Source: a virus (Duplodnaviria > Heunggongvirae > Uroviricota > Caudoviricetes). From it: DNA of 64,000 nucleotides. Positions 1 through 64,000 of the stretch are shown here, piece by piece. Position 1 is the first letter of the stretch. Each line of letters begins with the position of its first letter. The notes beneath the pieces are model-generated. The model did no database searches. It was not told where the DNA came from and saw only the letters and a program-made list of their open reading frames with translations. Made by a program: the position numbers and the translations under genes. Where the stretch lies: IMG/VR virus record IMGVR_UViG_3300031418_000001. One strand, written 5' to 3'.

Positions 1-1
1 T

Positions 2-639
<638 letters not shown>

Positions 640-640
<1 letters not shown>

Positions 641-1140
641 TGGCAATCTTACGAAAATTAACTGAGTTTTCTTATATTTTAGAAACCGACACTAAAGAAA
701 AAATTGGAATTGTTGTAGATTACAGTAGCTCCAGTTCAGATAAAACTGGAATTGAATTTTTCAGTACTCGTGGAAGAATTGCCTTTGAATCTATGGATTC
801 ATTGGCTTCTTTAATCGGGGATAAAATTCAAATGGAAGAAGTAAAAGTACAGGACTCTGAAAGCAAGAAGTTCATTGATGATTATCCTATCAATGAAACT
901 GATTCAGTACATGATGTGAAAGATGATGAAGAATTGAATATGAAAACATTCTCCAAGAGTAAGCGTTCCAAAAAACGTTTCCTACCTGGATGGTGGATTG
1001 TATACAACACAGAAACGTCTACAGCAACGCCACGTCTTACTATAAGCGTTGACACGCACAATGAGAAAGAACTTGATAAAACGCTGTATGGGCCGTTTAA
1101 GACCTATATGGAAGTTACGTTTCAGATGAAAAAGCTCTAA
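640..1140 (+). CDS. hypothetical protein
   Basis: 166 aa ORF coupled to the upstream stop (TAATG). Confidence 0.75.
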
Positions 1141-1219
1141 ATTCGTATATAAAAATTTTTGAGTACTAAATATCGGTGAAGGGGAGAGAAAATCCCCTCG
1201 ATATTTAGGAGAATTATAT

Positions 1220-3557
<2,338 letters not shown>

Positions 3558-3582
3558 CTGTAAAGAATCGAAGGAGAACTTT

Positions 3583-4881
3583 ATGAAACAAGGTGTTCTT
3601 TGTTCTGACATTTATAAAGTACTTGCCGCACCATCATACAAATATAGTATTACTATGTTTGACCAAGATGGTGCTGGTACAATCAACCCCGCTGAAGCTA
3701 AATGGTTTTACGTCAAACCAGTTAACTTTATGATTCAAGTACCGGAAGGTTCAGAAATAACAATTAGACCAGAAGTATATCTATGGAAAGGTGTAGATAT
3801 AAAAGATGAACAGACACGAGAAGTACTTAATCGTTTAAAAAGTACTGCTAACCAATATGGTTACGGTTTTACGATTTATGATTTCGGATCTGGAAATCTA
3901 CCAAAAAAATTCTCACATATTGCCATGCGTAATATGGAAGAAACTAAGATACAAGAATCTTTATGTGAAGGGTTATCAGGTTCAGGAATGCGTTCATATT
4001 ACTCATTACCTAAAGCCAGAATGATAATTGTTCACTCAGAGAGAATACAGGAAGAAGTTCACGGTTCTCGCTCCAGAAACATCAAGGAAATTTTCATTGA
4101 ATGTAATGGTGAACGCAGACGTTTTAAATTTAATAATCTTAATTCCGCTAAGGCTATGACACGTCATTTAAATGAAGGTGGTACTTGGTCTGACAGAATG
4201 GGTAATACCATTATGGAATATGGTGGTGATTTAAATTTACTAAAAGAACTACTTTCTGAACTAAATATTAATGGAAAGGCTTTACAATCGAACAAAGTTC
4301 TGCAATTTATACATGACATAAAAAATTATCTAAAACGTTCAAGTACACCACGAGGATATGCACAGGCATTCGAAGAGATTGGTAGTACTCCACGTGTAGG
4401 AAATAAATATATTGAAGAATTTGCTAAACGTCTATGTTCGTCGTTAGGCTCATCTGCTAATACTGATGCTTACAGAAGTTATGCACGTCATCATCTGATG
4501 CGAGAATGTAAAAACTTAGGTATGTATTCTGAAGTACTACAAAATAACTGCACTCTTGAAATTGATCCTATAGAACTAAAAAGGGTAGCCAAGCGAATTT
4601 GTCTCGGTTGTGTACCAACAACAGGTGATTTTGAATTTGAGCCAAATGAAGGTAAGGAAAAAGTACTTTTATTTGGGAACCAAATAGCAGGGGTAATACA
4701 GGATGATGTTATTAAAGATGCTTTAGAACATATTCTATCAAAACCACAAATGCTACCAGAAGATGTTAGATTTATTTGTGCATTGGGTAATTCTGTAATC
4801 GGAAGAAACAAGCCTAAACAAGAAGTTCAGCCACAGGAATTAACTACTTTGACTGAATGGATTTCTAAAGGTGGTGAGTAA
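3583..4881 (+). CDS. hypothetical protein, probably late/virion-associated
   Basis: 432 aa ORF, AAGGAG RBS, late motif upstream. Confidence 0.7.
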   Translation: MKQGVLCSDIYKVLAAPSYKYSITMFDQDGAGTINPAEAKWFYVKPVNFMIQVPEGSEITIRPEVYLWKGVDIKDEQTREVLNRLKSTANQYGYGFTIYDFGSGNLPKKFSHIAMRNMEETKIQESLCEGLSGSGMRSYYSLPKARMIIVHSERIQEEVHGSRSRNIKEIFIECNGERRRFKFNNLNSAKAMTRHLNEGGTWSDRMGNTIMEYGGDLNLLKELLSELNINGKALQSNKVLQFIHDIKNYLKRSSTPRGYAQAFEEIGSTPRVGNKYIEEFAKRLCSSLGSSANTDAYRSYARHHLMRECKNLGMYSEVLQNNCTLEIDPIELKRVAKRICLGCVPTTGDFEFEPNEGKEKVLLFGNQIAGVIQDDVIKDALEHILSKPQMLPEDVRFICALGNSVIGRNKPKQEVQPQELTTLTEWISKGGE

Positions 4882-4900
4882 TCACCACCTTTATTTTTTG

Positions 4901-4929
4901 TGAAACAGATACTGATTATGTGCTATACT
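4901..4929 (+). promoter_or_regulatory. phage promoter TGAAAC-N17-TATACT
   Basis: Recurrent motif with extended -10 TGTGCTATACT. Confidence 0.75.
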
Positions 4930-4934
4930 AATGG

Positions 4935-5042
4935 TATCCGAATAGCAGCAACGCTCTTAGGAAAGTATATTACCAAGGAACAAGGGTTAATAGTACTTAC
5001 TTTCAAACGAGTAACCCCGAAAGACCCGAAGCTATTCGGATA
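4935..5042 (+). ncRNA. candidate structured RNA or leader
   Basis: Perfect 12-bp closing stem TATCCGAATAGC/GCTATTCGGATA starting just after the promoter; crossing internal helices; no long ORF. Confidence 0.45.
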
Positions 5043-5202
5043 TTTTTAGAAGCCTGTACATGTTTACTTCCCTCTTAATGAGTTCTGGTTACTGTACATC
5101 CAGTACATGATATATGTACATACGGTAGGCAAAGCGTTTGGTCATTTACGCCCATTGGTATCATGACGGCTGCGTAGGACAGCATAAAATCCTACAAAAA
5201 CC

Positions 5203-5231
5203 TGAAACAAAAGCATGTTATGTGCTATACT
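5203..5231 (+). promoter_or_regulatory. phage promoter TGAAAC-N17-TATACT upstream of ssb
   Basis: Same motif, 17-nt spacer. Confidence 0.75.
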
Positions 5232-5319
5232 TATAGTATCCGATGAGCAGGACGTTCAAAGGATAAAACAAAGAAACTCGTAATTAATACAAAGAAACTA
5301 TTGATAAGGAAATCAAAAT

Positions 5320-6342
5320 ATGGCAACTTTAGCTGAAATTCGTGCTCGTCTACTCGCTGATCAACAACGTCAAGATGATGCAAAAAATGGTGTGTTCAAT
5401 TCACAACCTGATGCATTCCTTCCGTTCTGGAACATTCCAGATGGTAAACCACTAAACCTGCGTTTACTAAACGATGCTGATACTTCAAATGAGTTTTTCT
5501 GGCGTGAACGTGAAATGATTAATTTAACGTTCCGTGGTATCAAAGGTCAGAATACTGATTTTATCAAGCTGGTAGTACCATGCAACGAAATGTTTACTAA
5601 GCAGAAAGATTCTTGTCCGGTACTTCGTGAAGTCCGTACATGGTATGCTGCTAACGACGATGAGCTAACTAAGAAAGCGAATCAGTACTGGAAGAAAAAA
5701 TCATATCTTTTCCAATGTTTTGTTGCTCCAGGTTCTGTAGCAGTGGAAAATGATAATGCTCCAGAAAATCCAATTCGCCGTATTTTAGTAAACAAACAAA
5801 TCTTTACCCGCATCAAATCAATCCTACTGAATCCTTCTATCCAGTACCTACCTACTGATGAAGAACACGGTCGTGAACTGATGATTGTGAAAAGTAAAAA
5901 TAGTGGTGGCTTTGCTTCCTATGATGAAACTCAATGGAGCATGGCAGAACGTCCACTAAGCGATGTTGAACGTGCAGCAATCGCACAGTACGGTTTATTC
6001 AACCTTGGCGAATTTATGCCTAAACAACCTAACGATGAAGAACTGAATGCAATCGCAGAAATGTTCACTGCATCTGTTAATGGTGAAGCATATGATCCGC
6101 AACGTTGGGCGAAATACTACCGTCCTGCTGGCGTTCAAAAACCAGTAGAAACTAACACTGTTGATACTGCAACCATCGTACCAGTACAGAATGTTGCACC
6201 TAAAGTAGAAACCCCTGTAACTCCTGCCGCAGTTGTTACACCTGCACAAACTGAAGCAGTTGCTGAAGCTCCAAAAGCTGCAACAACTGGTATGTCTGCA
6301 ATGGATCTACTTGCTAAGCTAAACGCTAACAAAGGTCAATAA
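5320..6342 (+). CDS. single-stranded DNA-binding protein (T4 gp32-like)
   Basis: C..CPV, YWKKKSY and GGFASYDETQW patterns of gp32-family SSBs; precedes uvsX. Confidence 0.8.
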   Translation: MATLAEIRARLLADQQRQDDAKNGVFNSQPDAFLPFWNIPDGKPLNLRLLNDADTSNEFFWREREMINLTFRGIKGQNTDFIKLVVPCNEMFTKQKDSCPVLREVRTWYAANDDELTKKANQYWKKKSYLFQCFVAPGSVAVENDNAPENPIRRILVNKQIFTRIKSILLNPSIQYLPTDEEHGRELMIVKSKNSGGFASYDETQWSMAERPLSDVERAAIAQYGLFNLGEFMPKQPNDEELNAIAEMFTASVNGEAYDPQRWAKYYRPAGVQKPVETNTVDTATIVPVQNVAPKVETPVTPAAVVTPAQTEAVAEAPKAATTGMSAMDLLAKLNANKGQ

Positions 6343-6349
6343 TATATTC

Positions 6350-6382
6350 ATGGGGCAACGGATTTTGCCCCATTTCTTTCAT
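6350..6382 (+). terminator. intrinsic terminator-like hairpin
   Basis: ATGGGGCAA...TTGCCCCAT with a T-rich tail. Confidence 0.55.
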
Positions 6383-6398
6383 TTCATGGAGCGATATA

Positions 6399-7541
6399 AT
6401 GAAGAATATTTCTGCACTAAGTAACATCATCAAAAGTAGTACTAAAAGTATCAAAAGTTTAACTGGTGTAAGTATTGGGTTTCATGACCCTGATACTTGG
6501 ATAAGTACTGGTAACTTTGCACTAAATTATCGTATCAGTGGAGACTTTAATAAAGGTATTCCATTGGGTAAAGTAACTGTATTCGCTGGTGAATCCGGTT
6601 CAGGTAAATCATTCATTGTATCAGGTAACATTGCACGTGAAGCTCAAAAACAGGGCATCTTCGTTGTAATGCTGGATTCTGAAAACGCATTGGATGATAA
6701 ATGGTTATCTGATTTGGGTGTTGATACATCACCAGACAAATTACTTAAAATTAACGTATCTATGATTGACCACGTTGGTAAGTTCACTTCTGACTTTATC
6801 AAAGGTTATCGTAATGACTTTGAAGATACAGCACGTGAAGAACGTCCTAAAGTACTTTTCATTGTTGACTCATTAGGTATGTTACTAACACCTACTGAAA
6901 TTGATCAGTTCGAAAAAGGTGATATGAAAGGTGACATGGGCCGTAAAGCTAAACAGCTTAAAGCACTTGTTACGAACTGTGTAAACAGCTTTGGTGATCT
7001 TAATATCGGTATGGTATGTACTAACCACACATACGCATCACAAGATATGTTTGATCCAGATCCAAAGGTTTCCGGTGGTTCTGGTTTCGTATATGCTTCT
7101 TCAATTCTTGTAGCAATGGGTAAACTAAAACTTAAAGAAGATGAAGATGGTAACAAAACCTCAGATGTAGCTGGTATTCGTGCTAAATGTAAAGTCATGA
7201 AGACCCGTTATAATAAACCATTCGAAGATGTTGAAATTAAGATTCCATATAGTACAGGTATGAATCCACGTAGTGGCTTACTTGATATGTTTGAGAAGTA
7301 CAAACTAATCACACAGTCAGGAAACAGTTTAGTCTATGTTGATATTGATACCGGTGAACAAATTAAGAAATTCCGTAAGGCATGGATTCGTAATGATGAA
7401 AATTGCCTTGATTTAGTAATGGCACAATTTGAACGTCATCCTCTAATTCTACCTGTAGCTGAAGAAGAAAAAGGTACTGAAGATTACGATTCTTCAATTG
7501 ATACCGTACTTGAAGATGTTCCAGACGAATTAAATGATTAA
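6399..7541 (+). CDS. uvsX: RecA-like recombinase UvsX
   Basis: GESGSGKS Walker A, LDSENA, IVDSLGML, NHTY, SGGSG. Confidence 0.93.
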   Translation: MKNISALSNIIKSSTKSIKSLTGVSIGFHDPDTWISTGNFALNYRISGDFNKGIPLGKVTVFAGESGSGKSFIVSGNIAREAQKQGIFVVMLDSENALDDKWLSDLGVDTSPDKLLKINVSMIDHVGKFTSDFIKGYRNDFEDTAREERPKVLFIVDSLGMLLTPTEIDQFEKGDMKGDMGRKAKQLKALVTNCVNSFGDLNIGMVCTNHTYASQDMFDPDPKVSGGSGFVYASSILVAMGKLKLKEDEDGNKTSDVAGIRAKCKVMKTRYNKPFEDVEIKIPYSTGMNPRSGLLDMFEKYKLITQSGNSLVYVDIDTGEQIKKFRKAWIRNDENCLDLVMAQFERHPLILPVAEEEKGTEDYDSSIDTVLEDVPDELND

Positions 7542-7544
7542 TAC

Positions 7545-7574
7545 TGAAATAGCACTCTATATGAGTGCTATAAT
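7545..7574 (+). promoter_or_regulatory. promoter TGAAAT-N18-TATAAT with palindromic spacer
   Basis: ATAGCACTC-N5-GAGTGCTAT inverted repeat spans the spacer. Confidence 0.55.
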
Positions 7575-7594
7575 TATTATGCAGAGGTGAAAAT

Positions 7595-8071
7595 ATGTCA
7601 AATTCAGGAGCCTATATTAAATGGCACCGTGTCATTAAGAATGATAAATCTAAATTATTTGATTTTCTCCAGTACTTTGAAGATGAACTTGAAGTTGCGA
7701 AAACTGAAGTTAAAGCACAAGGTGTTATTGAAACTGTAGCCAAAAATATTCCATATTATCATGATATGAGATTTGGTCAGTTACAGCAAATTGAAACTGT
7801 TCTTGAAACATTAGAAATTGAACTGAAACAAATTCATTCAGAAAAATTTAAAATGTACCTTGAAGGTTACAAAAGAACCTTGAGCAGTTCTGATTGTATG
7901 AAGTACGTACAAGGTGATGCAGATGTTGTTGCACAATGTGAACTAATTAATGAAGTTAAACATATTCGTAATATGTTTTTAGGTGTAGTTAGTTCATTAG
8001 AGAAATTAGGATTTGCTATAGGTCATATTGTCAAACTCCGTACTGCCGGAATTGAAGACGCTAAGTTTTAA
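7595..8071 (+). CDS. uvsY: recombination mediator UvsY-like
   Basis: Helical 158 aa protein after uvsX; KYVQGDAD and GFAIGHIVKLR-AG tail. Confidence 0.7.
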   Translation: MSNSGAYIKWHRVIKNDKSKLFDFLQYFEDELEVAKTEVKAQGVIETVAKNIPYYHDMRFGQLQQIETVLETLEIELKQIHSEKFKMYLEGYKRTLSSSDCMKYVQGDADVVAQCELINEVKHIRNMFLGVVSSLEKLGFAIGHIVKLRTAGIEDAKF

Positions 8072-8072
8072 T

Positions 8073-8100
8073 AAAAGGACGCATATTGCGTCCTTTTTTT
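8073..8100 (+). terminator. intrinsic terminator
   Basis: AAAAGGACGCA-TAT-TGCGTCCTTTTTTT. Confidence 0.8.
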
Positions 8101-8113
8101 GTGGAATCAACAT

Positions 8114-8425
8114 ATGAGTACTTACATTAAGTTAATACAGGAAGCACTAACTGATTTGGAAATTGATTTCAAAATAGTTAATGATGAGGTAATCAATATA
8201 CAAGAAAAGAAATTTTATATTAGCATAAATGAATTTCAGTACAATAAGTTTGTTATGACTTCAGGAACATATCATGAATATGATAGTGAAGAACTTACTT
8301 TTTCAATGAATGTCTATCCTATGCAATATTATAATTTCAAGGAATTATTTAAGATGTGGTTCACGGGAAATAGCAATGTGATTAACGCATACTTTACATA
8401 CAGAGATAAAACGGATTATGAATAA
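8114..8425 (+). CDS. hypothetical protein
   Basis: ORF overlapping the next start; ATG 8114 preferred. Confidence 0.65.
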   Translation: MSTYIKLIQEALTDLEIDFKIVNDEVINIQEKKFYISINEFQYNKFVMTSGTYHEYDSEELTFSMNVYPMQYYNFKELFKMWFTGNSNVINAYFTYRDKTDYE

Positions 8426-9224
8426 TGTTGAAAAGTTTTTAACTACTCTTGGTACATTGGATACGGAAACCACTGGCACCGAAAGTATTGATGATATTAT
8501 CCAATTAAGTATCATGATGAACTTTCAAGGTTCACACACATATTATACAGCAATGTATAAACCAACTATGCCAATCCCTGCTGAAAGTTCTGCTGTCCAT
8601 TTCATCAGTGATGAAGATGTACAAAATGAAAGTGCATTTAAAGATGATGCCCGAGCCGTGGGTACATTGCTTGATAATTTTGAATACATCATTGCACATA
8701 ATGCAGAATTTGACCGTCAGATGTTAGTAAATAACTTCAGCCGTCATCATGGTACTATTCCAGCTAATGTACTAAACGTTACTAAATGGATTTGTACACT
8801 TAAACTTGCCAAGAAATTGTATGGTCAGGATCTGGCGAATTTCAGTAACATGAAGCTGGGTTATTTGTGGTTTAAATTAGGTCTGAATAAGCTGTCTGAC
8901 CATAAGGTACAACCACACGATGCACAAGATGATGTTTATATGTGTTATAAACTTCTCGATTTTCTTGTGCATGAATGTATTAATCGTGGAATTGTTGACC
9001 CTAATGGTGATGTTGGACAACAGCTATATAAATTCAGTAATACTCCAAATATTCTTGAGTACTATCCGTATGGTAAGTACAAGGGTGAGAAGTTTGAAGT
9101 AGTAGCAACTAAAGATCGTCGGTACTTAGAATGGATGGTAACTACCAGCGATTTATTAAATGATCAACTACCAAGTTTTGATGCGGATTTTGCTGAAACT
9201 GTAGCGTATTATCTGAGCAAATAA
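8418..9224 (+). CDS. DEDDh 3'-5' exonuclease (DnaQ/ExoX-like)
   Basis: LDTETTG, AHNAEFD, HDAQDD; C-terminal PYGKYKG domain. Confidence 0.9.
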   Translation: MNNVEKFLTTLGTLDTETTGTESIDDIIQLSIMMNFQGSHTYYTAMYKPTMPIPAESSAVHFISDEDVQNESAFKDDARAVGTLLDNFEYIIAHNAEFDRQMLVNNFSRHHGTIPANVLNVTKWICTLKLAKKLYGQDLANFSNMKLGYLWFKLGLNKLSDHKVQPHDAQDDVYMCYKLLDFLVHECINRGIVDPNGDVGQQLYKFSNTPNILEYYPYGKYKGEKFEVVATKDRRYLEWMVTTSDLLNDQLPSFDADFAETVAYYLSK

Positions 9225-9241
9225 AATTAAGGAGCCAAGGA

Positions 9242-10714
9242 ATGGCGAAACTTATACTTCAGGATGAAGTAAATTGTAAATTTGAAGATCTTGAACCAGC
9301 GGTTCGCCAGAAAATGGTTAAAGCAGTATCATATGTTTTACCACATGCGAAATATACCCCAATGGGACGTTTGGGACGTTGGGATGGTAAAGTTAACTTT
9401 ATGTCAGTAGGTGGGAAGACATATTTCCACATGCTTGAAAATCTTCTTCCTATTATCGAAGACTGTAATATAGAACTTGAGATTATTGATGAACGTTATC
9501 CACATAATTTTGAATTCGAAAAAGTAGATAAAGATTTTTTCAGTGATGTTCAGTTCAAAGCTGGCCATCATATGGAAGGAAAAAGTATAGTACTACATGA
9601 TCACCAGGTAGAAGCAGTAAACGCTTGTCTTGATAATCGTCATGGGCTATTACTTGCAAGTACAAGTTCAGGTAAAACGATTATTACTGCTGCACTTTCT
9701 AAGAAAGTAGAAAAGTACGGAAGAAGTATTGTAATTGTACCTAATACTGACCTTGTGCAGCAAACCTATAATGATTATGAAATGTTAGGTTTAGATGCTG
9801 GTGTATTCTATGGTGGTAAAAAAGAATTTAACCATCAACATACAATTACTACTTGGCAGTCACTGAACTCTCTGTGGAAGAAAACAAAGAAAGATGAAAT
9901 CGTATTAGGTCAGCAGGACGTACACGATTTCATTGAAGGTGTGGTGTGTGTTATCGTGGATGAGTGTCATACATCAAGTGCTGATGCACTACAGGCTGTG
10001 CTGGGTGATGTGATGCGTAATATCCCTATCCGTTGGGGTCTTACTGGTACTATTCCAAAAGATGAAGTACTTGCAAATAAAATCAAGTGTAACGTTGGTA
10101 ATGTAATCTATACCATTTCCGCAAAAGATTTACAGGACAAGAAAATACTTAGTACCTGTAATATCAATACTATCCGTTTGAAATCGTCACTGAAGTTCGG
10201 TACGTATCATGAAGAATTGAAATATCTTGTTACTGACCGTGCAAGATTGAAATATATCGCTTCGCTTGTTGAGGCTATTAGTAGCACCGGAAATACTTTA
10301 GTACTGGTTGACAGACTTGAAGCAGGTGAGTTACTTTGTGAATTCCTTAATATACCAAAATCTGAATTTGTCCGTGGCGAAACCAATAAGAAAGAACGTG
10401 AAGCACAGTACGGTGAAATCCGATGGGCTGATAACAAGATCCTTGTGGCTACCTTTGGTGTTGCAAGTACTGGTATCAGCATTAGTCGATTATATAATGT
10501 TGTTCTTATTGAGCCAGGAAAAAGTTTCGTGCGTACAATACAGAGTATCGGTCGTGGTTTGCGTAAAGCACAAGATAAAGACCACGTAGAAATTTATGAT
10601 ATTTGTGGTTCTAATAAATATTCCGCTCGACATTCCAATGAGCGAATAAAGTACTACAAAGAAGTCCAGTATCCATATAACATTATTAAAGTGGATGATT
10701 GGGAAAATATCTAA
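9242..10714 (+). CDS. uvsW: SF2 helicase UvsW
   Basis: TSSGKT, DECH, GLTGT, QSIGRGLRK. Confidence 0.9.
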   Translation: MAKLILQDEVNCKFEDLEPAVRQKMVKAVSYVLPHAKYTPMGRLGRWDGKVNFMSVGGKTYFHMLENLLPIIEDCNIELEIIDERYPHNFEFEKVDKDFFSDVQFKAGHHMEGKSIVLHDHQVEAVNACLDNRHGLLLASTSSGKTIITAALSKKVEKYGRSIVIVPNTDLVQQTYNDYEMLGLDAGVFYGGKKEFNHQHTITTWQSLNSLWKKTKKDEIVLGQQDVHDFIEGVVCVIVDECHTSSADALQAVLGDVMRNIPIRWGLTGTIPKDEVLANKIKCNVGNVIYTISAKDLQDKKILSTCNINTIRLKSSLKFGTYHEELKYLVTDRARLKYIASLVEAISSTGNTLVLVDRLEAGELLCEFLNIPKSEFVRGETNKKEREAQYGEIRWADNKILVATFGVASTGISISRLYNVVLIEPGKSFVRTIQSIGRGLRKAQDKDHVEIYDICGSNKYSARHSNERIKYYKEVQYPYNIIKVDDWENI

Positions 10715-10740
10715 TCTATAAAGCACATCTTAAATATTTC

Positions 10741-10769
10741 TGAAAACAAAAGAAAAGATGTGCTATACT
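10741..10769 (+). promoter_or_regulatory. phage promoter TGAAAA-N17-TATACT
   Basis: Recurrent motif. Confidence 0.7.
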
Positions 10770-10790
10770 ATAATAGGGATCACAATTAAA

Positions 10791-11207
10791 ATGATTTTGC
10801 GTTCAAGTTTAGCAATTATCTCTGATGAGTTTGAGAATTTAGAAACTATTGATTCTATGTTAATGGATGATAGTATCCTCGATGATATGGTAGAATCACT
10901 GGACTCAATCAACGAATTAGAAAAAGATGATACCCGTGTTTATCGTTGTGAAACCAACGAAGACATGTGGATCAACATTTATGAAGTACTACAGCGTTTC
11001 GATGGTAAAGCACAAGATGTTATACTTGCCAGTACAGATGGCAAAACGTTTGTTGAAGTACTTAGCACTTCAGGTCTGTTCGATGTATACGTTGATTCTT
11101 CTCTTGATAAGATTGAAGAACTATGTGAAACATACGGGCTGGAGTTCTTTGGGTCATCAGATGAAGATGATTATGAAGAACAAGATGAAGAAGACGAATG
11201 GAATTAA
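10791..11207 (+). CDS. acidic hypothetical protein
   Basis: ATG 10791 lies downstream of the promoter; D/E-rich. Confidence 0.65.
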   Translation: MILRSSLAIISDEFENLETIDSMLMDDSILDDMVESLDSINELEKDDTRVYRCETNEDMWINIYEVLQRFDGKAQDVILASTDGKTFVEVLSTSGLFDVYVDSSLDKIEELCETYGLEFFGSSDEDDYEEQDEEDEWN

Positions 11208-11210
11208 TTG

Positions 11211-11243
11211 AATCCCCGCACATGTTGTGGGGATTTTTATTTT
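11211..11243 (+). terminator. intrinsic terminator
   Basis: AATCCCCGCA...TGTGGGGATT followed by a T tract. Confidence 0.7.
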
Positions 11244-11256
11244 ACATGGAGAAGTA

Positions 11257-11757
11257 ATGAATATTTTAACACCTGAAAATTATGCTTATGAAATGGATCA
11301 AGTAACTGATACTGAGCCAGATGCATTGTTTTGCGTTCTGGATTTATCAGATTTAGAAAATACTGATTTTTATTTCAAACATATCTGGAATACTGTTTCT
11401 TTTAATAGTATGAGTGCTGAATTACAAATTGGCGATAACAAAATTCAAGTACCTTTAAACTGGCAAATTCTGTTAGGTGATGAAGATACTGGTATGGTGG
11501 AAATGTGTACCATTGAAAATCTTTTAAACATGAAAGAACCATGTGCATACATTTATAATCCAGTACGTTCACTGTACGCTAAATTTGAGCCAGTAAAAGT
11601 ACTGCATGTATTCACCGTTGCTATTAAGTATCAGATTCCATATCTTAATAAAAAGAACTTACTTGCAGTACCTATGAAAACTGGTTTCAATCCTCCATGT
11701 GCATTCTTTGCAGATGAGAATGAAAAAATTCAGGATCTATATTTAGGAATTGATTAA
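11257..11757 (+). CDS. hypothetical protein
   Basis: GGAG RBS before ATG 11257. Confidence 0.7.
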   Translation: MNILTPENYAYEMDQVTDTEPDALFCVLDLSDLENTDFYFKHIWNTVSFNSMSAELQIGDNKIQVPLNWQILLGDEDTGMVEMCTIENLLNMKEPCAYIYNPVRSLYAKFEPVKVLHVFTVAIKYQIPYLNKKNLLAVPMKTGFNPPCAFFADENEKIQDLYLGID

Positions 11758-12605
11758 TGTTTGATTTCGATGGCGTAAAGAGTTATGATGAAGATGATGA
11801 AATTGTAACTGGTTCTTCTGGTAAACCTTCACTTAACATACAAGATGTACTACAAAATATTGATTTGGCTAATTTCGATTATCTAAGTACTTTACCCGAT
11901 GATGTTAAAAAGACATTCACACCGTATACAGTTCAACGCTGGATGGGTAGTCTTGACGATTCAGTACAGGTAACATTTAATGCCAAAACTCTTGAAGCAG
12001 TATTCGGATCATGGAAAACTACCGGAAAGACTGCTTTAAATGAATTAGTAAATGAGTTTAATTCATCTGAACAGAAATGTACTTCAGTATCTAAGTATGC
12101 TCATACACAATATGACTGGCGTATTAAATTCGCAGTTACTTCAAAATCAGCCGGATTAGAACTTGTTGAACTTATTAAAGAGTTCGTTCCTAATTCGAAG
12201 CCTGAGTTTATCACACTGGTAAGTACTGAAGTTGCACAAGATAACATTCAGATGTTAAATGAACTTGTTAATGTTAACTTTTGGGAACTTAACAAACATC
12301 CAGAATTAGTTTATAAACTTCTCTGTCTTGTATCGGTTGTAACTGATACCGCAGTAAAACAGCGTACATGGATTCCATTCAGCAAGAATAACAAAAGTTC
12401 TGATTCTGAGATTTATAAAATCTTCAAGAAAACTATTTCTGATATTGGAAGTACGCAGTTTAACATTCAAGAATATAAAATTCTTCTCAAGAGTACATCA
12501 AAGACTGAATTTGAGAAGATACTAATGGATATGGGTTATCAGGATAATGATCGTAAATCATTACTGAAGAAATATAAAACGGAACAAGAGAAATATGTCA
12601 AGTGA
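11757..12605 (+). CDS. possible clamp-loader small subunit (gp62-like)
   Basis: FTPYTVQRWM...LNELVN...WIP pattern weakly recalls gp62; replication context. Confidence 0.35.
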   Translation: MFDFDGVKSYDEDDEIVTGSSGKPSLNIQDVLQNIDLANFDYLSTLPDDVKKTFTPYTVQRWMGSLDDSVQVTFNAKTLEAVFGSWKTTGKTALNELVNEFNSSEQKCTSVSKYAHTQYDWRIKFAVTSKSAGLELVELIKEFVPNSKPEFITLVSTEVAQDNIQMLNELVNVNFWELNKHPELVYKLLCLVSVVTDTAVKQRTWIPFSKNNKSSDSEIYKIFKKTISDIGSTQFNIQEYKILLKSTSKTEFEKILMDMGYQDNDRKSLLKKYKTEQEKYVK

Positions 12606-13296
12606 AAATATTCAATGTCCTTTCTGTAATAAGAAGTTTAAACGCGAAAGTACTTTAGCATCACACAAATGCATCAAGCGTGACCGTTATAATGAACGGG
12701 ATTCACGTCATATGAAAGTTGCATTTATGATTTGGAAAGAGTTTATGGCTTTTAATAAACTTAATATTCCTAAAAAAGTACAGCAGGACGGTGAAGAATT
12801 TTTATATTTTATCAAGAGTTCTATTTTTAGTGACTTTGATGAATTCGCAACTTACATAGTTCAGAACGATATTTTTAAACCAGAAGAGTTCATTACTCAT
12901 GTTATATCTTCTGGTATTAAATCCCGCGATTGGTGCTCTCATAAAACTTATCAGGATTGGGTACTTAAATGTACCCGATACGAACATCCACTTACTGGTA
13001 TTAATCGGAGTATTCATGCCTTGATGGATTGGGAAGCACTAACTGGTAATCCGTGGCACAGCTTCTTCAAAGAAGCATCAATAACTCGTGTCATCCAGTG
13101 GTTTGAATCTGGTAAGTTATCGCCGTGGCTCATATATTCAAGCAATACAGCAGATGATCTATTATGCCGTATTAGTGATAGTGAGTATAACCACCTGATT
13201 ACCTATATCGACCCTGGAATTTGGATTCCCATTCAGTTGCGGTATAAAGAAGACGTTAAAACTATCAGAAATAATTTAAAAGGATTTGGATTATAA
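12595..13296 (+). CDS. zinc-finger protein
   Basis: N-terminal CPFC-x12-H-x-C. Confidence 0.65.
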   Translation: MSSENIQCPFCNKKFKRESTLASHKCIKRDRYNERDSRHMKVAFMIWKEFMAFNKLNIPKKVQQDGEEFLYFIKSSIFSDFDEFATYIVQNDIFKPEEFITHVISSGIKSRDWCSHKTYQDWVLKCTRYEHPLTGINRSIHALMDWEALTGNPWHSFFKEASITRVIQWFESGKLSPWLIYSSNTADDLLCRISDSEYNHLITYIDPGIWIPIQLRYKEDVKTIRNNLKGFGL

Positions 13297-13643
13297 TGGA
13301 AAAAGAAAATATTAACGAAGATTACGATCAATCTGAGATTTATTCACGTGTAAAAGAAAAATCAGATAAACCATACCAACCGAATTTTATGAAGCGTGGA
13401 GCCACTACAACAATTACAATGGGTTCAGAAAAGTTCACCGTAATTGATCCGGTTGTGGTTGAAACTCTTATTCAGCAAGTAGCACAATTACAAACCACTA
13501 ATAACCAGCTAAAAGAACAGAGCCGATTACAAACTATAAAGATTTCTGAACTTGTACAGAAAATGAATGAACAGAGTATTCGCATTAATAAAATAGTTGG
13601 TGAGATTAGTAAAAATAGCTGGAGAGATAATGGATTATCGTAA
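13296..13643 (+). CDS. coiled-coil hypothetical protein
   Basis: Heptad-rich C-terminal half; coupled start. Confidence 0.65.
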   Translation: MEKENINEDYDQSEIYSRVKEKSDKPYQPNFMKRGATTTITMGSEKFTVIDPVVVETLIQQVAQLQTTNNQLKEQSRLQTIKISELVQKMNEQSIRINKIVGEISKNSWRDNGLS

Positions 13644-14253
13644 AGCCCATACGGACATTGACATTGATATGAAAAATCGTGATGATGTTCTTAAAGTACT
13701 TAATTGTGTAAGAAGTACCGAAACAATTACGGAAGATGGATTTACTGCACATAAAACCGGAATACATTTAGATAATATTCCGGTTGATCCAGTGAGCGGA
13801 TTAGCTGCAATTCCATATAAAGAAGCTGAAGCATTAGGCTATCAGAAAATTGACTTACTTAATGTAAGTGCGTATGATAATGTGCGAGACAGAGAACATC
13901 TAAAAGTACTTGCCACCACTGAACCTAATTGGGATTTATTTTTATATCCTGAGATTTGTGAGCAACTATTTCAGTTGAAAAACTATGTCTCGCTACTTAA
14001 TGTGTGGAAACCTAAGAGCATTGATGAATTGGCTATGATATTGGCTATGATTCGTCCAGGCAAAAGAAATTGCCAAACGTTGTATTCTTGGGATGAGGTA
14101 CGTGAGCAGATTTGGGATTATAGTACTGTTGCAACTGATGCAAATGGTAAGAAATTAAATTACTTCAAAAAACCACATGCTTATAGTTATAGTTTGTTAA
14201 TTATTGTTCAATTAAATGCATTGGTAGAGAAAATTACTTCTTCTTCCGTTTAA
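13630..14253 (+). CDS. DnaE/PolIII-alpha-like catalytic fragment (C-terminal part of a split mini-polymerase)
   Basis: TDIDID, HKTG, KIDLL, IRPG and FKKPHAYSY match DnaE PDFDVD, HAGG, KFDFL, FRPG and FNKSHSAAY. Confidence 0.85.
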   Translation: MDYRKAHTDIDIDMKNRDDVLKVLNCVRSTETITEDGFTAHKTGIHLDNIPVDPVSGLAAIPYKEAEALGYQKIDLLNVSAYDNVRDREHLKVLATTEPNWDLFLYPEICEQLFQLKNYVSLLNVWKPKSIDELAMILAMIRPGKRNCQTLYSWDEVREQIWDYSTVATDANGKKLNYFKKPHAYSYSLLIIVQLNALVEKITSSSV

Positions 14254-14599
14254 GTGCAATATTTCTTCTTTTTATACGTTTGGTCGGTAATTCTGATAAG
14301 GAAATTACTGGCCCTTGTACGTTGGTACAAGCATCTGTGTTAAAGCGTAGAGTATATTTTTCATATTCTTCCATTTCTTCACGCATAAAGAGTGAAATTG
14401 GAATAGCACGATTACTCTGCCACCACCATTGTTGTGCCAGTAAGATCAACTCTTTTTGTTTAGCTTCTGGCATATTATTAAAACAATACAAAGTAATGTA
14501 TTGCTTACTCTTGATTTTAAGCACCCCAATATACTCTTCACCATCGCATTCCAGGACGGTGATAAAAGGGAATGTAGGTTTAGTATTCATATTAAACAT
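14234..14599 (-). CDS. hypothetical protein
   Basis: 121 aa ORF filling the gap; TAAATA upstream on the minus strand. Confidence 0.7.
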   Translation of the reverse strand: MFNMNTKPTFPFITVLECDGEEYIGVLKIKSKQYITLYCFNNMPEAKQKELILLAQQWWWQSNRAIPISLFMREEMEEYEKYTLRFNTDACTNVQGPVISLSELPTKRIKRRNIALKRKKK

Positions 14600-14651
14600 C
14601 CAATAAATAAAGTAAATAACGATTTCATAATTTTATTTATAGGTGAATAAT

Positions 14652-15626
14652 ATGTCTCATTTCGGAGTATATACATACCCGTATAACCAAGAAGTAACGT
14701 TAGGTAACTTCAGTATGCCTTTTAATCAGAAAAAGGTGGTTATATACAGAGGTGCAAATAACCCACTTAGTTTCACTATACATAACGCCGATGGCAAGTA
14801 CACCTTATTAAAAGATAAAGAGTACTTAATCTTCAGTATATTCGATAACCGAAATGATACTAAGATCTTCGAAGTTCCGTTAGAAAAAACTAAACCATCG
14901 TGGGTATCAGAGGCTGGTCAGGCAAGACCAACTTTATCAATGGATAATAAAGTGTACTATACATGTGTTGTTCCTGCTGGAGTTATTCAGGATCTAAGTA
15001 TAGGTACAAAATACAGATGGAGCATTCGTAAAGTACTTGAAAATGATTCAGCTTTAGTTCCAAGTACACAGTATCTTTATACTGGTACAGCTTTTCAGGC
15101 AAGTGCTGAACTTGAAATTAGTAATTTAGCAGCACCAGAATTCGTAGGTAGTACTGAACTTAGTGAACAATCCCATGCTTCTTTTATTCCTGTAAAAGAT
15201 AAAGAAAAGCAAGATATAGCTAAAGGTTTAGTAGGTGAGTATGATGTACTTGCAAGTTATCCAGTACCAGCAGGCACACAATACGGAATGGTAGATGGAT
15301 TAAGTACAATCGCTTTCTACTTTGATAACTTTATTGGTCGGTATCAACTTCAGGGTTGCTTAAACAATGAAGTACCTAAAGATTCAGAAAACTACAAATG
15401 GTTTCCTATTAAACTTTGTGGATGTGAATACATTAAAAACGAGTTTGATGTAAATGGTGTACCTATTCCTATTAATGGAATTATTCCTTTTAACTTTAAG
15501 GGTAACTTTATGTGGGTTAGAGTTGTGGTATGTATTCCACCTACAATTAAAAATGTAACTCAGTTTACTGTACGTAAAGAATACAATCCTTATAATACGA
15601 TGCCTAAAGTACTAATTAGAAGATAA
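14652..15626 (+). CDS. hypothetical protein, probably virion structural
   Basis: Beta-rich ORF with TAAATA motifs upstream. Confidence 0.6.
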   Translation: MSHFGVYTYPYNQEVTLGNFSMPFNQKKVVIYRGANNPLSFTIHNADGKYTLLKDKEYLIFSIFDNRNDTKIFEVPLEKTKPSWVSEAGQARPTLSMDNKVYYTCVVPAGVIQDLSIGTKYRWSIRKVLENDSALVPSTQYLYTGTAFQASAELEISNLAAPEFVGSTELSEQSHASFIPVKDKEKQDIAKGLVGEYDVLASYPVPAGTQYGMVDGLSTIAFYFDNFIGRYQLQGCLNNEVPKDSENYKWFPIKLCGCEYIKNEFDVNGVPIPINGIIPFNFKGNFMWVRVVVCIPPTIKNVTQFTVRKEYNPYNTMPKVLIRR

Positions 15627-15627
15627 T

Positions 15628-15656
15628 TGAAACAATAAGTAATTGTGTGCTATACT
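15628..15656 (+). promoter_or_regulatory. phage promoter TGAAAC-N17-TATACT
   Basis: Recurrent motif upstream of primase. Confidence 0.75.
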
Positions 15657-15685
15657 ATCGGTATCTATAGGATGGATACGATAAT

Positions 15686-16714
15686 ATGAATGATGTGCAA
15701 AATATTTTAGCGGGGCTTATGAATAATCCGTGTCCACCTATTGGACGTTGGGTTAAACATAACTGCCCCGTTTGTCATAATGGACAATCAGGAAGGGTTC
15801 GTGGATCATATATCTTCGATAATGATGGATACGCCTTTCACTGTTTTAACTGTCAATACAAAGCAGGCTGGCGACCTGGAATGGTTATCGGTACTAAGTT
15901 GTTAGATTTCGCTGAAAAAAGTGGTGCGGGTTCTCATGAACTAATGCAGCTATCTTTAATATCTAAAGATATGGCTGATTCTGGTTTATATGAAATAGAA
16001 CAAAATACCAATTCAAGCATCTATCAGAAAATAACGCAACGGCAATTACCAAGCACCGCCAAATCATTTCTTGAATGGAGTACGTTAAGTTCAGTACCGA
16101 ATCAGTTTATTAAAGTTCTTGAGTCAGTTTATCAAAGAAATCCATATCTACTTGACTTGGATTTGTACTGGTGTCCTGAACAAGAGAATGATTTGTATCG
16201 TAGATATATCATACCTTACTATATTAATGGTGAGATTATTGGATATGCTGCACGTGATACAAAAGAGAAGTCAAAACTAAAGTACTTCAACCAAGTAAAT
16301 GTAAACACTTTTTATAATTTTGATTTAATGAATGACCCTCGCATAAAAACAATATATGTTACAGAAGGGGTTCTTGATGCTGCTTTATTAAATTGTATGG
16401 CTATTGGTTCATATGAAATGTCTGATATGCAGGTACAGCAACTTAAAATGGCTCAAGAACGTGGTAAGAGGGTTGTTATTATACCTGACCGTGATAAAGA
16501 TGGTATTAAAACAATAAATCAAGCACTGGATAATGGATTTTCTGTTTCATTACCAGATTGGGGAACTAAAAGAACACTTTATGGTGTAGAATATATTAAG
16601 GACTTTGAAGAAGCAACCAAGACATATGGAAGATTGTTTTGTGCTTTGTTAGTACAGAAAAGTATTATCAGTTCAGAGTTCGAAATACGGGTATTAATGA
16701 ATAAATGGATTTAG
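15686..16714 (+). CDS. DNA primase (gp61-like)
   Basis: Zn ribbon CPVC...CFNC; TOPRIM TEGVLDA and PDRD. Confidence 0.88.
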   Translation: MNDVQNILAGLMNNPCPPIGRWVKHNCPVCHNGQSGRVRGSYIFDNDGYAFHCFNCQYKAGWRPGMVIGTKLLDFAEKSGAGSHELMQLSLISKDMADSGLYEIEQNTNSSIYQKITQRQLPSTAKSFLEWSTLSSVPNQFIKVLESVYQRNPYLLDLDLYWCPEQENDLYRRYIIPYYINGEIIGYAARDTKEKSKLKYFNQVNVNTFYNFDLMNDPRIKTIYVTEGVLDAALLNCMAIGSYEMSDMQVQQLKMAQERGKRVVIIPDRDKDGIKTINQALDNGFSVSLPDWGTKRTLYGVEYIKDFEEATKTYGRLFCALLVQKSIISSEFEIRVLMNKWI

Positions 16715-16726
16715 CGGAGTATTAAA

Positions 16727-18199
16727 ATGGTATCACAGGAAGTGAAAAATTATGACCCAAATTTTCAGAAGTACATTCTGCATGTTATTTTCAATGAACC
16801 GGAAATTTTTGTGCGTTGTCAGGGTATTATTAAACCTGAATATTTTGACAAAGCGTATCAACCTACCGTTAAATTTGTTTTAGGATATGCTCAAAAATAT
16901 AATACCCTACCGCCATTGAAAGAAATTGAAGCAGAAACAACCGCAACTTTTGAAAAAGAAGAAATAAGCACACAACACCATCAAGGTCACTTAGATAAGA
17001 TTGAAAGTTTTTGTCGTCATAAGGCACTTGAACAAGCAGTTCATGAAGGTATGAAAGCAGTACAGGAACGTAAGTACGGCGTACTTGAACAGCTTGTAAA
17101 AGACGCTATGCAGGTATCACTACAGAACGATTTAGGTTCAAACTACTTCGAAGATCCTGAAGCTCGTATTCGTGCAATCTTTGATGAACAAGGCACAGTA
17201 AGTACTGGCTGGGTTGATGTAGATACACGTCTGTTTGGTGGATTTGGCCCTGGAGAACTTGAAATTTTTCTTGCTCCTTCAGGTTGTGGTAAATCAATGC
17301 TGATGCAAAACCTTGCTGTTAATTTCTCAGCACGAATGATGAACGGTGTATATATTTCTCTTGAACTTTCAGAGAACCTTGTAAACAACCGTATTGACAG
17401 TATGATGCTTGATCGTTCTAAAAAGAACATCCAGTGTAATATTGAAGATGTTGCAGCAGAGATTAAAGTACTTGAAAAGAAACGTGGTTCTTTTTATGTA
17501 AAACGTATGCCAGAGAGTTCTACTACAGTTCATGATATTCGTGCGTACCTTAAAGAATATCTGGTTAAAACTGGAATGGAACTACATTATCTTTGTGTGG
17601 ATTATCTTGATCTGTTAACTTCTCCGAAAGTTAGCAACTCATCTGATACATTCATGAAAGATAAATTTGTAGCAGAAGAATTACGTGCACTTGCTTCTGA
17701 GTTTAATATTGTAGTAATTTCTGCATCACAGCTTAACCGTGCTGGCGTAGATACAACTGAATATAGTCACTCAAACATTGCTGGTGGTATTTCTAAGATT
17801 TATACAGCAGATAACGTAATTGGTATTCGTAATACTGAATCCCTTCGTGCTCGTGGTGAAATTGTACTGGAGTTCCTTAAAACTCGTAACAGTTCCGGTT
17901 CGAACGTTAAATGCGGATTCAATGTAGATACTATGCGTGTATATGATCACCCTGAATCAACTAACGTTGGCTCAAATACTGCATTAAAGTATTCACCAAA
18001 AGAATTGAGTAATGCACTTAAAGCCCAAACTCAAGCTACTGTATCAGTAGCAACAGTTGATGTACCGGATGTATTAAATTCAAGTACTACCGATAATTCT
18101 GCACTAAATACTCAAAATAGTGGCAATGCACCTGTTAAGACCAACGGTATTAATAGTCTGCGTGATAAGCTGAAGAACAGAATGAACTCGGGAATCTAA
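16727..18199 (+). CDS. replicative DnaB-like helicase (gp41-like)
   Basis: APSGCGKS, YISLEL, VDYLDL, SASQLNR, KTRNS. Confidence 0.92.
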   Translation: MVSQEVKNYDPNFQKYILHVIFNEPEIFVRCQGIIKPEYFDKAYQPTVKFVLGYAQKYNTLPPLKEIEAETTATFEKEEISTQHHQGHLDKIESFCRHKALEQAVHEGMKAVQERKYGVLEQLVKDAMQVSLQNDLGSNYFEDPEARIRAIFDEQGTVSTGWVDVDTRLFGGFGPGELEIFLAPSGCGKSMLMQNLAVNFSARMMNGVYISLELSENLVNNRIDSMMLDRSKKNIQCNIEDVAAEIKVLEKKRGSFYVKRMPESSTTVHDIRAYLKEYLVKTGMELHYLCVDYLDLLTSPKVSNSSDTFMKDKFVAEELRALASEFNIVVISASQLNRAGVDTTEYSHSNIAGGISKIYTADNVIGIRNTESLRARGEIVLEFLKTRNSSGSNVKCGFNVDTMRVYDHPESTNVGSNTALKYSPKELSNALKAQTQATVSVATVDVPDVLNSSTTDNSALNTQNSGNAPVKTNGINSLRDKLKNRMNSGI

Positions 18200-18203
18200 T
18201 TCT

Positions 18204-18464
18204 ATGTCTAAGAAAGAAAAGCTACTTGATAGTATAATGAATTACAGTGCTCCCACTGATAAGGTACAGGCTTTAGGAAATCGGGCAAGTCATGCAATAA
18301 ATTCCATTATTAATTTACTGGAAGATATTGAAGATAATTTTGATGATGAAATAGCTGATGATTTACATCGTCGGTTATATTTGAGTATTAAAAATCGTGA
18401 CTACAGAAAATTTGAAAAAGGGTTAGAAAATATAACCCTTAATGAGAAACGGAAGCTCAAGTAA
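18204..18464 (+). CDS. hypothetical protein
   Basis: 86 aa ORF in operon context. Confidence 0.65.
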   Translation: MSKKEKLLDSIMNYSAPTDKVQALGNRASHAINSIINLLEDIEDNFDDEIADDLHRRLYLSIKNRDYRKFEKGLENITLNEKRKLK

Positions 18465-19156
18465 TGAAGAAAGCATTATTTTTATATAGTTGTTCTGGTA
18501 TTATGGAAGCACCTTGGCTATTAAATGGATATGAAGTATGGAGTTTTGACGGGCAACATGCACCTGGAATAACTCGTGATGGTAATCATGTTAAAGTTGG
18601 TATGTGGTTTGATGCTTATGATACAAAGAACCATGTACAAGATATAGTTAATATGGTTGGTGATGATGTAAAGTTTGTATTTGGTTTTCCAGAATGTACT
18701 CACATGGCTGTATCAGGTGCTGCACATTTTGCTAAGAAACTAAAGGCTAATCCAGCTATTCAGGCTGAATCTGTTGAACTGGCAAGACTCGTAATGTACT
18801 TAGGTGAAGCACTTGATGTTCCTTGGGGTTTAGAGAATCCAGTAAGTGTTCTGAGTACTATATGGCGACCATCTAACCATTCATTTCATCCTTATGAGTA
18901 CGGTGGTTATCTTCCTGCTAATGATGTACATCCATTATATCCAGAGTATATTGCTGCACGTGATGCATATCCTAAGAAAACATGCATATGGTCAGGTAAT
19001 GGATTCGTAATGCCTCCTAAAATTCCAGTACCAGTATCAGCAGGGTATAGTACTCAATATCAAAAGTTAGGCGGGAAATCTCTAAAGACAAAGAATATTC
19101 GTTCTGCAACACCTCGTGCTTTTGCTGAGGCAGTTTATCAATACAATAAAGTATAA
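18464..19156 (+). CDS. putative DNA cytosine methyltransferase
   Basis: FPECT (PC-like motif IV), ENPV (motif VI), KKTCIW, RSATPRAFAEA. Confidence 0.7.
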   Translation: MKKALFLYSCSGIMEAPWLLNGYEVWSFDGQHAPGITRDGNHVKVGMWFDAYDTKNHVQDIVNMVGDDVKFVFGFPECTHMAVSGAAHFAKKLKANPAIQAESVELARLVMYLGEALDVPWGLENPVSVLSTIWRPSNHSFHPYEYGGYLPANDVHPLYPEYIAARDAYPKKTCIWSGNGFVMPPKIPVPVSAGYSTQYQKLGGKSLKTKNIRSATPRAFAEAVYQYNKV

Positions 19157-19166
19157 GGAACTGAAT

Positions 19167-19322
19167 ATGAAAAAATTAAAAGAGAATGCAAGTTCCGGTG
19201 CTACAAGTGCTGGTGGTATTGCATCTGTTAGTACTGGATTAAATTTTCCTTTACTAACTCGTATGCCGAAGAGTAATTTCTTTGGATATAAAGAAGTAAA
19301 AAGCGATAAGAAAGGAAAATAA
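19167..19322 (+). CDS. small hypothetical protein, possible head protein
   Basis: AAGGA RBS; MKKLKE followed by NASSGATSAGGIA. Confidence 0.6.
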   Translation: MKKLKENASSGATSAGGIASVSTGLNFPLLTRMPKSNFFGYKEVKSDKKGK

Positions 19323-19323
19323 C

Positions 19324-19719
19324 ATGACACCATACACCTTTTATACAATTCATACTGTAATTGATATTGGTGATGGCAGAAATGTTGACGAAACCGAAAT
19401 ACTTAATTCAAGTAAAAACCTTACCCGTCTTCTGGAAAGTATTATGTCTTATTCATATCCAATGATGGTAAGTCTATATATTGCAGATGTGGATTTGTCA
19501 AAGAGTAATAACAGCGTGTATTACTCTTTACCTCGTTTATGGGGAGAATGTAAAATTAGTACTTTTAAATTTGCATTACCTCTTGATATAAACATTTCCA
19601 TTGACGGTGTTCCATTAGTTATGCCATGTAATGTTAATGACATACGTATTTCCAAGTTTAAACTTTCTGGTTCTGACCGTAATATCAGTATTACCAAACA
19701 AACCTTTTCGTGTGCCTGA
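19324..19719 (+). CDS. hypothetical protein
   Basis: 131 aa ORF with RBS. Confidence 0.65.
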   Translation: MTPYTFYTIHTVIDIGDGRNVDETEILNSSKNLTRLLESIMSYSYPMMVSLYIADVDLSKSNNSVYYSLPRLWGECKISTFKFALPLDINISIDGVPLVMPCNVNDIRISKFKLSGSDRNISITKQTFSCA

Positions 19720-19773
19720 TAAATAGAAATATATCTACGCACCGGAAAGGTTTTTTATTTGGAGAATAATTTA

Positions 19774-20637
19774 ATGGATATTCAAGAGTTAAGTACACAA
19801 TTACAGAAATTTGCAGACGCACAGGGTTTAAACGTTGATGTTGATGCAATTCTACAAACTATGGATGCTGGTGATTTTGTTGAAATTAATCAGGCCATTG
19901 ATAATAGCGATAACAGAAGTATTTTAAAGATTCTTCAGAAATATCGTGCACGTGCTATGGAATCGTATCAGTACTTTAGTGGTTCAAGACTTATTGAATC
20001 AGATGAATTACGTGTTATTGATGAAATGGGATTTAATGAATTAGTAGAAAATTATCACTCTTTTGTACAAGGTGCATTACATGATCATTCACATTTATCA
20101 TTAAGTGAAATGAAAGCACTTGTTAAAGAAGATCTTACCAGTACTTTAGGCAACGCTATCACCAATAGCGATAATCAAAATCAAAGCACGGTAAATCCTG
20201 AAGTTCAAGCTAAAATGAAACAAGCTGAACTACAAAAGAATACCGGTAATCCTAATTTCAACGTGACTGTTCCTAATGGAACCGGATCATCAGTTGAACA
20301 GGTACTTGGTATTGATGTTGGTAGTAACCCTAATCAGTCACTCGTTGTTACTAAAGATCCTAATCAAGCTAATCAGGTTCAGGTATTTGGTTTAAATGAT
20401 GTTGAGCCAGTACAAGAAGATGCAATGGATGTGCTTAATATGGCAGTTCAGGGTGCTGATGATGAACTAAAAGATAATGTTGATGAAAACTGTGAAGACC
20501 CTGCATTACAGGCAGAACCAGAAATGCAAATGAATCCTGAAGCTGAAATAATTGTAGTACAGGATGAAGCACCACAGGAAGATGATATTCTTAGTCAAAT
20601 TAAGGCATTTTGTTCAAGATTAAATGGGACAAACTAA
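19774..20637 (+). CDS. hypothetical acidic protein (late, possibly head)
   Basis: TAAATA at 19720; GGAG RBS. Confidence 0.65.
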   Translation: MDIQELSTQLQKFADAQGLNVDVDAILQTMDAGDFVEINQAIDNSDNRSILKILQKYRARAMESYQYFSGSRLIESDELRVIDEMGFNELVENYHSFVQGALHDHSHLSLSEMKALVKEDLTSTLGNAITNSDNQNQSTVNPEVQAKMKQAELQKNTGNPNFNVTVPNGTGSSVEQVLGIDVGSNPNQSLVVTKDPNQANQVQVFGLNDVEPVQEDAMDVLNMAVQGADDELKDNVDENCEDPALQAEPEMQMNPEAEIIVVQDEAPQEDDILSQIKAFCSRLNGTN

Positions 20638-20855
20638 TGAGAACGAGACAAACTGAACAGGGATATACAGTTATTGTTTCTAATGAGGAATACCGACTTC
20701 TGCGTAAGATTGATGCTCATCGTAATTTCCCTGTTGAAGAACTTGATGATTACTATCAGGAATTGGGTGAAAAACTCTATTCTAAATCTCTTCTAAATAA
20801 AGTACAAAAGGATGATAAAGAATATTTTGTATCATTAAAAAGGAAGGATAAATGA
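20637..20855 (+). CDS. hypothetical protein
   Basis: TAATG coupling. Confidence 0.65.
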   Translation: MRTRQTEQGYTVIVSNEEYRLLRKIDAHRNFPVEELDDYYQELGEKLYSKSLLNKVQKDDKEYFVSLKRKDK

Positions 20856-21643
20856 ATATAGATCCAAAAGCAATTGAACAAATGAAAAACCTTGCTATGG
20901 CATTTGATGATATAGATAATGGCGTCAAGCCATCCAGACAAACTAATTTGGAGTCTGGTGATAACCTATATGAATCACAAAAAGTCATGGAGAACATACT
21001 TACAAAGCTGTCAACTATTGAAGGTTTTGAATATGATAAACGTGATTATACTGATTTAAAACCTAATGTAGATTTTAATCAGAATACCAAAATGGTAGAT
21101 CAATTCAATGCTGACCAACAGCTTGCGAATATATATGGTAATCCTCAGTTATATCAGGATACTTATGTGGAAGGTGATGCACCGCAAGACTATGTACCTG
21201 AACCACAGTACGTTCGTGAAAGTGCACCAGTTGCACAGGCTCAGGTTCTTAAACCTAAAACTCCCTGGAGCATAATTTCTGAGGAAGTTAAAGGCTTAAA
21301 AAACGTTAAGAAATACAGTATTCAAAATTCATACAATAATCAAACTATCATTGATGGAATTATGATGCAGGAAGCTGCAATGGCACTTCTGAATGTACTA
21401 AATGAAGGGGGTACTTTAACTAATCCTAAAGTACTTGGTATTATAAGTTATGGAATACAATATACAACTATTCTGGAGCAAGCAATAAAATCGCTTAAAG
21501 ATCGTCAGGCTGTTCTCCGTGAATCTAATTACTCCCGTGCCGCTGAACTTGATGTTCAAATTTCTGACCAGAAAAGTAAAGCACAAGCTCTTAAAGAACA
21601 GATAAGTACCTTTATCTCAGCTAATGGGTTTAATCCGAAATAA
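20852..21643 (+). CDS. hypothetical protein
   Basis: 263 aa ORF with ATGA overlap. Confidence 0.7.
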   Translation: MNIDPKAIEQMKNLAMAFDDIDNGVKPSRQTNLESGDNLYESQKVMENILTKLSTIEGFEYDKRDYTDLKPNVDFNQNTKMVDQFNADQQLANIYGNPQLYQDTYVEGDAPQDYVPEPQYVRESAPVAQAQVLKPKTPWSIISEEVKGLKNVKKYSIQNSYNNQTIIDGIMMQEAAMALLNVLNEGGTLTNPKVLGIISYGIQYTTILEQAIKSLKDRQAVLRESNYSRAAELDVQISDQKSKAQALKEQISTFISANGFNPK

Positions 21644-21677
21644 ATAGTATAGAATTTTTTTATAAAGGAATTATAAA

Positions 21678-22283
21678 ATGGCAAAGACTTTAAAACAATT
21701 GTTAGAAAGTAATATGGAAAAAGCCGAAATCGTTCTTGCTGTTAAAGGTGAAATCGTTGACAAGCTACAGCGTCAAGCTGAAGTAATTAACAACATGGGC
21801 GTTGACGTTCTTGGGCCTTTACTTGACCGAATTAAAGCTGAACACGGCGTTGATGCTGCTGCTGCATTCAAAAATGAAATCAGTGGTTATCTTGATACTG
21901 CTGTAAAAACTATTATGGATGTTAAAGACCGTATTAGTACTGAAACACTAAAACTTACTGGTGATATTACTGGTTCTCCAGATGTTGCTGATTTAGGTGC
22001 TGGTGATTTTGATAACGTGGACGTTGAAGCTGAAACTCCATCTTTTGATATGGAAGCTGATGCAGGTCTACCAGATGCTGCTGATACTCTTTCTGATGAA
22101 GATATTGAGCCAGTACCATCTGACCGTGAAATGAAAGAAAGCGTAAAGAAAGTTGGTTTAGTACTTGAAAGTAAGTCCGGTAAAATCGGAACTAAGTATT
22201 TCTCTAACAAGAAAGAAATGCAGACTTGGTTGAACGAAAATCAGAGTAAAATCAAAAAAGTACTTAAGAAAGTAATCAAATAA
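21678..22283 (+). CDS. hypothetical acidic protein, possible prohead core
   Basis: TAAATA at 21641; leader MAKTLKQLLE. Confidence 0.65.
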   Translation: MAKTLKQLLESNMEKAEIVLAVKGEIVDKLQRQAEVINNMGVDVLGPLLDRIKAEHGVDAAAAFKNEISGYLDTAVKTIMDVKDRISTETLKLTGDITGSPDVADLGAGDFDNVDVEAETPSFDMEADAGLPDAADTLSDEDIEPVPSDREMKESVKKVGLVLESKSGKIGTKYFSNKKEMQTWLNENQSKIKKVLKKVIK

Positions 22284-22298
22284 TTTCGGAGGTACTTT

Positions 22299-22622
22299 AT
22301 GAGATATTCAGAACTAACAGAAGATGCACCACCAAAAGATATTCAGAACTTAATCCAAAGTATTGCACTATCTTTAATTGGTTCAGGACGTGAACAAGTA
22401 CATACTCAGAATCTTGTTAATGAAATTAAAAAGAGAATGGGTATTGATATTCCGTATGGTGTATTAATGGATATTCTTAATACTTTACCATTTGTTCAGG
22501 ATGCTAATTCAGATGTAATTACATTCGCGTCAAATGATTCTGATGGTAATGCAGAACCGGAAGAAAGTTCAGAACAACAAGTACAAGATATGGCAACCAA
22601 AGCCGCATCGAAAGATATTTAA
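22299..22622 (+). CDS. hypothetical protein
   Basis: GGAGG RBS; leader MRYSELTE. Confidence 0.7.
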   Translation: MRYSELTEDAPPKDIQNLIQSIALSLIGSGREQVHTQNLVNEIKKRMGIDIPYGVLMDILNTLPFVQDANSDVITFASNDSDGNAEPEESSEQQVQDMATKAASKDI

Positions 22623-22649
22623 TCCCCTCATAGTAGGGGATTTTTATTT
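22621..22649 (+). terminator. intrinsic terminator
   Basis: AATCCCCT...AGGGGATT followed by a T tract. Confidence 0.7.
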
Positions 22650-22670
22650 GTATATAGACTAAGAAACAAA

Positions 22671-22699
22671 TGAAACATATGGAAATTATGTGCTATACT
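22671..22699 (+). promoter_or_regulatory. phage promoter TGAAAC-N17-TATACT
   Basis: Recurrent motif. Confidence 0.75.
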
Positions 22700-22713
22700 T
22701 AAGGAGAAGTTAA

Positions 22714-23406
22714 ATGTATGTGCCACCAATTGTAACTAAGTACGACTATCCGAATTACTCTCGTATTCAAACTGAAGAAGGAAGAAAGTATCAAACTCCT
22801 TCTGGTAATCTACCCTCAGTTACTACAATACTTAGTGCAACTAAAGATTGTGATGGTTTAAAGAAATGGCGTGAGTTCGTTGGCAATGAAGCTGCTGATG
22901 GTATTACGCTGGAAGCTACCACAGTCGGTACGTTCATGCACGAAAATCTTGAATATCGCTTAGTCGGCAAAGAAGACCATCCAGGTAATATGCCTGTTCG
23001 TGTTCTTGGTCGTCGTATGGCTGATGTAATTCAGGAAAATGCATGGCCTAAGATTAATGAAGTATGGGGTCAGGAAGTACCATTATACTATGAAGGATTA
23101 TGGGCTGGAACTACGGACTTAGTAGGTTTACATGATGGCATTCCAAGTATTATGGATTACAAAAATTCACGTAAACCTAAAACTTGGAAGTATATTGAAG
23201 ATTATAGATTGCAACTTGCAGCATATGCTTTAGCACATAACAATTTACACGGTACTAATATTAATCGTGGTGTTATTTTTATTTGTGTACGACAAGATCC
23301 TAAAAATCTTAAGTACCAAGAATTTGTAATCGAAGGACAAGATTTTAAAGATGCTGTTGATATGTGGATTGCACGTGTTAATGCATATTATACAATGGAG
23401 AAATAA
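22714..23406 (+). CDS. PD-(D/E)XK exonuclease
   Basis: PSVTTIL, GTFMH, E...AGTTD...DYK, QLAAYA. Confidence 0.85.
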   Translation: MYVPPIVTKYDYPNYSRIQTEEGRKYQTPSGNLPSVTTILSATKDCDGLKKWREFVGNEAADGITLEATTVGTFMHENLEYRLVGKEDHPGNMPVRVLGRRMADVIQENAWPKINEVWGQEVPLYYEGLWAGTTDLVGLHDGIPSIMDYKNSRKPKTWKYIEDYRLQLAAYALAHNNLHGTNINRGVIFICVRQDPKNLKYQEFVIEGQDFKDAVDMWIARVNAYYTMEK

Positions 23407-23409
23407 GGA

Positions 23410-24072
23410 ATGGGAATCCGAGCTATGAAATTTGATTTATTTGTACTTAAGACACTTGAGAAAAAAGGTTACACTGTTGAAGAATTAGTTAAACTTGAAG
23501 ATAAAGAACTGGATGAACTAAATCTTCCAGAAAAGATTATTTCACAGATTAAAGAATACAAACTACGCGGTGGAAAAACCCCTCTGCAAGTTGCAGAAGA
23601 ACTGGCAGCACTTATGGAAGCTGACGGTGAAACTAATATGGAAGAGGATGAAGTACTTAGTACTTATAAAGGTGAAACATCAAGAACTATGGTTTTAGAA
23701 GTTCCAGATATTCAGACTGAAGATGATGCTAAAGCATTTATTGATAAAGTAAAAGAAAATCTTGGTGATGCAGTTATTGAGAATGAAGACTCAAGTATTA
23801 CTATCAAAACTGATGGTTCAATTGAGATCCAAGCTGATGAAATCAATATCGTATCTGATGAAGTAGAAATTGTACGTACTATCGCCAAAACTGAAGATCT
23901 TGAAGTTATTAAAGAAGTTCTACAGAAAAAAGAACTACGTTCATTCGCTGCGTACACTAAACTTCTTAAAACTGAAGTTCCAGAAGCAATTCTTGGTGCA
24001 GTAGAAAGTACTACCCTTAATACTTTGATTGATGAACGCATTGCTGAAGTTAAGGCGGCGAGCACTAAATAA
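23410..24072 (+). CDS. acidic hypothetical protein
   Basis: 220 aa ORF; start may be 23425. Confidence 0.7.
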   Translation: MGIRAMKFDLFVLKTLEKKGYTVEELVKLEDKELDELNLPEKIISQIKEYKLRGGKTPLQVAEELAALMEADGETNMEEDEVLSTYKGETSRTMVLEVPDIQTEDDAKAFIDKVKENLGDAVIENEDSSITIKTDGSIEIQADEINIVSDEVEIVRTIAKTEDLEVIKEVLQKKELRSFAAYTKLLKTEVPEAILGAVESTTLNTLIDERIAEVKAASTK

Positions 24073-24098
24073 TCTATAATATCATAGGAGATTATTTT

Positions 24099-24671
24099 AT
24101 GGCTCAGAAAGAAATTGCTTTAATGCAGCAACGTTCTGGTAAACAACGTGACTTGCCTAATGGTGAACTTGGACAGATTCTTTTCAGTACCGATGAGGCT
24201 CGTGCCTTTATCGGTTTACCAAGTTCACAACAACCGGCATCACTTGTTGCAGGACGTAACCAAACAAATTCCCCAAATCGTGGTAATGAAAACGTAGAAG
24301 TTATTACGGAATTTACACCGTGGGAAATCGTAAATGAAGTGGTTAATAAACCGAATTTTCTAACAGTACCAGCAGGACAAACAAAAACATTTTCAGTTCA
24401 AGGTACTTCACGATTATTCATGGAATATGTGGCTTATAATGGAAACACGAATACCAGTACATTAGAATCAGGTTCAGTACAGGTAGTTGCTTTTTCAACT
24501 GAGGCTATTATATCCCAGCAGAATAACACGAACCAAAGTAACGGCCTTGTGCAGATTGACTTTAGTGATCCGAGCTATTCTGAAAGTACCAAACGTGTTA
24601 CATTAAGTGTAACTAATAATTCTGGTACTGACTTTAAAGTTGAATTTATTTTACGCGGGTGGGATATTTAA
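24099..24671 (+). CDS. virion structural protein (tail-fibre-like N-terminus)
   Basis: LPNGELG...STDEARAFIG pattern of tail/fibre N-terminal domains; TAAATA upstream. Confidence 0.55.
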   Translation: MAQKEIALMQQRSGKQRDLPNGELGQILFSTDEARAFIGLPSSQQPASLVAGRNQTNSPNRGNENVEVITEFTPWEIVNEVVNKPNFLTVPAGQTKTFSVQGTSRLFMEYVAYNGNTNTSTLESGSVQVVAFSTEAIISQQNNTNQSNGLVQIDFSDPSYSESTKRVTLSVTNNSGTDFKVEFILRGWDI

Positions 24672-24739
24672 AGGTATCCCGCCTTTTTTAATCACTAAAT
24701 ATAAAACCTAAAAATTAATAGATATTCACAAGGATGTAT

Positions 24740-27037
24740 ATGACAAACGTTACTAAACGTAATGGTGCAATGGAAGCACTTGATTTGGATAAAATTCACC
24801 AAATATTATTTTTCGCATGTGATGGCATTACCGGTGTTTCAGTTTCTGAAATCGAAATGCGTTCAAATATTCAGTTCTACGAAGGTATTACAACAGAAAC
24901 AATTCATGATATTCTGATTAAAGCGGCATCTGAACTAATCAGTGAAGAAACTCCTAATTACCAATATGTTGCTGGTCGTTTGATTAACTACTCTCTACGT
25001 AAAAAAGTTTATGGTAATTATGAACCAATTTCTTTCATTGAGCATGTACAGAATTTAGTACAGAAGGGTATCTACGATGAAGAAATTCTTCAAGGCTACA
25101 CTCTTCTTGAACTGGATGAATTAGGAAAGTACATTAAACATAAGCGTGATGATAAATTTACATTTGTTGCGATGGAACAATGGCGTGGTAAGTATCTGTT
25201 AAAAGATCGTACTACTGGAGAAATTTATGAAACTCCACAAATGGCCTATATGATGATCGCTGCAACCCTGTTTATGAAATACACAACAAATCGTCTATCG
25301 TTTGTTAAGAAATTTTATGATGCAGTGAGTAATTTCGATATTAGTCTGCCAACTCCTATCATGGGTGGTGTGCGTACTAATACACGTCAATTTAGTTCAT
25401 GTGTAGTTCTTAATGTTGGCGACAGCTTAGATAGTATTGCATCTGCAAACCATAGTATTATTCGTTATATTTCACGCCGTGCTGGTCTTGGTGTTAACTA
25501 CGGTAAAGTACGTGCAATTAACAGTAAAATTCGCGGTGGTGAAGCGGTACACACTGGTTTGATTCCATTCCTTAAAAGTACTGAAGCCTCTGTTAAAAGT
25601 TGTTCACAGGGTGGTATTCGAGGTGGTGCAGCAACAATTCACTTCCCACTATGGCATTATGAGTTTGAAAATCTTGTAGTACTTAAAAATAACAAAGGCA
25701 CTGATGAATCTCGTGTGCGTAAACTGGATTATTGTTTCCAGATTAATCAATTTATGTATCAACGTCTTGTTGACGGTGGTAATATTAGCTTCTTCTCTCC
25801 AAATGAAGTTCCTGGGTTATATGACGCATTTACTCAGAATCAAGAGAAGTTCGCTGAACTTTATGTTAAGTACGAAAATGATTCAAGTATTCGTCGTATT
25901 GAGTTATCTGCACTTGAAGTATTCACTACTTTAATGCAGGAGCGTTCTGAAACTGGTCGTATCTATATTCAACATATTGACCACACGAATACACATTCTC
26001 CGTTTATTGAAGAACTTGCACCGATTGAACAAAGTAACCTTTGCCAAGAAATTGCTTTACCAAGTAAAGAACTGAATCACATTGATGATCCAGAAGGTTT
26101 AATTAGCCTATGTACTCTTGCTGCAATTAATTGGGGTAACTTTGAACGTCCAGAAGATATGGAAGAAACTTGTGAATTAACCATTCGTGCACTTGATGCA
26201 CTACTTGATTATCAAGACTATCCGGTACTTGCTGCACAACGCTCCACAGACGGTTACAGACCGCTTGGTGTTGGTATTATTAACCTTGCTTACTTCCTTG
26301 CTAAACGTGGCTTAAAATACGATACAGACGCTCTGAAGACGGTTAATGAATGGTCAGAAGCATGGTCATATTATCTTCTGAAAGCATCAAACAAACTTGC
26401 ACAGGAATTTGGTTCATGTGGAATGTTTGATAATCTTAAATATTCAAAAGGTATTCTTCCTATTGATACTTACAAGAAAGATGTTGATGATCTTGTTGGT
26501 ACTGGATTGAATATGGATTGGGACACATTAAGAGAAGACATTAAGAAACATGGTATTCGTAATGCGACAACTATGGCTCTTATGCCAGCAGAAACATCTG
26601 CACAGATTAGTAACAGTACTAATGGTATTGAACCACCTCGTAAACTTGTTAGTATCAAAGTATCAAAAGATGGTGTTCTGTCTCAGGTAGTTCCAGAAAT
26701 CAGTAAACTGAAAAATAAATACACCCTACTATGGGAACAAAAAAGTAATGAAGGTTATCTGAAAATCTGTGCTGTGATGCAAAAATACATCGACCAGAGT
26801 ATCAGTGCTAACACAAGTTACAATCCAGAAATTTTCCCTAATCATAAAGTACCAATGAAAGTACTTCTTGAAGATTTACTTGTAGCTTATAAGTACGGTA
26901 TTAAAAACTTGTACTATATGAATACAATGGATAGTTCTGGTGAAGAAGATACCAGTAAAATTGAAGATCCACAGAAGAAATTTGTACTTCCAGATATTAT
27001 CCTGGATGACGAAGACTGTGACTCATGTAAGATTTAA
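24740..27037 (+). CDS. nrdA: class Ia ribonucleotide reductase alpha subunit
   Basis: ATP cone VTKRNG, FSSCV, SNLCQEI, YY pair, C-terminal CDSCKI. Confidence 0.97.
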   Translation: MTNVTKRNGAMEALDLDKIHQILFFACDGITGVSVSEIEMRSNIQFYEGITTETIHDILIKAASELISEETPNYQYVAGRLINYSLRKKVYGNYEPISFIEHVQNLVQKGIYDEEILQGYTLLELDELGKYIKHKRDDKFTFVAMEQWRGKYLLKDRTTGEIYETPQMAYMMIAATLFMKYTTNRLSFVKKFYDAVSNFDISLPTPIMGGVRTNTRQFSSCVVLNVGDSLDSIASANHSIIRYISRRAGLGVNYGKVRAINSKIRGGEAVHTGLIPFLKSTEASVKSCSQGGIRGGAATIHFPLWHYEFENLVVLKNNKGTDESRVRKLDYCFQINQFMYQRLVDGGNISFFSPNEVPGLYDAFTQNQEKFAELYVKYENDSSIRRIELSALEVFTTLMQERSETGRIYIQHIDHTNTHSPFIEELAPIEQSNLCQEIALPSKELNHIDDPEGLISLCTLAAINWGNFERPEDMEETCELTIRALDALLDYQDYPVLAAQRSTDGYRPLGVGIINLAYFLAKRGLKYDTDALKTVNEWSEAWSYYLLKASNKLAQEFGSCGMFDNLKYSKGILPIDTYKKDVDDLVGTGLNMDWDTLREDIKKHGIRNATTMALMPAETSAQISNSTNGIEPPRKLVSIKVSKDGVLSQVVPEISKLKNKYTLLWEQKSNEGYLKICAVMQKYIDQSISANTSYNPEIFPNHKVPMKVLLEDLLVAYKYGIKNLYYMNTMDSSGEEDTSKIEDPQKKFVLPDIILDDEDCDSCKI

Positions 27038-27042
27038 ATAAT

Positions 27043-27066
27043 ATCCCGCCAAGTGCGGGATTTTTT
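27043..27066 (+). terminator. intrinsic terminator
   Basis: ATCCCGC-CAAGT-GCGGGATTTTTT. Confidence 0.75.
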
Positions 27067-27083
27067 CTCAAGAGGATATTAAT

Positions 27084-27848
27084 ATGAAAGTTAATTATTA
27101 TGCTCCTATGGATGAGGAATTTATTGAAGAATTTTGGGATGATCTGGATATGGATATGGTTCTAAAGAACCAAAAGTTATCTCCAGCATTCATCAAAAAA
27201 CACTTTAATAGTTTAGATAAGAATGCCTTAGTTCGTTACCAAAATATGACCGTTGATTTTATCAAAGAGAAATGGGAATGGTTCGATAAAAATATATTAA
27301 CTAAGTACGTTATTCTTCCATTGGAATTAATTAAAGAACGTTGGGATGAACTTAAAACAAGTGCAATTAAAAATATTGCAAAGTATCAGAAATTAACAAC
27401 GGATTTCATTGCAGAAAAATGGAATGATCTAAGTACTAAAGTTGCAGATACCATTAGTCGTTATCAAAAATTAACTACTGATTTTATCAAAGATAAGTGG
27501 GAATACTTGGATACTAATTATATCTCTAAGTATCAGACACTTACTGTAGATTTCATTAAAGAAAAATGGAGTGAACTTAATATTGCTGCTATTGCTGCAT
27601 TTCAGATTATTTCTGATGATATTCGTAGTTTACTTGGTTTATCTGCCCCTGCTGCAACGATTACCGGTGCACAAATTAAAGCATTAGATCCATGTGATGA
27701 CGGTATGGTACGTTTCCACGCTCATACTCCGTTAGATACTACCGTATTAACATGGAATGAATTACTTCAAAAACATTTAACCTCTGCTGAAGGTATTAGT
27801 GATATTCACTGGCTGTCATGGAAGTTAGGTAAGAAAATTAATACATAA
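27084..27848 (+). CDS. tandem tryptophan-repeat protein
   Basis: About 6-7 repeats of 23-25 aa, YQKLTxDFIKEKWxxL. Confidence 0.8.
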   Translation: MKVNYYAPMDEEFIEEFWDDLDMDMVLKNQKLSPAFIKKHFNSLDKNALVRYQNMTVDFIKEKWEWFDKNILTKYVILPLELIKERWDELKTSAIKNIAKYQKLTTDFIAEKWNDLSTKVADTISRYQKLTTDFIKDKWEYLDTNYISKYQTLTVDFIKEKWSELNIAAIAAFQIISDDIRSLLGLSAPAATITGAQIKALDPCDDGMVRFHAHTPLDTTVLTWNELLQKHLTSAEGISDIHWLSWKLGKKINT

Positions 27849-27857
27849 GGATTAAAA

Positions 27858-28979
27858 ATGTCAGTATTTAAAAAGAACGTACAATCACACTTAACTAAAA
27901 ATATGTTCCTTGATGAAACCGTTGATATTCAGCGTTATGATTCAGTAAAATATATGCACTTTGAGAAAATGACTGATAAACATCAGGGTTTCTTCTGGCG
28001 TCCAGTTGAAGTTGATGTATCAAAAGACCGTATTGATTTTGCTGCCTTATTACCACATGAGAAGAAAATCTTTACCTCTAATTTGAAACGTCAAATTCTT
28101 CTTGACTCGGTACAGGGACGCGGGCCAAACTTAGCATTACTGCCAATTGCATCGCTACCGGAACTTGAATCATTTATTGAAACGTGGGCGTTCTTCGAAA
28201 GTATTCACAGTCGTTCATATACTCACATTATTCGTAACGTATATGCGAATCCATCAGAAGTATTTGATACTATGTTGGATATTCCAGAGATTACAGCATG
28301 TGCTGAAGATATTTCTAAGTACTATGATGATCTGGAAAAAGATGTAATGTACTATAAACTATTCGGTTATGGTACTCATGTTGTAAACGGTGAAATTATT
28401 AATGTTGATGAATACGAACTGAAAAAGAAAGTTTGGTTATGTATTAATAGTATTAACATTCTTGAAGGTATTCGTTTCTATGTATCTTTTGCTTGTTCAT
28501 GGTCTTTTGCTGAGAACAAGAAAATGGAAGGTAATGCAAAGATCATTCGTTTGATTTGTCGTGATGAAAACATTCACCTTGCAGCTACGCAAAGTATGAT
28601 CCGCTTCATGAAGAAAGAAGATCCTATGTTTGCACGTATTGCAGAAGAGTGTCATGATGAAGTACAACAGATGTTTATTGAAGCTATTGAACAAGAAGAA
28701 TCATGGGCTGATTATCTGTTTGAAGATGGTTCTATCATTGGACTGAACGCTGCAATTCTAAAACAGTACATTCGCTGGATCGGTCACAAACGTATGTTGG
28801 CTGTAAACGTAAAATGTCCATTTACTGTAAGTAAAGCGAATCCGTTACCCTGGACTGAACGTTGGATCACCAGTGCAGGTGTACAAGTTGCACCACAAGA
28901 AACTGAAATCAGTTCTTATGTTATTGGTGGTATTGACCAAAACGTACAAACTGATACATTCAAAGGTTTCAAACTATAA
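27858..28979 (+). CDS. nrdB: class Ia ribonucleotide reductase beta subunit
   Basis: FFWRPVEVD, ESIHSRSYTH, EGIRFY, DENIH, APQETE. Confidence 0.97.
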   Translation: MSVFKKNVQSHLTKNMFLDETVDIQRYDSVKYMHFEKMTDKHQGFFWRPVEVDVSKDRIDFAALLPHEKKIFTSNLKRQILLDSVQGRGPNLALLPIASLPELESFIETWAFFESIHSRSYTHIIRNVYANPSEVFDTMLDIPEITACAEDISKYYDDLEKDVMYYKLFGYGTHVVNGEIINVDEYELKKKVWLCINSINILEGIRFYVSFACSWSFAENKKMEGNAKIIRLICRDENIHLAATQSMIRFMKKEDPMFARIAEECHDEVQQMFIEAIEQEESWADYLFEDGSIIGLNAAILKQYIRWIGHKRMLAVNVKCPFTVSKANPLPWTERWITSAGVQVAPQETEISSYVIGGIDQNVQTDTFKGFKL

Positions 28980-29022
28980 AATACTATGGAGGCTAATGCC
29001 TCCATTTTTAATGGATAAAATT

Positions 29023-29529
29023 ATGTCATTAGAACCATTTGAGAAGTTTAAAAGAAGAAGAAAGCGGCGATTACATCACTTGGAAAATAATATAACTTCT
29101 AAATTACTTATGGATAGAGTGTTTAAAGCTCGTAATGAATATGATAACTGGAGAATACATTTTACCGACTTAAGGGGTTCAAGATTTTTGAGTTTGTACT
29201 ATAGAAGTCATGATGAAACTTCAGCAGTGTATGCTTATAACAGAGAACCGATGGATGTTAGAATATATAATGGGGATACAATAGAGTACTTTAATCATAA
29301 CAATTGTAATATACTTATTGATGATTTGTATGATAGCGGTACTGTATTCAATTTAAGAACTATACATGAAAATATTGATTTAATGGTTCGATATAAAGAC
29401 TTTTTCAGAAACTTGGAAGTACTCAAGATAGGTATCTATCAAAAGTTAGGTTCTATGAAACTTGAGCAAGAAATGATCAAAGGAAATAATTTAGATATTG
29501 GAGATCTAAGATGTTTACTATCAATATAG
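29023..29529 (+). CDS. hypothetical protein
   Basis: ATG 29023 chosen to avoid overlap with nrdB. Confidence 0.65.
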   Translation: MSLEPFEKFKRRRKRRLHHLENNITSKLLMDRVFKARNEYDNWRIHFTDLRGSRFLSLYYRSHDETSAVYAYNREPMDVRIYNGDTIEYFNHNNCNILIDDLYDSGTVFNLRTIHENIDLMVRYKDFFRNLEVLKIGIYQKLGSMKLEQEMIKGNNLDIGDLRCLLSI

Positions 29530-29888
29530 AATATACTACCGGTGATAGCTTTAATTCTAACCAGACTGAAGATCACGTGGCTTTGGTATGGAAAAATAAA
29601 GAATTGGCAAGAAAGGCACTACAAGCAATCAAAGAACATTACGAATTTTGTACTATCTCTGATAAGTATGGTATAACTCCACGTGAAAGAAGCGAAATTG
29701 CATCACGTGCAAAGTTATCACCTTGGTACTCAAAAGATCATCCAGATTTTACTTTAATGGTTGAAGTAGATGATGGTAGTTATATGCAATTACATGCTTT
29801 CTGGTGTGGTTACTTTGAGATTCTACACTCAGCAGAAGTAATAGTATGTCAAGATACAGATACTGAAGATAAGATTTATTTTAACTAA
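29511..29888 (+). CDS. hypothetical protein
   Basis: GGAG RBS; YTTGDSF...FWCGYFE. Confidence 0.7.
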   Translation: MFTINIEYTTGDSFNSNQTEDHVALVWKNKELARKALQAIKEHYEFCTISDKYGITPRERSEIASRAKLSPWYSKDHPDFTLMVEVDDGSYMQLHAFWCGYFEILHSAEVIVCQDTDTEDKIYFN

Positions 29889-29895
29889 TTTTTTG

Positions 29896-29924
29896 TGAAA
29901 CAAAAAACTTTTATGACCTATACT
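29896..29924 (+). promoter_or_regulatory. phage promoter TGAAAC-N17-TATACT
   Basis: Recurrent motif. Confidence 0.7.
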
Positions 29925-29957
29925 TAACGTGTTAACAACAATAAAGGATATAACATA

Positions 29958-30197
29958 ATGAATGAAGTAATTAATACTGATGCAGTTGATAGCTTTACTG
30001 AAGAAGCACTACGTATTGCTGAAGAAGAATTCAAGATGACTCCAGAAGAACTTGCATACAATAAAAGATTGATTGCACATCTGGCTAAAGAACTTGAACG
30101 CCGTGATACAGAAAAGAAAGTTAAACGTGCAATCAAAGCTAAACGCCGTGCAGCAAATAAAGTAGCACGTCAGGCCCGCCGCACCAACCGAAAATAA
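29958..30197 (+). CDS. small protein with basic C-terminus
   Basis: AAGGA RBS; KRRAANKVARQARRTNRK tail. Confidence 0.7.
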   Translation: MNEVINTDAVDSFTEEALRIAEEEFKMTPEELAYNKRLIAHLAKELERRDTEKKVKRAIKAKRRAANKVARQARRTNRK

Positions 30198-30205
30198 GGT
30201 AGAAT

Positions 30206-30610
30206 ATGAAATTCACGTTTACTAAACTAAATGATAAGTTCCCAAAGAAAGCTAACCGTTCAGACAGAACCATGAAGAAGTTACATTTAGGTTCATATGC
30301 TGAAACGTGTATTGATGTATTCATTCCATTTAAAACCAAGCTAACCCGTGGTACAGATGATGCAGATGATATGCTGTTTGATCGTCTACTTGACGGTGTT
30401 GAATCAGTAACAGGACGTTTTGAAACTTGTGGTTTAAGTCTTGACCATTTTTCAATTCTGTACTGTGTACCAACATCTTCTTTCGATGTGGAAGAGTTAG
30501 AAAAAACAGTTACTGAAATTCTGCGTGTACTGTCTGATGTTGAACCAGCTTTTGCAGAAGTACAAGAAGTTACTGTAATTCATGGTGATGCATGGCACGG
30601 TGAGTGGTAA
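30206..30610 (+). CDS. YggL (DUF469)-like ribosome-associated protein
   Basis: NRSDRTMKKLHLGSY resembles YggL NRSRRLRKKMHIDEF; C-terminal DAW. Confidence 0.6.
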   Translation: MKFTFTKLNDKFPKKANRSDRTMKKLHLGSYAETCIDVFIPFKTKLTRGTDDADDMLFDRLLDGVESVTGRFETCGLSLDHFSILYCVPTSSFDVEELEKTVTEILRVLSDVEPAFAEVQEVTVIHGDAWHGEW

Positions 30611-30738
30611 TGAAACCTGAGCAATGGATTATTGACGATATTCGTTCAATGAGACAAAAGAAAGAACGTACTGAAGTTGAACAATCATATCTTGATTTAC
30701 TTCTTTGGTACGTTAAAGTATTACAAGAAAAGGAATAA
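30610..30738 (+). CDS. small hypothetical protein (42 aa, not in the ORF track)
   Basis: MKPEQWIIDDIRSMRQKK...LQEKE, coupled by TAATG and filling the gap. Confidence 0.6.
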   Translation: MKPEQWIIDDIRSMRQKKERTEVEQSYLDLLLWYVKVLQEKE

Positions 30739-30740
30739 TA

Positions 30741-31457
30741 ATGAAATCTACTACCGACCAATTTAACGCAGTAACGGACTTTATGCGTATCGGTTCTCAA
30801 GAAGTACTACATACTTATAAACATCCGAGTACTAAACTTGGTAAATTCCGTCTACGTTTGATTAACGAAGAAATTAGTGGAAAAAATGAACTAATTGATT
30901 CTATTGATAAAGATGATGTTAAAGGTATTATTGACGGTCTATGTGATATTCTATATGTTACATACGGTGCAATGGCAGCATTTGGCATTCAACCACATGA
31001 TTATGTTGCTCAAGCAGATGCTGATACCAGCAAACCAAGTACTCTTGATATGGGTTCTGCATGGTTTTATACAAAACATATTAAAGGTGCAGCAGAACAG
31101 CTTGAACGTGGACTATTAAGTACTGACGAGAAAACTGTTCGTTCAGCACTTTCTAATTTAGTATCATCGGTATATGATTTAGGTAATGCTTCTAATTATA
31201 ACTTGATTGGTGCATTTGAAGAAGTACATAATTCGAATATGAGTAAGTTTTGTTCTTCTGAAGAAGAAGCATGGAATACTATTCGTTTTAAATCAGGTAC
31301 TGATGATCGTTATGGTGAAGATGTTAACACGGTGAAACGTGTTGAAGTTGATGGAACAGAGTACTACATTATCATTCGTCTTGATGATGGTAAGGTATTA
31401 AAAGGCCCGAACTTTTTTGAGCCAGATTTCACAAAATTCATTGTTAATACCCGTTAA
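30741..31457 (+). CDS. MazG-like (PRA-PH family) NTP pyrophosphohydrolase
   Basis: LINEE..EL, DGLCDILYVTYG, EVHNSNMSK, GKVLKGPNF. Confidence 0.85.
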   Translation: MKSTTDQFNAVTDFMRIGSQEVLHTYKHPSTKLGKFRLRLINEEISGKNELIDSIDKDDVKGIIDGLCDILYVTYGAMAAFGIQPHDYVAQADADTSKPSTLDMGSAWFYTKHIKGAAEQLERGLLSTDEKTVRSALSNLVSSVYDLGNASNYNLIGAFEEVHNSNMSKFCSSEEEAWNTIRFKSGTDDRYGEDVNTVKRVEVDGTEYYIIIRLDDGKVLKGPNFFEPDFTKFIVNTR

Positions 31458-31462
31458 ACGTA

Positions 31463-31490
31463 AAAAGGTGTTCCACATGGAACACCTTTT
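31463..31490. terminator. bidirectional terminator between convergent genes
   Basis: AAAAGGTGTTCCA-CA-TGGAACACCTTTT. Confidence 0.8.
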
Positions 31491-32157
31491 ATTTTGGCGA
31501 TACTAAAGAAGACACTTTCTCTATGTAAGGAGCTACACTTTTAATAAACATCTTTTGTTCATTCTCAGTTAGTTCCTTAGATAATAGAAACGTTATATAC
31601 CCTTTCACGGAATAATCCTCTTTATTGAAAAGAGGTAATGTAAACACAGCCTTATAATCATCACGAGTGTTGAAATAAGTGTCACATTCCTTACTAATTG
31701 GTTCAGTACGCTTCCGCTCACAAATAGAACTTATTTGCTGATGCGTTTCATAATGAGTATTATTCAGAAGAAGTGTTTGCATCCTATCAGTATCTGATTG
31801 CATGGGAAGCCACAAATCTTTAAATCTCGTGATGAGGTTTCCCTCATCACGTGATTTACTTGTTACACCTATACGACCATCGTAGATGGCAGTATTTTTA
31901 TTAGCTACAAACTTATAGAGCAAGATTGTACTTACTGAAGGGGTTTTATTAATAATTTCCCCGAACTGATCATCAATTTCTTGTACTTTACTTTGAGAAA
32001 TACTATATGACTCAAGTAGGTACGGTGATAGTGCATTATTAGCTACTTCCTGTATGTTTAGGGTATTAAAATACATTAAAAACCCAAAAACAGCACAAGA
32101 GAACGCAACCAATATGCGATTCAATAGCTTTATCTGCTTAACTGTATACCAGATCAT
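31489..32157 (-). CDS. membrane protein, T4 holin T-like (paralog 2)
   Basis: N-terminal TM helix, then a GAF-like domain (LYKFV...YDGRI...GYITF). Confidence 0.5.
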   Translation of the reverse strand: MIWYTVKQIKLLNRILVAFSCAVFGFLMYFNTLNIQEVANNALSPYLLESYSISQSKVQEIDDQFGEIINKTPSVSTILLYKFVANKNTAIYDGRIGVTSKSRDEGNLITRFKDLWLPMQSDTDRMQTLLLNNTHYETHQQISSICERKRTEPISKECDTYFNTRDDYKAVFTLPLFNKEDYSVKGYITFLLSKELTENEQKMFIKSVAPYIEKVSSLVSPK

Positions 32158-32169
32158 ACTTATAACTCC

Positions 32170-32874
32170 TTAGAAAGATATGTAATATCCGGTATCCCCT
32201 GCGACACTTTTTGCAAGCTCAGTAAATTCTAAAATTTCATTAGCGTCTTTAGGAACTGTATCAAATATAACTGATACATAACCTACAACTCTTGTTGAAA
32301 TTACAGGAACGGAAACAACATATCTTGCACCATCCATGTATAAAGAATTTAAATTTACAGGTGATAGGTATTCATCTCTTACTTCGCTGCCAGGTTTTAA
32401 GTACTCTGTCAAAACTTGTTTAAGATCTGCGGTAAAAATCTTACCTTTTAATATTAAACGCATTTGAGCAGATAGAGCACTAATAGGCAACCATTTGATA
32501 TTGTACTTATTGGGATTGATTTTTGAATTAAGTTGAGCACCACTTGTAACCAGAATACGACCTTGATAAAACGTATCATGATCTGGTACGAACTTGTACA
32601 CTGCGATCATACATATACGTTGGTTAATATCCATATACGAACGTGCAGATTGTTGTATATTGTCAATATTCTCCTTAGATATATTTAAGTCTTTTGGAAT
32701 ATAATATTCAGTTCTTGTAGCATTTTCCACACTTACATGAACAAAAGTACTTATACTATCTTTGGTTATAAAAAGAACATACGCTAATACAGCAATTAAC
32801 GCAACCAAAATAATTTTGGTATTAGTTACTTGTGAGGCAAATTCAAGGGCTTTTGTAATAATTGTATCGAACAT
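32170..32874 (-). CDS. membrane protein, T4 holin T-like (paralog 1)
   Basis: N-terminal TM helix, VYKFVP...YQGRI...GYVSV; TAAATA on the minus strand at 32926-32931. Confidence 0.5.
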   Translation of the reverse strand: MFDTIITKALEFASQVTNTKIILVALIAVLAYVLFITKDSISTFVHVSVENATRTEYYIPKDLNISKENIDNIQQSARSYMDINQRICMIAVYKFVPDHDTFYQGRILVTSGAQLNSKINPNKYNIKWLPISALSAQMRLILKGKIFTADLKQVLTEYLKPGSEVRDEYLSPVNLNSLYMDGARYVVSVPVISTRVVGYVSVIFDTVPKDANEILEFTELAKSVAGDTGYYISF

Positions 32875-32959
32875 GACCTTATATCCTCTGTCTTATTTTT
32901 ATAATAATATTTACCCAAAAGAGTATATTTATTAAGGTACTTGTAAGATAAATCTTATG

Positions 32960-32988
32960 TGAAACAAAAACAATTTGTGTGCTATACT
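32960..32988 (+). promoter_or_regulatory. phage promoter TGAAAC-N17-TATACT
   Basis: Recurrent motif. Confidence 0.75.
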
Positions 32989-33002
32989 AAAGGAAACGAA
33001 AA

Positions 33003-33494
33003 ATGGCAAAAATGATTCTTTGTACTGATGAGAATAACGGTCTTGGGTATAAAAATACAATTCCGTGGCATAGTAAAGATGATTTCCAGCATTTTAAAAA
33101 TAGTACTATTGATTCTATTGTTGTTATGGGATTCAATACGTGGAAATCATTGCCTAAGCGACCACTGCCAAGCCGTTTAAATGTAGTACTTGTAAGTCGT
33201 CCATATATGGAGCGTCCTGATACAGAATATGGTATGAATGCTATTTTTCTTCCACAGGATAATCTGAAAGATATAATCAATAATAATCCAGAATGTATTA
33301 TCATCGGTGGTTACTGGACATACTTACAAGCTAAGCCATTTGTTAATGAAATAATTAAAAGTACTGTAATAGGTATTTATGATTCAGATGTGTTTTTTGA
33401 TATTAAAAAAGAATGTCCTGATTTTCAGGTTCAACATTCAAAAGTACTCAATGATGGAACATTAGTGGAGTACTATTTAAAAAAGGGAAGTTAA
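33003..33494 (+). CDS. frd: dihydrofolate reductase
   Basis: IPWHSKDDFQHFK, VVMGFNTWKSLP, PLPSRLNVV, IIGG. Confidence 0.93.
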   Translation: MAKMILCTDENNGLGYKNTIPWHSKDDFQHFKNSTIDSIVVMGFNTWKSLPKRPLPSRLNVVLVSRPYMERPDTEYGMNAIFLPQDNLKDIINNNPECIIIGGYWTYLQAKPFVNEIIKSTVIGIYDSDVFFDIKKECPDFQVQHSKVLNDGTLVEYYLKKGS

Positions 33495-35253
<1,759 letters not shown>

Positions 35254-35254
35254 T

Positions 35255-35578
35255 ATGATTAAAAGTATAGAAGTTGGTGAAGTTAAAATTGTATACAGCC
35301 AGGTATCTTTAAAAGAATATCTGCATGACTATGCACGATTCAATTTATATGAACCCATTCATAAGCAATGGGCTGATATATACAAACTCCCTGCATATGG
35401 TCGTATTATATACATCTATCATGAATCAAACGATTCGTATGGTTCTTCTATAGAACATGAAGGTGGATTTTTAATTCTTGAACCTGATGAAGTTGTCATA
35501 GACAGACATGCAGACCTGAAAGAGTTCTGTTTGAACAATCTTGATAGAATAATTCACGCTGATCCTGATGAACGATAA
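35255..35578 (+). CDS. hypothetical protein
   Basis: 107 aa ORF. Confidence 0.65.
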   Translation: MIKSIEVGEVKIVYSQVSLKEYLHDYARFNLYEPIHKQWADIYKLPAYGRIIYIYHESNDSYGSSIEHEGGFLILEPDEVVIDRHADLKEFCLNNLDRIIHADPDER

Positions 35579-35616
35579 ATAAAGGAAAGTACTATTATCT
35601 TTTGGAGATCAAAAAA

Positions 35617-36150
35617 ATGAATAACCTATTTAACGCATTTAGTATCAAAGTTAGTGGTCAGAATCTTGACAATCTGAAGTACTTCCAGTATGAAGACTTC
35701 GATGCTGAGAGTCTTCCTACTGATGCTGAAACTTTAGCAAAAGCAGTAGCATACATCCGTATGCGTCATATTCAACGTAAACTGAGTGAACTAAGTGTTC
35801 CTGTTTATAAAGAAGTATATTTCGGTACTGAGGGTACAGCTAAAACTGTTCCAAGTGCTGCTGAAATTGTTGTATCTTATATTAGTATCGAACCTTTTCT
35901 AAGTACTTTAGAAACTGCACCTGCTGAAGCAGATCGCTTTACTGCTGCTGCTGATGTACTTAAAGGTATTGTAGTTGAAGCACTTGGTGCTGATATTAAT
36001 GAACTTGTTGAAGTACAAAAAACTTCTACTCGTGAAGAATATGCTGGTGCTGCATCACAGGAAACTTTCTCAGACGTTCGTAATGTGTACGTCGATGCCC
36101 CAGCAGTAACCCCGACAGTTACAGTTGAATATTTGCAAATTAAATCATAA
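35617..36150 (+). CDS. hypothetical protein (late)
   Basis: TAAATA at 35576; GGAG RBS. Confidence 0.7.
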   Translation: MNNLFNAFSIKVSGQNLDNLKYFQYEDFDAESLPTDAETLAKAVAYIRMRHIQRKLSELSVPVYKEVYFGTEGTAKTVPSAAEIVVSYISIEPFLSTLETAPAEADRFTAAADVLKGIVVEALGADINELVEVQKTSTREEYAGAASQETFSDVRNVYVDAPAVTPTVTVEYLQIKS

Positions 36151-36173
36151 TTTTAGAAAGGATACCTATTGAC

Positions 36174-36362
36174 ATGGAAAGCAAGAAATACTACAATGAA
36201 ATTCTCGATGATACTGCGACCGTTGATAAAATGATCGTGCATCTGGAAAACATGATTAAAGAAGCTCCAAACGCACGGACTCGCAGCCTCGCAGAGTCTA
36301 CCTTGGGGAATATCAATTTGATTATTGCGATTTGCGAAGAACTTAAAAAACGTAATCTATAA
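36174..36362 (+). CDS. small hypothetical protein
   Basis: 62 aa ORF with AAGGA RBS. Confidence 0.6.
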   Translation: MESKKYYNEILDDTATVDKMIVHLENMIKEAPNARTRSLAESTLGNINLIIAICEELKKRNL

Positions 36363-36387
36363 AAATATTTGGAGTTATAAGACTTAT

Positions 36388-36897
36388 ATGAAACAAATCA
36401 TTGCCAACGATAATATTACTGCATCACAAGTACGTTTAGTTCATGATGGAGTAAATGAGGTAATGGATCTTGAAGATGCACTCAATATTGCTTATTCACA
36501 TGATCTTGATCTGGTGCAGATTTCGGAAACAGACGTACCGGTAGTAAAAGTACTGGATTTGAACAAATATGCTTATGAGTTAAAACAAGCTCAGAAAGCA
36601 AACGATAAGAAACAACGTACAACTGCAACGCAAGTTAAGGAAGTACAATTTAGTACTGATACTCATGAAAATGATTTAAATGTTAAACTTAAAAAGGCAC
36701 AAGAATTTATTTCAGGTGGTAAACAAGTTCGATTGGTAATGAAAGTTATAGGTCGTATTAATTCTAATAAAGATGTACTTCAAAAAAGTATTTCTAAAAT
36801 GAATGATTTTGTAGAACGTCTCAATAATGTTGATTTTGTCCAAAGTACTGCGGTACAAGGTAACAACATTATTTGTACTGTAAAAGCTGGAAAATAA
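36388..36897 (+). CDS. infC: translation initiation factor IF3 homolog
   Basis: ANDNI..VRLV, DLDLVQIS..PVVKVLD..KY.YE, VKEVQF...END...K. Confidence 0.88.
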   Translation: MKQIIANDNITASQVRLVHDGVNEVMDLEDALNIAYSHDLDLVQISETDVPVVKVLDLNKYAYELKQAQKANDKKQRTTATQVKEVQFSTDTHENDLNVKLKKAQEFISGGKQVRLVMKVIGRINSNKDVLQKSISKMNDFVERLNNVDFVQSTAVQGNNIICTVKAGK

Positions 36898-36949
36898 TAC
36901 ATAATGGGGAATTTAATTATTCCCCTTACTTTTTTGAGGTAAAAGGCAA

Positions 36950-37498
36950 ATGGATAAAGAAAATATCAAACTAACTACTTTTGATACTTCTCCACAGAAA
37001 GTAATGTGTGCGGAGTATAAAGATTCTAAGTACTTCATCATGAACGGTAAATGTATCAATGATGCAGTAAATCGTATTCATGGTGAACTGGATCATGTAG
37101 ACATTCATGTAATGCAAAATGTATTGAATGTTTATCTGGAAGAAAACCCTGAAGATGATCTTGTTTTTATTCCTTTATATCGTTTAGTACTACTTGACGA
37201 TCCAAAAACAACCATTGATTTTGTTGAAGGTTTCTGTCGTGATCTACTTGGCTTTAACCGCCGTCGCAGTATGCAAGTAGTTAACGAACTTAACTCAGAC
37301 AACGGTGAAGCTGATGTTGGTGCGTACACTTATGAAATCGTTAATACTTTGTCTCGCTTCCTTGACAATGGTAATTACCAGTTCAATCAGAATTTGGGAT
37401 ACCGTATTGATGAAGTAACACAAGATCAAAAAATCACATTCGATACTAATGTTGCACTCCAGCAACTGATCGAACGTGATTACCCTGAAGATCTATAA
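36950..37498 (+). CDS. ClpS-like adaptor with N-terminal extension
   Basis: PLYRLVLLDDPKTTIDFV...GEADVGAYTYEI aligns with ClpS YKVILVNDDYTPMEFV...GKAICGVFTAEV. Confidence 0.65.
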   Translation: MDKENIKLTTFDTSPQKVMCAEYKDSKYFIMNGKCINDAVNRIHGELDHVDIHVMQNVLNVYLEENPEDDLVFIPLYRLVLLDDPKTTIDFVEGFCRDLLGFNRRRSMQVVNELNSDNGEADVGAYTYEIVNTLSRFLDNGNYQFNQNLGYRIDEVTQDQKITFDTNVALQQLIERDYPEDL

Positions 37499-37518
37499 TA
37501 GCTGACTCCAAGGCATAA

Positions 37519-38070
<552 letters not shown>

Positions 38071-38071
38071 C

Positions 38072-39667
38072 ATGAAGTACGATCAGCTTATGGAAGGAGT
38101 GATCAAAGTACCACCAAGTTTGATGAGTACTCTTAATCGCTACTTAGCATCGACGATTTGTACTATGCTTTATAAAAATATTGAATTAGTACAAAAAGTT
38201 GGAACAAAAATGCCTGAAAAGGCCGAAGAACAACTAAACAGAATTAAACAGGTAATTGGGTACTTAAAGCAGAATTACAATGCAGTAATTTTAAATGATA
38301 GTACCTACAATAGTATTTTACAGTCAAGTATCAATGTACCTGTTGATTTTCAAAAGTTCTTTTCAGAACTAAACATGCAAATACCAGATGATGGTAAGAA
38401 CCTCGTATATAAATCTAAACTTAGTTTAACAGTTAGACCATATATACAGGATGGTTCAAGTGGTTCACTAAGTTCCGATAAAGATCTAACCACTTTCCTT
38501 ATAGAAATTAAATGTGATTTAAATTTAGCCCCAATGGACGAGAATATATTTGCTCGTGCTAAAGATATTATGGGTTCAATTTATCACGAAGCACAGCATT
38601 ATATCCAGAGAAACGTATTATCCAGAATCAATCCAAATCAAAAACAACTGCAAAGTTCAGGTCAGATTGATCAAAGTTCAACTAAAGAAACTTATGATGA
38701 TTATCTTTCTTCTGGTATCGAGTACTCCCCCTGGATGGGTGACTTGATGAATGCGATCATTACTGAACTTGAAATTATGAAAGCTCACAATGATCTACCA
38801 AAAGATGGATTAAACAAGGTCTTCATGGGAGTTGTAACTAAAATAACTTCTGACGACAAGAAATCCTTTGGTAAATTCCTTTACAAAGTGTATAAAAAAG
38901 ATCCTCAGCAGTATAAAGATACCATGAAGAAGTTATTCAAAATGGTTCAACCTGCATATGACAGTATTAAAGATGCTGGACAGATGGAAGTGCTTGGTGA
39001 TTTAACACAGGAAGAAATGCCAGTTGATTTTGATGTTATGAGTACTTTACTATCAGAACTAAAACCTGCAATAGAAAAAGATGGTGGTAAATTCACTGCT
39101 TATGGAAGAAGTATAAGTACTATTCAAGAAATTAAAATAACTTTTCCTGAATATACTGTAAGTATTGTACCTTCTAAAGATACTTATGACGTTAGCATGA
39201 CAAGTAATGATGATAATATTAGTGCGTACTCCAGACCTTTATCACAAGCTGATACCTTACAATTAGCAAATGCGTTGAAAAAATATGGCGATGATGAAGA
39301 AATGACATATTCATTAATTCAGCAAACTAAGTCAGATGGAAAGTTCAGTACTGAAGCTATTCAACAAGTGTTTAAAAGAGTAAGTGAACTTAACGAAGCA
39401 AGAAACTCTGAAAAAACACAATATACTTCTTCGGAAATAGTTATTGGTGGTGTTACTTATGAAGTTAAAGCAGATGATAAATCATATCATCTTACTTCCC
39501 CTGAACTGATGTTACTTGATACTCATTTTAAAAATTCACTTGGACTAAGTATGTTCTTACAGGATATTGTTTATGCAATATCAAGAACATCACCGCAAGA
39601 AGTTCAAGAAGTACTTGAGAACTGTTTTTCTGAATATGACGCACTAAAAGCATTAAGGAGCATGTAA
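38072..39667 (+). CDS. hypothetical protein with HExxH (possible metallopeptidase)
   Basis: IYHEAQHYIQ and downstream YLSSGIE. Confidence 0.55.
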   Translation: MKYDQLMEGVIKVPPSLMSTLNRYLASTICTMLYKNIELVQKVGTKMPEKAEEQLNRIKQVIGYLKQNYNAVILNDSTYNSILQSSINVPVDFQKFFSELNMQIPDDGKNLVYKSKLSLTVRPYIQDGSSGSLSSDKDLTTFLIEIKCDLNLAPMDENIFARAKDIMGSIYHEAQHYIQRNVLSRINPNQKQLQSSGQIDQSSTKETYDDYLSSGIEYSPWMGDLMNAIITELEIMKAHNDLPKDGLNKVFMGVVTKITSDDKKSFGKFLYKVYKKDPQQYKDTMKKLFKMVQPAYDSIKDAGQMEVLGDLTQEEMPVDFDVMSTLLSELKPAIEKDGGKFTAYGRSISTIQEIKITFPEYTVSIVPSKDTYDVSMTSNDDNISAYSRPLSQADTLQLANALKKYGDDEEMTYSLIQQTKSDGKFSTEAIQQVFKRVSELNEARNSEKTQYTSSEIVIGGVTYEVKADDKSYHLTSPELMLLDTHFKNSLGLSMFLQDIVYAISRTSPQEVQEVLENCFSEYDALKALRSM

Positions 39668-39668
39668 C

Positions 39669-40295
39669 ATGGAACGTACAAACGAAGATATTAAATTATG
39701 GGCTAATATAGTTCAAAATGCAGAACTTGAAAAAGATATTGAAGATGCTGAAGGTCAGACTGTTATCAGTACGGGTCGCCAGGAACTTGATGAAATGCCG
39801 ATGGTACATGATATATATGATGGTGATCGTGAGGATGCTGACGCCACGTTAGGTTTTCAAACTGATGGCCTGGACTCATCTAAACTGGTTCCTGTAGCCG
39901 ATCATGGTGCGTTCAAGACCTTCCGTAACCCACGCGGCGATGCCTACCTTGCCTATGACCAAAATGGCAAATGCATTGGTCTGTTACGTGGATCTAAGAC
40001 AGGTACTATATTACAGGTTGATAATACTATTTCATATAGTCAATCAGGTGTGAAAGGTGTAATGTTTAATCTTTTTATGGATTGTATTTTACAAGGTAAT
40101 AAGATTATCAGTGATGTTACACAATCTCCTGATGCAAAAAACTTTTGGCAAAGATTAATTAGTACTGGACATATTGTATATGTAGTAGTTTACGGTGAAG
40201 TTAAAGGTAAAGCTACTCCACAAAATATGGAAAAGCTATGGACTAATGATATCGAAAATGATGCTGCTGATATTCGGTTATTACTGGTGAAATAA
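39669..40295 (+). CDS. hypothetical protein with a GNAT-like C-terminal domain
   Basis: KGVMFNLF...ISDVTQSPDAKNFWQRL pattern. Confidence 0.45.
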   Translation: MERTNEDIKLWANIVQNAELEKDIEDAEGQTVISTGRQELDEMPMVHDIYDGDREDADATLGFQTDGLDSSKLVPVADHGAFKTFRNPRGDAYLAYDQNGKCIGLLRGSKTGTILQVDNTISYSQSGVKGVMFNLFMDCILQGNKIISDVTQSPDAKNFWQRLISTGHIVYVVVYGEVKGKATPQNMEKLWTNDIENDAADIRLLLVK

Positions 40296-40297
40296 AT

Positions 40298-40330
40298 AAA
40301 AATGGAGTACTTAGGTACTCCATTTTTTTT
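40298..40330 (+). terminator. intrinsic terminator
   Basis: ATGGAGTAC-TTAG-GTACTCCATTTTTTTT. Confidence 0.8.
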
Positions 40331-40331
40331 A

Positions 40332-40359
40332 TGAAACAAATCTAAAAATGTGCTATACT
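40332..40359 (+). promoter_or_regulatory. phage promoter TGAAAC-N16-TATACT
   Basis: Recurrent motif upstream of topoisomerase. Confidence 0.7.
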
Positions 40360-40396
40360 ATAATGGCTAAGAAACAAAATAAGGAAATCAAATAAA

Positions 40397-42370
40397 ATGG
40401 CAAAGGAAAAGAAAAATTCTTCCGTACTTCAGGAACATGACGTTCAGCGGTTATCGGATTATTCACATGCTCGTATTCGTACTGAAATGTACTTAGGTTC
40501 TCGTTCTGCTCATGAACAACCAGTTTTGATTTTTGGCGAAAATGATTATCAAGTCAAAAATGTAACATGGGTTCCTGCACTACTCACCGCATTTCGTGAG
40601 ATTGTTGATAACTCGTTAGATGAATTTACTAAAGCTGGTATTAAAGATGCAGTGCTAAGAGTACAATACGACGAAAGTACTTTACAGTTTATTATTTCAG
40701 ATAATGGTCGTGGTATTCCAATTGACTATGTTCCTGAATATAGTCAGCATGTGTGTACTATGGTACTTACTGAAACTAAAACAGGTCGTAACTTCGACGA
40801 TTCACAACGTAAGAAAACATCAGGACAAAACGGCCTCGGTGGTTCAATTACTATGTGTGTTAGTTCTGAAGCTGAATTAGAAGTACATCGTGTAGGGCGT
40901 CCATATAAAACTGCATCAGCAAATGATGAATATAATGGGATGTACAAATTTACACAGAAGTTTAGTGAAGGTAATGAACTGTTTCCTGAACTTAATATTC
41001 AAGACCCTGTTATTCGTAAAGTAAAAGCTGATAAAACAGGAACAACTATTAGTTTCCGTTTAAGTCCAGCGGTATTTAAAAATCGTCAGTTACCAACTGA
41101 ACTGATTTATAGTATTCTGAAAGAAATTGCTGTTGCTAACCCAACATATAAAATCTTCCTGAATGAAAATCGTATTCAGGGACGTGGTACAGCAGAAAAG
41201 GCACTGTTCGGTATTTCTAAACCTATGAGTCTTGTTGTTGACGAAGGTGAATTCCACAGTACTTTCTATGTAGTGCCTAATGCAGTAGCAGACCAAACTA
41301 CAAACTTCCATATGCACGGTATTGTTAACAACGTTCCTGCATTTGACGGTGGTAATCACTTAGACACCTTTAAAAAGAATTTTGCACTTGGTGTTATTAC
41401 TGCACTTGAGAAAGAATCAAAGAAACGTAAACTAAAGCCTAACCGTTCTGATGTTGAAGAAGGTCTTTTGATCTATAACATTACTACGATGAATGCTCCG
41501 TACTTTTCTTCTCAGACAAAATCTAAACTTATTAACGAAGAAGTAATTAAACCAATTGCTAATGCAATGAGTGTTGAGTTCTATGATGAACTTGTCAAGA
41601 AAAACAAAACTTGGATTGATGAGATCTTTGAACGTACTTCAGAACGTACAAATAAGAAAGAAGCTGAAGAAGATCGTAAAGCTGCTAAGAAACTACTAAA
41701 GGCTAAAGTTGCTAAACTTCGTGATGCAGTTAATACAGATCGTTCTGTATGTGAACTGTTTATTACGGAAGGTGATTCAGCAAGTGGTAACTTAATTGCA
41801 AGTCGTGATCCGACTAAACATGCTATTCTTCCATTACGTGGTAAAATTAAATCAGTAAATGGTAAAGAAAAAGTAGCAGATTTGATGGCATCCGAAAGCC
41901 TCAAAGATATTATGGTAAGTATTAACCTGATTCCAGGCGAGAAAGCTGTTCGTGCAAACCTAAACTATGGTCGTATTAATATCAGTACTGACTCAGATGA
42001 AGATGGTAAAAATATTCAAGCACAGATTTGTAATTTTCTTTATACATTCTGGCCTGAATTATTCCAAGATTTAGACAATCCGTTTGTTTATATCTTTAAC
42101 ACTCCATTCATTATCCTGAAGAAAGGAAAACAAGTTAAGTACTTCTATGGTCATCAAGAACATGAATATAATCCTGATGATTGGAAGGATTGGGAAACAA
42201 CACGTGCTAAAGGGTTAGGTACTCTTAAGAAAGAGCACTTTGAAGATGCAATCTATAGTGGTTATACACTTCCTATTGTTGATGATGGTACTCTATCTGA
42301 AGTACTTGATTTAATCTTCAACTCTGACCGTGCTGATGATCGTAAAGAATGGATGAAAGACAAAGAATAA
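40397..42370 (+). CDS. type II topoisomerase ATPase/TOPRIM subunit (gp39+60-like)
   Basis: EIVDNSLDE, DNGRGIP, GQNGLG, TEGDSA, PLRGK, DSDEDG, KGLG. Confidence 0.95.
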   Translation: MAKEKKNSSVLQEHDVQRLSDYSHARIRTEMYLGSRSAHEQPVLIFGENDYQVKNVTWVPALLTAFREIVDNSLDEFTKAGIKDAVLRVQYDESTLQFIISDNGRGIPIDYVPEYSQHVCTMVLTETKTGRNFDDSQRKKTSGQNGLGGSITMCVSSEAELEVHRVGRPYKTASANDEYNGMYKFTQKFSEGNELFPELNIQDPVIRKVKADKTGTTISFRLSPAVFKNRQLPTELIYSILKEIAVANPTYKIFLNENRIQGRGTAEKALFGISKPMSLVVDEGEFHSTFYVVPNAVADQTTNFHMHGIVNNVPAFDGGNHLDTFKKNFALGVITALEKESKKRKLKPNRSDVEEGLLIYNITTMNAPYFSSQTKSKLINEEVIKPIANAMSVEFYDELVKKNKTWIDEIFERTSERTNKKEAEEDRKAAKKLLKAKVAKLRDAVNTDRSVCELFITEGDSASGNLIASRDPTKHAILPLRGKIKSVNGKEKVADLMASESLKDIMVSINLIPGEKAVRANLNYGRINISTDSDEDGKNIQAQICNFLYTFWPELFQDLDNPFVYIFNTPFIILKKGKQVKYFYGHQEHEYNPDDWKDWETTRAKGLGTLKKEHFEDAIYSGYTLPIVDDGTLSEVLDLIFNSDRADDRKEWMKDKE

Positions 42371-42395
42371 TATTACCCGATAAGGATATCAAATA

Positions 42396-43790
42396 ATGGC
42401 TAAAGCAACTAAGAAACCAATTGTACAAAGACAAGAAAACCGAACTTATCTAAAAGAACCAAGTTCAACTTATATTAACCGTACAAGTCTCGAATATAGT
42501 ACCTATACTCTTGAACGTGCACTTGTCGGTATTGATGGGCTGAAGTCAGCCCAACGTAAAGCAATCTATGCAATCACCAAAACTAATGGTAAAATTAAAA
42601 CCCTTAGTCTTGCTGGTAAAATGATCGAAATGGAAATCTATGTTCACGGTGATAGCTCGGCGAGTGGTACACTTTCACAACTCGCATCGCCTGTAGTGAA
42701 TAACTATCCATTGATTTTAGGTGAAGGTTCCTTTGGTACTTGTGCCTCACCTGAACCAGCAGCACCACGTTATACGTATGTTCGTAAATCAAGCATTACC
42801 GAAAAACTACTTTTACCGGATTTGAATATTATCCCAATGAAGGATAACTATGATGGTTCAACACAAGAACCTCGTTATTTCCTTCCAATTGTTCCGGTCG
42901 CATTGTTAGGTACTGATGGCATTTCAGTTGGTTATAAACCTTCTATTTTACCTCGTAAGATTGAAGATATTATCGACAATACCATTGCAGCAATTGATAA
43001 GAAAGAAATGAAATTCATGACTCCATATTATCGTTCATATGGTGCTAACGATTTTGTTGAATATCTCGGTGAAAGTAAGTACATCATTTATGGTAAAGCT
43101 GAAGTTATTGATGGAAGTACTGTACGGGTTACGGGATTACCACATAAGATTGACCGTGAGAAATTTATTGAGAAATTGATTAAGATGCAGGATACTGGTG
43201 AGATTCGTGATTATGATGATTCCAGTACTGACGTAATTGATATTACCATTAAAATGCCTCGCGGTGCAGCTAACGGATGGGATGAAGCAAAAGTACTTAA
43301 TTACTTCTCATTGCACAGCAAAGTTACCGAAGCAATTATTTGTCTAAGTGAGAATGAGAAAGTTCGTACTTATGTTGATCCAAATGATTTAATCCGTGAT
43401 TACGTTGAATTTCGTTTTGGTTATTATGTCAAGCGTTATGAAAAATTACTTCAGGACGCATCTGATGAACTTCGTTATAAACTTCTCATCAAAGAGTGTT
43501 TTGATAATGAAATTCCAGCTAAACTTAAATCATTAAAGAACCGTGCTGAATTAGTACAATCAGTTACTGAATTGAATGAAGTAATCCAGGCATCAAAAGG
43601 TAACATTGATAATATCGTTAGCTTCCCATCCTATCGCTGGACTGAAGAATATTACGATGCAGTACTAAATGATATTAATGAGTTGGTTACGTCAATTGGT
43701 AAGTATGAAAATATGCTACAGAACCAAAATCTAATTTGGGATGTATACCGTGATGAGCTAAAAGAACTGCGTAAAACCAAGTTTGAATAA
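42396..43790 (+). CDS. type II topoisomerase breakage-reunion subunit (gp52-like)
   Basis: DGLKSAQRK, YVHGD, AAPRYT catalytic Tyr. Confidence 0.93.
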   Translation: MAKATKKPIVQRQENRTYLKEPSSTYINRTSLEYSTYTLERALVGIDGLKSAQRKAIYAITKTNGKIKTLSLAGKMIEMEIYVHGDSSASGTLSQLASPVVNNYPLILGEGSFGTCASPEPAAPRYTYVRKSSITEKLLLPDLNIIPMKDNYDGSTQEPRYFLPIVPVALLGTDGISVGYKPSILPRKIEDIIDNTIAAIDKKEMKFMTPYYRSYGANDFVEYLGESKYIIYGKAEVIDGSTVRVTGLPHKIDREKFIEKLIKMQDTGEIRDYDDSSTDVIDITIKMPRGAANGWDEAKVLNYFSLHSKVTEAIICLSENEKVRTYVDPNDLIRDYVEFRFGYYVKRYEKLLQDASDELRYKLLIKECFDNEIPAKLKSLKNRAELVQSVTELNEVIQASKGNIDNIVSFPSYRWTEEYYDAVLNDINELVTSIGKYENMLQNQNLIWDVYRDELKELRKTKFE

Positions 43791-43794
43791 AAGA

Positions 43795-43822
43795 AAAAAG
43801 CCCCTTACATAAGGGGCTTTTT
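43795..43822 (+). terminator. intrinsic terminator
   Basis: AAAAAGCCCCTTA-CA-TAAGGGGCTTTTT. Confidence 0.85.
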
Positions 43823-43824
43823 CA

Positions 43825-43832
43825 TATAAATA
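43825..43832 (+). promoter_or_regulatory. T4-like late promoter TATAAATA
   Basis: Exact consensus about 30 nt upstream of 43864. Confidence 0.6.
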
Positions 43833-43863
43833 TCTGTAACATTCGAATGTTGGAGATATTTAT

Positions 43864-46257
43864 ATGGCTAATTTTAGTCCTAAGTGGGATTTAGTACTTG
43901 ACAGTACCACAATAATTGAAGGTCAAAGTACATACGCACGATTACGTCTATCTAAGCAAAGCAGCATAGATCCTAATTCCGATTATAATTTAAATACAGA
44001 CCAGTACTTACAGATTAGCTACACTATTAATCTAAACGGTGATGCAGTACAGGAAAGAGATTACAACATTTATGTTGGTGAAAATATCACATCCTTAATG
44101 CCTATGGCAGACGCTGGTACTGGTAATAATAAAATAAACGGAACACACGTAGTCAAATTTAATAAAAAAGAATTCAATCTAAGTTCTGATTACTTAGATA
44201 CCTATTTTATCGAGATTGTTTGTCCAGAAGATGGAATATGGGATGATTCACAAAATATATCTATTGTACTGAATTCAGTACAGTTGTATCAGGTAGATGG
44301 TGAACAAATACTTTCAATATCTGATAGTGGTATTATAGGTAACAGTACCGTCAAACTGTTATATGATAATACATTTGACACTTGGGTTACACCAGATTTA
44401 ACTACTCACCAAACAAATTTGTATACTATTGGTGAAGTTGCATACGGTTCAGAAAGCAGACTCTTTATTCAGGCTTATGGTTTCTCTCGGCCTTATGTTG
44501 AGAATGAAGACCGATTCATTGATGATCTATCAAATCGGGTTTTTGTTCCAACCTATAAACTCATTGATCTTGATATTGCTGCTATACCAGCTAACCATAT
44601 GACAGGTAAAGGTACAGTACTTAAACTTGACTCTAATGATGTAATATCCGAAGAAATGAAAGTACTTGTGATGGATGACACTACAAGTTTCGTAGATAGT
44701 GGATTAAAGTTTAATGGTAATGGTCAATTACTACAATCTTTATTATATGACTCAGAACCAGTTGATGCTTATTTTAAAGCAGAAATTGTCCCATTAACTT
44801 ATTATTATGCAGATCCATCTTCAGCATATTATGAAGGTAAAAGATTTAAAGCATATCAGATGTGGATTGCTCCTGATGACGTTTCGGTATTTGCAGAAAC
44901 ATCACAGCCTAAACCTGGTCATTTGTATCAACTTAAAGATACAAAGATATACCCGTATGTGGCAAAAACAGAAATCTATCAAGGTGAGTCTAAACTTATA
45001 TTTGATGAATCAGCTTGGAACGATTTAGGTGTATATTCAGAAAGTATGGGTGCATCTATTATTGGATTACAAAAAGTATTCAGAATAGTACTTAATAATG
45101 ACGATGGTTCAGGAATCAGCTTTGATACTGATCCTAATTTGGGTGTTATTCATGTAGGTGAATATTTTGGACATTCTAAATTTGCTAAAATTACTGCAAG
45201 TGGTTCAGACTTAATAACTTATACTATTAGTGATAAGTCTACTGATGATATTACAAAGTACAATCTGAACCTTACTGCTGATGGGTACATGGTTGGTACT
45301 GCATATTGTAAGACAATTGATTTTGATGAGAATGATGAAGTACCTTTAAAATTTACTGTAATAGCAACGAATAAGAAAGGAACTTCAATTGAACAGGAAT
45401 TCCAATTAACTATTATTCCAGGCTTTAGCCAGAATTACATTAGTAGTACACTCAATATGAGTACTGCATTTGAACGTAAATATTTTCAGTGCATTAGTTC
45501 GCAACAGTTTAACAACTACAAGTTTTACCGTGAATCAGACCCGCGTTATGGAAGACAAAAAGTACCTTCAATTCTGTTGAAAGAAAACTTTGTTAATCCT
45601 GCACAAGATTGGACTGATATTAAAGATGTTAAGAAGCGTTTACGTGATGGTATTATAGACACCGTTAATGGTGCTGTTATTCCTGATAGTGTGTTTCAGT
45701 ACGTTGTAGGTAATTATAAGGTAATTACTGCTGTTGATAACAACGGTAATGAATTATATGATGTACTTTACAGAGAAATGCTTCCATTTGGTTCAAATCC
45801 AAAACCAGAAACTGACCCAAGAAAATACAACGTTCAAGATTATTTCACATTAACTGAAGTATTCGGTATTCGTCAGAACGTTTTCAATATTCTCGGTGAA
45901 GATGTAAGGAATTTGAATGCAGATCCAGATGACTTCGAAAATCGTGCGGTAAGTGTTCCTGAACTCGATAACGTGAGTGTGGCAATGGTAGACACAGTAC
46001 CACGCTTTATGTCTCATGCTATGACGGATACAGGCGTTAAAAACGGCTATCGTCCTATGATGGTAGTTGCGTACTGTAATGCAGGTGAGGGTGATTTATT
46101 ATTTGATAACTTGGTTACATCATCAGAACATAAAAATATGTTAGGTGAAATAATTGAGGTACAGGTAGTGAACTTTACCTATTTCAGTGAAGAAGAAGGA
46201 AAGTATATTCAACAAGAATTTGCTATTCCTATCCCATTTAAATCACTAATGGCATAA
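43864..46257 (+). CDS. large virion structural protein (baseplate/tail-like)
   Basis: 797 aa, beta-rich with an Ig-like segment; late promoter. Confidence 0.55.
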   Translation: MANFSPKWDLVLDSTTIIEGQSTYARLRLSKQSSIDPNSDYNLNTDQYLQISYTINLNGDAVQERDYNIYVGENITSLMPMADAGTGNNKINGTHVVKFNKKEFNLSSDYLDTYFIEIVCPEDGIWDDSQNISIVLNSVQLYQVDGEQILSISDSGIIGNSTVKLLYDNTFDTWVTPDLTTHQTNLYTIGEVAYGSESRLFIQAYGFSRPYVENEDRFIDDLSNRVFVPTYKLIDLDIAAIPANHMTGKGTVLKLDSNDVISEEMKVLVMDDTTSFVDSGLKFNGNGQLLQSLLYDSEPVDAYFKAEIVPLTYYYADPSSAYYEGKRFKAYQMWIAPDDVSVFAETSQPKPGHLYQLKDTKIYPYVAKTEIYQGESKLIFDESAWNDLGVYSESMGASIIGLQKVFRIVLNNDDGSGISFDTDPNLGVIHVGEYFGHSKFAKITASGSDLITYTISDKSTDDITKYNLNLTADGYMVGTAYCKTIDFDENDEVPLKFTVIATNKKGTSIEQEFQLTIIPGFSQNYISSTLNMSTAFERKYFQCISSQQFNNYKFYRESDPRYGRQKVPSILLKENFVNPAQDWTDIKDVKKRLRDGIIDTVNGAVIPDSVFQYVVGNYKVITAVDNNGNELYDVLYREMLPFGSNPKPETDPRKYNVQDYFTLTEVFGIRQNVFNILGEDVRNLNADPDDFENRAVSVPELDNVSVAMVDTVPRFMSHAMTDTGVKNGYRPMMVVAYCNAGEGDLLFDNLVTSSEHKNMLGEIIEVQVVNFTYFSEEEGKYIQQEFAIPIPFKSLMA

Positions 46258-46267
46258 GGAAAATATT

Positions 46268-46567
46268 ATGTTTAATCCATTCTTTGATACATCATCCTTG
46301 TCAGACAAGGAATTATTGAATAAGATAGATGAAATGAGTGCTCGTCTTGTACGAGCACGAATGAGCGGTATAAATTTTGAAATTATTGAGAACATGAAGA
46401 TTGTGATTATGTCATGTGAAGAAGAACTACGCACTCGTGCTGGTACTAAATCACTTCAAGAAATTCACAAAGAAGATTCTTGTATCTTTGAAAGTGACCG
46501 AGATTATACTAAAGAAGCTAAAACCGATGAAAGTACAAAAAAATCGATCAGTAGACCCCAATGGTAA
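46268..46567 (+). CDS. hypothetical protein
   Basis: 99 aa ORF with AAGGA RBS. Confidence 0.7.
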   Translation: MFNPFFDTSSLSDKELLNKIDEMSARLVRARMSGINFEIIENMKIVIMSCEEELRTRAGTKSLQEIHKEDSCIFESDRDYTKEAKTDESTKKSISRPQW

Positions 46568-47045
46568 TGTACTTCTTGATTTAAACGCAGCCGTGTATTC
46601 TATCAATGCAGGCTGCAACATTCATGATATACAAATACAGGATTTAAATTTAGATGAAATTACATTGTTTAATAAGCATTGTGCTGAGTTTGGGTTTGAA
46701 GAACGTATACTAAATAACGAAGTTAATCATGAAAACAATCATAACCTTTGGAAGTATGATCCAAGTTATGATAATATTAATCTTGAAGATTATTTTTTAA
46801 ATTTATGTAGTACTGAAATTGAGAAAGAAAGAGTACTATATGAATTAAAGTTGTACAAGGAGTACAACATGACAAAACTACTACGTTGTATGCTATGGCT
46901 GGTACATACCTTTGAAGAGAACAATATCTTTTGGGGTGTAGGCCGTGGTAGTTCAGTGAGTAGTTATTGCTTGTACTTAATAGGTTTGCATATGGTGGAC
47001 TCAATTAAGTACGACTTAAATGTACATGAATTTTTGAAATGGTAA
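46527..47045 (+). CDS. DnaE/PolIII-alpha-like fragment (N-terminal part of a split mini-polymerase)
   Basis: ERVLYEL...WGVGRGSSVSSYCLYLIGLHMVDSIKYDLNVHEFL matches DnaE [34 protein letters not shown]. Confidence 0.85.
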   Translation: MKVQKNRSVDPNGNVLLDLNAAVYSINAGCNIHDIQIQDLNLDEITLFNKHCAEFGFEERILNNEVNHENNHNLWKYDPSYDNINLEDYFLNLCSTEIEKERVLYELKLYKEYNMTKLLRCMLWLVHTFEENNIFWGVGRGSSVSSYCLYLIGLHMVDSIKYDLNVHEFLKW

Positions 47046-47063
47046 TCATTTATGTGCTATACT
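47035..47063 (+). promoter_or_regulatory. phage promoter TGAAAT-N17-TATACT
   Basis: Recurrent motif. Confidence 0.7.
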
Positions 47064-47080
47064 ATTAAAAGGAAATTAAT

Positions 47081-47476
47081 ATGAAACACGTAACTTATCG
47101 TGGTAAACACGTTGATATGGAACTTCTGCGTTTTAAAAACCAACACCAAGTAGCCGTTGGTAATCTTAACATGAATGCTCGTGGTGATGTGTTAGGCCGT
47201 GGCGGTGTTATTGTTAAAACACGTGAAGAACTTCTAAAAGAAACTGAGATTGAACTTACTAAGCCTGATTTCAATCCTGAATCACAGACTGCATCATATG
47301 CTCCTGAAATGGAAAAACTATCAGATGCACTGTTGAGTGGTGGGAAAGTACCTAAGTCTAAAGTACATGACTTTACAGATGATGATAACGATTTTGAACC
47401 ACCATCATTTGAAGAAAAAGAAGAAGTTCAGGAAGAAGCTAAAGCTCCTAAACGTGCACCACGCAAAAGTACCTAA
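47081..47476 (+). CDS. hypothetical protein
   Basis: 131 aa ORF with AAGGA RBS. Confidence 0.7.
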   Translation: MKHVTYRGKHVDMELLRFKNQHQVAVGNLNMNARGDVLGRGGVIVKTREELLKETEIELTKPDFNPESQTASYAPEMEKLSDALLSGGKVPKSKVHDFTDDDNDFEPPSFEEKEEVQEEAKAPKRAPRKST

Positions 47477-47487
47477 TGGAGTAAAAA

Positions 47488-47808
47488 ATGGAGTCGAAAA
47501 AAGTTCTTGAAGCATTTAAGGGTAAAGTACTGGTAACTAATCTTGATACTGGTGCACAAACTCTGAAATCTGGTATCATCATTCCAAATGATGACGGTAA
47601 AGTAAATGGAATCCATTCACGTTGGGCTAAAGTATATGCCGTTGGTTCTGATATTACCGATATTAAAGAAGGTGAGTACATTTTAGTAGCTCACGGTCGC
47701 TGGAGTCGTACTATCGAGTTGGATGGCGTAAAACTAAATCTCGTCGATTATCCAAATGGAGTACTTGCAGCAGCACCAGAAAGACCAGAATACAAATACC
47801 CACATTAA
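47488..47808 (+). CDS. GroES-like co-chaperonin
   Basis: KVLV...TLKSGIIIP...KVYAVGSD...IKEGEYIL. Confidence 0.8.
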   Translation: MESKKVLEAFKGKVLVTNLDTGAQTLKSGIIIPNDDGKVNGIHSRWAKVYAVGSDITDIKEGEYILVAHGRWSRTIELDGVKLNLVDYPNGVLAAAPERPEYKYPH

Positions 47809-47815
47809 TTTTATT

Positions 47816-47839
47816 AAGCCTCTTCTTAGAGGCTTTTTT
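47816..47839 (+). terminator. intrinsic terminator
   Basis: AAGCCTCT-TCTT-AGAGGCTTTTTT. Confidence 0.8.
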
Positions 47840-47844
47840 CATGG

Positions 47845-48432
47845 ATGAATAAAATGAAAAAATATTTTTTATACGCAGACATTTATAGAGCAAAGATTAC
47901 AGATCGCCAGATCCGTGAGTACTTCAGAATGGCAATGGAAGATGTTGGAATTGAACATATGTACCTTGATAAACATCATGGTAAAGATTACAACGTTGAA
48001 AATCCGTCAAGTATTGAAGTTAAACAGGAAATTTTTGGTGCAGATAAAGGTAGAGGGTATCTTTACATTTTTCACGTTGAGAAAGAATTAAGTACTTCAC
48101 AAATTTCTCTTATCAAGAATTCATTGATTATGAACATCATGGGAGTTGTTGATATTAAAAGTGACGATGCACTTCAAGAGTTCAGTTATGTTGTTCGCAG
48201 TCTGAAGAGAATGATTAAACATAATGAATGGTCAGTTGATAATATTGAAAAAACATATCCTAAGATTAAATATCTTGATTTTGAGAAAGAATATAACGCA
48301 CGGGATGTACTTAAGGAAATCAAGTCCAATAGACGTACTTCTTCATGGAATGTTAATGAACAAATCCATACGTATTTTAAAGTAAAAAGAGCACAACTTA
48401 AATTACAAGAACTTCTATGCGGAAAAAACTGA
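47845..48432 (+). CDS. hypothetical protein
   Basis: 195 aa ORF. Confidence 0.65.
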   Translation: MNKMKKYFLYADIYRAKITDRQIREYFRMAMEDVGIEHMYLDKHHGKDYNVENPSSIEVKQEIFGADKGRGYLYIFHVEKELSTSQISLIKNSLIMNIMGVVDIKSDDALQEFSYVVRSLKRMIKHNEWSVDNIEKTYPKIKYLDFEKEYNARDVLKEIKSNRRTSSWNVNEQIHTYFKVKRAQLKLQELLCGKN

Positions 48433-48458
48433 AATAGATCTAATTTATGTCCTATACT
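48430..48458 (+). promoter_or_regulatory. phage promoter TGAAAT-N17-TATACT
   Basis: Recurrent motif. Confidence 0.65.
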
Positions 48459-48494
48459 ACACATGAATTAACATTTAAAAGGTGATTTAAATCA

Positions 48495-48803
48495 ATGAGT
48501 GCTGATAACGTAATTGTTTTTAGTGAACTTGAAATTGTTTCCAAGACGGGTGAATTTTATTACCAGTTGGGATTGAATAGTACAAGAGTACTTAAAGCTG
48601 ATGAAGAAACATTCAAAAATATGTTAGTTGCCACCGCACATACATATCAAAAAACAAAAGAAAAATACGGTGACTCATCCATTCAAACCAGTAAGGCACT
48701 TCGTACATATAAGTTCTACGAAGACCAAATTGATTTGGGTAAAGGTGATATGTTCACAGCATTACTCTATCCATTTACTCAATGGGTAGCAATTCAATAC
48801 TAA
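48495..48803 (+). CDS. hypothetical protein
   Basis: 102 aa ORF with RBS. Confidence 0.7.
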   Translation: MSADNVIVFSELEIVSKTGEFYYQLGLNSTRVLKADEETFKNMLVATAHTYQKTKEKYGDSSIQTSKALRTYKFYEDQIDLGKGDMFTALLYPFTQWVAIQY

Positions 48804-48860
48804 TTAATATCAATTAATACCAAGCCTGATGCTTGGTATATCTTTTTATAAGGACATAAA

Positions 48861-49814
48861 ATGAAAAACGCTCTATGGACAGAAAAGTATCGCCCAAAAT
48901 CAGTTGAAGATTATGTATTTAAAAACCCAGCATTTAAACAAAAAATGTTGGATTGGATTAAAACTGGTGATATTCCACATATTGGTTTATTCGGCCCTGC
49001 TGGTACTGGTAAAACTTCTGCACTTCAAGTACTACTGAATGGTCTTGAAGCTAACGGTCATATTGATAGTTCTGAAGTAGAGTACTTCAATATGAGTGAT
49101 GAAGGTATGGATGCAGTGCGTGAACGTATTCTACCAAGTGCTGGTATGGTGTGTATGGGTAAGTATCGTGTGTTCGTTCTTGAAGAAATGGAAATGATGA
49201 GCCAGAAATCACAAGGTTCATTGAAACGTGTGATGGAAGACTTTGCTGATAATGCACGATTCATTCTTACTTCTAACGCAATGCATCGTATTCTTCCACC
49301 TATCCGTTCACGTGTACAAAGTATTATGCTTGATACACATAACCAGGAAGAATTCATGACACATATTCTCGGTATTCTTATTAAAGAGAATGTTGATATG
49401 GGTTCAAGTAATGCACTTGAAGCTGTTGATCGTATTTGCCGTAGCACATGGCCCGACTTCCGTAAGGCACTAAACACCTTACAGAGTACTATTGTTGACG
49501 GTAAAATTCTTCAGTTAGAAGATAAAGTAGATAGCTCAACTGATTATAAAACTGCGATTATTGAAGCAGCTAAAAATAGCCGTATTGGTGAAATGCGTCA
49601 ACTGATTGTTAAAAACATTCCAGAAGATGAAATGGATGAATTCTTTTCATTCCTGTTCCGTAATGTAAACCTATTCAGTGAAGACCCGATGATCCAGAAC
49701 CATCTAATTCTAACTATTCGTGATGGTATGGTTAAAAGTACCATGTGTGCTGATTCAGAACTTAACCTGAGTGCAGTACTAATTGAAATGGACAAAATTG
49801 TAAAAGGTATGTAA
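48861..49814 (+). CDS. sliding clamp loader AAA+ subunit (gp44/RFC-like)
   Basis: LWTEKYRP, GPAGTGKT, RFILTSN, IRSR. Confidence 0.92.
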   Translation: MKNALWTEKYRPKSVEDYVFKNPAFKQKMLDWIKTGDIPHIGLFGPAGTGKTSALQVLLNGLEANGHIDSSEVEYFNMSDEGMDAVRERILPSAGMVCMGKYRVFVLEEMEMMSQKSQGSLKRVMEDFADNARFILTSNAMHRILPPIRSRVQSIMLDTHNQEEFMTHILGILIKENVDMGSSNALEAVDRICRSTWPDFRKALNTLQSTIVDGKILQLEDKVDSSTDYKTAIIEAAKNSRIGEMRQLIVKNIPEDEMDEFFSFLFRNVNLFSEDPMIQNHLILTIRDGMVKSTMCADSELNLSAVLIEMDKIVKGM

Positions 49815-49815
49815 T

Positions 49816-50454
49816 TTGAAAAAGAAAGCAATAGTGTTTGACTGTGATGATATTTTACTGGACTACATGGGCGGTATTAAATCTTTTCTGGATATTCACT
49901 ATAATATTAAACCGGATGGTTTACCAACCGATTACGTTCTTGATGAATGGGCTGGTATTTCTGGTAATAAGATGATGAAAATCATTTCTCATTTCAATGA
50001 GAGATCTTATGAATTCGGTTTACTTAAACCAGTACATCACCGAACTGCTGAACTTATGAATGTTCTTTATCGTACCGCACGTGGTCAGATTGATTTTATC
50101 ATTCTTACTAAAAGTGGTACTTTGGGTCATGGTGAAGTACTTCGTAAAGTTAACTTAATGAATGTATTCGGTGATATTTTCAAAAACACTATTATTATTG
50201 AAAAGTATGAATCCAAAAAAGGTTCTATATTAAAGATCCAGCAGGATTATGACATTCTGTGCTTTATCGACGATTACGTAAAGAATATTGATGATGCTGT
50301 ATCTTGTGGTGTTAATTCTGTAGTACTTGATCGTACTCACAATATTAAACACAAAGAATCTGGAAAGTATACTTTTATGAAGGATTGGGTTGAATTATAT
50401 AAGTACCTTGATAATTTAATCTATGATAACATAGTACTAACAGACATGGAGTAG
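49816..50454 (+). CDS. HAD-family phosphatase / 5'(3')-deoxyribonucleotidase-like
   Basis: FDCDDILLD, K..., FIDD motifs; TTG start. Confidence 0.75.
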   Translation: MKKKAIVFDCDDILLDYMGGIKSFLDIHYNIKPDGLPTDYVLDEWAGISGNKMMKIISHFNERSYEFGLLKPVHHRTAELMNVLYRTARGQIDFIILTKSGTLGHGEVLRKVNLMNVFGDIFKNTIIIEKYESKKGSILKIQQDYDILCFIDDYVKNIDDAVSCGVNSVVLDRTHNIKHKESGKYTFMKDWVELYKYLDNLIYDNIVLTDME

Positions 50455-50456
50455 TT

Positions 50457-51113
50457 ATGAACGAACAACAAAAGGATTTGTTGAGAAAAAATCTGGACAA
50501 TCAGTTAGATTACCTTGAAAGTATTCAGGATAATTTGATTGCTTATGCTTCCCTAAAAAATTGGATGAAAAAAGCATTAGTTGATAATTGCAAATCAGAA
50601 CTTCTGATGCTGGGTTATTCAAAGAAAGATTTATTGCTAAGTTTTAAAGAGCAAATAAGTTTTCCACAAAAAGATTTTATGGAAATTATTGTCCCTCTTT
50701 CATCATGGCCTAACGTATATGATACTAATCTTAAAAGTATTAATCCAGGTGACAAGAGGTTTTATGTAGTGAATTCAAACCATCCTAAATATAAAAACTT
50801 TATGCTTAGTGTTGGTTTATTGGATGCTAATTTCAAGACAGGGTTTGTCATTGATAGTGGTTATACTACGAGTTTAGAAAATTATGTACAAAACAATGGA
50901 AAAACAAAAATAACTTCTCGTTGTATTCTTGAATTTCATAATTCAATGATTAAATTAGAAAATTATAATTTTCCAAAAAATATAGCTGAACTTAATAATT
51001 ACATGTACTATATGAACTCCGTGGAAAGTCTTTACAGTAAAATTGAGGACTTTGGTGTTGAAAACCTGAAGAATCGTATACTGGAAGCACTGGAATCAGA
51101 AAAAAGTAAATAA
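50457..51113 (+). CDS. hypothetical protein
   Basis: 218 aa ORF with GGAG RBS. Confidence 0.7.
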   Translation: MNEQQKDLLRKNLDNQLDYLESIQDNLIAYASLKNWMKKALVDNCKSELLMLGYSKKDLLLSFKEQISFPQKDFMEIIVPLSSWPNVYDTNLKSINPGDKRFYVVNSNHPKYKNFMLSVGLLDANFKTGFVIDSGYTTSLENYVQNNGKTKITSRCILEFHNSMIKLENYNFPKNIAELNNYMYYMNSVESLYSKIEDFGVENLKNRILEALESEKSK

Positions 51114-51146
51114 GTTAAATGTTAATTACTTTTTGAGGATTCTAAC

Positions 51147-51737
51147 ATGTTAAACGACAATATGAGTATCAATAATAACGGTACTGTGCAACGTCTGTAT
51201 GATCAAGACGGCTTACTTGATATTCTGTTAGGTGTAGAAGAGTATTTTGACGGCATGGATTTATATGCTTATAAGAACTGGATTGAAGGTGAAATAGTTG
51301 AAGGCCCAAATGTTACCAAATATTGGGTTGAACTTACTCTTAAGTACTACCAAGATACTTTTCCCGATCCACGAGCATTACTAATTTTTGACCGTCAAGG
51401 TACTAAAGTTTTTACACGTAAAGATTTTGAGAACCGCCCGATTGAACATCCACGCGGTAATGAAGATATGGAAACAATGACGGGTAGCTACTCGGCGGTA
51501 CAAAAACCTAAACTTGAACGTATTCCTATTCTATTGATTAAATTTCAGATCCCACGTAGATTAGTGAATCCTGAAAGTTTCGATGAATACAAACTGATGG
51601 CAACTGATTTTAATAATAACGCACTTCTTCAGGATGAAGAACAACAAGAACCTGAACAGCAAGTTCAAGAACAGCCTGAAGATGATGGCGATCTTGATTT
51701 TGATGAAATGGGAGGAATGGATGAGCAAAATACTTAA
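51147..51737 (+). CDS. hypothetical protein with acidic tail (late)
   Basis: TAAATA at 51107; GAGG RBS. Confidence 0.7.
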   Translation: MLNDNMSINNNGTVQRLYDQDGLLDILLGVEEYFDGMDLYAYKNWIEGEIVEGPNVTKYWVELTLKYYQDTFPDPRALLIFDRQGTKVFTRKDFENRPIEHPRGNEDMETMTGSYSAVQKPKLERIPILLIKFQIPRRLVNPESFDEYKLMATDFNNNALLQDEEQQEPEQQVQEQPEDDGDLDFDEMGGMDEQNT

Positions 51738-52404
51738 TGAGAAATCGTTAAAACCTGAAGTACTAAAGGATTTAATTCATCCTATAATCAGCATTGATGA
51801 GTACACACCAAAGATCAACGATTCAAATATTGTTGTTAACTTTAAAGTACTTGATAATTTTGATGCTGCCTATGATCTCAGTTCTTTTATCGAACGTTCA
51901 CCTGAAGAAGTAGTTGATACAGAAGCGGTTGAAACTCCTGACGTAGATGGATTTTATAATGTGTTCGTTGAAATGGAACGCAATGCTGAATTCCCCGAAA
52001 GCCTTGTACGTCTGATTAAAGATATCGAGAACCTTTCACCGAATGTACAATGGAAATTACAGCTTTATCGTGTTAATGATCCAGTAGATTTGGACGTTAA
52101 GAAATTATCAAAGAATATTAAACTTAATGCTGAAGATGAACTACGTGAGTTCTTTGATTATGCTGCGGTTGAACTTAATGTTCTTGAAGAAGGATTTGAG
52201 TTAAAAAGCGTATATGGTTCAGTACTTAAGTATAGTAATGATTCAGGATTCATCAGTGAAGATACTGCTAAGTTTAAACTTAAACAGGATACACGCTTAG
52301 ATGAAACTAAGTTAAGTTCAGTACTCGGTTCTGAGTATGATGTATTGAAGTCCGGTTCTGAACTGATTGTTGGACGAAATGGAAAATACATTATATTGAG
52401 GTAA
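51721..52404 (+). CDS. hypothetical protein
   Basis: GGAGG RBS before ATG 51721; leader MSKILNE. Confidence 0.7.
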   Translation: MSKILNEKSLKPEVLKDLIHPIISIDEYTPKINDSNIVVNFKVLDNFDAAYDLSSFIERSPEEVVDTEAVETPDVDGFYNVFVEMERNAEFPESLVRLIKDIENLSPNVQWKLQLYRVNDPVDLDVKKLSKNIKLNAEDELREFFDYAAVELNVLEEGFELKSVYGSVLKYSNDSGFISEDTAKFKLKQDTRLDETKLSSVLGSEYDVLKSGSELIVGRNGKYIILR

Positions 52405-52405
52405 C

Positions 52406-53200
52406 ATGAGAGTACTTAACCTGCTTAAAGCACTCCATGAAAGTACACGTTGTGAGCTACAAAAGCATTCTAATATTGGCTTAACTAAAAGAATGTACTG
52501 CCGTGCATATGAAATTAATCGCATAGGTAAGAACTATGATGATTACAACAGGCAAGATATAAGTACTGAATTTATTTTAACATCATACCTTGCTCGTAAG
52601 GTTTTTATAAATGAAAAATACTTACGGGGAAGGTTCTATTATGATGATGAATATCAGAATGAAATTAAATTCACAAATGGATTGTGGAAGATCTACAGTT
52701 TAGAAGTATTCAATGAAGTACTTCCAGAACTTCCGGTTCCAGAGACATACAAAGAACTTGAACGTATCTTCATGGATAAGAAAAATACAAAATCTTTTAG
52801 TTTATACAAAACGGTCAAGAGTGCGGTAATCCACAGTACTCTGACAGATTCCAAGTACTGTACCAGTATAAAGGATTTTGACCTGTTTTGCTGTTTGCCA
52901 GGGATACCAGGTTGGACTTCAGTACAACACGGTGCATCACTCGTTGATGGTCGTAGAGAAGCCCCACAAAGGTTGTTTCAGGCAAGCATGGGAATGTATC
53001 GCTATGACCATCTTAATGCTAATGAACCTTATAAAAACTTTTGGAAAAAAGAGGCTCAAATGGCATTGACAAAGGCGATCACTCTATGGGAGAATCAGTA
53101 CATAACGAAGTTTCGTAACGCTACGATGTACGATTCAACTCCCTTACCAGAAAGATTTATTCCTGTTTCGGAGTTTAATTGGAACATTAAGAGGACTTAA
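52406..53200 (+). CDS. hypothetical protein
   Basis: 264 aa ORF with GAGG RBS. Confidence 0.7.
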   Translation: MRVLNLLKALHESTRCELQKHSNIGLTKRMYCRAYEINRIGKNYDDYNRQDISTEFILTSYLARKVFINEKYLRGRFYYDDEYQNEIKFTNGLWKIYSLEVFNEVLPELPVPETYKELERIFMDKKNTKSFSLYKTVKSAVIHSTLTDSKYCTSIKDFDLFCCLPGIPGWTSVQHGASLVDGRREAPQRLFQASMGMYRYDHLNANEPYKNFWKKEAQMALTKAITLWENQYITKFRNATMYDSTPLPERFIPVSEFNWNIKRT

Positions 53201-53222
53201 TTTGTTAAGTCCTTTTTCTTTT
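53192..53222 (+). terminator. intrinsic terminator
   Basis: AGGACTTAA-TTTG-TTAAGTCCT followed by a T tract. Confidence 0.75.
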
Positions 53223-53245
53223 GCCAAATTAAAGGGAATAAAAAT

Positions 53246-54124
53246 ATGAGTACTTATGCTTGCGGATTAGATCCAGAAGAAAAATTAAAATCCTTACGTG
53301 GCAGTGCAAAAGAACGTGAGAAAGAATTTACACTAACTGAACAAACTCTGATAACTCTTTTCCGCAAGAATAATGGTACTTGTGATTACACTGGAAAACC
53401 GTTCATCAATGATGTTAATAATGATATGTGTCCAAGTGTTGATCGTATCAGTCCTTTCCGTGGATACATCGCTGGTAACATCATTTTGTGTACTCGTAGA
53501 GCGAACAACCTTAAAGAACGTTATTTTGAAAGTAAAAGTTTAGTGCATATCAATAGTGATGATATGTCTGAATGCTATGACATTTATACTAAACTTATTG
53601 ATCCAGTTAAACTCAGTATGTTGTCATTAAATGGGGTAACACATATTCCTCATGTAAAAACTCGTACTCTCATTAATCGGTTCTTTGAGAAAGTACTACG
53701 TACAATTCAGTTAGGATTACCAGTACCTTCTGAGTTACGTGATGCGGCTACAGGTACTACTACTGATGATACAGATGAATCTGTGCAGGATAATAGCATG
53801 TTGGTAGTACAAGAGGTCACAGTGGCACCTGATTATGCTTTGTGTAAAAAATACATTGAATTCTGTGATAAGCATATTACATCTTTATCACTTAAAGAAT
53901 TCAGTACTAAATTCCAGCAACCTATTTGTGATTTCAGTTTAAATGCAATCACTGAACGTGAACTATTTGTAATTGATAGTTCAAAAGATGTAACTGCTAA
54001 CAACCTGTTAGTAGTGGATTCGAAGTACATTAAAGTACTTAATGCTATGAAAGAAAGTTCTATTAATTTCGAACAATTTAATATCTACGTAAACAATATT
54101 TGTAAAGTAATCAATAAGGAATAA
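53246..54124 (+). CDS. His-Me (HNH-like) endonuclease-domain protein
   Basis: CDYTG...SVDRISPFRGYIAGNIILCTRRANNLK; degenerate second copy near the C-terminus. Confidence 0.65.
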   Translation: MSTYACGLDPEEKLKSLRGSAKEREKEFTLTEQTLITLFRKNNGTCDYTGKPFINDVNNDMCPSVDRISPFRGYIAGNIILCTRRANNLKERYFESKSLVHINSDDMSECYDIYTKLIDPVKLSMLSLNGVTHIPHVKTRTLINRFFEKVLRTIQLGLPVPSELRDAATGTTTDDTDESVQDNSMLVVQEVTVAPDYALCKKYIEFCDKHITSLSLKEFSTKFQQPICDFSLNAITERELFVIDSSKDVTANNLLVVDSKYIKVLNAMKESSINFEQFNIYVNNICKVINKE

Positions 54125-54126
54125 CT

Positions 54127-54543
54127 ATGTCTAAGAAGCTAAAATTTCATTTCACAGAAGGCCACACTCACATTGCTACTGGCGTAGTTAATATGTGGAA
54201 TTCATCAGATGCGTTTGTTTACAGTACCTTCAAAGAAAATGATGGTATTGTAACAAGTTCTGATGTTACAGTTCCAATGCATGATGTATTGTACATTGAA
54301 GTACTTGATGATGCTGGTGGTATTACAGTTGTGCCTGGCCTGATCACATCTTTCAGTGCTGTTCCTAACGCTGCACAAGTAGACAAAGTACAGAAAGATC
54401 TGCAAAACAAAAAAGAAGCAGATGAAAAATTCCTGAAGGAAAAAGAAATTAAACGCCAGAAAACTGCTCAGCGTAAAAAAGAACAACACGCTAAGCATCT
54501 TGGTATTACAGTAGAACAGCTTGAAAGTCTACATAAAAAGTAA
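54127..54543 (+). CDS. hypothetical protein
   Basis: 138 aa ORF with AAGGA RBS. Confidence 0.7.
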   Translation: MSKKLKFHFTEGHTHIATGVVNMWNSSDAFVYSTFKENDGIVTSSDVTVPMHDVLYIEVLDDAGGITVVPGLITSFSAVPNAAQVDKVQKDLQNKKEADEKFLKEKEIKRQKTAQRKKEQHAKHLGITVEQLESLHKK

Positions 54544-54558
54544 TAGTTATATCCCAGG

Positions 54559-54583
54559 GGGAGCCTTAAAAGGTTCCCTTTTT
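54559..54583 (+). terminator. intrinsic terminator
   Basis: GGGAGCCTT-A-AAAGGTTCCC followed by TTTTT. Confidence 0.65.
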
Positions 54584-54598
54584 AATTAGGAAGTATGT

Positions 54599-54841
54599 GT
54601 GTACATTCGTAATTTGATTTATACAGCTATATGTTTTGTGCTTTGTAGCGTGTTATTGTATGCTATGGCCTCTAACAATCCTGAACCAGACGTTCAGGTA
54701 CTCCAGCTTGAAGATATTATAACAAATCCACAGGACTTATCAGTACTACATAGCCTTGGAGTAAAAGGCTTCGTGTGCGTTAAAGAGAAGGGTTCTGATA
54801 AGGTTTTATGCTCCAAAAAACGCATACAGCCAGACGGCTGA
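54599..54841 (+). CDS. small secreted or membrane-anchored protein
   Basis: N-terminal hydrophobic segment, two C-terminal Cys; GTG start. Confidence 0.55.
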   Translation: MYIRNLIYTAICFVLCSVLLYAMASNNPEPDVQVLQLEDIITNPQDLSVLHSLGVKGFVCVKEKGSDKVLCSKKRIQPDG

Positions 54842-54926
54842 AAGATCAAAAAGTCAACGATTTCAAGCAGTTAAATTTCCAAAAAATAGTCCAAATGATA
54901 TTTCGTGAAAAAAATGATATTTTCCC

Positions 54927-54955
54927 TTGACCTCCCTAATAGGTATTGGTAAGAT
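54927..54955 (+). promoter_or_regulatory. canonical sigma70 promoter of the ter cluster
   Basis: TTGACC-N17-TAAGAT with extended TG. Confidence 0.7.
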
Positions 54956-54987
54956 ACAAGCACTTAAACAACGAGGAATTAAAAAAA

Positions 54988-55710
54988 ATGGCATTATCTC
55001 TGGATAAAGAGCAAACTAAAGTTAAACTATCACTGGAAAAAGTAACCAAAAAAGCGGTTCCACCAGTGCAGGTTAAACTTCTTACTGACGTTTCTGGTTC
55101 CATGCAGTCGAACTATGATAAGAATCGTGGTTACATGTATCCGATTCTTCAACGCAGTATTGCGATGGCAAGCATCATTGATCCTGATAAAGTAGTGCAG
55201 ATTATCGCCTTTGATACAAAGGCATACGAGCTGGGTGATTTCGGTGTTGATTCATTCGATAGCATCTGGAAAGAATTTGATTCAAAACGTTTTTGGGGCG
55301 GTACTGATTACTCAGCAGCCTTTAATAAAGTACTTGAAACTCGTACTCCATCAGTTACCAAAAAAGCAAAAGGTTTCTTTGGTAAACTGTTAGGTAAAAC
55401 TGAAACGGTGCAGGGTACTCCAAGTACTTCTGAACCTGAACTGATCATCTTCTTTACTGATGGTGCAGATGGTGGTTCTGACCGTGAATTTATTGAAGCA
55501 GTAAGTAAAGTACTTGATGAAAACACGTATCTAATGTGTATCGGTGCTGAGGGTGGTGAATATTATTATTCTAAACTCAATAAACTGGCTGATGAGCGTG
55601 ATAACGTTGGTTTTGTGTACTTTAAGGATGCAAAAAACTTGTCAGACGACACGTTTTATGATACCATTCTTTCCGGTGAGTTAGGCAAATGGTTGGAAAA
55701 ATTTGCTTAA
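54988..55710 (+). CDS. vWA-domain protein (TerF-associated type)
   Basis: MIDAS DVSGSM, GGTDYS, FFTDG. Confidence 0.85.
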   Translation: MALSLDKEQTKVKLSLEKVTKKAVPPVQVKLLTDVSGSMQSNYDKNRGYMYPILQRSIAMASIIDPDKVVQIIAFDTKAYELGDFGVDSFDSIWKEFDSKRFWGGTDYSAAFNKVLETRTPSVTKKAKGFFGKLLGKTETVQGTPSTSEPELIIFFTDGADGGSDREFIEAVSKVLDENTYLMCIGAEGGEYYYSKLNKLADERDNVGFVYFKDAKNLSDDTFYDTILSGELGKWLEKFA

Positions 55711-55789
55711 TTAAGTACTAAAAAATAAGCGGGAATAATAATGTTCCCGCACTAAAACAAAACACTTTACAAAAGGTTTAATACATAAA

Positions 55790-56848
55790 ATGAAAAGTAC
55801 TGTAAGTTACTTCCGTGGGGCGATTGCATTTCTCGTTGTGGGTATTGTTTTCTCCGCAGTTGATGGTTATATGTACGGTGGCATGGCGGCTGCAATTCCA
55901 GCAGTACTGACCATGTTGATGCTGGCAGGTCTGGAAATCAGTATGTCGTTTGATAATGCGGTAGTTAACGCAACTATCCTTCGTCATATGTCTCCATTCT
56001 GGCGTAAGATGTTCCTGACGATTGGTATGTTCATTGCAGTATTCGGTATGCGAGCATTCTTCCCGTTAGTTATTATTTCGGTAACTGCTGGTACTTCATT
56101 ACTGGAATCTGGAAAGATTGCATTGTTCGACCATGAACGGTTCCAATCTATTATGTTAGGTGCTCATATGAGTATCATGGGCTTCGGTGCTGCGTTCCTT
56201 CTGATGGTAGGTCTGAACTACTTCGTACAGAAAGAACATGAAACTATCTGGCTCCCGTTTGAAAAGTGGTTTGAAAAATTACCAGAAGGTATTGTTTCAC
56301 GTGTAGTAGTATTCTGGTTACTTCTTTCTCCAGTACTGGCAGGTGTGTACTTTACTCATCCAGCAGAGTTCTTTGGTTTCGCCAAATCAGTAGGTGTAGG
56401 TTTCGCATCTTATATGATTCTGGAAGGTATTAAACATGTAGTAGGTGGTGGTGATATTGCATCCCTTGCAGCTAAACATGGTATCCTTGCATTCTTGTGG
56501 CTGGAACTGATTGATGCTTCATTCTCTGTTGATGGTGTAGTAGGTGCATTCGCAATTACTAATGATCCGATTCTGATTATGATTGGTTGTGGTCTGGTTG
56601 GTGCAATGACAGTACGTGATGCAACTGTTTACCTGGTTGAAACGAACAAACTTGATTCATATGAGTTCCTTGAACCAGCAGCAATGTGGGCGATTATCGC
56701 ACTGGTTGCAATCATGTTTGTAAGTGCCTTTGGTATCGAAGTACCTGAAATTGTTGCTGGTGGTATCAGTATTGCAATCATCATTGCAGGTGTTGTATGC
56801 AGCATCCGTAAAAATGGCCTGCATTCACCGGTTTCAGTAACTGAATAA
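55790..56848 (+). CDS. TerC-family (DUF475-like) integral membrane protein
   Basis: LEISMSFDNAVVNA, DASFSVDGVVGAFA, multiple TM helices. Confidence 0.88.
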   Translation: MKSTVSYFRGAIAFLVVGIVFSAVDGYMYGGMAAAIPAVLTMLMLAGLEISMSFDNAVVNATILRHMSPFWRKMFLTIGMFIAVFGMRAFFPLVIISVTAGTSLLESGKIALFDHERFQSIMLGAHMSIMGFGAAFLLMVGLNYFVQKEHETIWLPFEKWFEKLPEGIVSRVVVFWLLLSPVLAGVYFTHPAEFFGFAKSVGVGFASYMILEGIKHVVGGGDIASLAAKHGILAFLWLELIDASFSVDGVVGAFAITNDPILIMIGCGLVGAMTVRDATVYLVETNKLDSYEFLEPAAMWAIIALVAIMFVSAFGIEVPEIVAGGISIAIIIAGVVCSIRKNGLHSPVSVTE

Positions 56849-56858
56849 CAAAAAGTAT

Positions 56859-56887
56859 TTGACAGAGTACGTGTGAAAGCGTACTCT
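56859..56887 (+). promoter_or_regulatory. sigma70 promoter overlapped by an inverted repeat
   Basis: TTGACA-N17-TACTCT; AGAGTACG-N8-CGTACTCT. Confidence 0.6.
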
Positions 56888-56945
56888 ATACCTGAACGAT
56901 AAAACTGTTAAACAAATTTAATTCTCACATATAAGGAATACAATC

Positions 56946-57527
56946 ATGGCTCTCAATCTCGTTAAAGGTTCTTCACTGCCAATCACCAAAGAAGACAACA
57001 CTCCGCTGAAAAAAGTACGTGTTAATCTGTCATGGAATCCAAACGAATCCAAATCACAACACGCTTTTGATCTGGATGTTATGTCTGCTGTATGTAAGAA
57101 TGAAGCACTGCAAGCGATTGGCGAATCACATATTGCATTCTTCAACCAGAAAAATACCCCAGCTATCATTGTTTCTCCTGATAGCCTGACTGGTGATGCT
57201 GCTGGCGTTGATGAATTCCTGATCATCAACCTGGAAGCGGCTGTAGCGGCTGGTGCAACACATATTCCAGTACTGGTAACTATCTACGGTGCTTCACGTA
57301 AAGGTCAGAACTTCTCAATGGTTGACGGTGCTACCGTTGAACTGGTTGACGAATCAACTGGTACTGTTCTTGGTTCTTGTAACATTACCGAACAGGGTTC
57401 TTCTACTGATGAATCTTTGCTGGTGGGTGTATTTGAGAAACAGGCTGATGGTACTTTCAAGTACAATCAAACCAATGAGTTCTTCGATAAATCTTTCGAA
57501 GAGTGGTTGAGCCTGATCAACTCCTAA
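56946..57527 (+). CDS. terD: TerD-family protein
   Basis: LNLVKG, LSW...FDLD, DSLTGDAAGVDE, GQNF. Confidence 0.85.
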   Translation: MALNLVKGSSLPITKEDNTPLKKVRVNLSWNPNESKSQHAFDLDVMSAVCKNEALQAIGESHIAFFNQKNTPAIIVSPDSLTGDAAGVDEFLIINLEAAVAAGATHIPVLVTIYGASRKGQNFSMVDGATVELVDESTGTVLGSCNITEQGSSTDESLLVGVFEKQADGTFKYNQTNEFFDKSFEEWLSLINS

Positions 57528-57537
57528 TCAGTAATAT

Positions 57538-57568
57538 AGGGGTACTATTAAGTACCCCATAATTTTTT
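57538..57568 (+). terminator. hairpin or terminator
   Basis: GGGGTACT-ATTA-AGTACCCC. Confidence 0.55.
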
Positions 57569-57611
57569 GAAAACAAATAATTAAGTACTAAAGACAAAAG
57601 GATATATTATT

Positions 57612-58196
57612 ATGGCCGGTTTATCTCTTGAAAAAAAGCAAAAAATGTCCCTCAACAAATCAAGCGGTACTACACTGAAACGTGTTCGTGCTGAACTTCG
57701 TTGGGATGCTCCTGAAAATACCCGCTTTGAATATGATGCCGATGCAAGTGCATTTGTATTGGATGCGAGCCAGAAAGCAGTAGAAAACTATAAACACTTT
57801 TGTTTTTACAGTCAGCCAAATACCCCAGCTATCGTAAGCTCTGGTGATAACCGTACTGGTGGTGGTGATGGCGAAGACCTGACCATTGACCTGACTAAAG
57901 TACCTTCTGCTGGTGAACATATCAGTATCGTTATTACCCTGCATGATGCTGCTGCACGTGGTCAGAACCTGTCACAGATCGCAAATGGTTCACTGACTCT
58001 GGTAGATGATGAATCAGGTAAAGCACTGGCTCACGTGGTACTGGATATGAACACTGTAACACGCTCTGATATTTCTATGCTGTTCGTAATGCTTCATCGC
58101 AACGGTTCAGATTGGGATATTGAGAACGTAACTCAGGGCTATCCACAAGATCTGTCTTCATGGGTTGATTTGTACGGAATTGACTTGAACAAATAA
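57612..58196 (+). CDS. terD: TerD-family protein
   Basis: YDADASAF, GDNRTGGGDGE, HDAAARGQN. Confidence 0.9.
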   Translation: MAGLSLEKKQKMSLNKSSGTTLKRVRAELRWDAPENTRFEYDADASAFVLDASQKAVENYKHFCFYSQPNTPAIVSSGDNRTGGGDGEDLTIDLTKVPSAGEHISIVITLHDAAARGQNLSQIANGSLTLVDDESGKALAHVVLDMNTVTRSDISMLFVMLHRNGSDWDIENVTQGYPQDLSSWVDLYGIDLNK

Positions 58197-58258
58197 GCCA
58201 AAGGTAGTATTATTAGTGGGTGCTGAGAAGCATCCACTTTTTCATAAGGATAGCAGTA

Positions 58259-59251
58259 ATGAGTACAGATTATAAAAACCTTTTTAATAAAAACAAAAAA
58301 GATTATTCTAATCTGTTTTCAGACTCTAACACGAAAGATGAACTTCAGGACTCAAAGATGGCATACAAAACCCTATTTGGAAGTACTGAACCTGAAAAGA
58401 AAGAAGATAATGTAAGTACTGATAAAAAGAAATATGGTAATATGTTTGGTTCTTCAAAACCAAGTAAGCCAGTTTTCCCACCTGTGCAAAGTGCACCAGT
58501 ACCTACACCAGTTAAGAAAAGCTATGTCCCTGAACGTAAAGTAGATCCACGATTTGCAGAAATTGCTGTGATTGATGATACTGTACCAGGTAACACTGTA
58601 ATTATGTGGCTTGATAACTTTGAACATCTTCTATCTGAATTGGGTACTAACAACCAAAAATTAGCAGATGAAGAATTAACTCTTACCCAAGAATTCATTG
58701 AAGAACGATCTGGAATTCAGGATGCATTCAGTGGTATCAAAGAATTATTATCTACATTGAAAGCACCTGAGAAAAAGAAAGGCATTCTCAGTAAATTCTT
58801 TGGTTCTGATGAACCTGAATTTGTAATTACTCGTACTATGATTGATGAAGTAATTACAGGTATTCGTGAGTTAATTAAAACGCAGAACAACAAGCAGAAA
58901 TATGGTGGTAAGATCTTTTTAAAATCAAAATTAGATCAAATGGCTACCCGTATTGCTGATATGAAATTAAATGCACAATGTGCTTATGTAGCATGTAAGT
59001 ACTTAGCTGATCGTGGTGATTATAAAGCAGAAGTACGTTTAGAACGTATAGCTAAAATTAACCAGATTATTACTATATCAGAATTGTCTTTGTTGGATTC
59101 ATATAAAAAGCTCAGTTTAGATCTTGAGAAATATGAAGACCTGAAACAAACAACTGTTCCAGTACTGTACATTAAGCTACAGAATCTCATGAATAATACA
59201 TTAGATCCTGATGCAATGAATCTTATCAACAAAATTGATGAACTTAATTGA
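58259..59251 (+). CDS. hypothetical helical protein with N-terminal YxxLF repeats
   Basis: YKNLF, YSNLF, YKTLF, YGNMF, then a Pro-rich linker and helical domain. Confidence 0.7.
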   Translation: MSTDYKNLFNKNKKDYSNLFSDSNTKDELQDSKMAYKTLFGSTEPEKKEDNVSTDKKKYGNMFGSSKPSKPVFPPVQSAPVPTPVKKSYVPERKVDPRFAEIAVIDDTVPGNTVIMWLDNFEHLLSELGTNNQKLADEELTLTQEFIEERSGIQDAFSGIKELLSTLKAPEKKKGILSKFFGSDEPEFVITRTMIDEVITGIRELIKTQNNKQKYGGKIFLKSKLDQMATRIADMKLNAQCAYVACKYLADRGDYKAEVRLERIAKINQIITISELSLLDSYKKLSLDLEKYEDLKQTTVPVLYIKLQNLMNNTLDPDAMNLINKIDELN

Positions 59252-59261
59252 GGAAATATAA

Positions 59262-60344
59262 ATGGCATACGGCAATCTCTTTAATAATGATTCTAAACCT
59301 GTTAAAACGGTAGAAAGTACTAAAGTACTGGAAGGTACTTTTGAACCAGCACAAAAACAACTTCCATCAGTACTGACTGATTCCGATGGTCGTTCTTTCA
59401 ATATGTCTATTTCCGAGATCTCTAAGTTCGGTACAGTACGTGCTCAGAACAGTACTGACCTGAACAACCAGTTACTTAAGAAAACAATGGTAGCTGATAG
59501 TGGTGTAATGGGCCAGAACATGATGCAGGTAATGGCACTGACCGAAAAGGTTGATCTGGATGCACTGAGTGATAATGGTCTTTTCAGTAAAATCCGTAAC
59601 CGCTTCCAGGATGCTAAACTTCGTGTTAAAGCACAGTACACCACTGTAGAAGGTCAGATTGACGATGTAGTTAAGAAACTGACTACTGACATTGAATCAA
59701 TGCGTCAGGAAGCTGACTGGCTGCAAAAAGTATATGAAGCCAACAAAGTTGATATTGCGGGTTTTGAAAAAGATCTTCAGGTAATGCAGAACTTTATGAA
59801 GGACTGCGAAGACCATGTACTGTACCTTCAGAACAGTAATGCAAGTACTAACGATGTTGAAGAAGCACGTCTTCTTCTGAATGCAGTAAGTCGTCAGGTT
59901 GATGTACTTGTTAAGATGAAATCAATTGCTGATCTTACTGCTCCAGAAGTTCGTTCTTTACAGGTATCTAATGTACAGAACATTGAGAAGTTCAATACTA
60001 TTATTACTGCTACTATTCCTATCTGGAAAAAGCAGATGAATATTGCACTTCAGGCTAATCTGGATCGTGAACGTATTGCATATGGCAATAAGCTGGATAA
60101 CTTTACCGATGACCTGATCCGTAATACTGCTAAGCAGGTTGGTCAGAATATGATCGAAAGTACTAAAGCATCACAAAGTAATGTTGCAAGTGCAGATGCG
60201 ATTATCGAAGCTACTGCTTCTCTTACCCGCGATATTCAGGAAAGTATTAAACTGGAAAAAGCTGGTCATGAAACTCGCAAACAGAATGCTGCTAAAATTC
60301 ATGCTGCTGTCGGTGATATGAAACAAGCTCTACGTGGTGTTTAA
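59262..60344 (+). CDS. TelA/KlaA toxic anion resistance family protein
   Basis: ISKFG, YTTVEGQIDDVV, TIPIWKKQM, DDLIRNTA. Confidence 0.85.
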   Translation: MAYGNLFNNDSKPVKTVESTKVLEGTFEPAQKQLPSVLTDSDGRSFNMSISEISKFGTVRAQNSTDLNNQLLKKTMVADSGVMGQNMMQVMALTEKVDLDALSDNGLFSKIRNRFQDAKLRVKAQYTTVEGQIDDVVKKLTTDIESMRQEADWLQKVYEANKVDIAGFEKDLQVMQNFMKDCEDHVLYLQNSNASTNDVEEARLLLNAVSRQVDVLVKMKSIADLTAPEVRSLQVSNVQNIEKFNTIITATIPIWKKQMNIALQANLDRERIAYGNKLDNFTDDLIRNTAKQVGQNMIESTKASQSNVASADAIIEATASLTRDIQESIKLEKAGHETRKQNAAKIHAAVGDMKQALRGV

Positions 60345-60358
60345 TTACAAGTACTGAT

Positions 60359-60384
60359 AAAAAACCCCGCATTGCGGGGTTTTT
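60359..60384 (+). terminator. intrinsic terminator
   Basis: AAAACCCCGC-ATT-GCGGGGTTTTT. Confidence 0.85.
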
Positions 60385-60399
60385 CTTTATGGTGAGATA

Positions 60400-60687
60400 A
60401 TGATAGGTTCATTTTATATCGGCAAGAAAACATTCAAATTCATTAAGAACTATGTCTTTGGGTGGGATGTAACGGATCTCCGTAATAAAGAAAATGTAGT
60501 TATACGTTACTTACATAAAAAGTATGATGAGTTTACAGTACTTATTATCCTTGCATGTATTGGTGGTATCTTTAATATAATTCTCGGTTTATTTTGTGGT
60601 AAAATCGGTGAGATTATATCAACGATTGATATTCTATTAAGTATTCTAAGTGCTTATTTCATTGTAAAAGAAAGTGAGGGTGTATGA
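60400..60687 (+). CDS. membrane protein
   Basis: Two hydrophobic segments. Confidence 0.65.
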   Translation: MIGSFYIGKKTFKFIKNYVFGWDVTDLRNKENVVIRYLHKKYDEFTVLIILACIGGIFNIILGLFCGKIGEIISTIDILLSILSAYFIVKESEGV

Positions 60688-61049
60688 TCTGGTTTGTATT
60701 ATTTCAACTAATTGGTTTTGCTGCTGTTATTGGTTTATGGTTTTTATATGGTAAGTACTTCCATAAATCTCCAGGTGAATCATGGTATGACGTGATTCTT
60801 GATAATATTAAGAAGTTCTTCGTAAGTTTCTTCGTTATGTTCTGTCTTCTTTGTGTTGTTATGGCTAAACCATTATATAACACAGGAAAATGTTCTATTC
60901 ATGGTACAAGCATGAATGCTAATACTAAGTACTCATGGGTTATGGGAACTTGTTTAATGGAAACTAAAAACAAATCATGGATTCCAGTTAAAATTACCCG
61001 TGGTGTACCGGACGGTGCTGATAATGATCATGATGGTTATCCAGACTAA
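60684..61049 (+). CDS. membrane protein
   Basis: Two TM segments followed by a Cys-containing domain. Confidence 0.7.
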   Translation: MIWFVLFQLIGFAAVIGLWFLYGKYFHKSPGESWYDVILDNIKKFFVSFFVMFCLLCVVMAKPLYNTGKCSIHGTSMNANTKYSWVMGTCLMETKNKSWIPVKITRGVPDGADNDHDGYPD

Positions 61050-61060
61050 GGTTAATTAAA

Positions 61061-61291
61061 ATGTCCAGAAGTTATAGAGATAAAGAAAGATTAGAAAGCC
61101 GGAAAGCAGATATTGAAATCGGTGATGCATTAAATAGCTTACACCATGATGATCTTGCTCAACGATATGTTAAAGCTAAAAGTACTAAAACTATCTATCG
61201 TTTCGGTAATAAAAGAAAAACCGTAGCCAAAGAAAAAATCCAGGCACGTAGAACACAACGTAAAAAGGATAATGATATAAATGATTATTAG
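61061..61291 (+). CDS. small basic hypothetical protein
   Basis: 76 aa ORF with RBS. Confidence 0.65.
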   Translation: MSRSYRDKERLESRKADIEIGDALNSLHHDDLAQRYVKAKSTKTIYRFGNKRKTVAKEKIQARRTQRKKDNDINDY

Positions 61292-61472
61292 TCTTTTATA
61301 TGCAACAATAACAATGATTCTAATTGTGTTTTGTACTGTTTTCGTCTGTTACTGTATATTTTGTATAATTGTTGGTGCAGCATTAGCAGTATACTACGTT
61401 GCACTGATAATTTATAAACTTATCCGTAAAGTACTTAATAAAAGAACCAGTAAATTACGTAACAACAGATAA
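61281..61472 (+). CDS. small membrane protein
   Basis: Long hydrophobic stretch and basic tail. Confidence 0.55.
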   Translation: MIISLLYATITMILIVFCTVFVCYCIFCIIVGAALAVYYVALIIYKLIRKVLNKRTSKLRNNR

Positions 61473-61492
61473 AGAGGCTTCGGCCTCTTTTT
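61471..61492 (+). terminator. intrinsic terminator with UUCG loop
   Basis: AAAGAGGC-TTCG-GCCTCTTTTT. Confidence 0.85.
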
Positions 61493-61508
61493 CCACATGG
61501 TAAGTTAG

Positions 61509-61994
61509 ATGAAATTAGAAGATCAAATTAAAGTACTGGATGAAGTACTACAATCCATGAAACCAGCAAAAGATAGTTTTAATCCTATTATATCACTTGC
61601 ACCATATCAAAAAAGAAATATTGGTGGTGTGGTTATAGTTGAATTTGATTCAAGAAAATATCAAAATTTTAATTGGGATGTTTGGCGTATCAATGACAAT
61701 ACCCATTATTTTTGTATTGCTATTAATGACAGATTTTATGACTTATCTGTTATGATTACAGAAAAATATAGTGAAGATTATAGTTTATATATTAGATATA
61801 ATTTAATTGACATGAGATTTTATGTTGGTGAAAGATATCGTGATGATGACAATAAAATTTCATTTGATGAAAAACCTAATAAAGAAGATCTTTTTAATTT
61901 ATCTCTTGGATATGACAAAGTACACGAAGCATTTGAAATACTCAATATTGCAATTAAAAATAAAGACATGTTTATGCGGGATTTAAAAGGATAA
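61509..61994 (+). CDS. hypothetical protein
   Basis: 161 aa ORF. Confidence 0.65.
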   Translation: MKLEDQIKVLDEVLQSMKPAKDSFNPIISLAPYQKRNIGGVVIVEFDSRKYQNFNWDVWRINDNTHYFCIAINDRFYDLSVMITEKYSEDYSLYIRYNLIDMRFYVGERYRDDDNKISFDEKPNKEDLFNLSLGYDKVHEAFEILNIAIKNKDMFMRDLKG

Positions 61995-61997
61995 TTT

Positions 61998-62186
61998 ATG
62001 TTTATTTTAGTACTTAAAATATTATTAGCATACCTGTGTATTGGTATTGTATTTCTGTTAATACGGAACCTTATACAGATGATTATGTACGGTATAGGTA
62101 TGGGATTGATGTACATTTGCAAGTACTCTTATATCGGTCTTAAACGTGGATTTTTATATATTCGGGAGAAATTCTTTAAATTATAA
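61998..62186 (+). CDS. small membrane protein
   Basis: Hydrophobic 62 aa ORF with AAGGA RBS. Confidence 0.55.
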   Translation: MFILVLKILLAYLCIGIVFLLIRNLIQMIMYGIGMGLMYICKYSYIGLKRGFLYIREKFFKL

Positions 62187-62197
62187 GATGAGGTATT

Positions 62198-62695
62198 ATG
62201 TTTGTTTTTGAAGATGAAGAACCAGAAGAATTATATGATCCTGAACTGGATGGTATCAGTCATATAAACACTTACTCAAAAGGTAAAACTGAACTTGGAC
62301 GAATGTTATCGAATTTCTACTATGCACCATTTGAGCATCCAGAATACGGTAAATTCGACTCAGTAGAAGGTTTCTGGTACTGGTATCAGACAGGCCAGCA
62401 ACATGAAGTACTGCGTACCCTGCACGGTTATAAAGCTAAGCAGGAAGGTAAGAAGTATGAAAGGGTCGATATTGACGTTGAGTACTTCTATGAAAAAGTC
62501 CTTGAATGCATAGGATTGAAGATCATAAATAGTCCAGAAATTTATGAAGCATTAAAGTTAAGTACTCTTCCATTTGTACATTATTACCGGTATGGTGACG
62601 AGAATCCTAAAGTCATTAAAGTACCGTGCGAATGGATGATGAACGGAATTAACAATATTAGATTTATTATTAAACAACATGGAGCTATACAATGA
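62198..62695 (+). CDS. NADAR / T4 gp30.3-like protein
   Basis: LSNFYYAPF...FDSVEGFW...AKQEGK. Confidence 0.6.
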   Translation: MFVFEDEEPEELYDPELDGISHINTYSKGKTELGRMLSNFYYAPFEHPEYGKFDSVEGFWYWYQTGQQHEVLRTLHGYKAKQEGKKYERVDIDVEYFYEKVLECIGLKIINSPEIYEALKLSTLPFVHYYRYGDENPKVIKVPCEWMMNGINNIRFIIKQHGAIQ

Positions 62696-63831
62696 AAAGT
62701 ACTAAAACATACCAAGAAGCAATTGAATTCCTAAACAAACTACCACTTGGTACTTCAGAACTTGATGTAATTATTAACTACTCTAAAGATAATGTAGATA
62801 TTCATTTTAAACAGGATGAAGGTAGTGCAATTCCGCATTTCATTCACTCTAAAGCTATCCAGTACATTGAAGATATTGACAAAGCTATTCGCAAAGAGCA
62901 TGAAGTTCCGCTAAAAGCAGTTGACACTCGTAAATCTCTCAGTACTCAATCTTATTCGTTGAAGACTGCTCTTGAACTACTTAAACATTCTTATGATATT
63001 AAATTCAATGAACTTGAGATTCACGTTCATCCTAAATCAGTAACAGTCATTTCCAGACAAAATAACGAAGAACTACCATTTATTCCTGAAAATGGAGTTA
63101 AATTACTTCTTGATTCTGGTATTCAAAGAATTGAAGATGCATTAAAAGTACTCCAGGAAAAAGAGAAAAAAGATCAACGTCTTTTTGAAGAAACGTTAAA
63201 AGAAAGTCCACTACCTAAAGTAAAAGACTTTTTTGAGAATTTAATGTCTAAACTGGATAATATTGATATGTCTCCAATTGAAAGCATTCGTGAGAAAGCA
63301 GAACAACTAATCAAAGATCAATGTTACGATAAATGGGATGATACACCATTTGGTCGTTCTGTTGTTGAAATGAAAAAGTTACTTGAATCACTTGATTCCA
63401 TCACTGAAGATTCATACTTCGAGAAAATTAAAAGTAAATTGCAGTCTTATAATCGCCAAGTAATCGCCCTGAATGATTCTCGTAAAGAACTTGATAAGCT
63501 ATTCTCTGAACTACCAAATAAGGATAAGTTCAGTGTTAACTATGATCAAGCTGGATTTGTTGATATTGTACAAGTACCATTAGTATCTTTCATTAAGCGT
63601 ACTGGTATTCGTTATGCTAATGCAGAAGGTACTAAAATTGAAGGTTTTGTTTATGAAATTCAAGCTGATGGTAGTTATATTGAATTACTTCAGTATGACG
63701 TAAATTCTATTAATTACTTCAATGATGACATTATTGTTGCTGAAGAAAAAGTACCATTCGAACGCTTCACGATCACCAAGTCAGGAAACCGTACATTTGC
63801 AGTCGAAGTCATTGACACGCCAGTGTTTTAA
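62692..63831 (+). CDS. hypothetical protein
   Basis: 379 aa ORF with GGAG RBS. Confidence 0.7.
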   Translation: MKSTKTYQEAIEFLNKLPLGTSELDVIINYSKDNVDIHFKQDEGSAIPHFIHSKAIQYIEDIDKAIRKEHEVPLKAVDTRKSLSTQSYSLKTALELLKHSYDIKFNELEIHVHPKSVTVISRQNNEELPFIPENGVKLLLDSGIQRIEDALKVLQEKEKKDQRLFEETLKESPLPKVKDFFENLMSKLDNIDMSPIESIREKAEQLIKDQCYDKWDDTPFGRSVVEMKKLLESLDSITEDSYFEKIKSKLQSYNRQVIALNDSRKELDKLFSELPNKDKFSVNYDQAGFVDIVQVPLVSFIKRTGIRYANAEGTKIEGFVYEIQADGSYIELLQYDVNSINYFNDDIIVAEEKVPFERFTITKSGNRTFAVEVIDTPVF

Positions 63832-63870
63832 ATGGTAAAATTCCCCATCAATTCAAAGGTGGGGATAAAA

Positions 63871-64000
63871 ATGTATCGTTATCAGTTAGAGCAAGAATTA
63901 CCAAAATTTCAGCATTTGCTGTTTGCTAATAAAGAAACAGCACTTGCATCCGGTATTGAAGGAACTGTTTATATTGGTCATCCGGCAGTACATCATGTTT
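63871..64000 (+). CDS. hypothetical protein (3' truncated)
   Basis: ATG 63871, frame open to the window end. Confidence 0.5.
   Translation, partial: MYRYQLEQELPKFQHLLFANKETALASGIEGTVYIGHPAVHHV

What the first reader, a model, noticed from the sequence alone, without database searches (positions are those of the whole stretch)
13630..47045. Intein-free split, miniaturised DnaE (C-family) polymerase core in two genes about 32 kb apart
Seen: 46527-47045 ends with the DnaE block GRGS...LY..G...D...YDL..EFL and then stops. 13630-14253 starts MDYRKAHTDIDID, the motif that follows directly in DnaE (E. coli ...FERFLNPERVSMPDFDVD). The two ORFs therefore abut in the alignment. The second ORF keeps all three catalytic Asp (DxD and KIDLL), RPG, and the HxxxY nucleotide-selection motif. 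Only about 30 aa separate DxD from the HxxG motif, where DnaE has over 100 aa of thumb. No intact PHP, clamp-binding or OB domain is visible, and the total is about 380 aa against about 1160. Inference: a two-subunit, probably non-processive nucleotidyltransferase (priming, gap repair or DNA modification) beside a T4-type replisome, with the DEDDh gene at 8418 a possible proofreader. Each piece may already carry a PolIII-alpha label in relatives; the point is their complementarity.
Basis: partly seen in the sequence, partly recalled or inferred. Interest (0 to 1): 0.85.

Follow-up and report, generated by a model that had tools for sequence, protein, structure and literature searches.

The report
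Split mini Pol III polymerase, jumbo phage
Two small genes 32 kb apart in this giant Rak2/GAP32-like phage encode the two halves of a stripped-down bacterial-type (Pol III alpha) DNA polymerase core. The feature is real and conserved, but it was described from sequence in 2021 and its function has not been tested.

Summary
Window 46527-47045 (172 aa) matches the first part of the DnaE palm and ends exactly where window 13630-14253 (207 aa) begins. By structure comparison the junction is E. coli DnaE residue 394|394, Taq 456|456 and M. tuberculosis 414|414.

- The C-half keeps invariant DxDxD, K-x-D, RPG and KKxHxxxY motifs. The N-half keeps the invariant GVGRGSS loop.
- Both halves are under strong purifying selection (dN/dS about 0.05-0.06) and evolve at the same amino-acid rate.
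- They co-occur in about 96 phage records and stay separate (11-182 kb apart) in five divergent phages.
- They are predicted to form one composite active site (ipSAE 0.90, controls 0.00). This pass may only reflect likeness to solved DnaE structures.
- No PHP or HhH domain was found in the relatives searched (PHP six, HhH five). Those relatives all carry a family B polymerase.

This is the "minimal, split DNA polymerase III alpha" of group 2.2 jumbo phages (Iyer et al. 2021, Viruses 13:63). This scan has already noted it on many other genomes. The small addition here is three natural fused forms of 375-376 aa from metagenomes, nested among split forms. The enzyme's activity, its role and any link to the DEDDh exonuclease remain untested.

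The parts
46527..47045 (+). N-half gene (172 aa). Residues 78-172 are the first part of the Pol III alpha palm, the NTP-binding subdomain. Residues 1-77 are a phage-specific N-terminal extension with no DnaE counterpart found.
   Evidence: PF07733 positions 20-95, E 4e-9. phrog_11127 'DNA polymerase' E 2.5e-73. The model aligns with E. coli DnaE 278-394, Z 8.9-9.7. Homologues start at this ATG and end at EFLK(W).
46935..46955 (+). GVGRGSS loop (residues 137-143), the G[GS] nucleotide-binding motif of the Pol-beta-like palm.
   Evidence: G137, G139, R140, G141 and S142 are invariant and S143 nearly so in 26 homologues of 36-85% identity. The loop lies in the predicted interface with the C-half.
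13630..14253 (+). C-half gene (207 aa). It holds the rest of the palm with the three metal-binding aspartates and a shortened fingers part. GGAGA lies 6 bases before the ATG.
   Evidence: phrog_11778 'DNA polymerase' E 1.2e-89. The family profile hits DnaE structures at E 2.7e-4. AF2 model pLDDT 94. The model aligns with Taq DnaE 456-841, Z 9.3. RBS seen.
13654..13668 (+). DIDID (D9, D11, D13), which aligns with the Taq DnaE PDIDTD block.
   Evidence: D9 and D11 are invariant and D13 is present in 33 of 34 sequences. Aligned to Taq 460-467.
13846..13854 (+). KID (K73, D75), which aligns with the Taq KMDFLGL block and so supplies the third catalytic aspartate.
   Evidence: K73 and D75 are invariant. 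Aligned to the Taq KMDFLGL block.
14053..14061 (+). RPG (R142-G144), the fingers motif that aligns with LYRPGP of DnaE.
   Evidence: P143 is invariant and R142 nearly so. Aligned.
14167..14190 (+). KKPHAYSY (K180-Y187), which aligns with FNKSHAAAY of DnaE.
   Evidence: H183 is invariant and K180 nearly so. Aligned to Taq 809-824. Lies in the predicted interface with the GRGS loop.

Best explanation
The two genes encode the two subunits of a minimal Pol III alpha (C-family) nucleotidyltransferase. It is cut inside the Pol-beta-like catalytic core.

- The N-half supplies the helical scaffold and the GVGRGSS nucleotide-binding loop.
- The C-half supplies the strand with DxDxD, the strand with K-x-D and the shortened fingers elements (RPG, KKxHxxxY). 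In DnaE these fingers elements are thought, from memory, to hold the incoming dNTP.
- The subunits are made separately and assemble without covalent joining into one composite active site. There is no intein.
- The enzyme has no PHP domain, thumb, distal fingers, clamp-binding/HhH domain or OB domain. It works beside the phage's own family B replicase.
- It most likely acts as a short-patch, template-directed DNA polymerase in replication or repair.

Shown here: homology, exact abutment, conservation, co-occurrence and natural fusions. Inferred: assembly in the cell, catalytic activity, template dependence and biological role.
For: - Sequence and fold place the N-half on E. coli DnaE 278-394 and the C-half on 394-784.
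- The catalytic and nucleotide-binding motifs are invariant across homologues down to about 25-36% identity.
- The breakpoint is the same in all 26 N-halves aligned.
- dN/dS is 0.05-0.08. dN is equal for the two halves: 0.111 and 0.111 against XaC1, 0.27 and 0.25 against GAP32.
- tblastn finds the C-half in 96 phage records and the N-half in 100, with matching counts per host genus. Those of the four extra N-half records that were listed are partial records or full-length DnaE of unrelated phages.
- In XaC1, PA5oct, Atu_ph07, XacN1 and Slickus01 both halves are present once each, as separate frames 33, 44, 182, 15 and 11 kb apart.
- Three natural fused proteins of 375-376 aa (78-81% identical to one another) occur on four contigs from four samples. 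They join the halves as ...KEFIK-DNKEGIYNIA-DFDID....
- The fused gene sits at the C-half locus: its downstream antisense gene and structural gene are homologous to the window's.
- On a tree of 112 C-halves the fused clade (support 100) is nested in a clade with 9 split forms (support 96).
- Complex prediction gave ipSAE 0.90 in three runs against a best control of 0.00. That mark was reached by 58 of 80 solved complexes and 2 of 110 mismatched pairs. The runs share at least 93% of contacts and the partner's pLDDT is at least 89. My own alignments were used, so these counts hold only roughly.
- All six relatives searched have a family B polymerase. No PHP domain was found in those six and no HhH_6 domain in the five searched for it.
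- Iyer et al. 2021 reached the same reading.
Against: - No biochemical or genetic test exists in the literature I could search.
- The thumb and the DNA-duplex-binding domains of DnaE are missing, so template-directed synthesis is not assured.
- The complex score may come from the model's memory of single-chain DnaE structures, and it says nothing about the cell.
- Pfam alone barely sees the C-half (PF17657, E 0.02, below the cut-off).
- The window's own full genome is not held. Absence of other DnaE domains and presence of PolB therefore rest on relatives. PolB is not inside the window.
Confidence: 0.82

Rival explanations
1. The heterodimer is an active nucleotidyltransferase but not a template-copying DNA polymerase. 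It could be a terminal transferase, a DNA-end or DNA-modification enzyme, or a maker of a nucleotide signal or decoy in phage-host conflict.
For: The thumb, the distal fingers and all duplex-binding domains are missing. The palm belongs to the Pol-beta nucleotidyltransferase superfamily, which contains many non-templated enzymes (established knowledge). A full PolB replicase is already present in relatives.
Against: The fingers motifs retained and invariant (RPG, KKxHxxxY, FQL block) are DnaE-specific blocks that I recall facing the incoming dNTP and template. The C-half keeps its place next to primase and DnaB helicase in Rak2-like phages, PA5oct, Atu_ph07 and Slickus01.
Confidence: 0.13
2. 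The two proteins act independently. For example, the N-half could be a non-catalytic mimic or regulator and the C-half a stand-alone enzyme.
For: The genes are 11-182 kb apart and not co-transcribed.
Against: The halves co-occur strictly in complete genomes and have equal dN. Natural fusions join them in the DnaE order. The C-half lacks the G[GS] nucleotide-binding loop of the fold, and the N-half lacks every metal ligand.
Confidence: 0.03
3. The ORFs are decaying remnants of a captured dnaE gene, or the missing DnaE domains are encoded elsewhere and rebuild a normal polymerase.
For: Only fragments of DnaE are seen, and annotators label them inconsistently ('hypothetical protein' or 'DNA polymerase III alpha').
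Against: dN/dS is about 0.05 with saturated synonymous sites. Catalytic residues are invariant across hundreds of homologues. Lengths and ends are constant. No PHP (six relatives), HhH_6 (five) or further PF07733 or PF17657 piece above the cut-off (two) was found.
Confidence: 0.02

Closest known systems
Minimal split DNA polymerase III alpha of group 2.2 jumbo phages (Iyer, Anantharaman, Krishnan, Burroughs, Aravind 2021, Viruses 13:63, PMC7824862)
   Same: It is the same object. An N-terminal NTP-binding unit and a C-terminal Mg- and template-binding unit are separate proteins from distant genes. No other Pol III domains are present, and it sits alongside a family B polymerase in T4-like jumbo phages, including Atu_ph07 and gammaproteobacterial phages. 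The window's proteins are 60-86% identical to those of XaC1, GAP32, 121Q and RaK2.
   Different: Nothing essential differs.

Added here:
- residue-level junction mapping;
- a conserved breakpoint;
- selection measures;
- presence in a 141-kb phage that is not jumbo-sized (Slickus01);
- a small clade of naturally fused forms of 375-376 aa. The passages of the 2021 paper that I read do not mention fused forms.
Bacterial DnaE / PolC (C-family replicative polymerases; e.g. PDB 2HNH, 3E0D, 5LEW, 3F2B)
   Same: Same palm fold, the same order of motifs (GRGS, DxD, KxD, RPG, KSHxxxY) and the same fingers core.
   Different: It has 379 aa in two chains against about 1,160 in one. It lacks the PHP domain, the thumb, about 100 aa of fingers and everything beyond about E. 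coli residue 784. It has an extra 77-aa N-terminal segment. It accompanies a family B replicase and is not the sole replicase.
Two- and three-gene full-size DnaE of other uncultured jumbo phages
   Same: DnaE is cut through the active site just before the catalytic aspartates without a working intein. One such lineage is also said to have re-fused.
   Different: Those are described as full-size replicative DnaE enzymes and the only polymerase of their phage. Here the enzyme is the minimal form next to a PolB. I did not examine those loci.

Membership tests
Split minimal Pol III alpha of group 2.2 jumbo phages (Iyer et al. 2021) | Stand-alone N-terminal unit equal to the NTP-binding part of the Pol III alpha palm | tested here: met
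   PF07733 positions 20-95, E 4e-9. The model aligns with E. coli DnaE 278-394, Z 8.9-9.7. GVGRGSS is invariant.
Split minimal Pol III alpha of group 2.2 jumbo phages (Iyer et al. 2021) | Stand-alone C-terminal unit with the Mg-binding aspartates and the template-binding subdomain | tested here: met
   D9, D11 and D75 are invariant and D13 nearly so. Profile hits to DnaE structures at E 2.7e-4. The model aligns with Taq 456-841, Z 9.3.
Split minimal Pol III alpha of group 2.2 jumbo phages (Iyer et al. 2021) | The two units are encoded by distantly located genes | tested here: met
   13630-14253 and 46527-47045 are separated by 32,274 bases. They are 11-182 kb apart in five other phages.
Split minimal Pol III alpha of group 2.2 jumbo phages (Iyer et al. 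2021) | No other Pol III alpha domains in the genome | tested here: inconclusive
   No PHP domain in six relatives and no HhH_6 domain in five. No second PF07733 or PF17657 piece above the cut-off in GAP32 or XaC1. No second copy of either half inside the window. The window's own full genome is not held.
Split minimal Pol III alpha of group 2.2 jumbo phages (Iyer et al. 2021) | Accompanied by a family B DNA polymerase and a T4-type replisome | tested here: inconclusive
   PolB is present in all six relatives searched. The window holds gp32-like SSB, UvsX-like RecA, primase, DnaB, topoisomerase II and a clamp loader. PolB itself is not inside the window. By synteny with GAP32 it would lie about 20 kb upstream.
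Bacterial DnaE/PolC replicative polymerase | N-terminal PHP domain | tested here: not met
   The N-half model aligns from E. coli residue 278 onward. No PF02811 match in either protein or in six related genomes.
Bacterial DnaE/PolC replicative polymerase | Palm with G[GS] loop and three catalytic aspartates | tested here: met
   The palm is built from two chains.
Bacterial DnaE/PolC replicative polymerase | Thumb domain between DxD and the second palm segment | tested here: not met
   D13 to H41 is 28 residues. In the profile match the second block resumes at Taq 602, with no convincing counterpart for the roughly 80-130 Taq residues before it. 201 model residues span 386 Taq residues.
Bacterial DnaE/PolC replicative polymerase | Complete fingers, clamp-binding/HhH and OB domains | tested here: not met
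   The C-half ends at about E. coli 784 / Taq 841. PF17657 matches only positions 42-80 of 166, below the cut-off. No PF14579 match in five relatives. The OB domain was not searched for separately.
Split-intein-joined DnaE (cyanobacterial type) | Intein halves at the C-end of the first and the N-end of the second protein | tested here: not met
   The N-half aligns with DnaE to its last residue, and the C-half aligns from residue 1-2. That leaves no room for intein fragments.

The most novel reading that the evidence does not exclude
The heterodimer, and the natural 375-aa fused form, may be a truly active, thumb-less, template-directed DNA polymerase. That would make it by far the smallest C-family polymerase.

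It may serve as the primer-extension enzyme of the lagging strand. In this reading it takes RNA primers from the neighbouring primase-DnaB module and hands them to the family B replicase, much as DnaE serves PolC in Firmicutes. The phage-specific 77-residue N-terminal segment of the N-half would stand in for the missing DNA-holding parts.
Probability: 0.2. Interest if true: 0.7.

Novelty: already known. Interest (0 to 1): 0.3.

Why it matters
If it is active, this would be a DNA polymerase active site assembled from two separately encoded chains and reduced to about a third of the size of its cellular relatives. That would make it a natural minimal model of the bacterial replicase core, and Iyer et al. 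suggest it as a picture of its ancestral state. It also raises the question of why phages that already have a complete T4-type replisome keep a second polymerase under strong selection. None of this is new as an idea, because it was published in 2021. The fused forms of 375-376 aa found here are a convenient single-chain construct for the first biochemical test.

Tried and rejected
- **Own genome.** It is not held, so whole-genome questions were asked of relatives.
- **Longer relatives of the N-half.** The word-index search found none. That was a false negative, because the exhaustive HMMER search with the C-half found a fused form.
- **N-half profile against PDB sequences.** It gave nothing at E 0.01, and the single sequence gave only E 2.3. 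Foldseek on either half alone gave only weak E-values. The homology rests on Pfam, the C-half profile and VIA-align.
- **Deep alignment for folding the fused protein.** MAFFT misaligned the N-halves onto the C-half region (A4 and A6), so the fused form was not folded.
- **Promoter, terminator and TATAAATA scans.** Counts were at chance level, so nothing can be said about expression class.
- **Genes upstream of the fused gene.** They are not homologous to the genes upstream of either half in the window.
- **Intein-fold lead.** An earlier scan note mentions a free-standing intein-fold protein in the C-half cassette. A lenient Pfam scan of the cassette genes showed no Hint or intein match.
- **Weak sub-threshold hits in GAP32.** These were PF07733 at 56.6 kb with two stops (E 0.008) and PF17657 in a 558-aa frame at 201 kb (E 0.016). 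I took them as chance and did not follow them.
- **Supplement of Iyer et al.** It is not held, so accession-level identity with their Fig. 3b could not be checked.
Full report
**What is there.** The window carries two intact, co-oriented ORFs. The first, 13630-14253 (207 aa, GGAGA 6 bases before the ATG), I call the C-half. The second, 46527-47045 (172 aa), I call the N-half. The window comes from a Rak2/GAP32/121Q-like jumbo phage. The nearest record is Xanthomonas phage XaC1, at 85-86% protein identity for both genes.

**Check of the observation by sequence.**
- The N-half matches Pfam DNA_pol3_alpha (PF07733) over profile positions 20-95 of 260 (E 4e-9, above the gathering score). The match runs to the last residue.
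- NCBIfam DnaE models place it at about positions 314-394.
- Pfam hardly sees the C-half (PF17657, E 0.02). A profile of 34 diverse homologues does hit the DnaE structures of Thermus aquaticus, M. tuberculosis and E. coli (E 2.7e-4 to 5e-3).
- Those hits fall in three collinear blocks: PDIDTDF, KMDFLGL...FQLES...LYRPGP and FNKSHAAAY.

**Check of the observation by structure.**
- The AlphaFold models have mean pLDDT 84.5 (N-half) and 94.0 (C-half).
- VIA-align puts N-half residues 78-172 on E. coli DnaE 278-394 (Z 8.9-9.7, rmsd 3.0, 94 aligned). It puts them on M. tuberculosis DnaE1 307-414 (Z 10.5), Taq 297-456 and PolC 823-965.
- It puts C-half residues 2-205 on Taq 456-841 (Z 9.3, rmsd 4.5, 201 aligned), M. 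tuberculosis 414-837, E. coli 394/401-784 (Z 8.3) and PolC 966-1304. The next unrelated chain scores Z 3.5.
- The two proteins therefore abut to the residue in four different solved polymerases. Neither end has room for intein pieces.
- The N-half begins at about E. coli residue 278, near where I recall the DnaE palm beginning, so the PHP domain is absent.
- About 185 Taq residues between 456 and 841 have no counterpart. These correspond to the thumb and roughly 100 residues of fingers. Everything beyond about E. coli residue 784 is missing.
- N-half residues 1-77 have no DnaE counterpart.

**Conservation.**
- In 26 N-halves of 36-85% identity, G137, G139, R140, G141 and S142 are invariant. 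Nearly all of these proteins end at EFLK(W), so the breakpoint is fixed.
- In 34 C-halves of 24-49% identity, D9, D11, H41, K73, D75, P128, A135, P143 and H183 are invariant. D13, R142 and K180 are nearly so.
- Against XaC1, dN/dS is 0.062 for the C-half and 0.051 for the N-half, with dN 0.111 for both. Against GAP32, dN is 0.270 and 0.250. Synonymous sites are saturated, so the ratios are rough but clearly far below 1.

**Co-occurrence and split state.**
- tblastn finds the C-half in 96 phage records and the N-half in 100. The counts per host genus match (Escherichia 34/34, Pseudomonas 11/11, Erwinia 8/8, Salmonella 8/8 and so on).
- Among the extra N-half records, those listed are partial records or weak hits to full-length DnaE of unrelated phages.
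- XaC1, PA5oct, Atu_ph07, XacN1 and the 141-kb Alishewanella phage Slickus01 each have one N-half and one C-half. They are separate open frames 33, 44, 182, 15 and 11 kb apart.
- In XacN1 and Slickus01 the N-half lies upstream of the C-half, the reverse of the order in the window. The split has therefore survived genome rearrangement.

**Other DnaE parts and the main replicase.**
- No PHP match was found in six related genomes. No HhH_6 match was found in the five searched, and no further PF07733 or PF17657 piece above the cut-off in the two searched.
- All six have a family B polymerase.
- The window holds one copy of each half and no PolB. By synteny with GAP32, PolB lies about 20 kb upstream of the C-half, outside the window.
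- The window's own full genome is not held.

**Natural fusions.**
- The exhaustive HMMER search with the C-half returned a 375-aa protein whose residues 190-372 match the C-half. Its residues 11-180 match the window's N-half (38% identity, E 9e-26).
- Two more fused proteins of 376 aa were then found. The three are 78-81% identical to one another and lie on four contigs from four samples.
- The junction reads ...KEFIK-DNKEGIYNIA-DFDID..., with a linker about as long as the eight residues that precede DIDID in the window's C-half.
- The fused gene sits at the C-half locus. It is followed by homologues of the window's antisense gene 14234-14599 (E 2e-8) and of the structural gene 14643-15626 (E 5e-8).
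- On a tree of 112 C-halves the fused clade (SH-aLRT 100) is nested in a clade with nine split forms (96). That clade is in turn nested in larger groups (91-92).
- Unless the root lies on the fused branch, the fusion is secondary. I left out proteins shorter than 183 or longer than 235 residues, and the chimeric-looking P0248.

**Predicted assembly.**
- With my own alignments, the pair scored ipSAE 0.90 in three runs. The best of three controls scored 0.00.
- That mark was reached by 58 of 80 solved complexes and by 2 of 110 mismatched pairs. These counts hold only roughly, because my own alignments were used.
- The runs share at least 93% of contacts, and the partner's pLDDT is at least 89.
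- The GRGS loop (residues 134-145) touches the DxD strand (2-16) and the KKPH helix (180-193). N-half residues 1-35 and 66-77 are also in the interface.
- DnaE structures with both parts in one chain are solved, so this pass may reflect that likeness. It does not show that the proteins bind in the cell.

**Context.**
- The C-half lies in a replication and recombination block. The block runs gp32-like SSB, UvsX-like RecA, DEDDh ExoX-type exonuclease (8418-9224), helicase, five small genes, the C-half, an antisense gene, a virion protein, primase and DnaB.
- The order C-half, antisense gene, structural gene, primase and helicase recurs in XaC1, PA5oct, Atu_ph07 and Slickus01.
- The N-half lies between topoisomerase II and the clamp loader.
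- Promoter scans were at chance level.

**What it most likely is and does.** It is a two-chain minimal Pol III alpha core with a composite active site. It is kept under strong selection next to a complete T4-type replisome. The retained DnaE-specific fingers motifs favour template-directed dNTP addition. The missing thumb and duplex-binding domains argue for low processivity or a need for partners. I know of no test of its activity, role or partners, and I tested none here. The suggested link to the DEDDh exonuclease has no support: the exonuclease is of the ExoX/RNase T type, and I recall that in bacterial Pol III epsilon docks on the PHP domain, which is absent here.

[quoted passage not shown] - They note that it has no other Pol III domains and sits beside a family B polymerase. 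They suggest a role in synthesis of one strand or in repair.
- Their group 2.2 includes Atu_ph07 and gammaproteobacterial jumbo phages.
- RefSeq already labels both genes "DNA polymerase" in GAP32, 121Q, RaK2, CBB and others.
- I found no later experimental work in the held library.
- This scan has noted the same system on many other genomes, with the same verdict.

**Verdict.** The reading as complementary halves of one enzyme is correct, but it is already published. The proposed activities and the proofreader remain speculation. The fused forms of 375-376 aa are a small addition and a practical handle for a first assay.

Noticed in passing
window 14234-14599 (-): A small antisense gene (121 aa, phrog_11637, basic C-terminal tail) overlaps the 3' end of the C-half tail-to-tail. 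A reverse-strand gene of similar size sits in the same place in XaC1, PA5oct, Atu_ph07, Slickus01 and next to the fused polymerase genes. Homology was tested only for the fused contig L014 (28% identity, E 2e-8). Its function is unknown, and it could be a partner or mere synteny.
   Followed up: partly
L018 record (Atu_ph07) about 212.3-213.7 kb; L020 record (Slickus01) 3.6-5.1 kb; L017 record (PA5oct) 217.6-221.4 kb: The family B polymerase of these relatives matches PF00136 in two separate open frames: 578+418 aa, 578+322 aa, and 825+379 aa about 2.5 kb apart. The main replicase therefore also seems to be split or interrupted in some of these phages.
   Followed up: no
window 8418-9224 (+): A DEDDh exonuclease with RNase_T and ExoX-like C-terminal domains (phrog_192, 'DNA polymerase exonuclease subunit'). 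XacN1 has an epsilon-like gene 2.3 kb downstream of its C-half. No test of a link to the mini polymerase was made.
   Followed up: partly
window 12595-13296 (+): A 233-aa protein of the conserved cassette upstream of the C-half (phrog_11058). It starts with a weak C2H2-type zinc-finger-like motif (CPFCNKKFKRESTLASHKC; Pfam E about 1e-3, below the cut-off).
   Followed up: no
window 11227-13643 (cassette upstream of the C-half): An earlier scan note on a related genome says this conserved cassette contains a free-standing, splicing-dead intein-fold protein. Pfam at E up to 10 showed no Hint or intein match in any of the cassette genes. No fold was run.
   Followed up: partly
window 43825-43832 (+) and 47488-47808 (+): A TATAAATA (T4-late-type) motif lies just upstream of the 797-aa virion gene that precedes the N-half, with no predicted terminator in between. 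A Cpn10/gp31-like co-chaperonin gene lies 440 bases downstream of the N-half.
   Followed up: no
protein P0248 (metagenome, 233 aa): Its first ~110 residues are a normal C-half N-terminus (DFDVDID ... KLDVLNN). The rest is unrelated sequence. It is either a chimeric assembly or a truncated or recombined C-half, and it was left out of the tree.
   Followed up: no
record MH494197.1 (Escherichia phage CMSTMSU): Both halves match only in 2-3 pieces, at 46% and 66% identity, unlike all other coliphage relatives. That suggests frameshifts or sequencing errors in that record.
   Followed up: no
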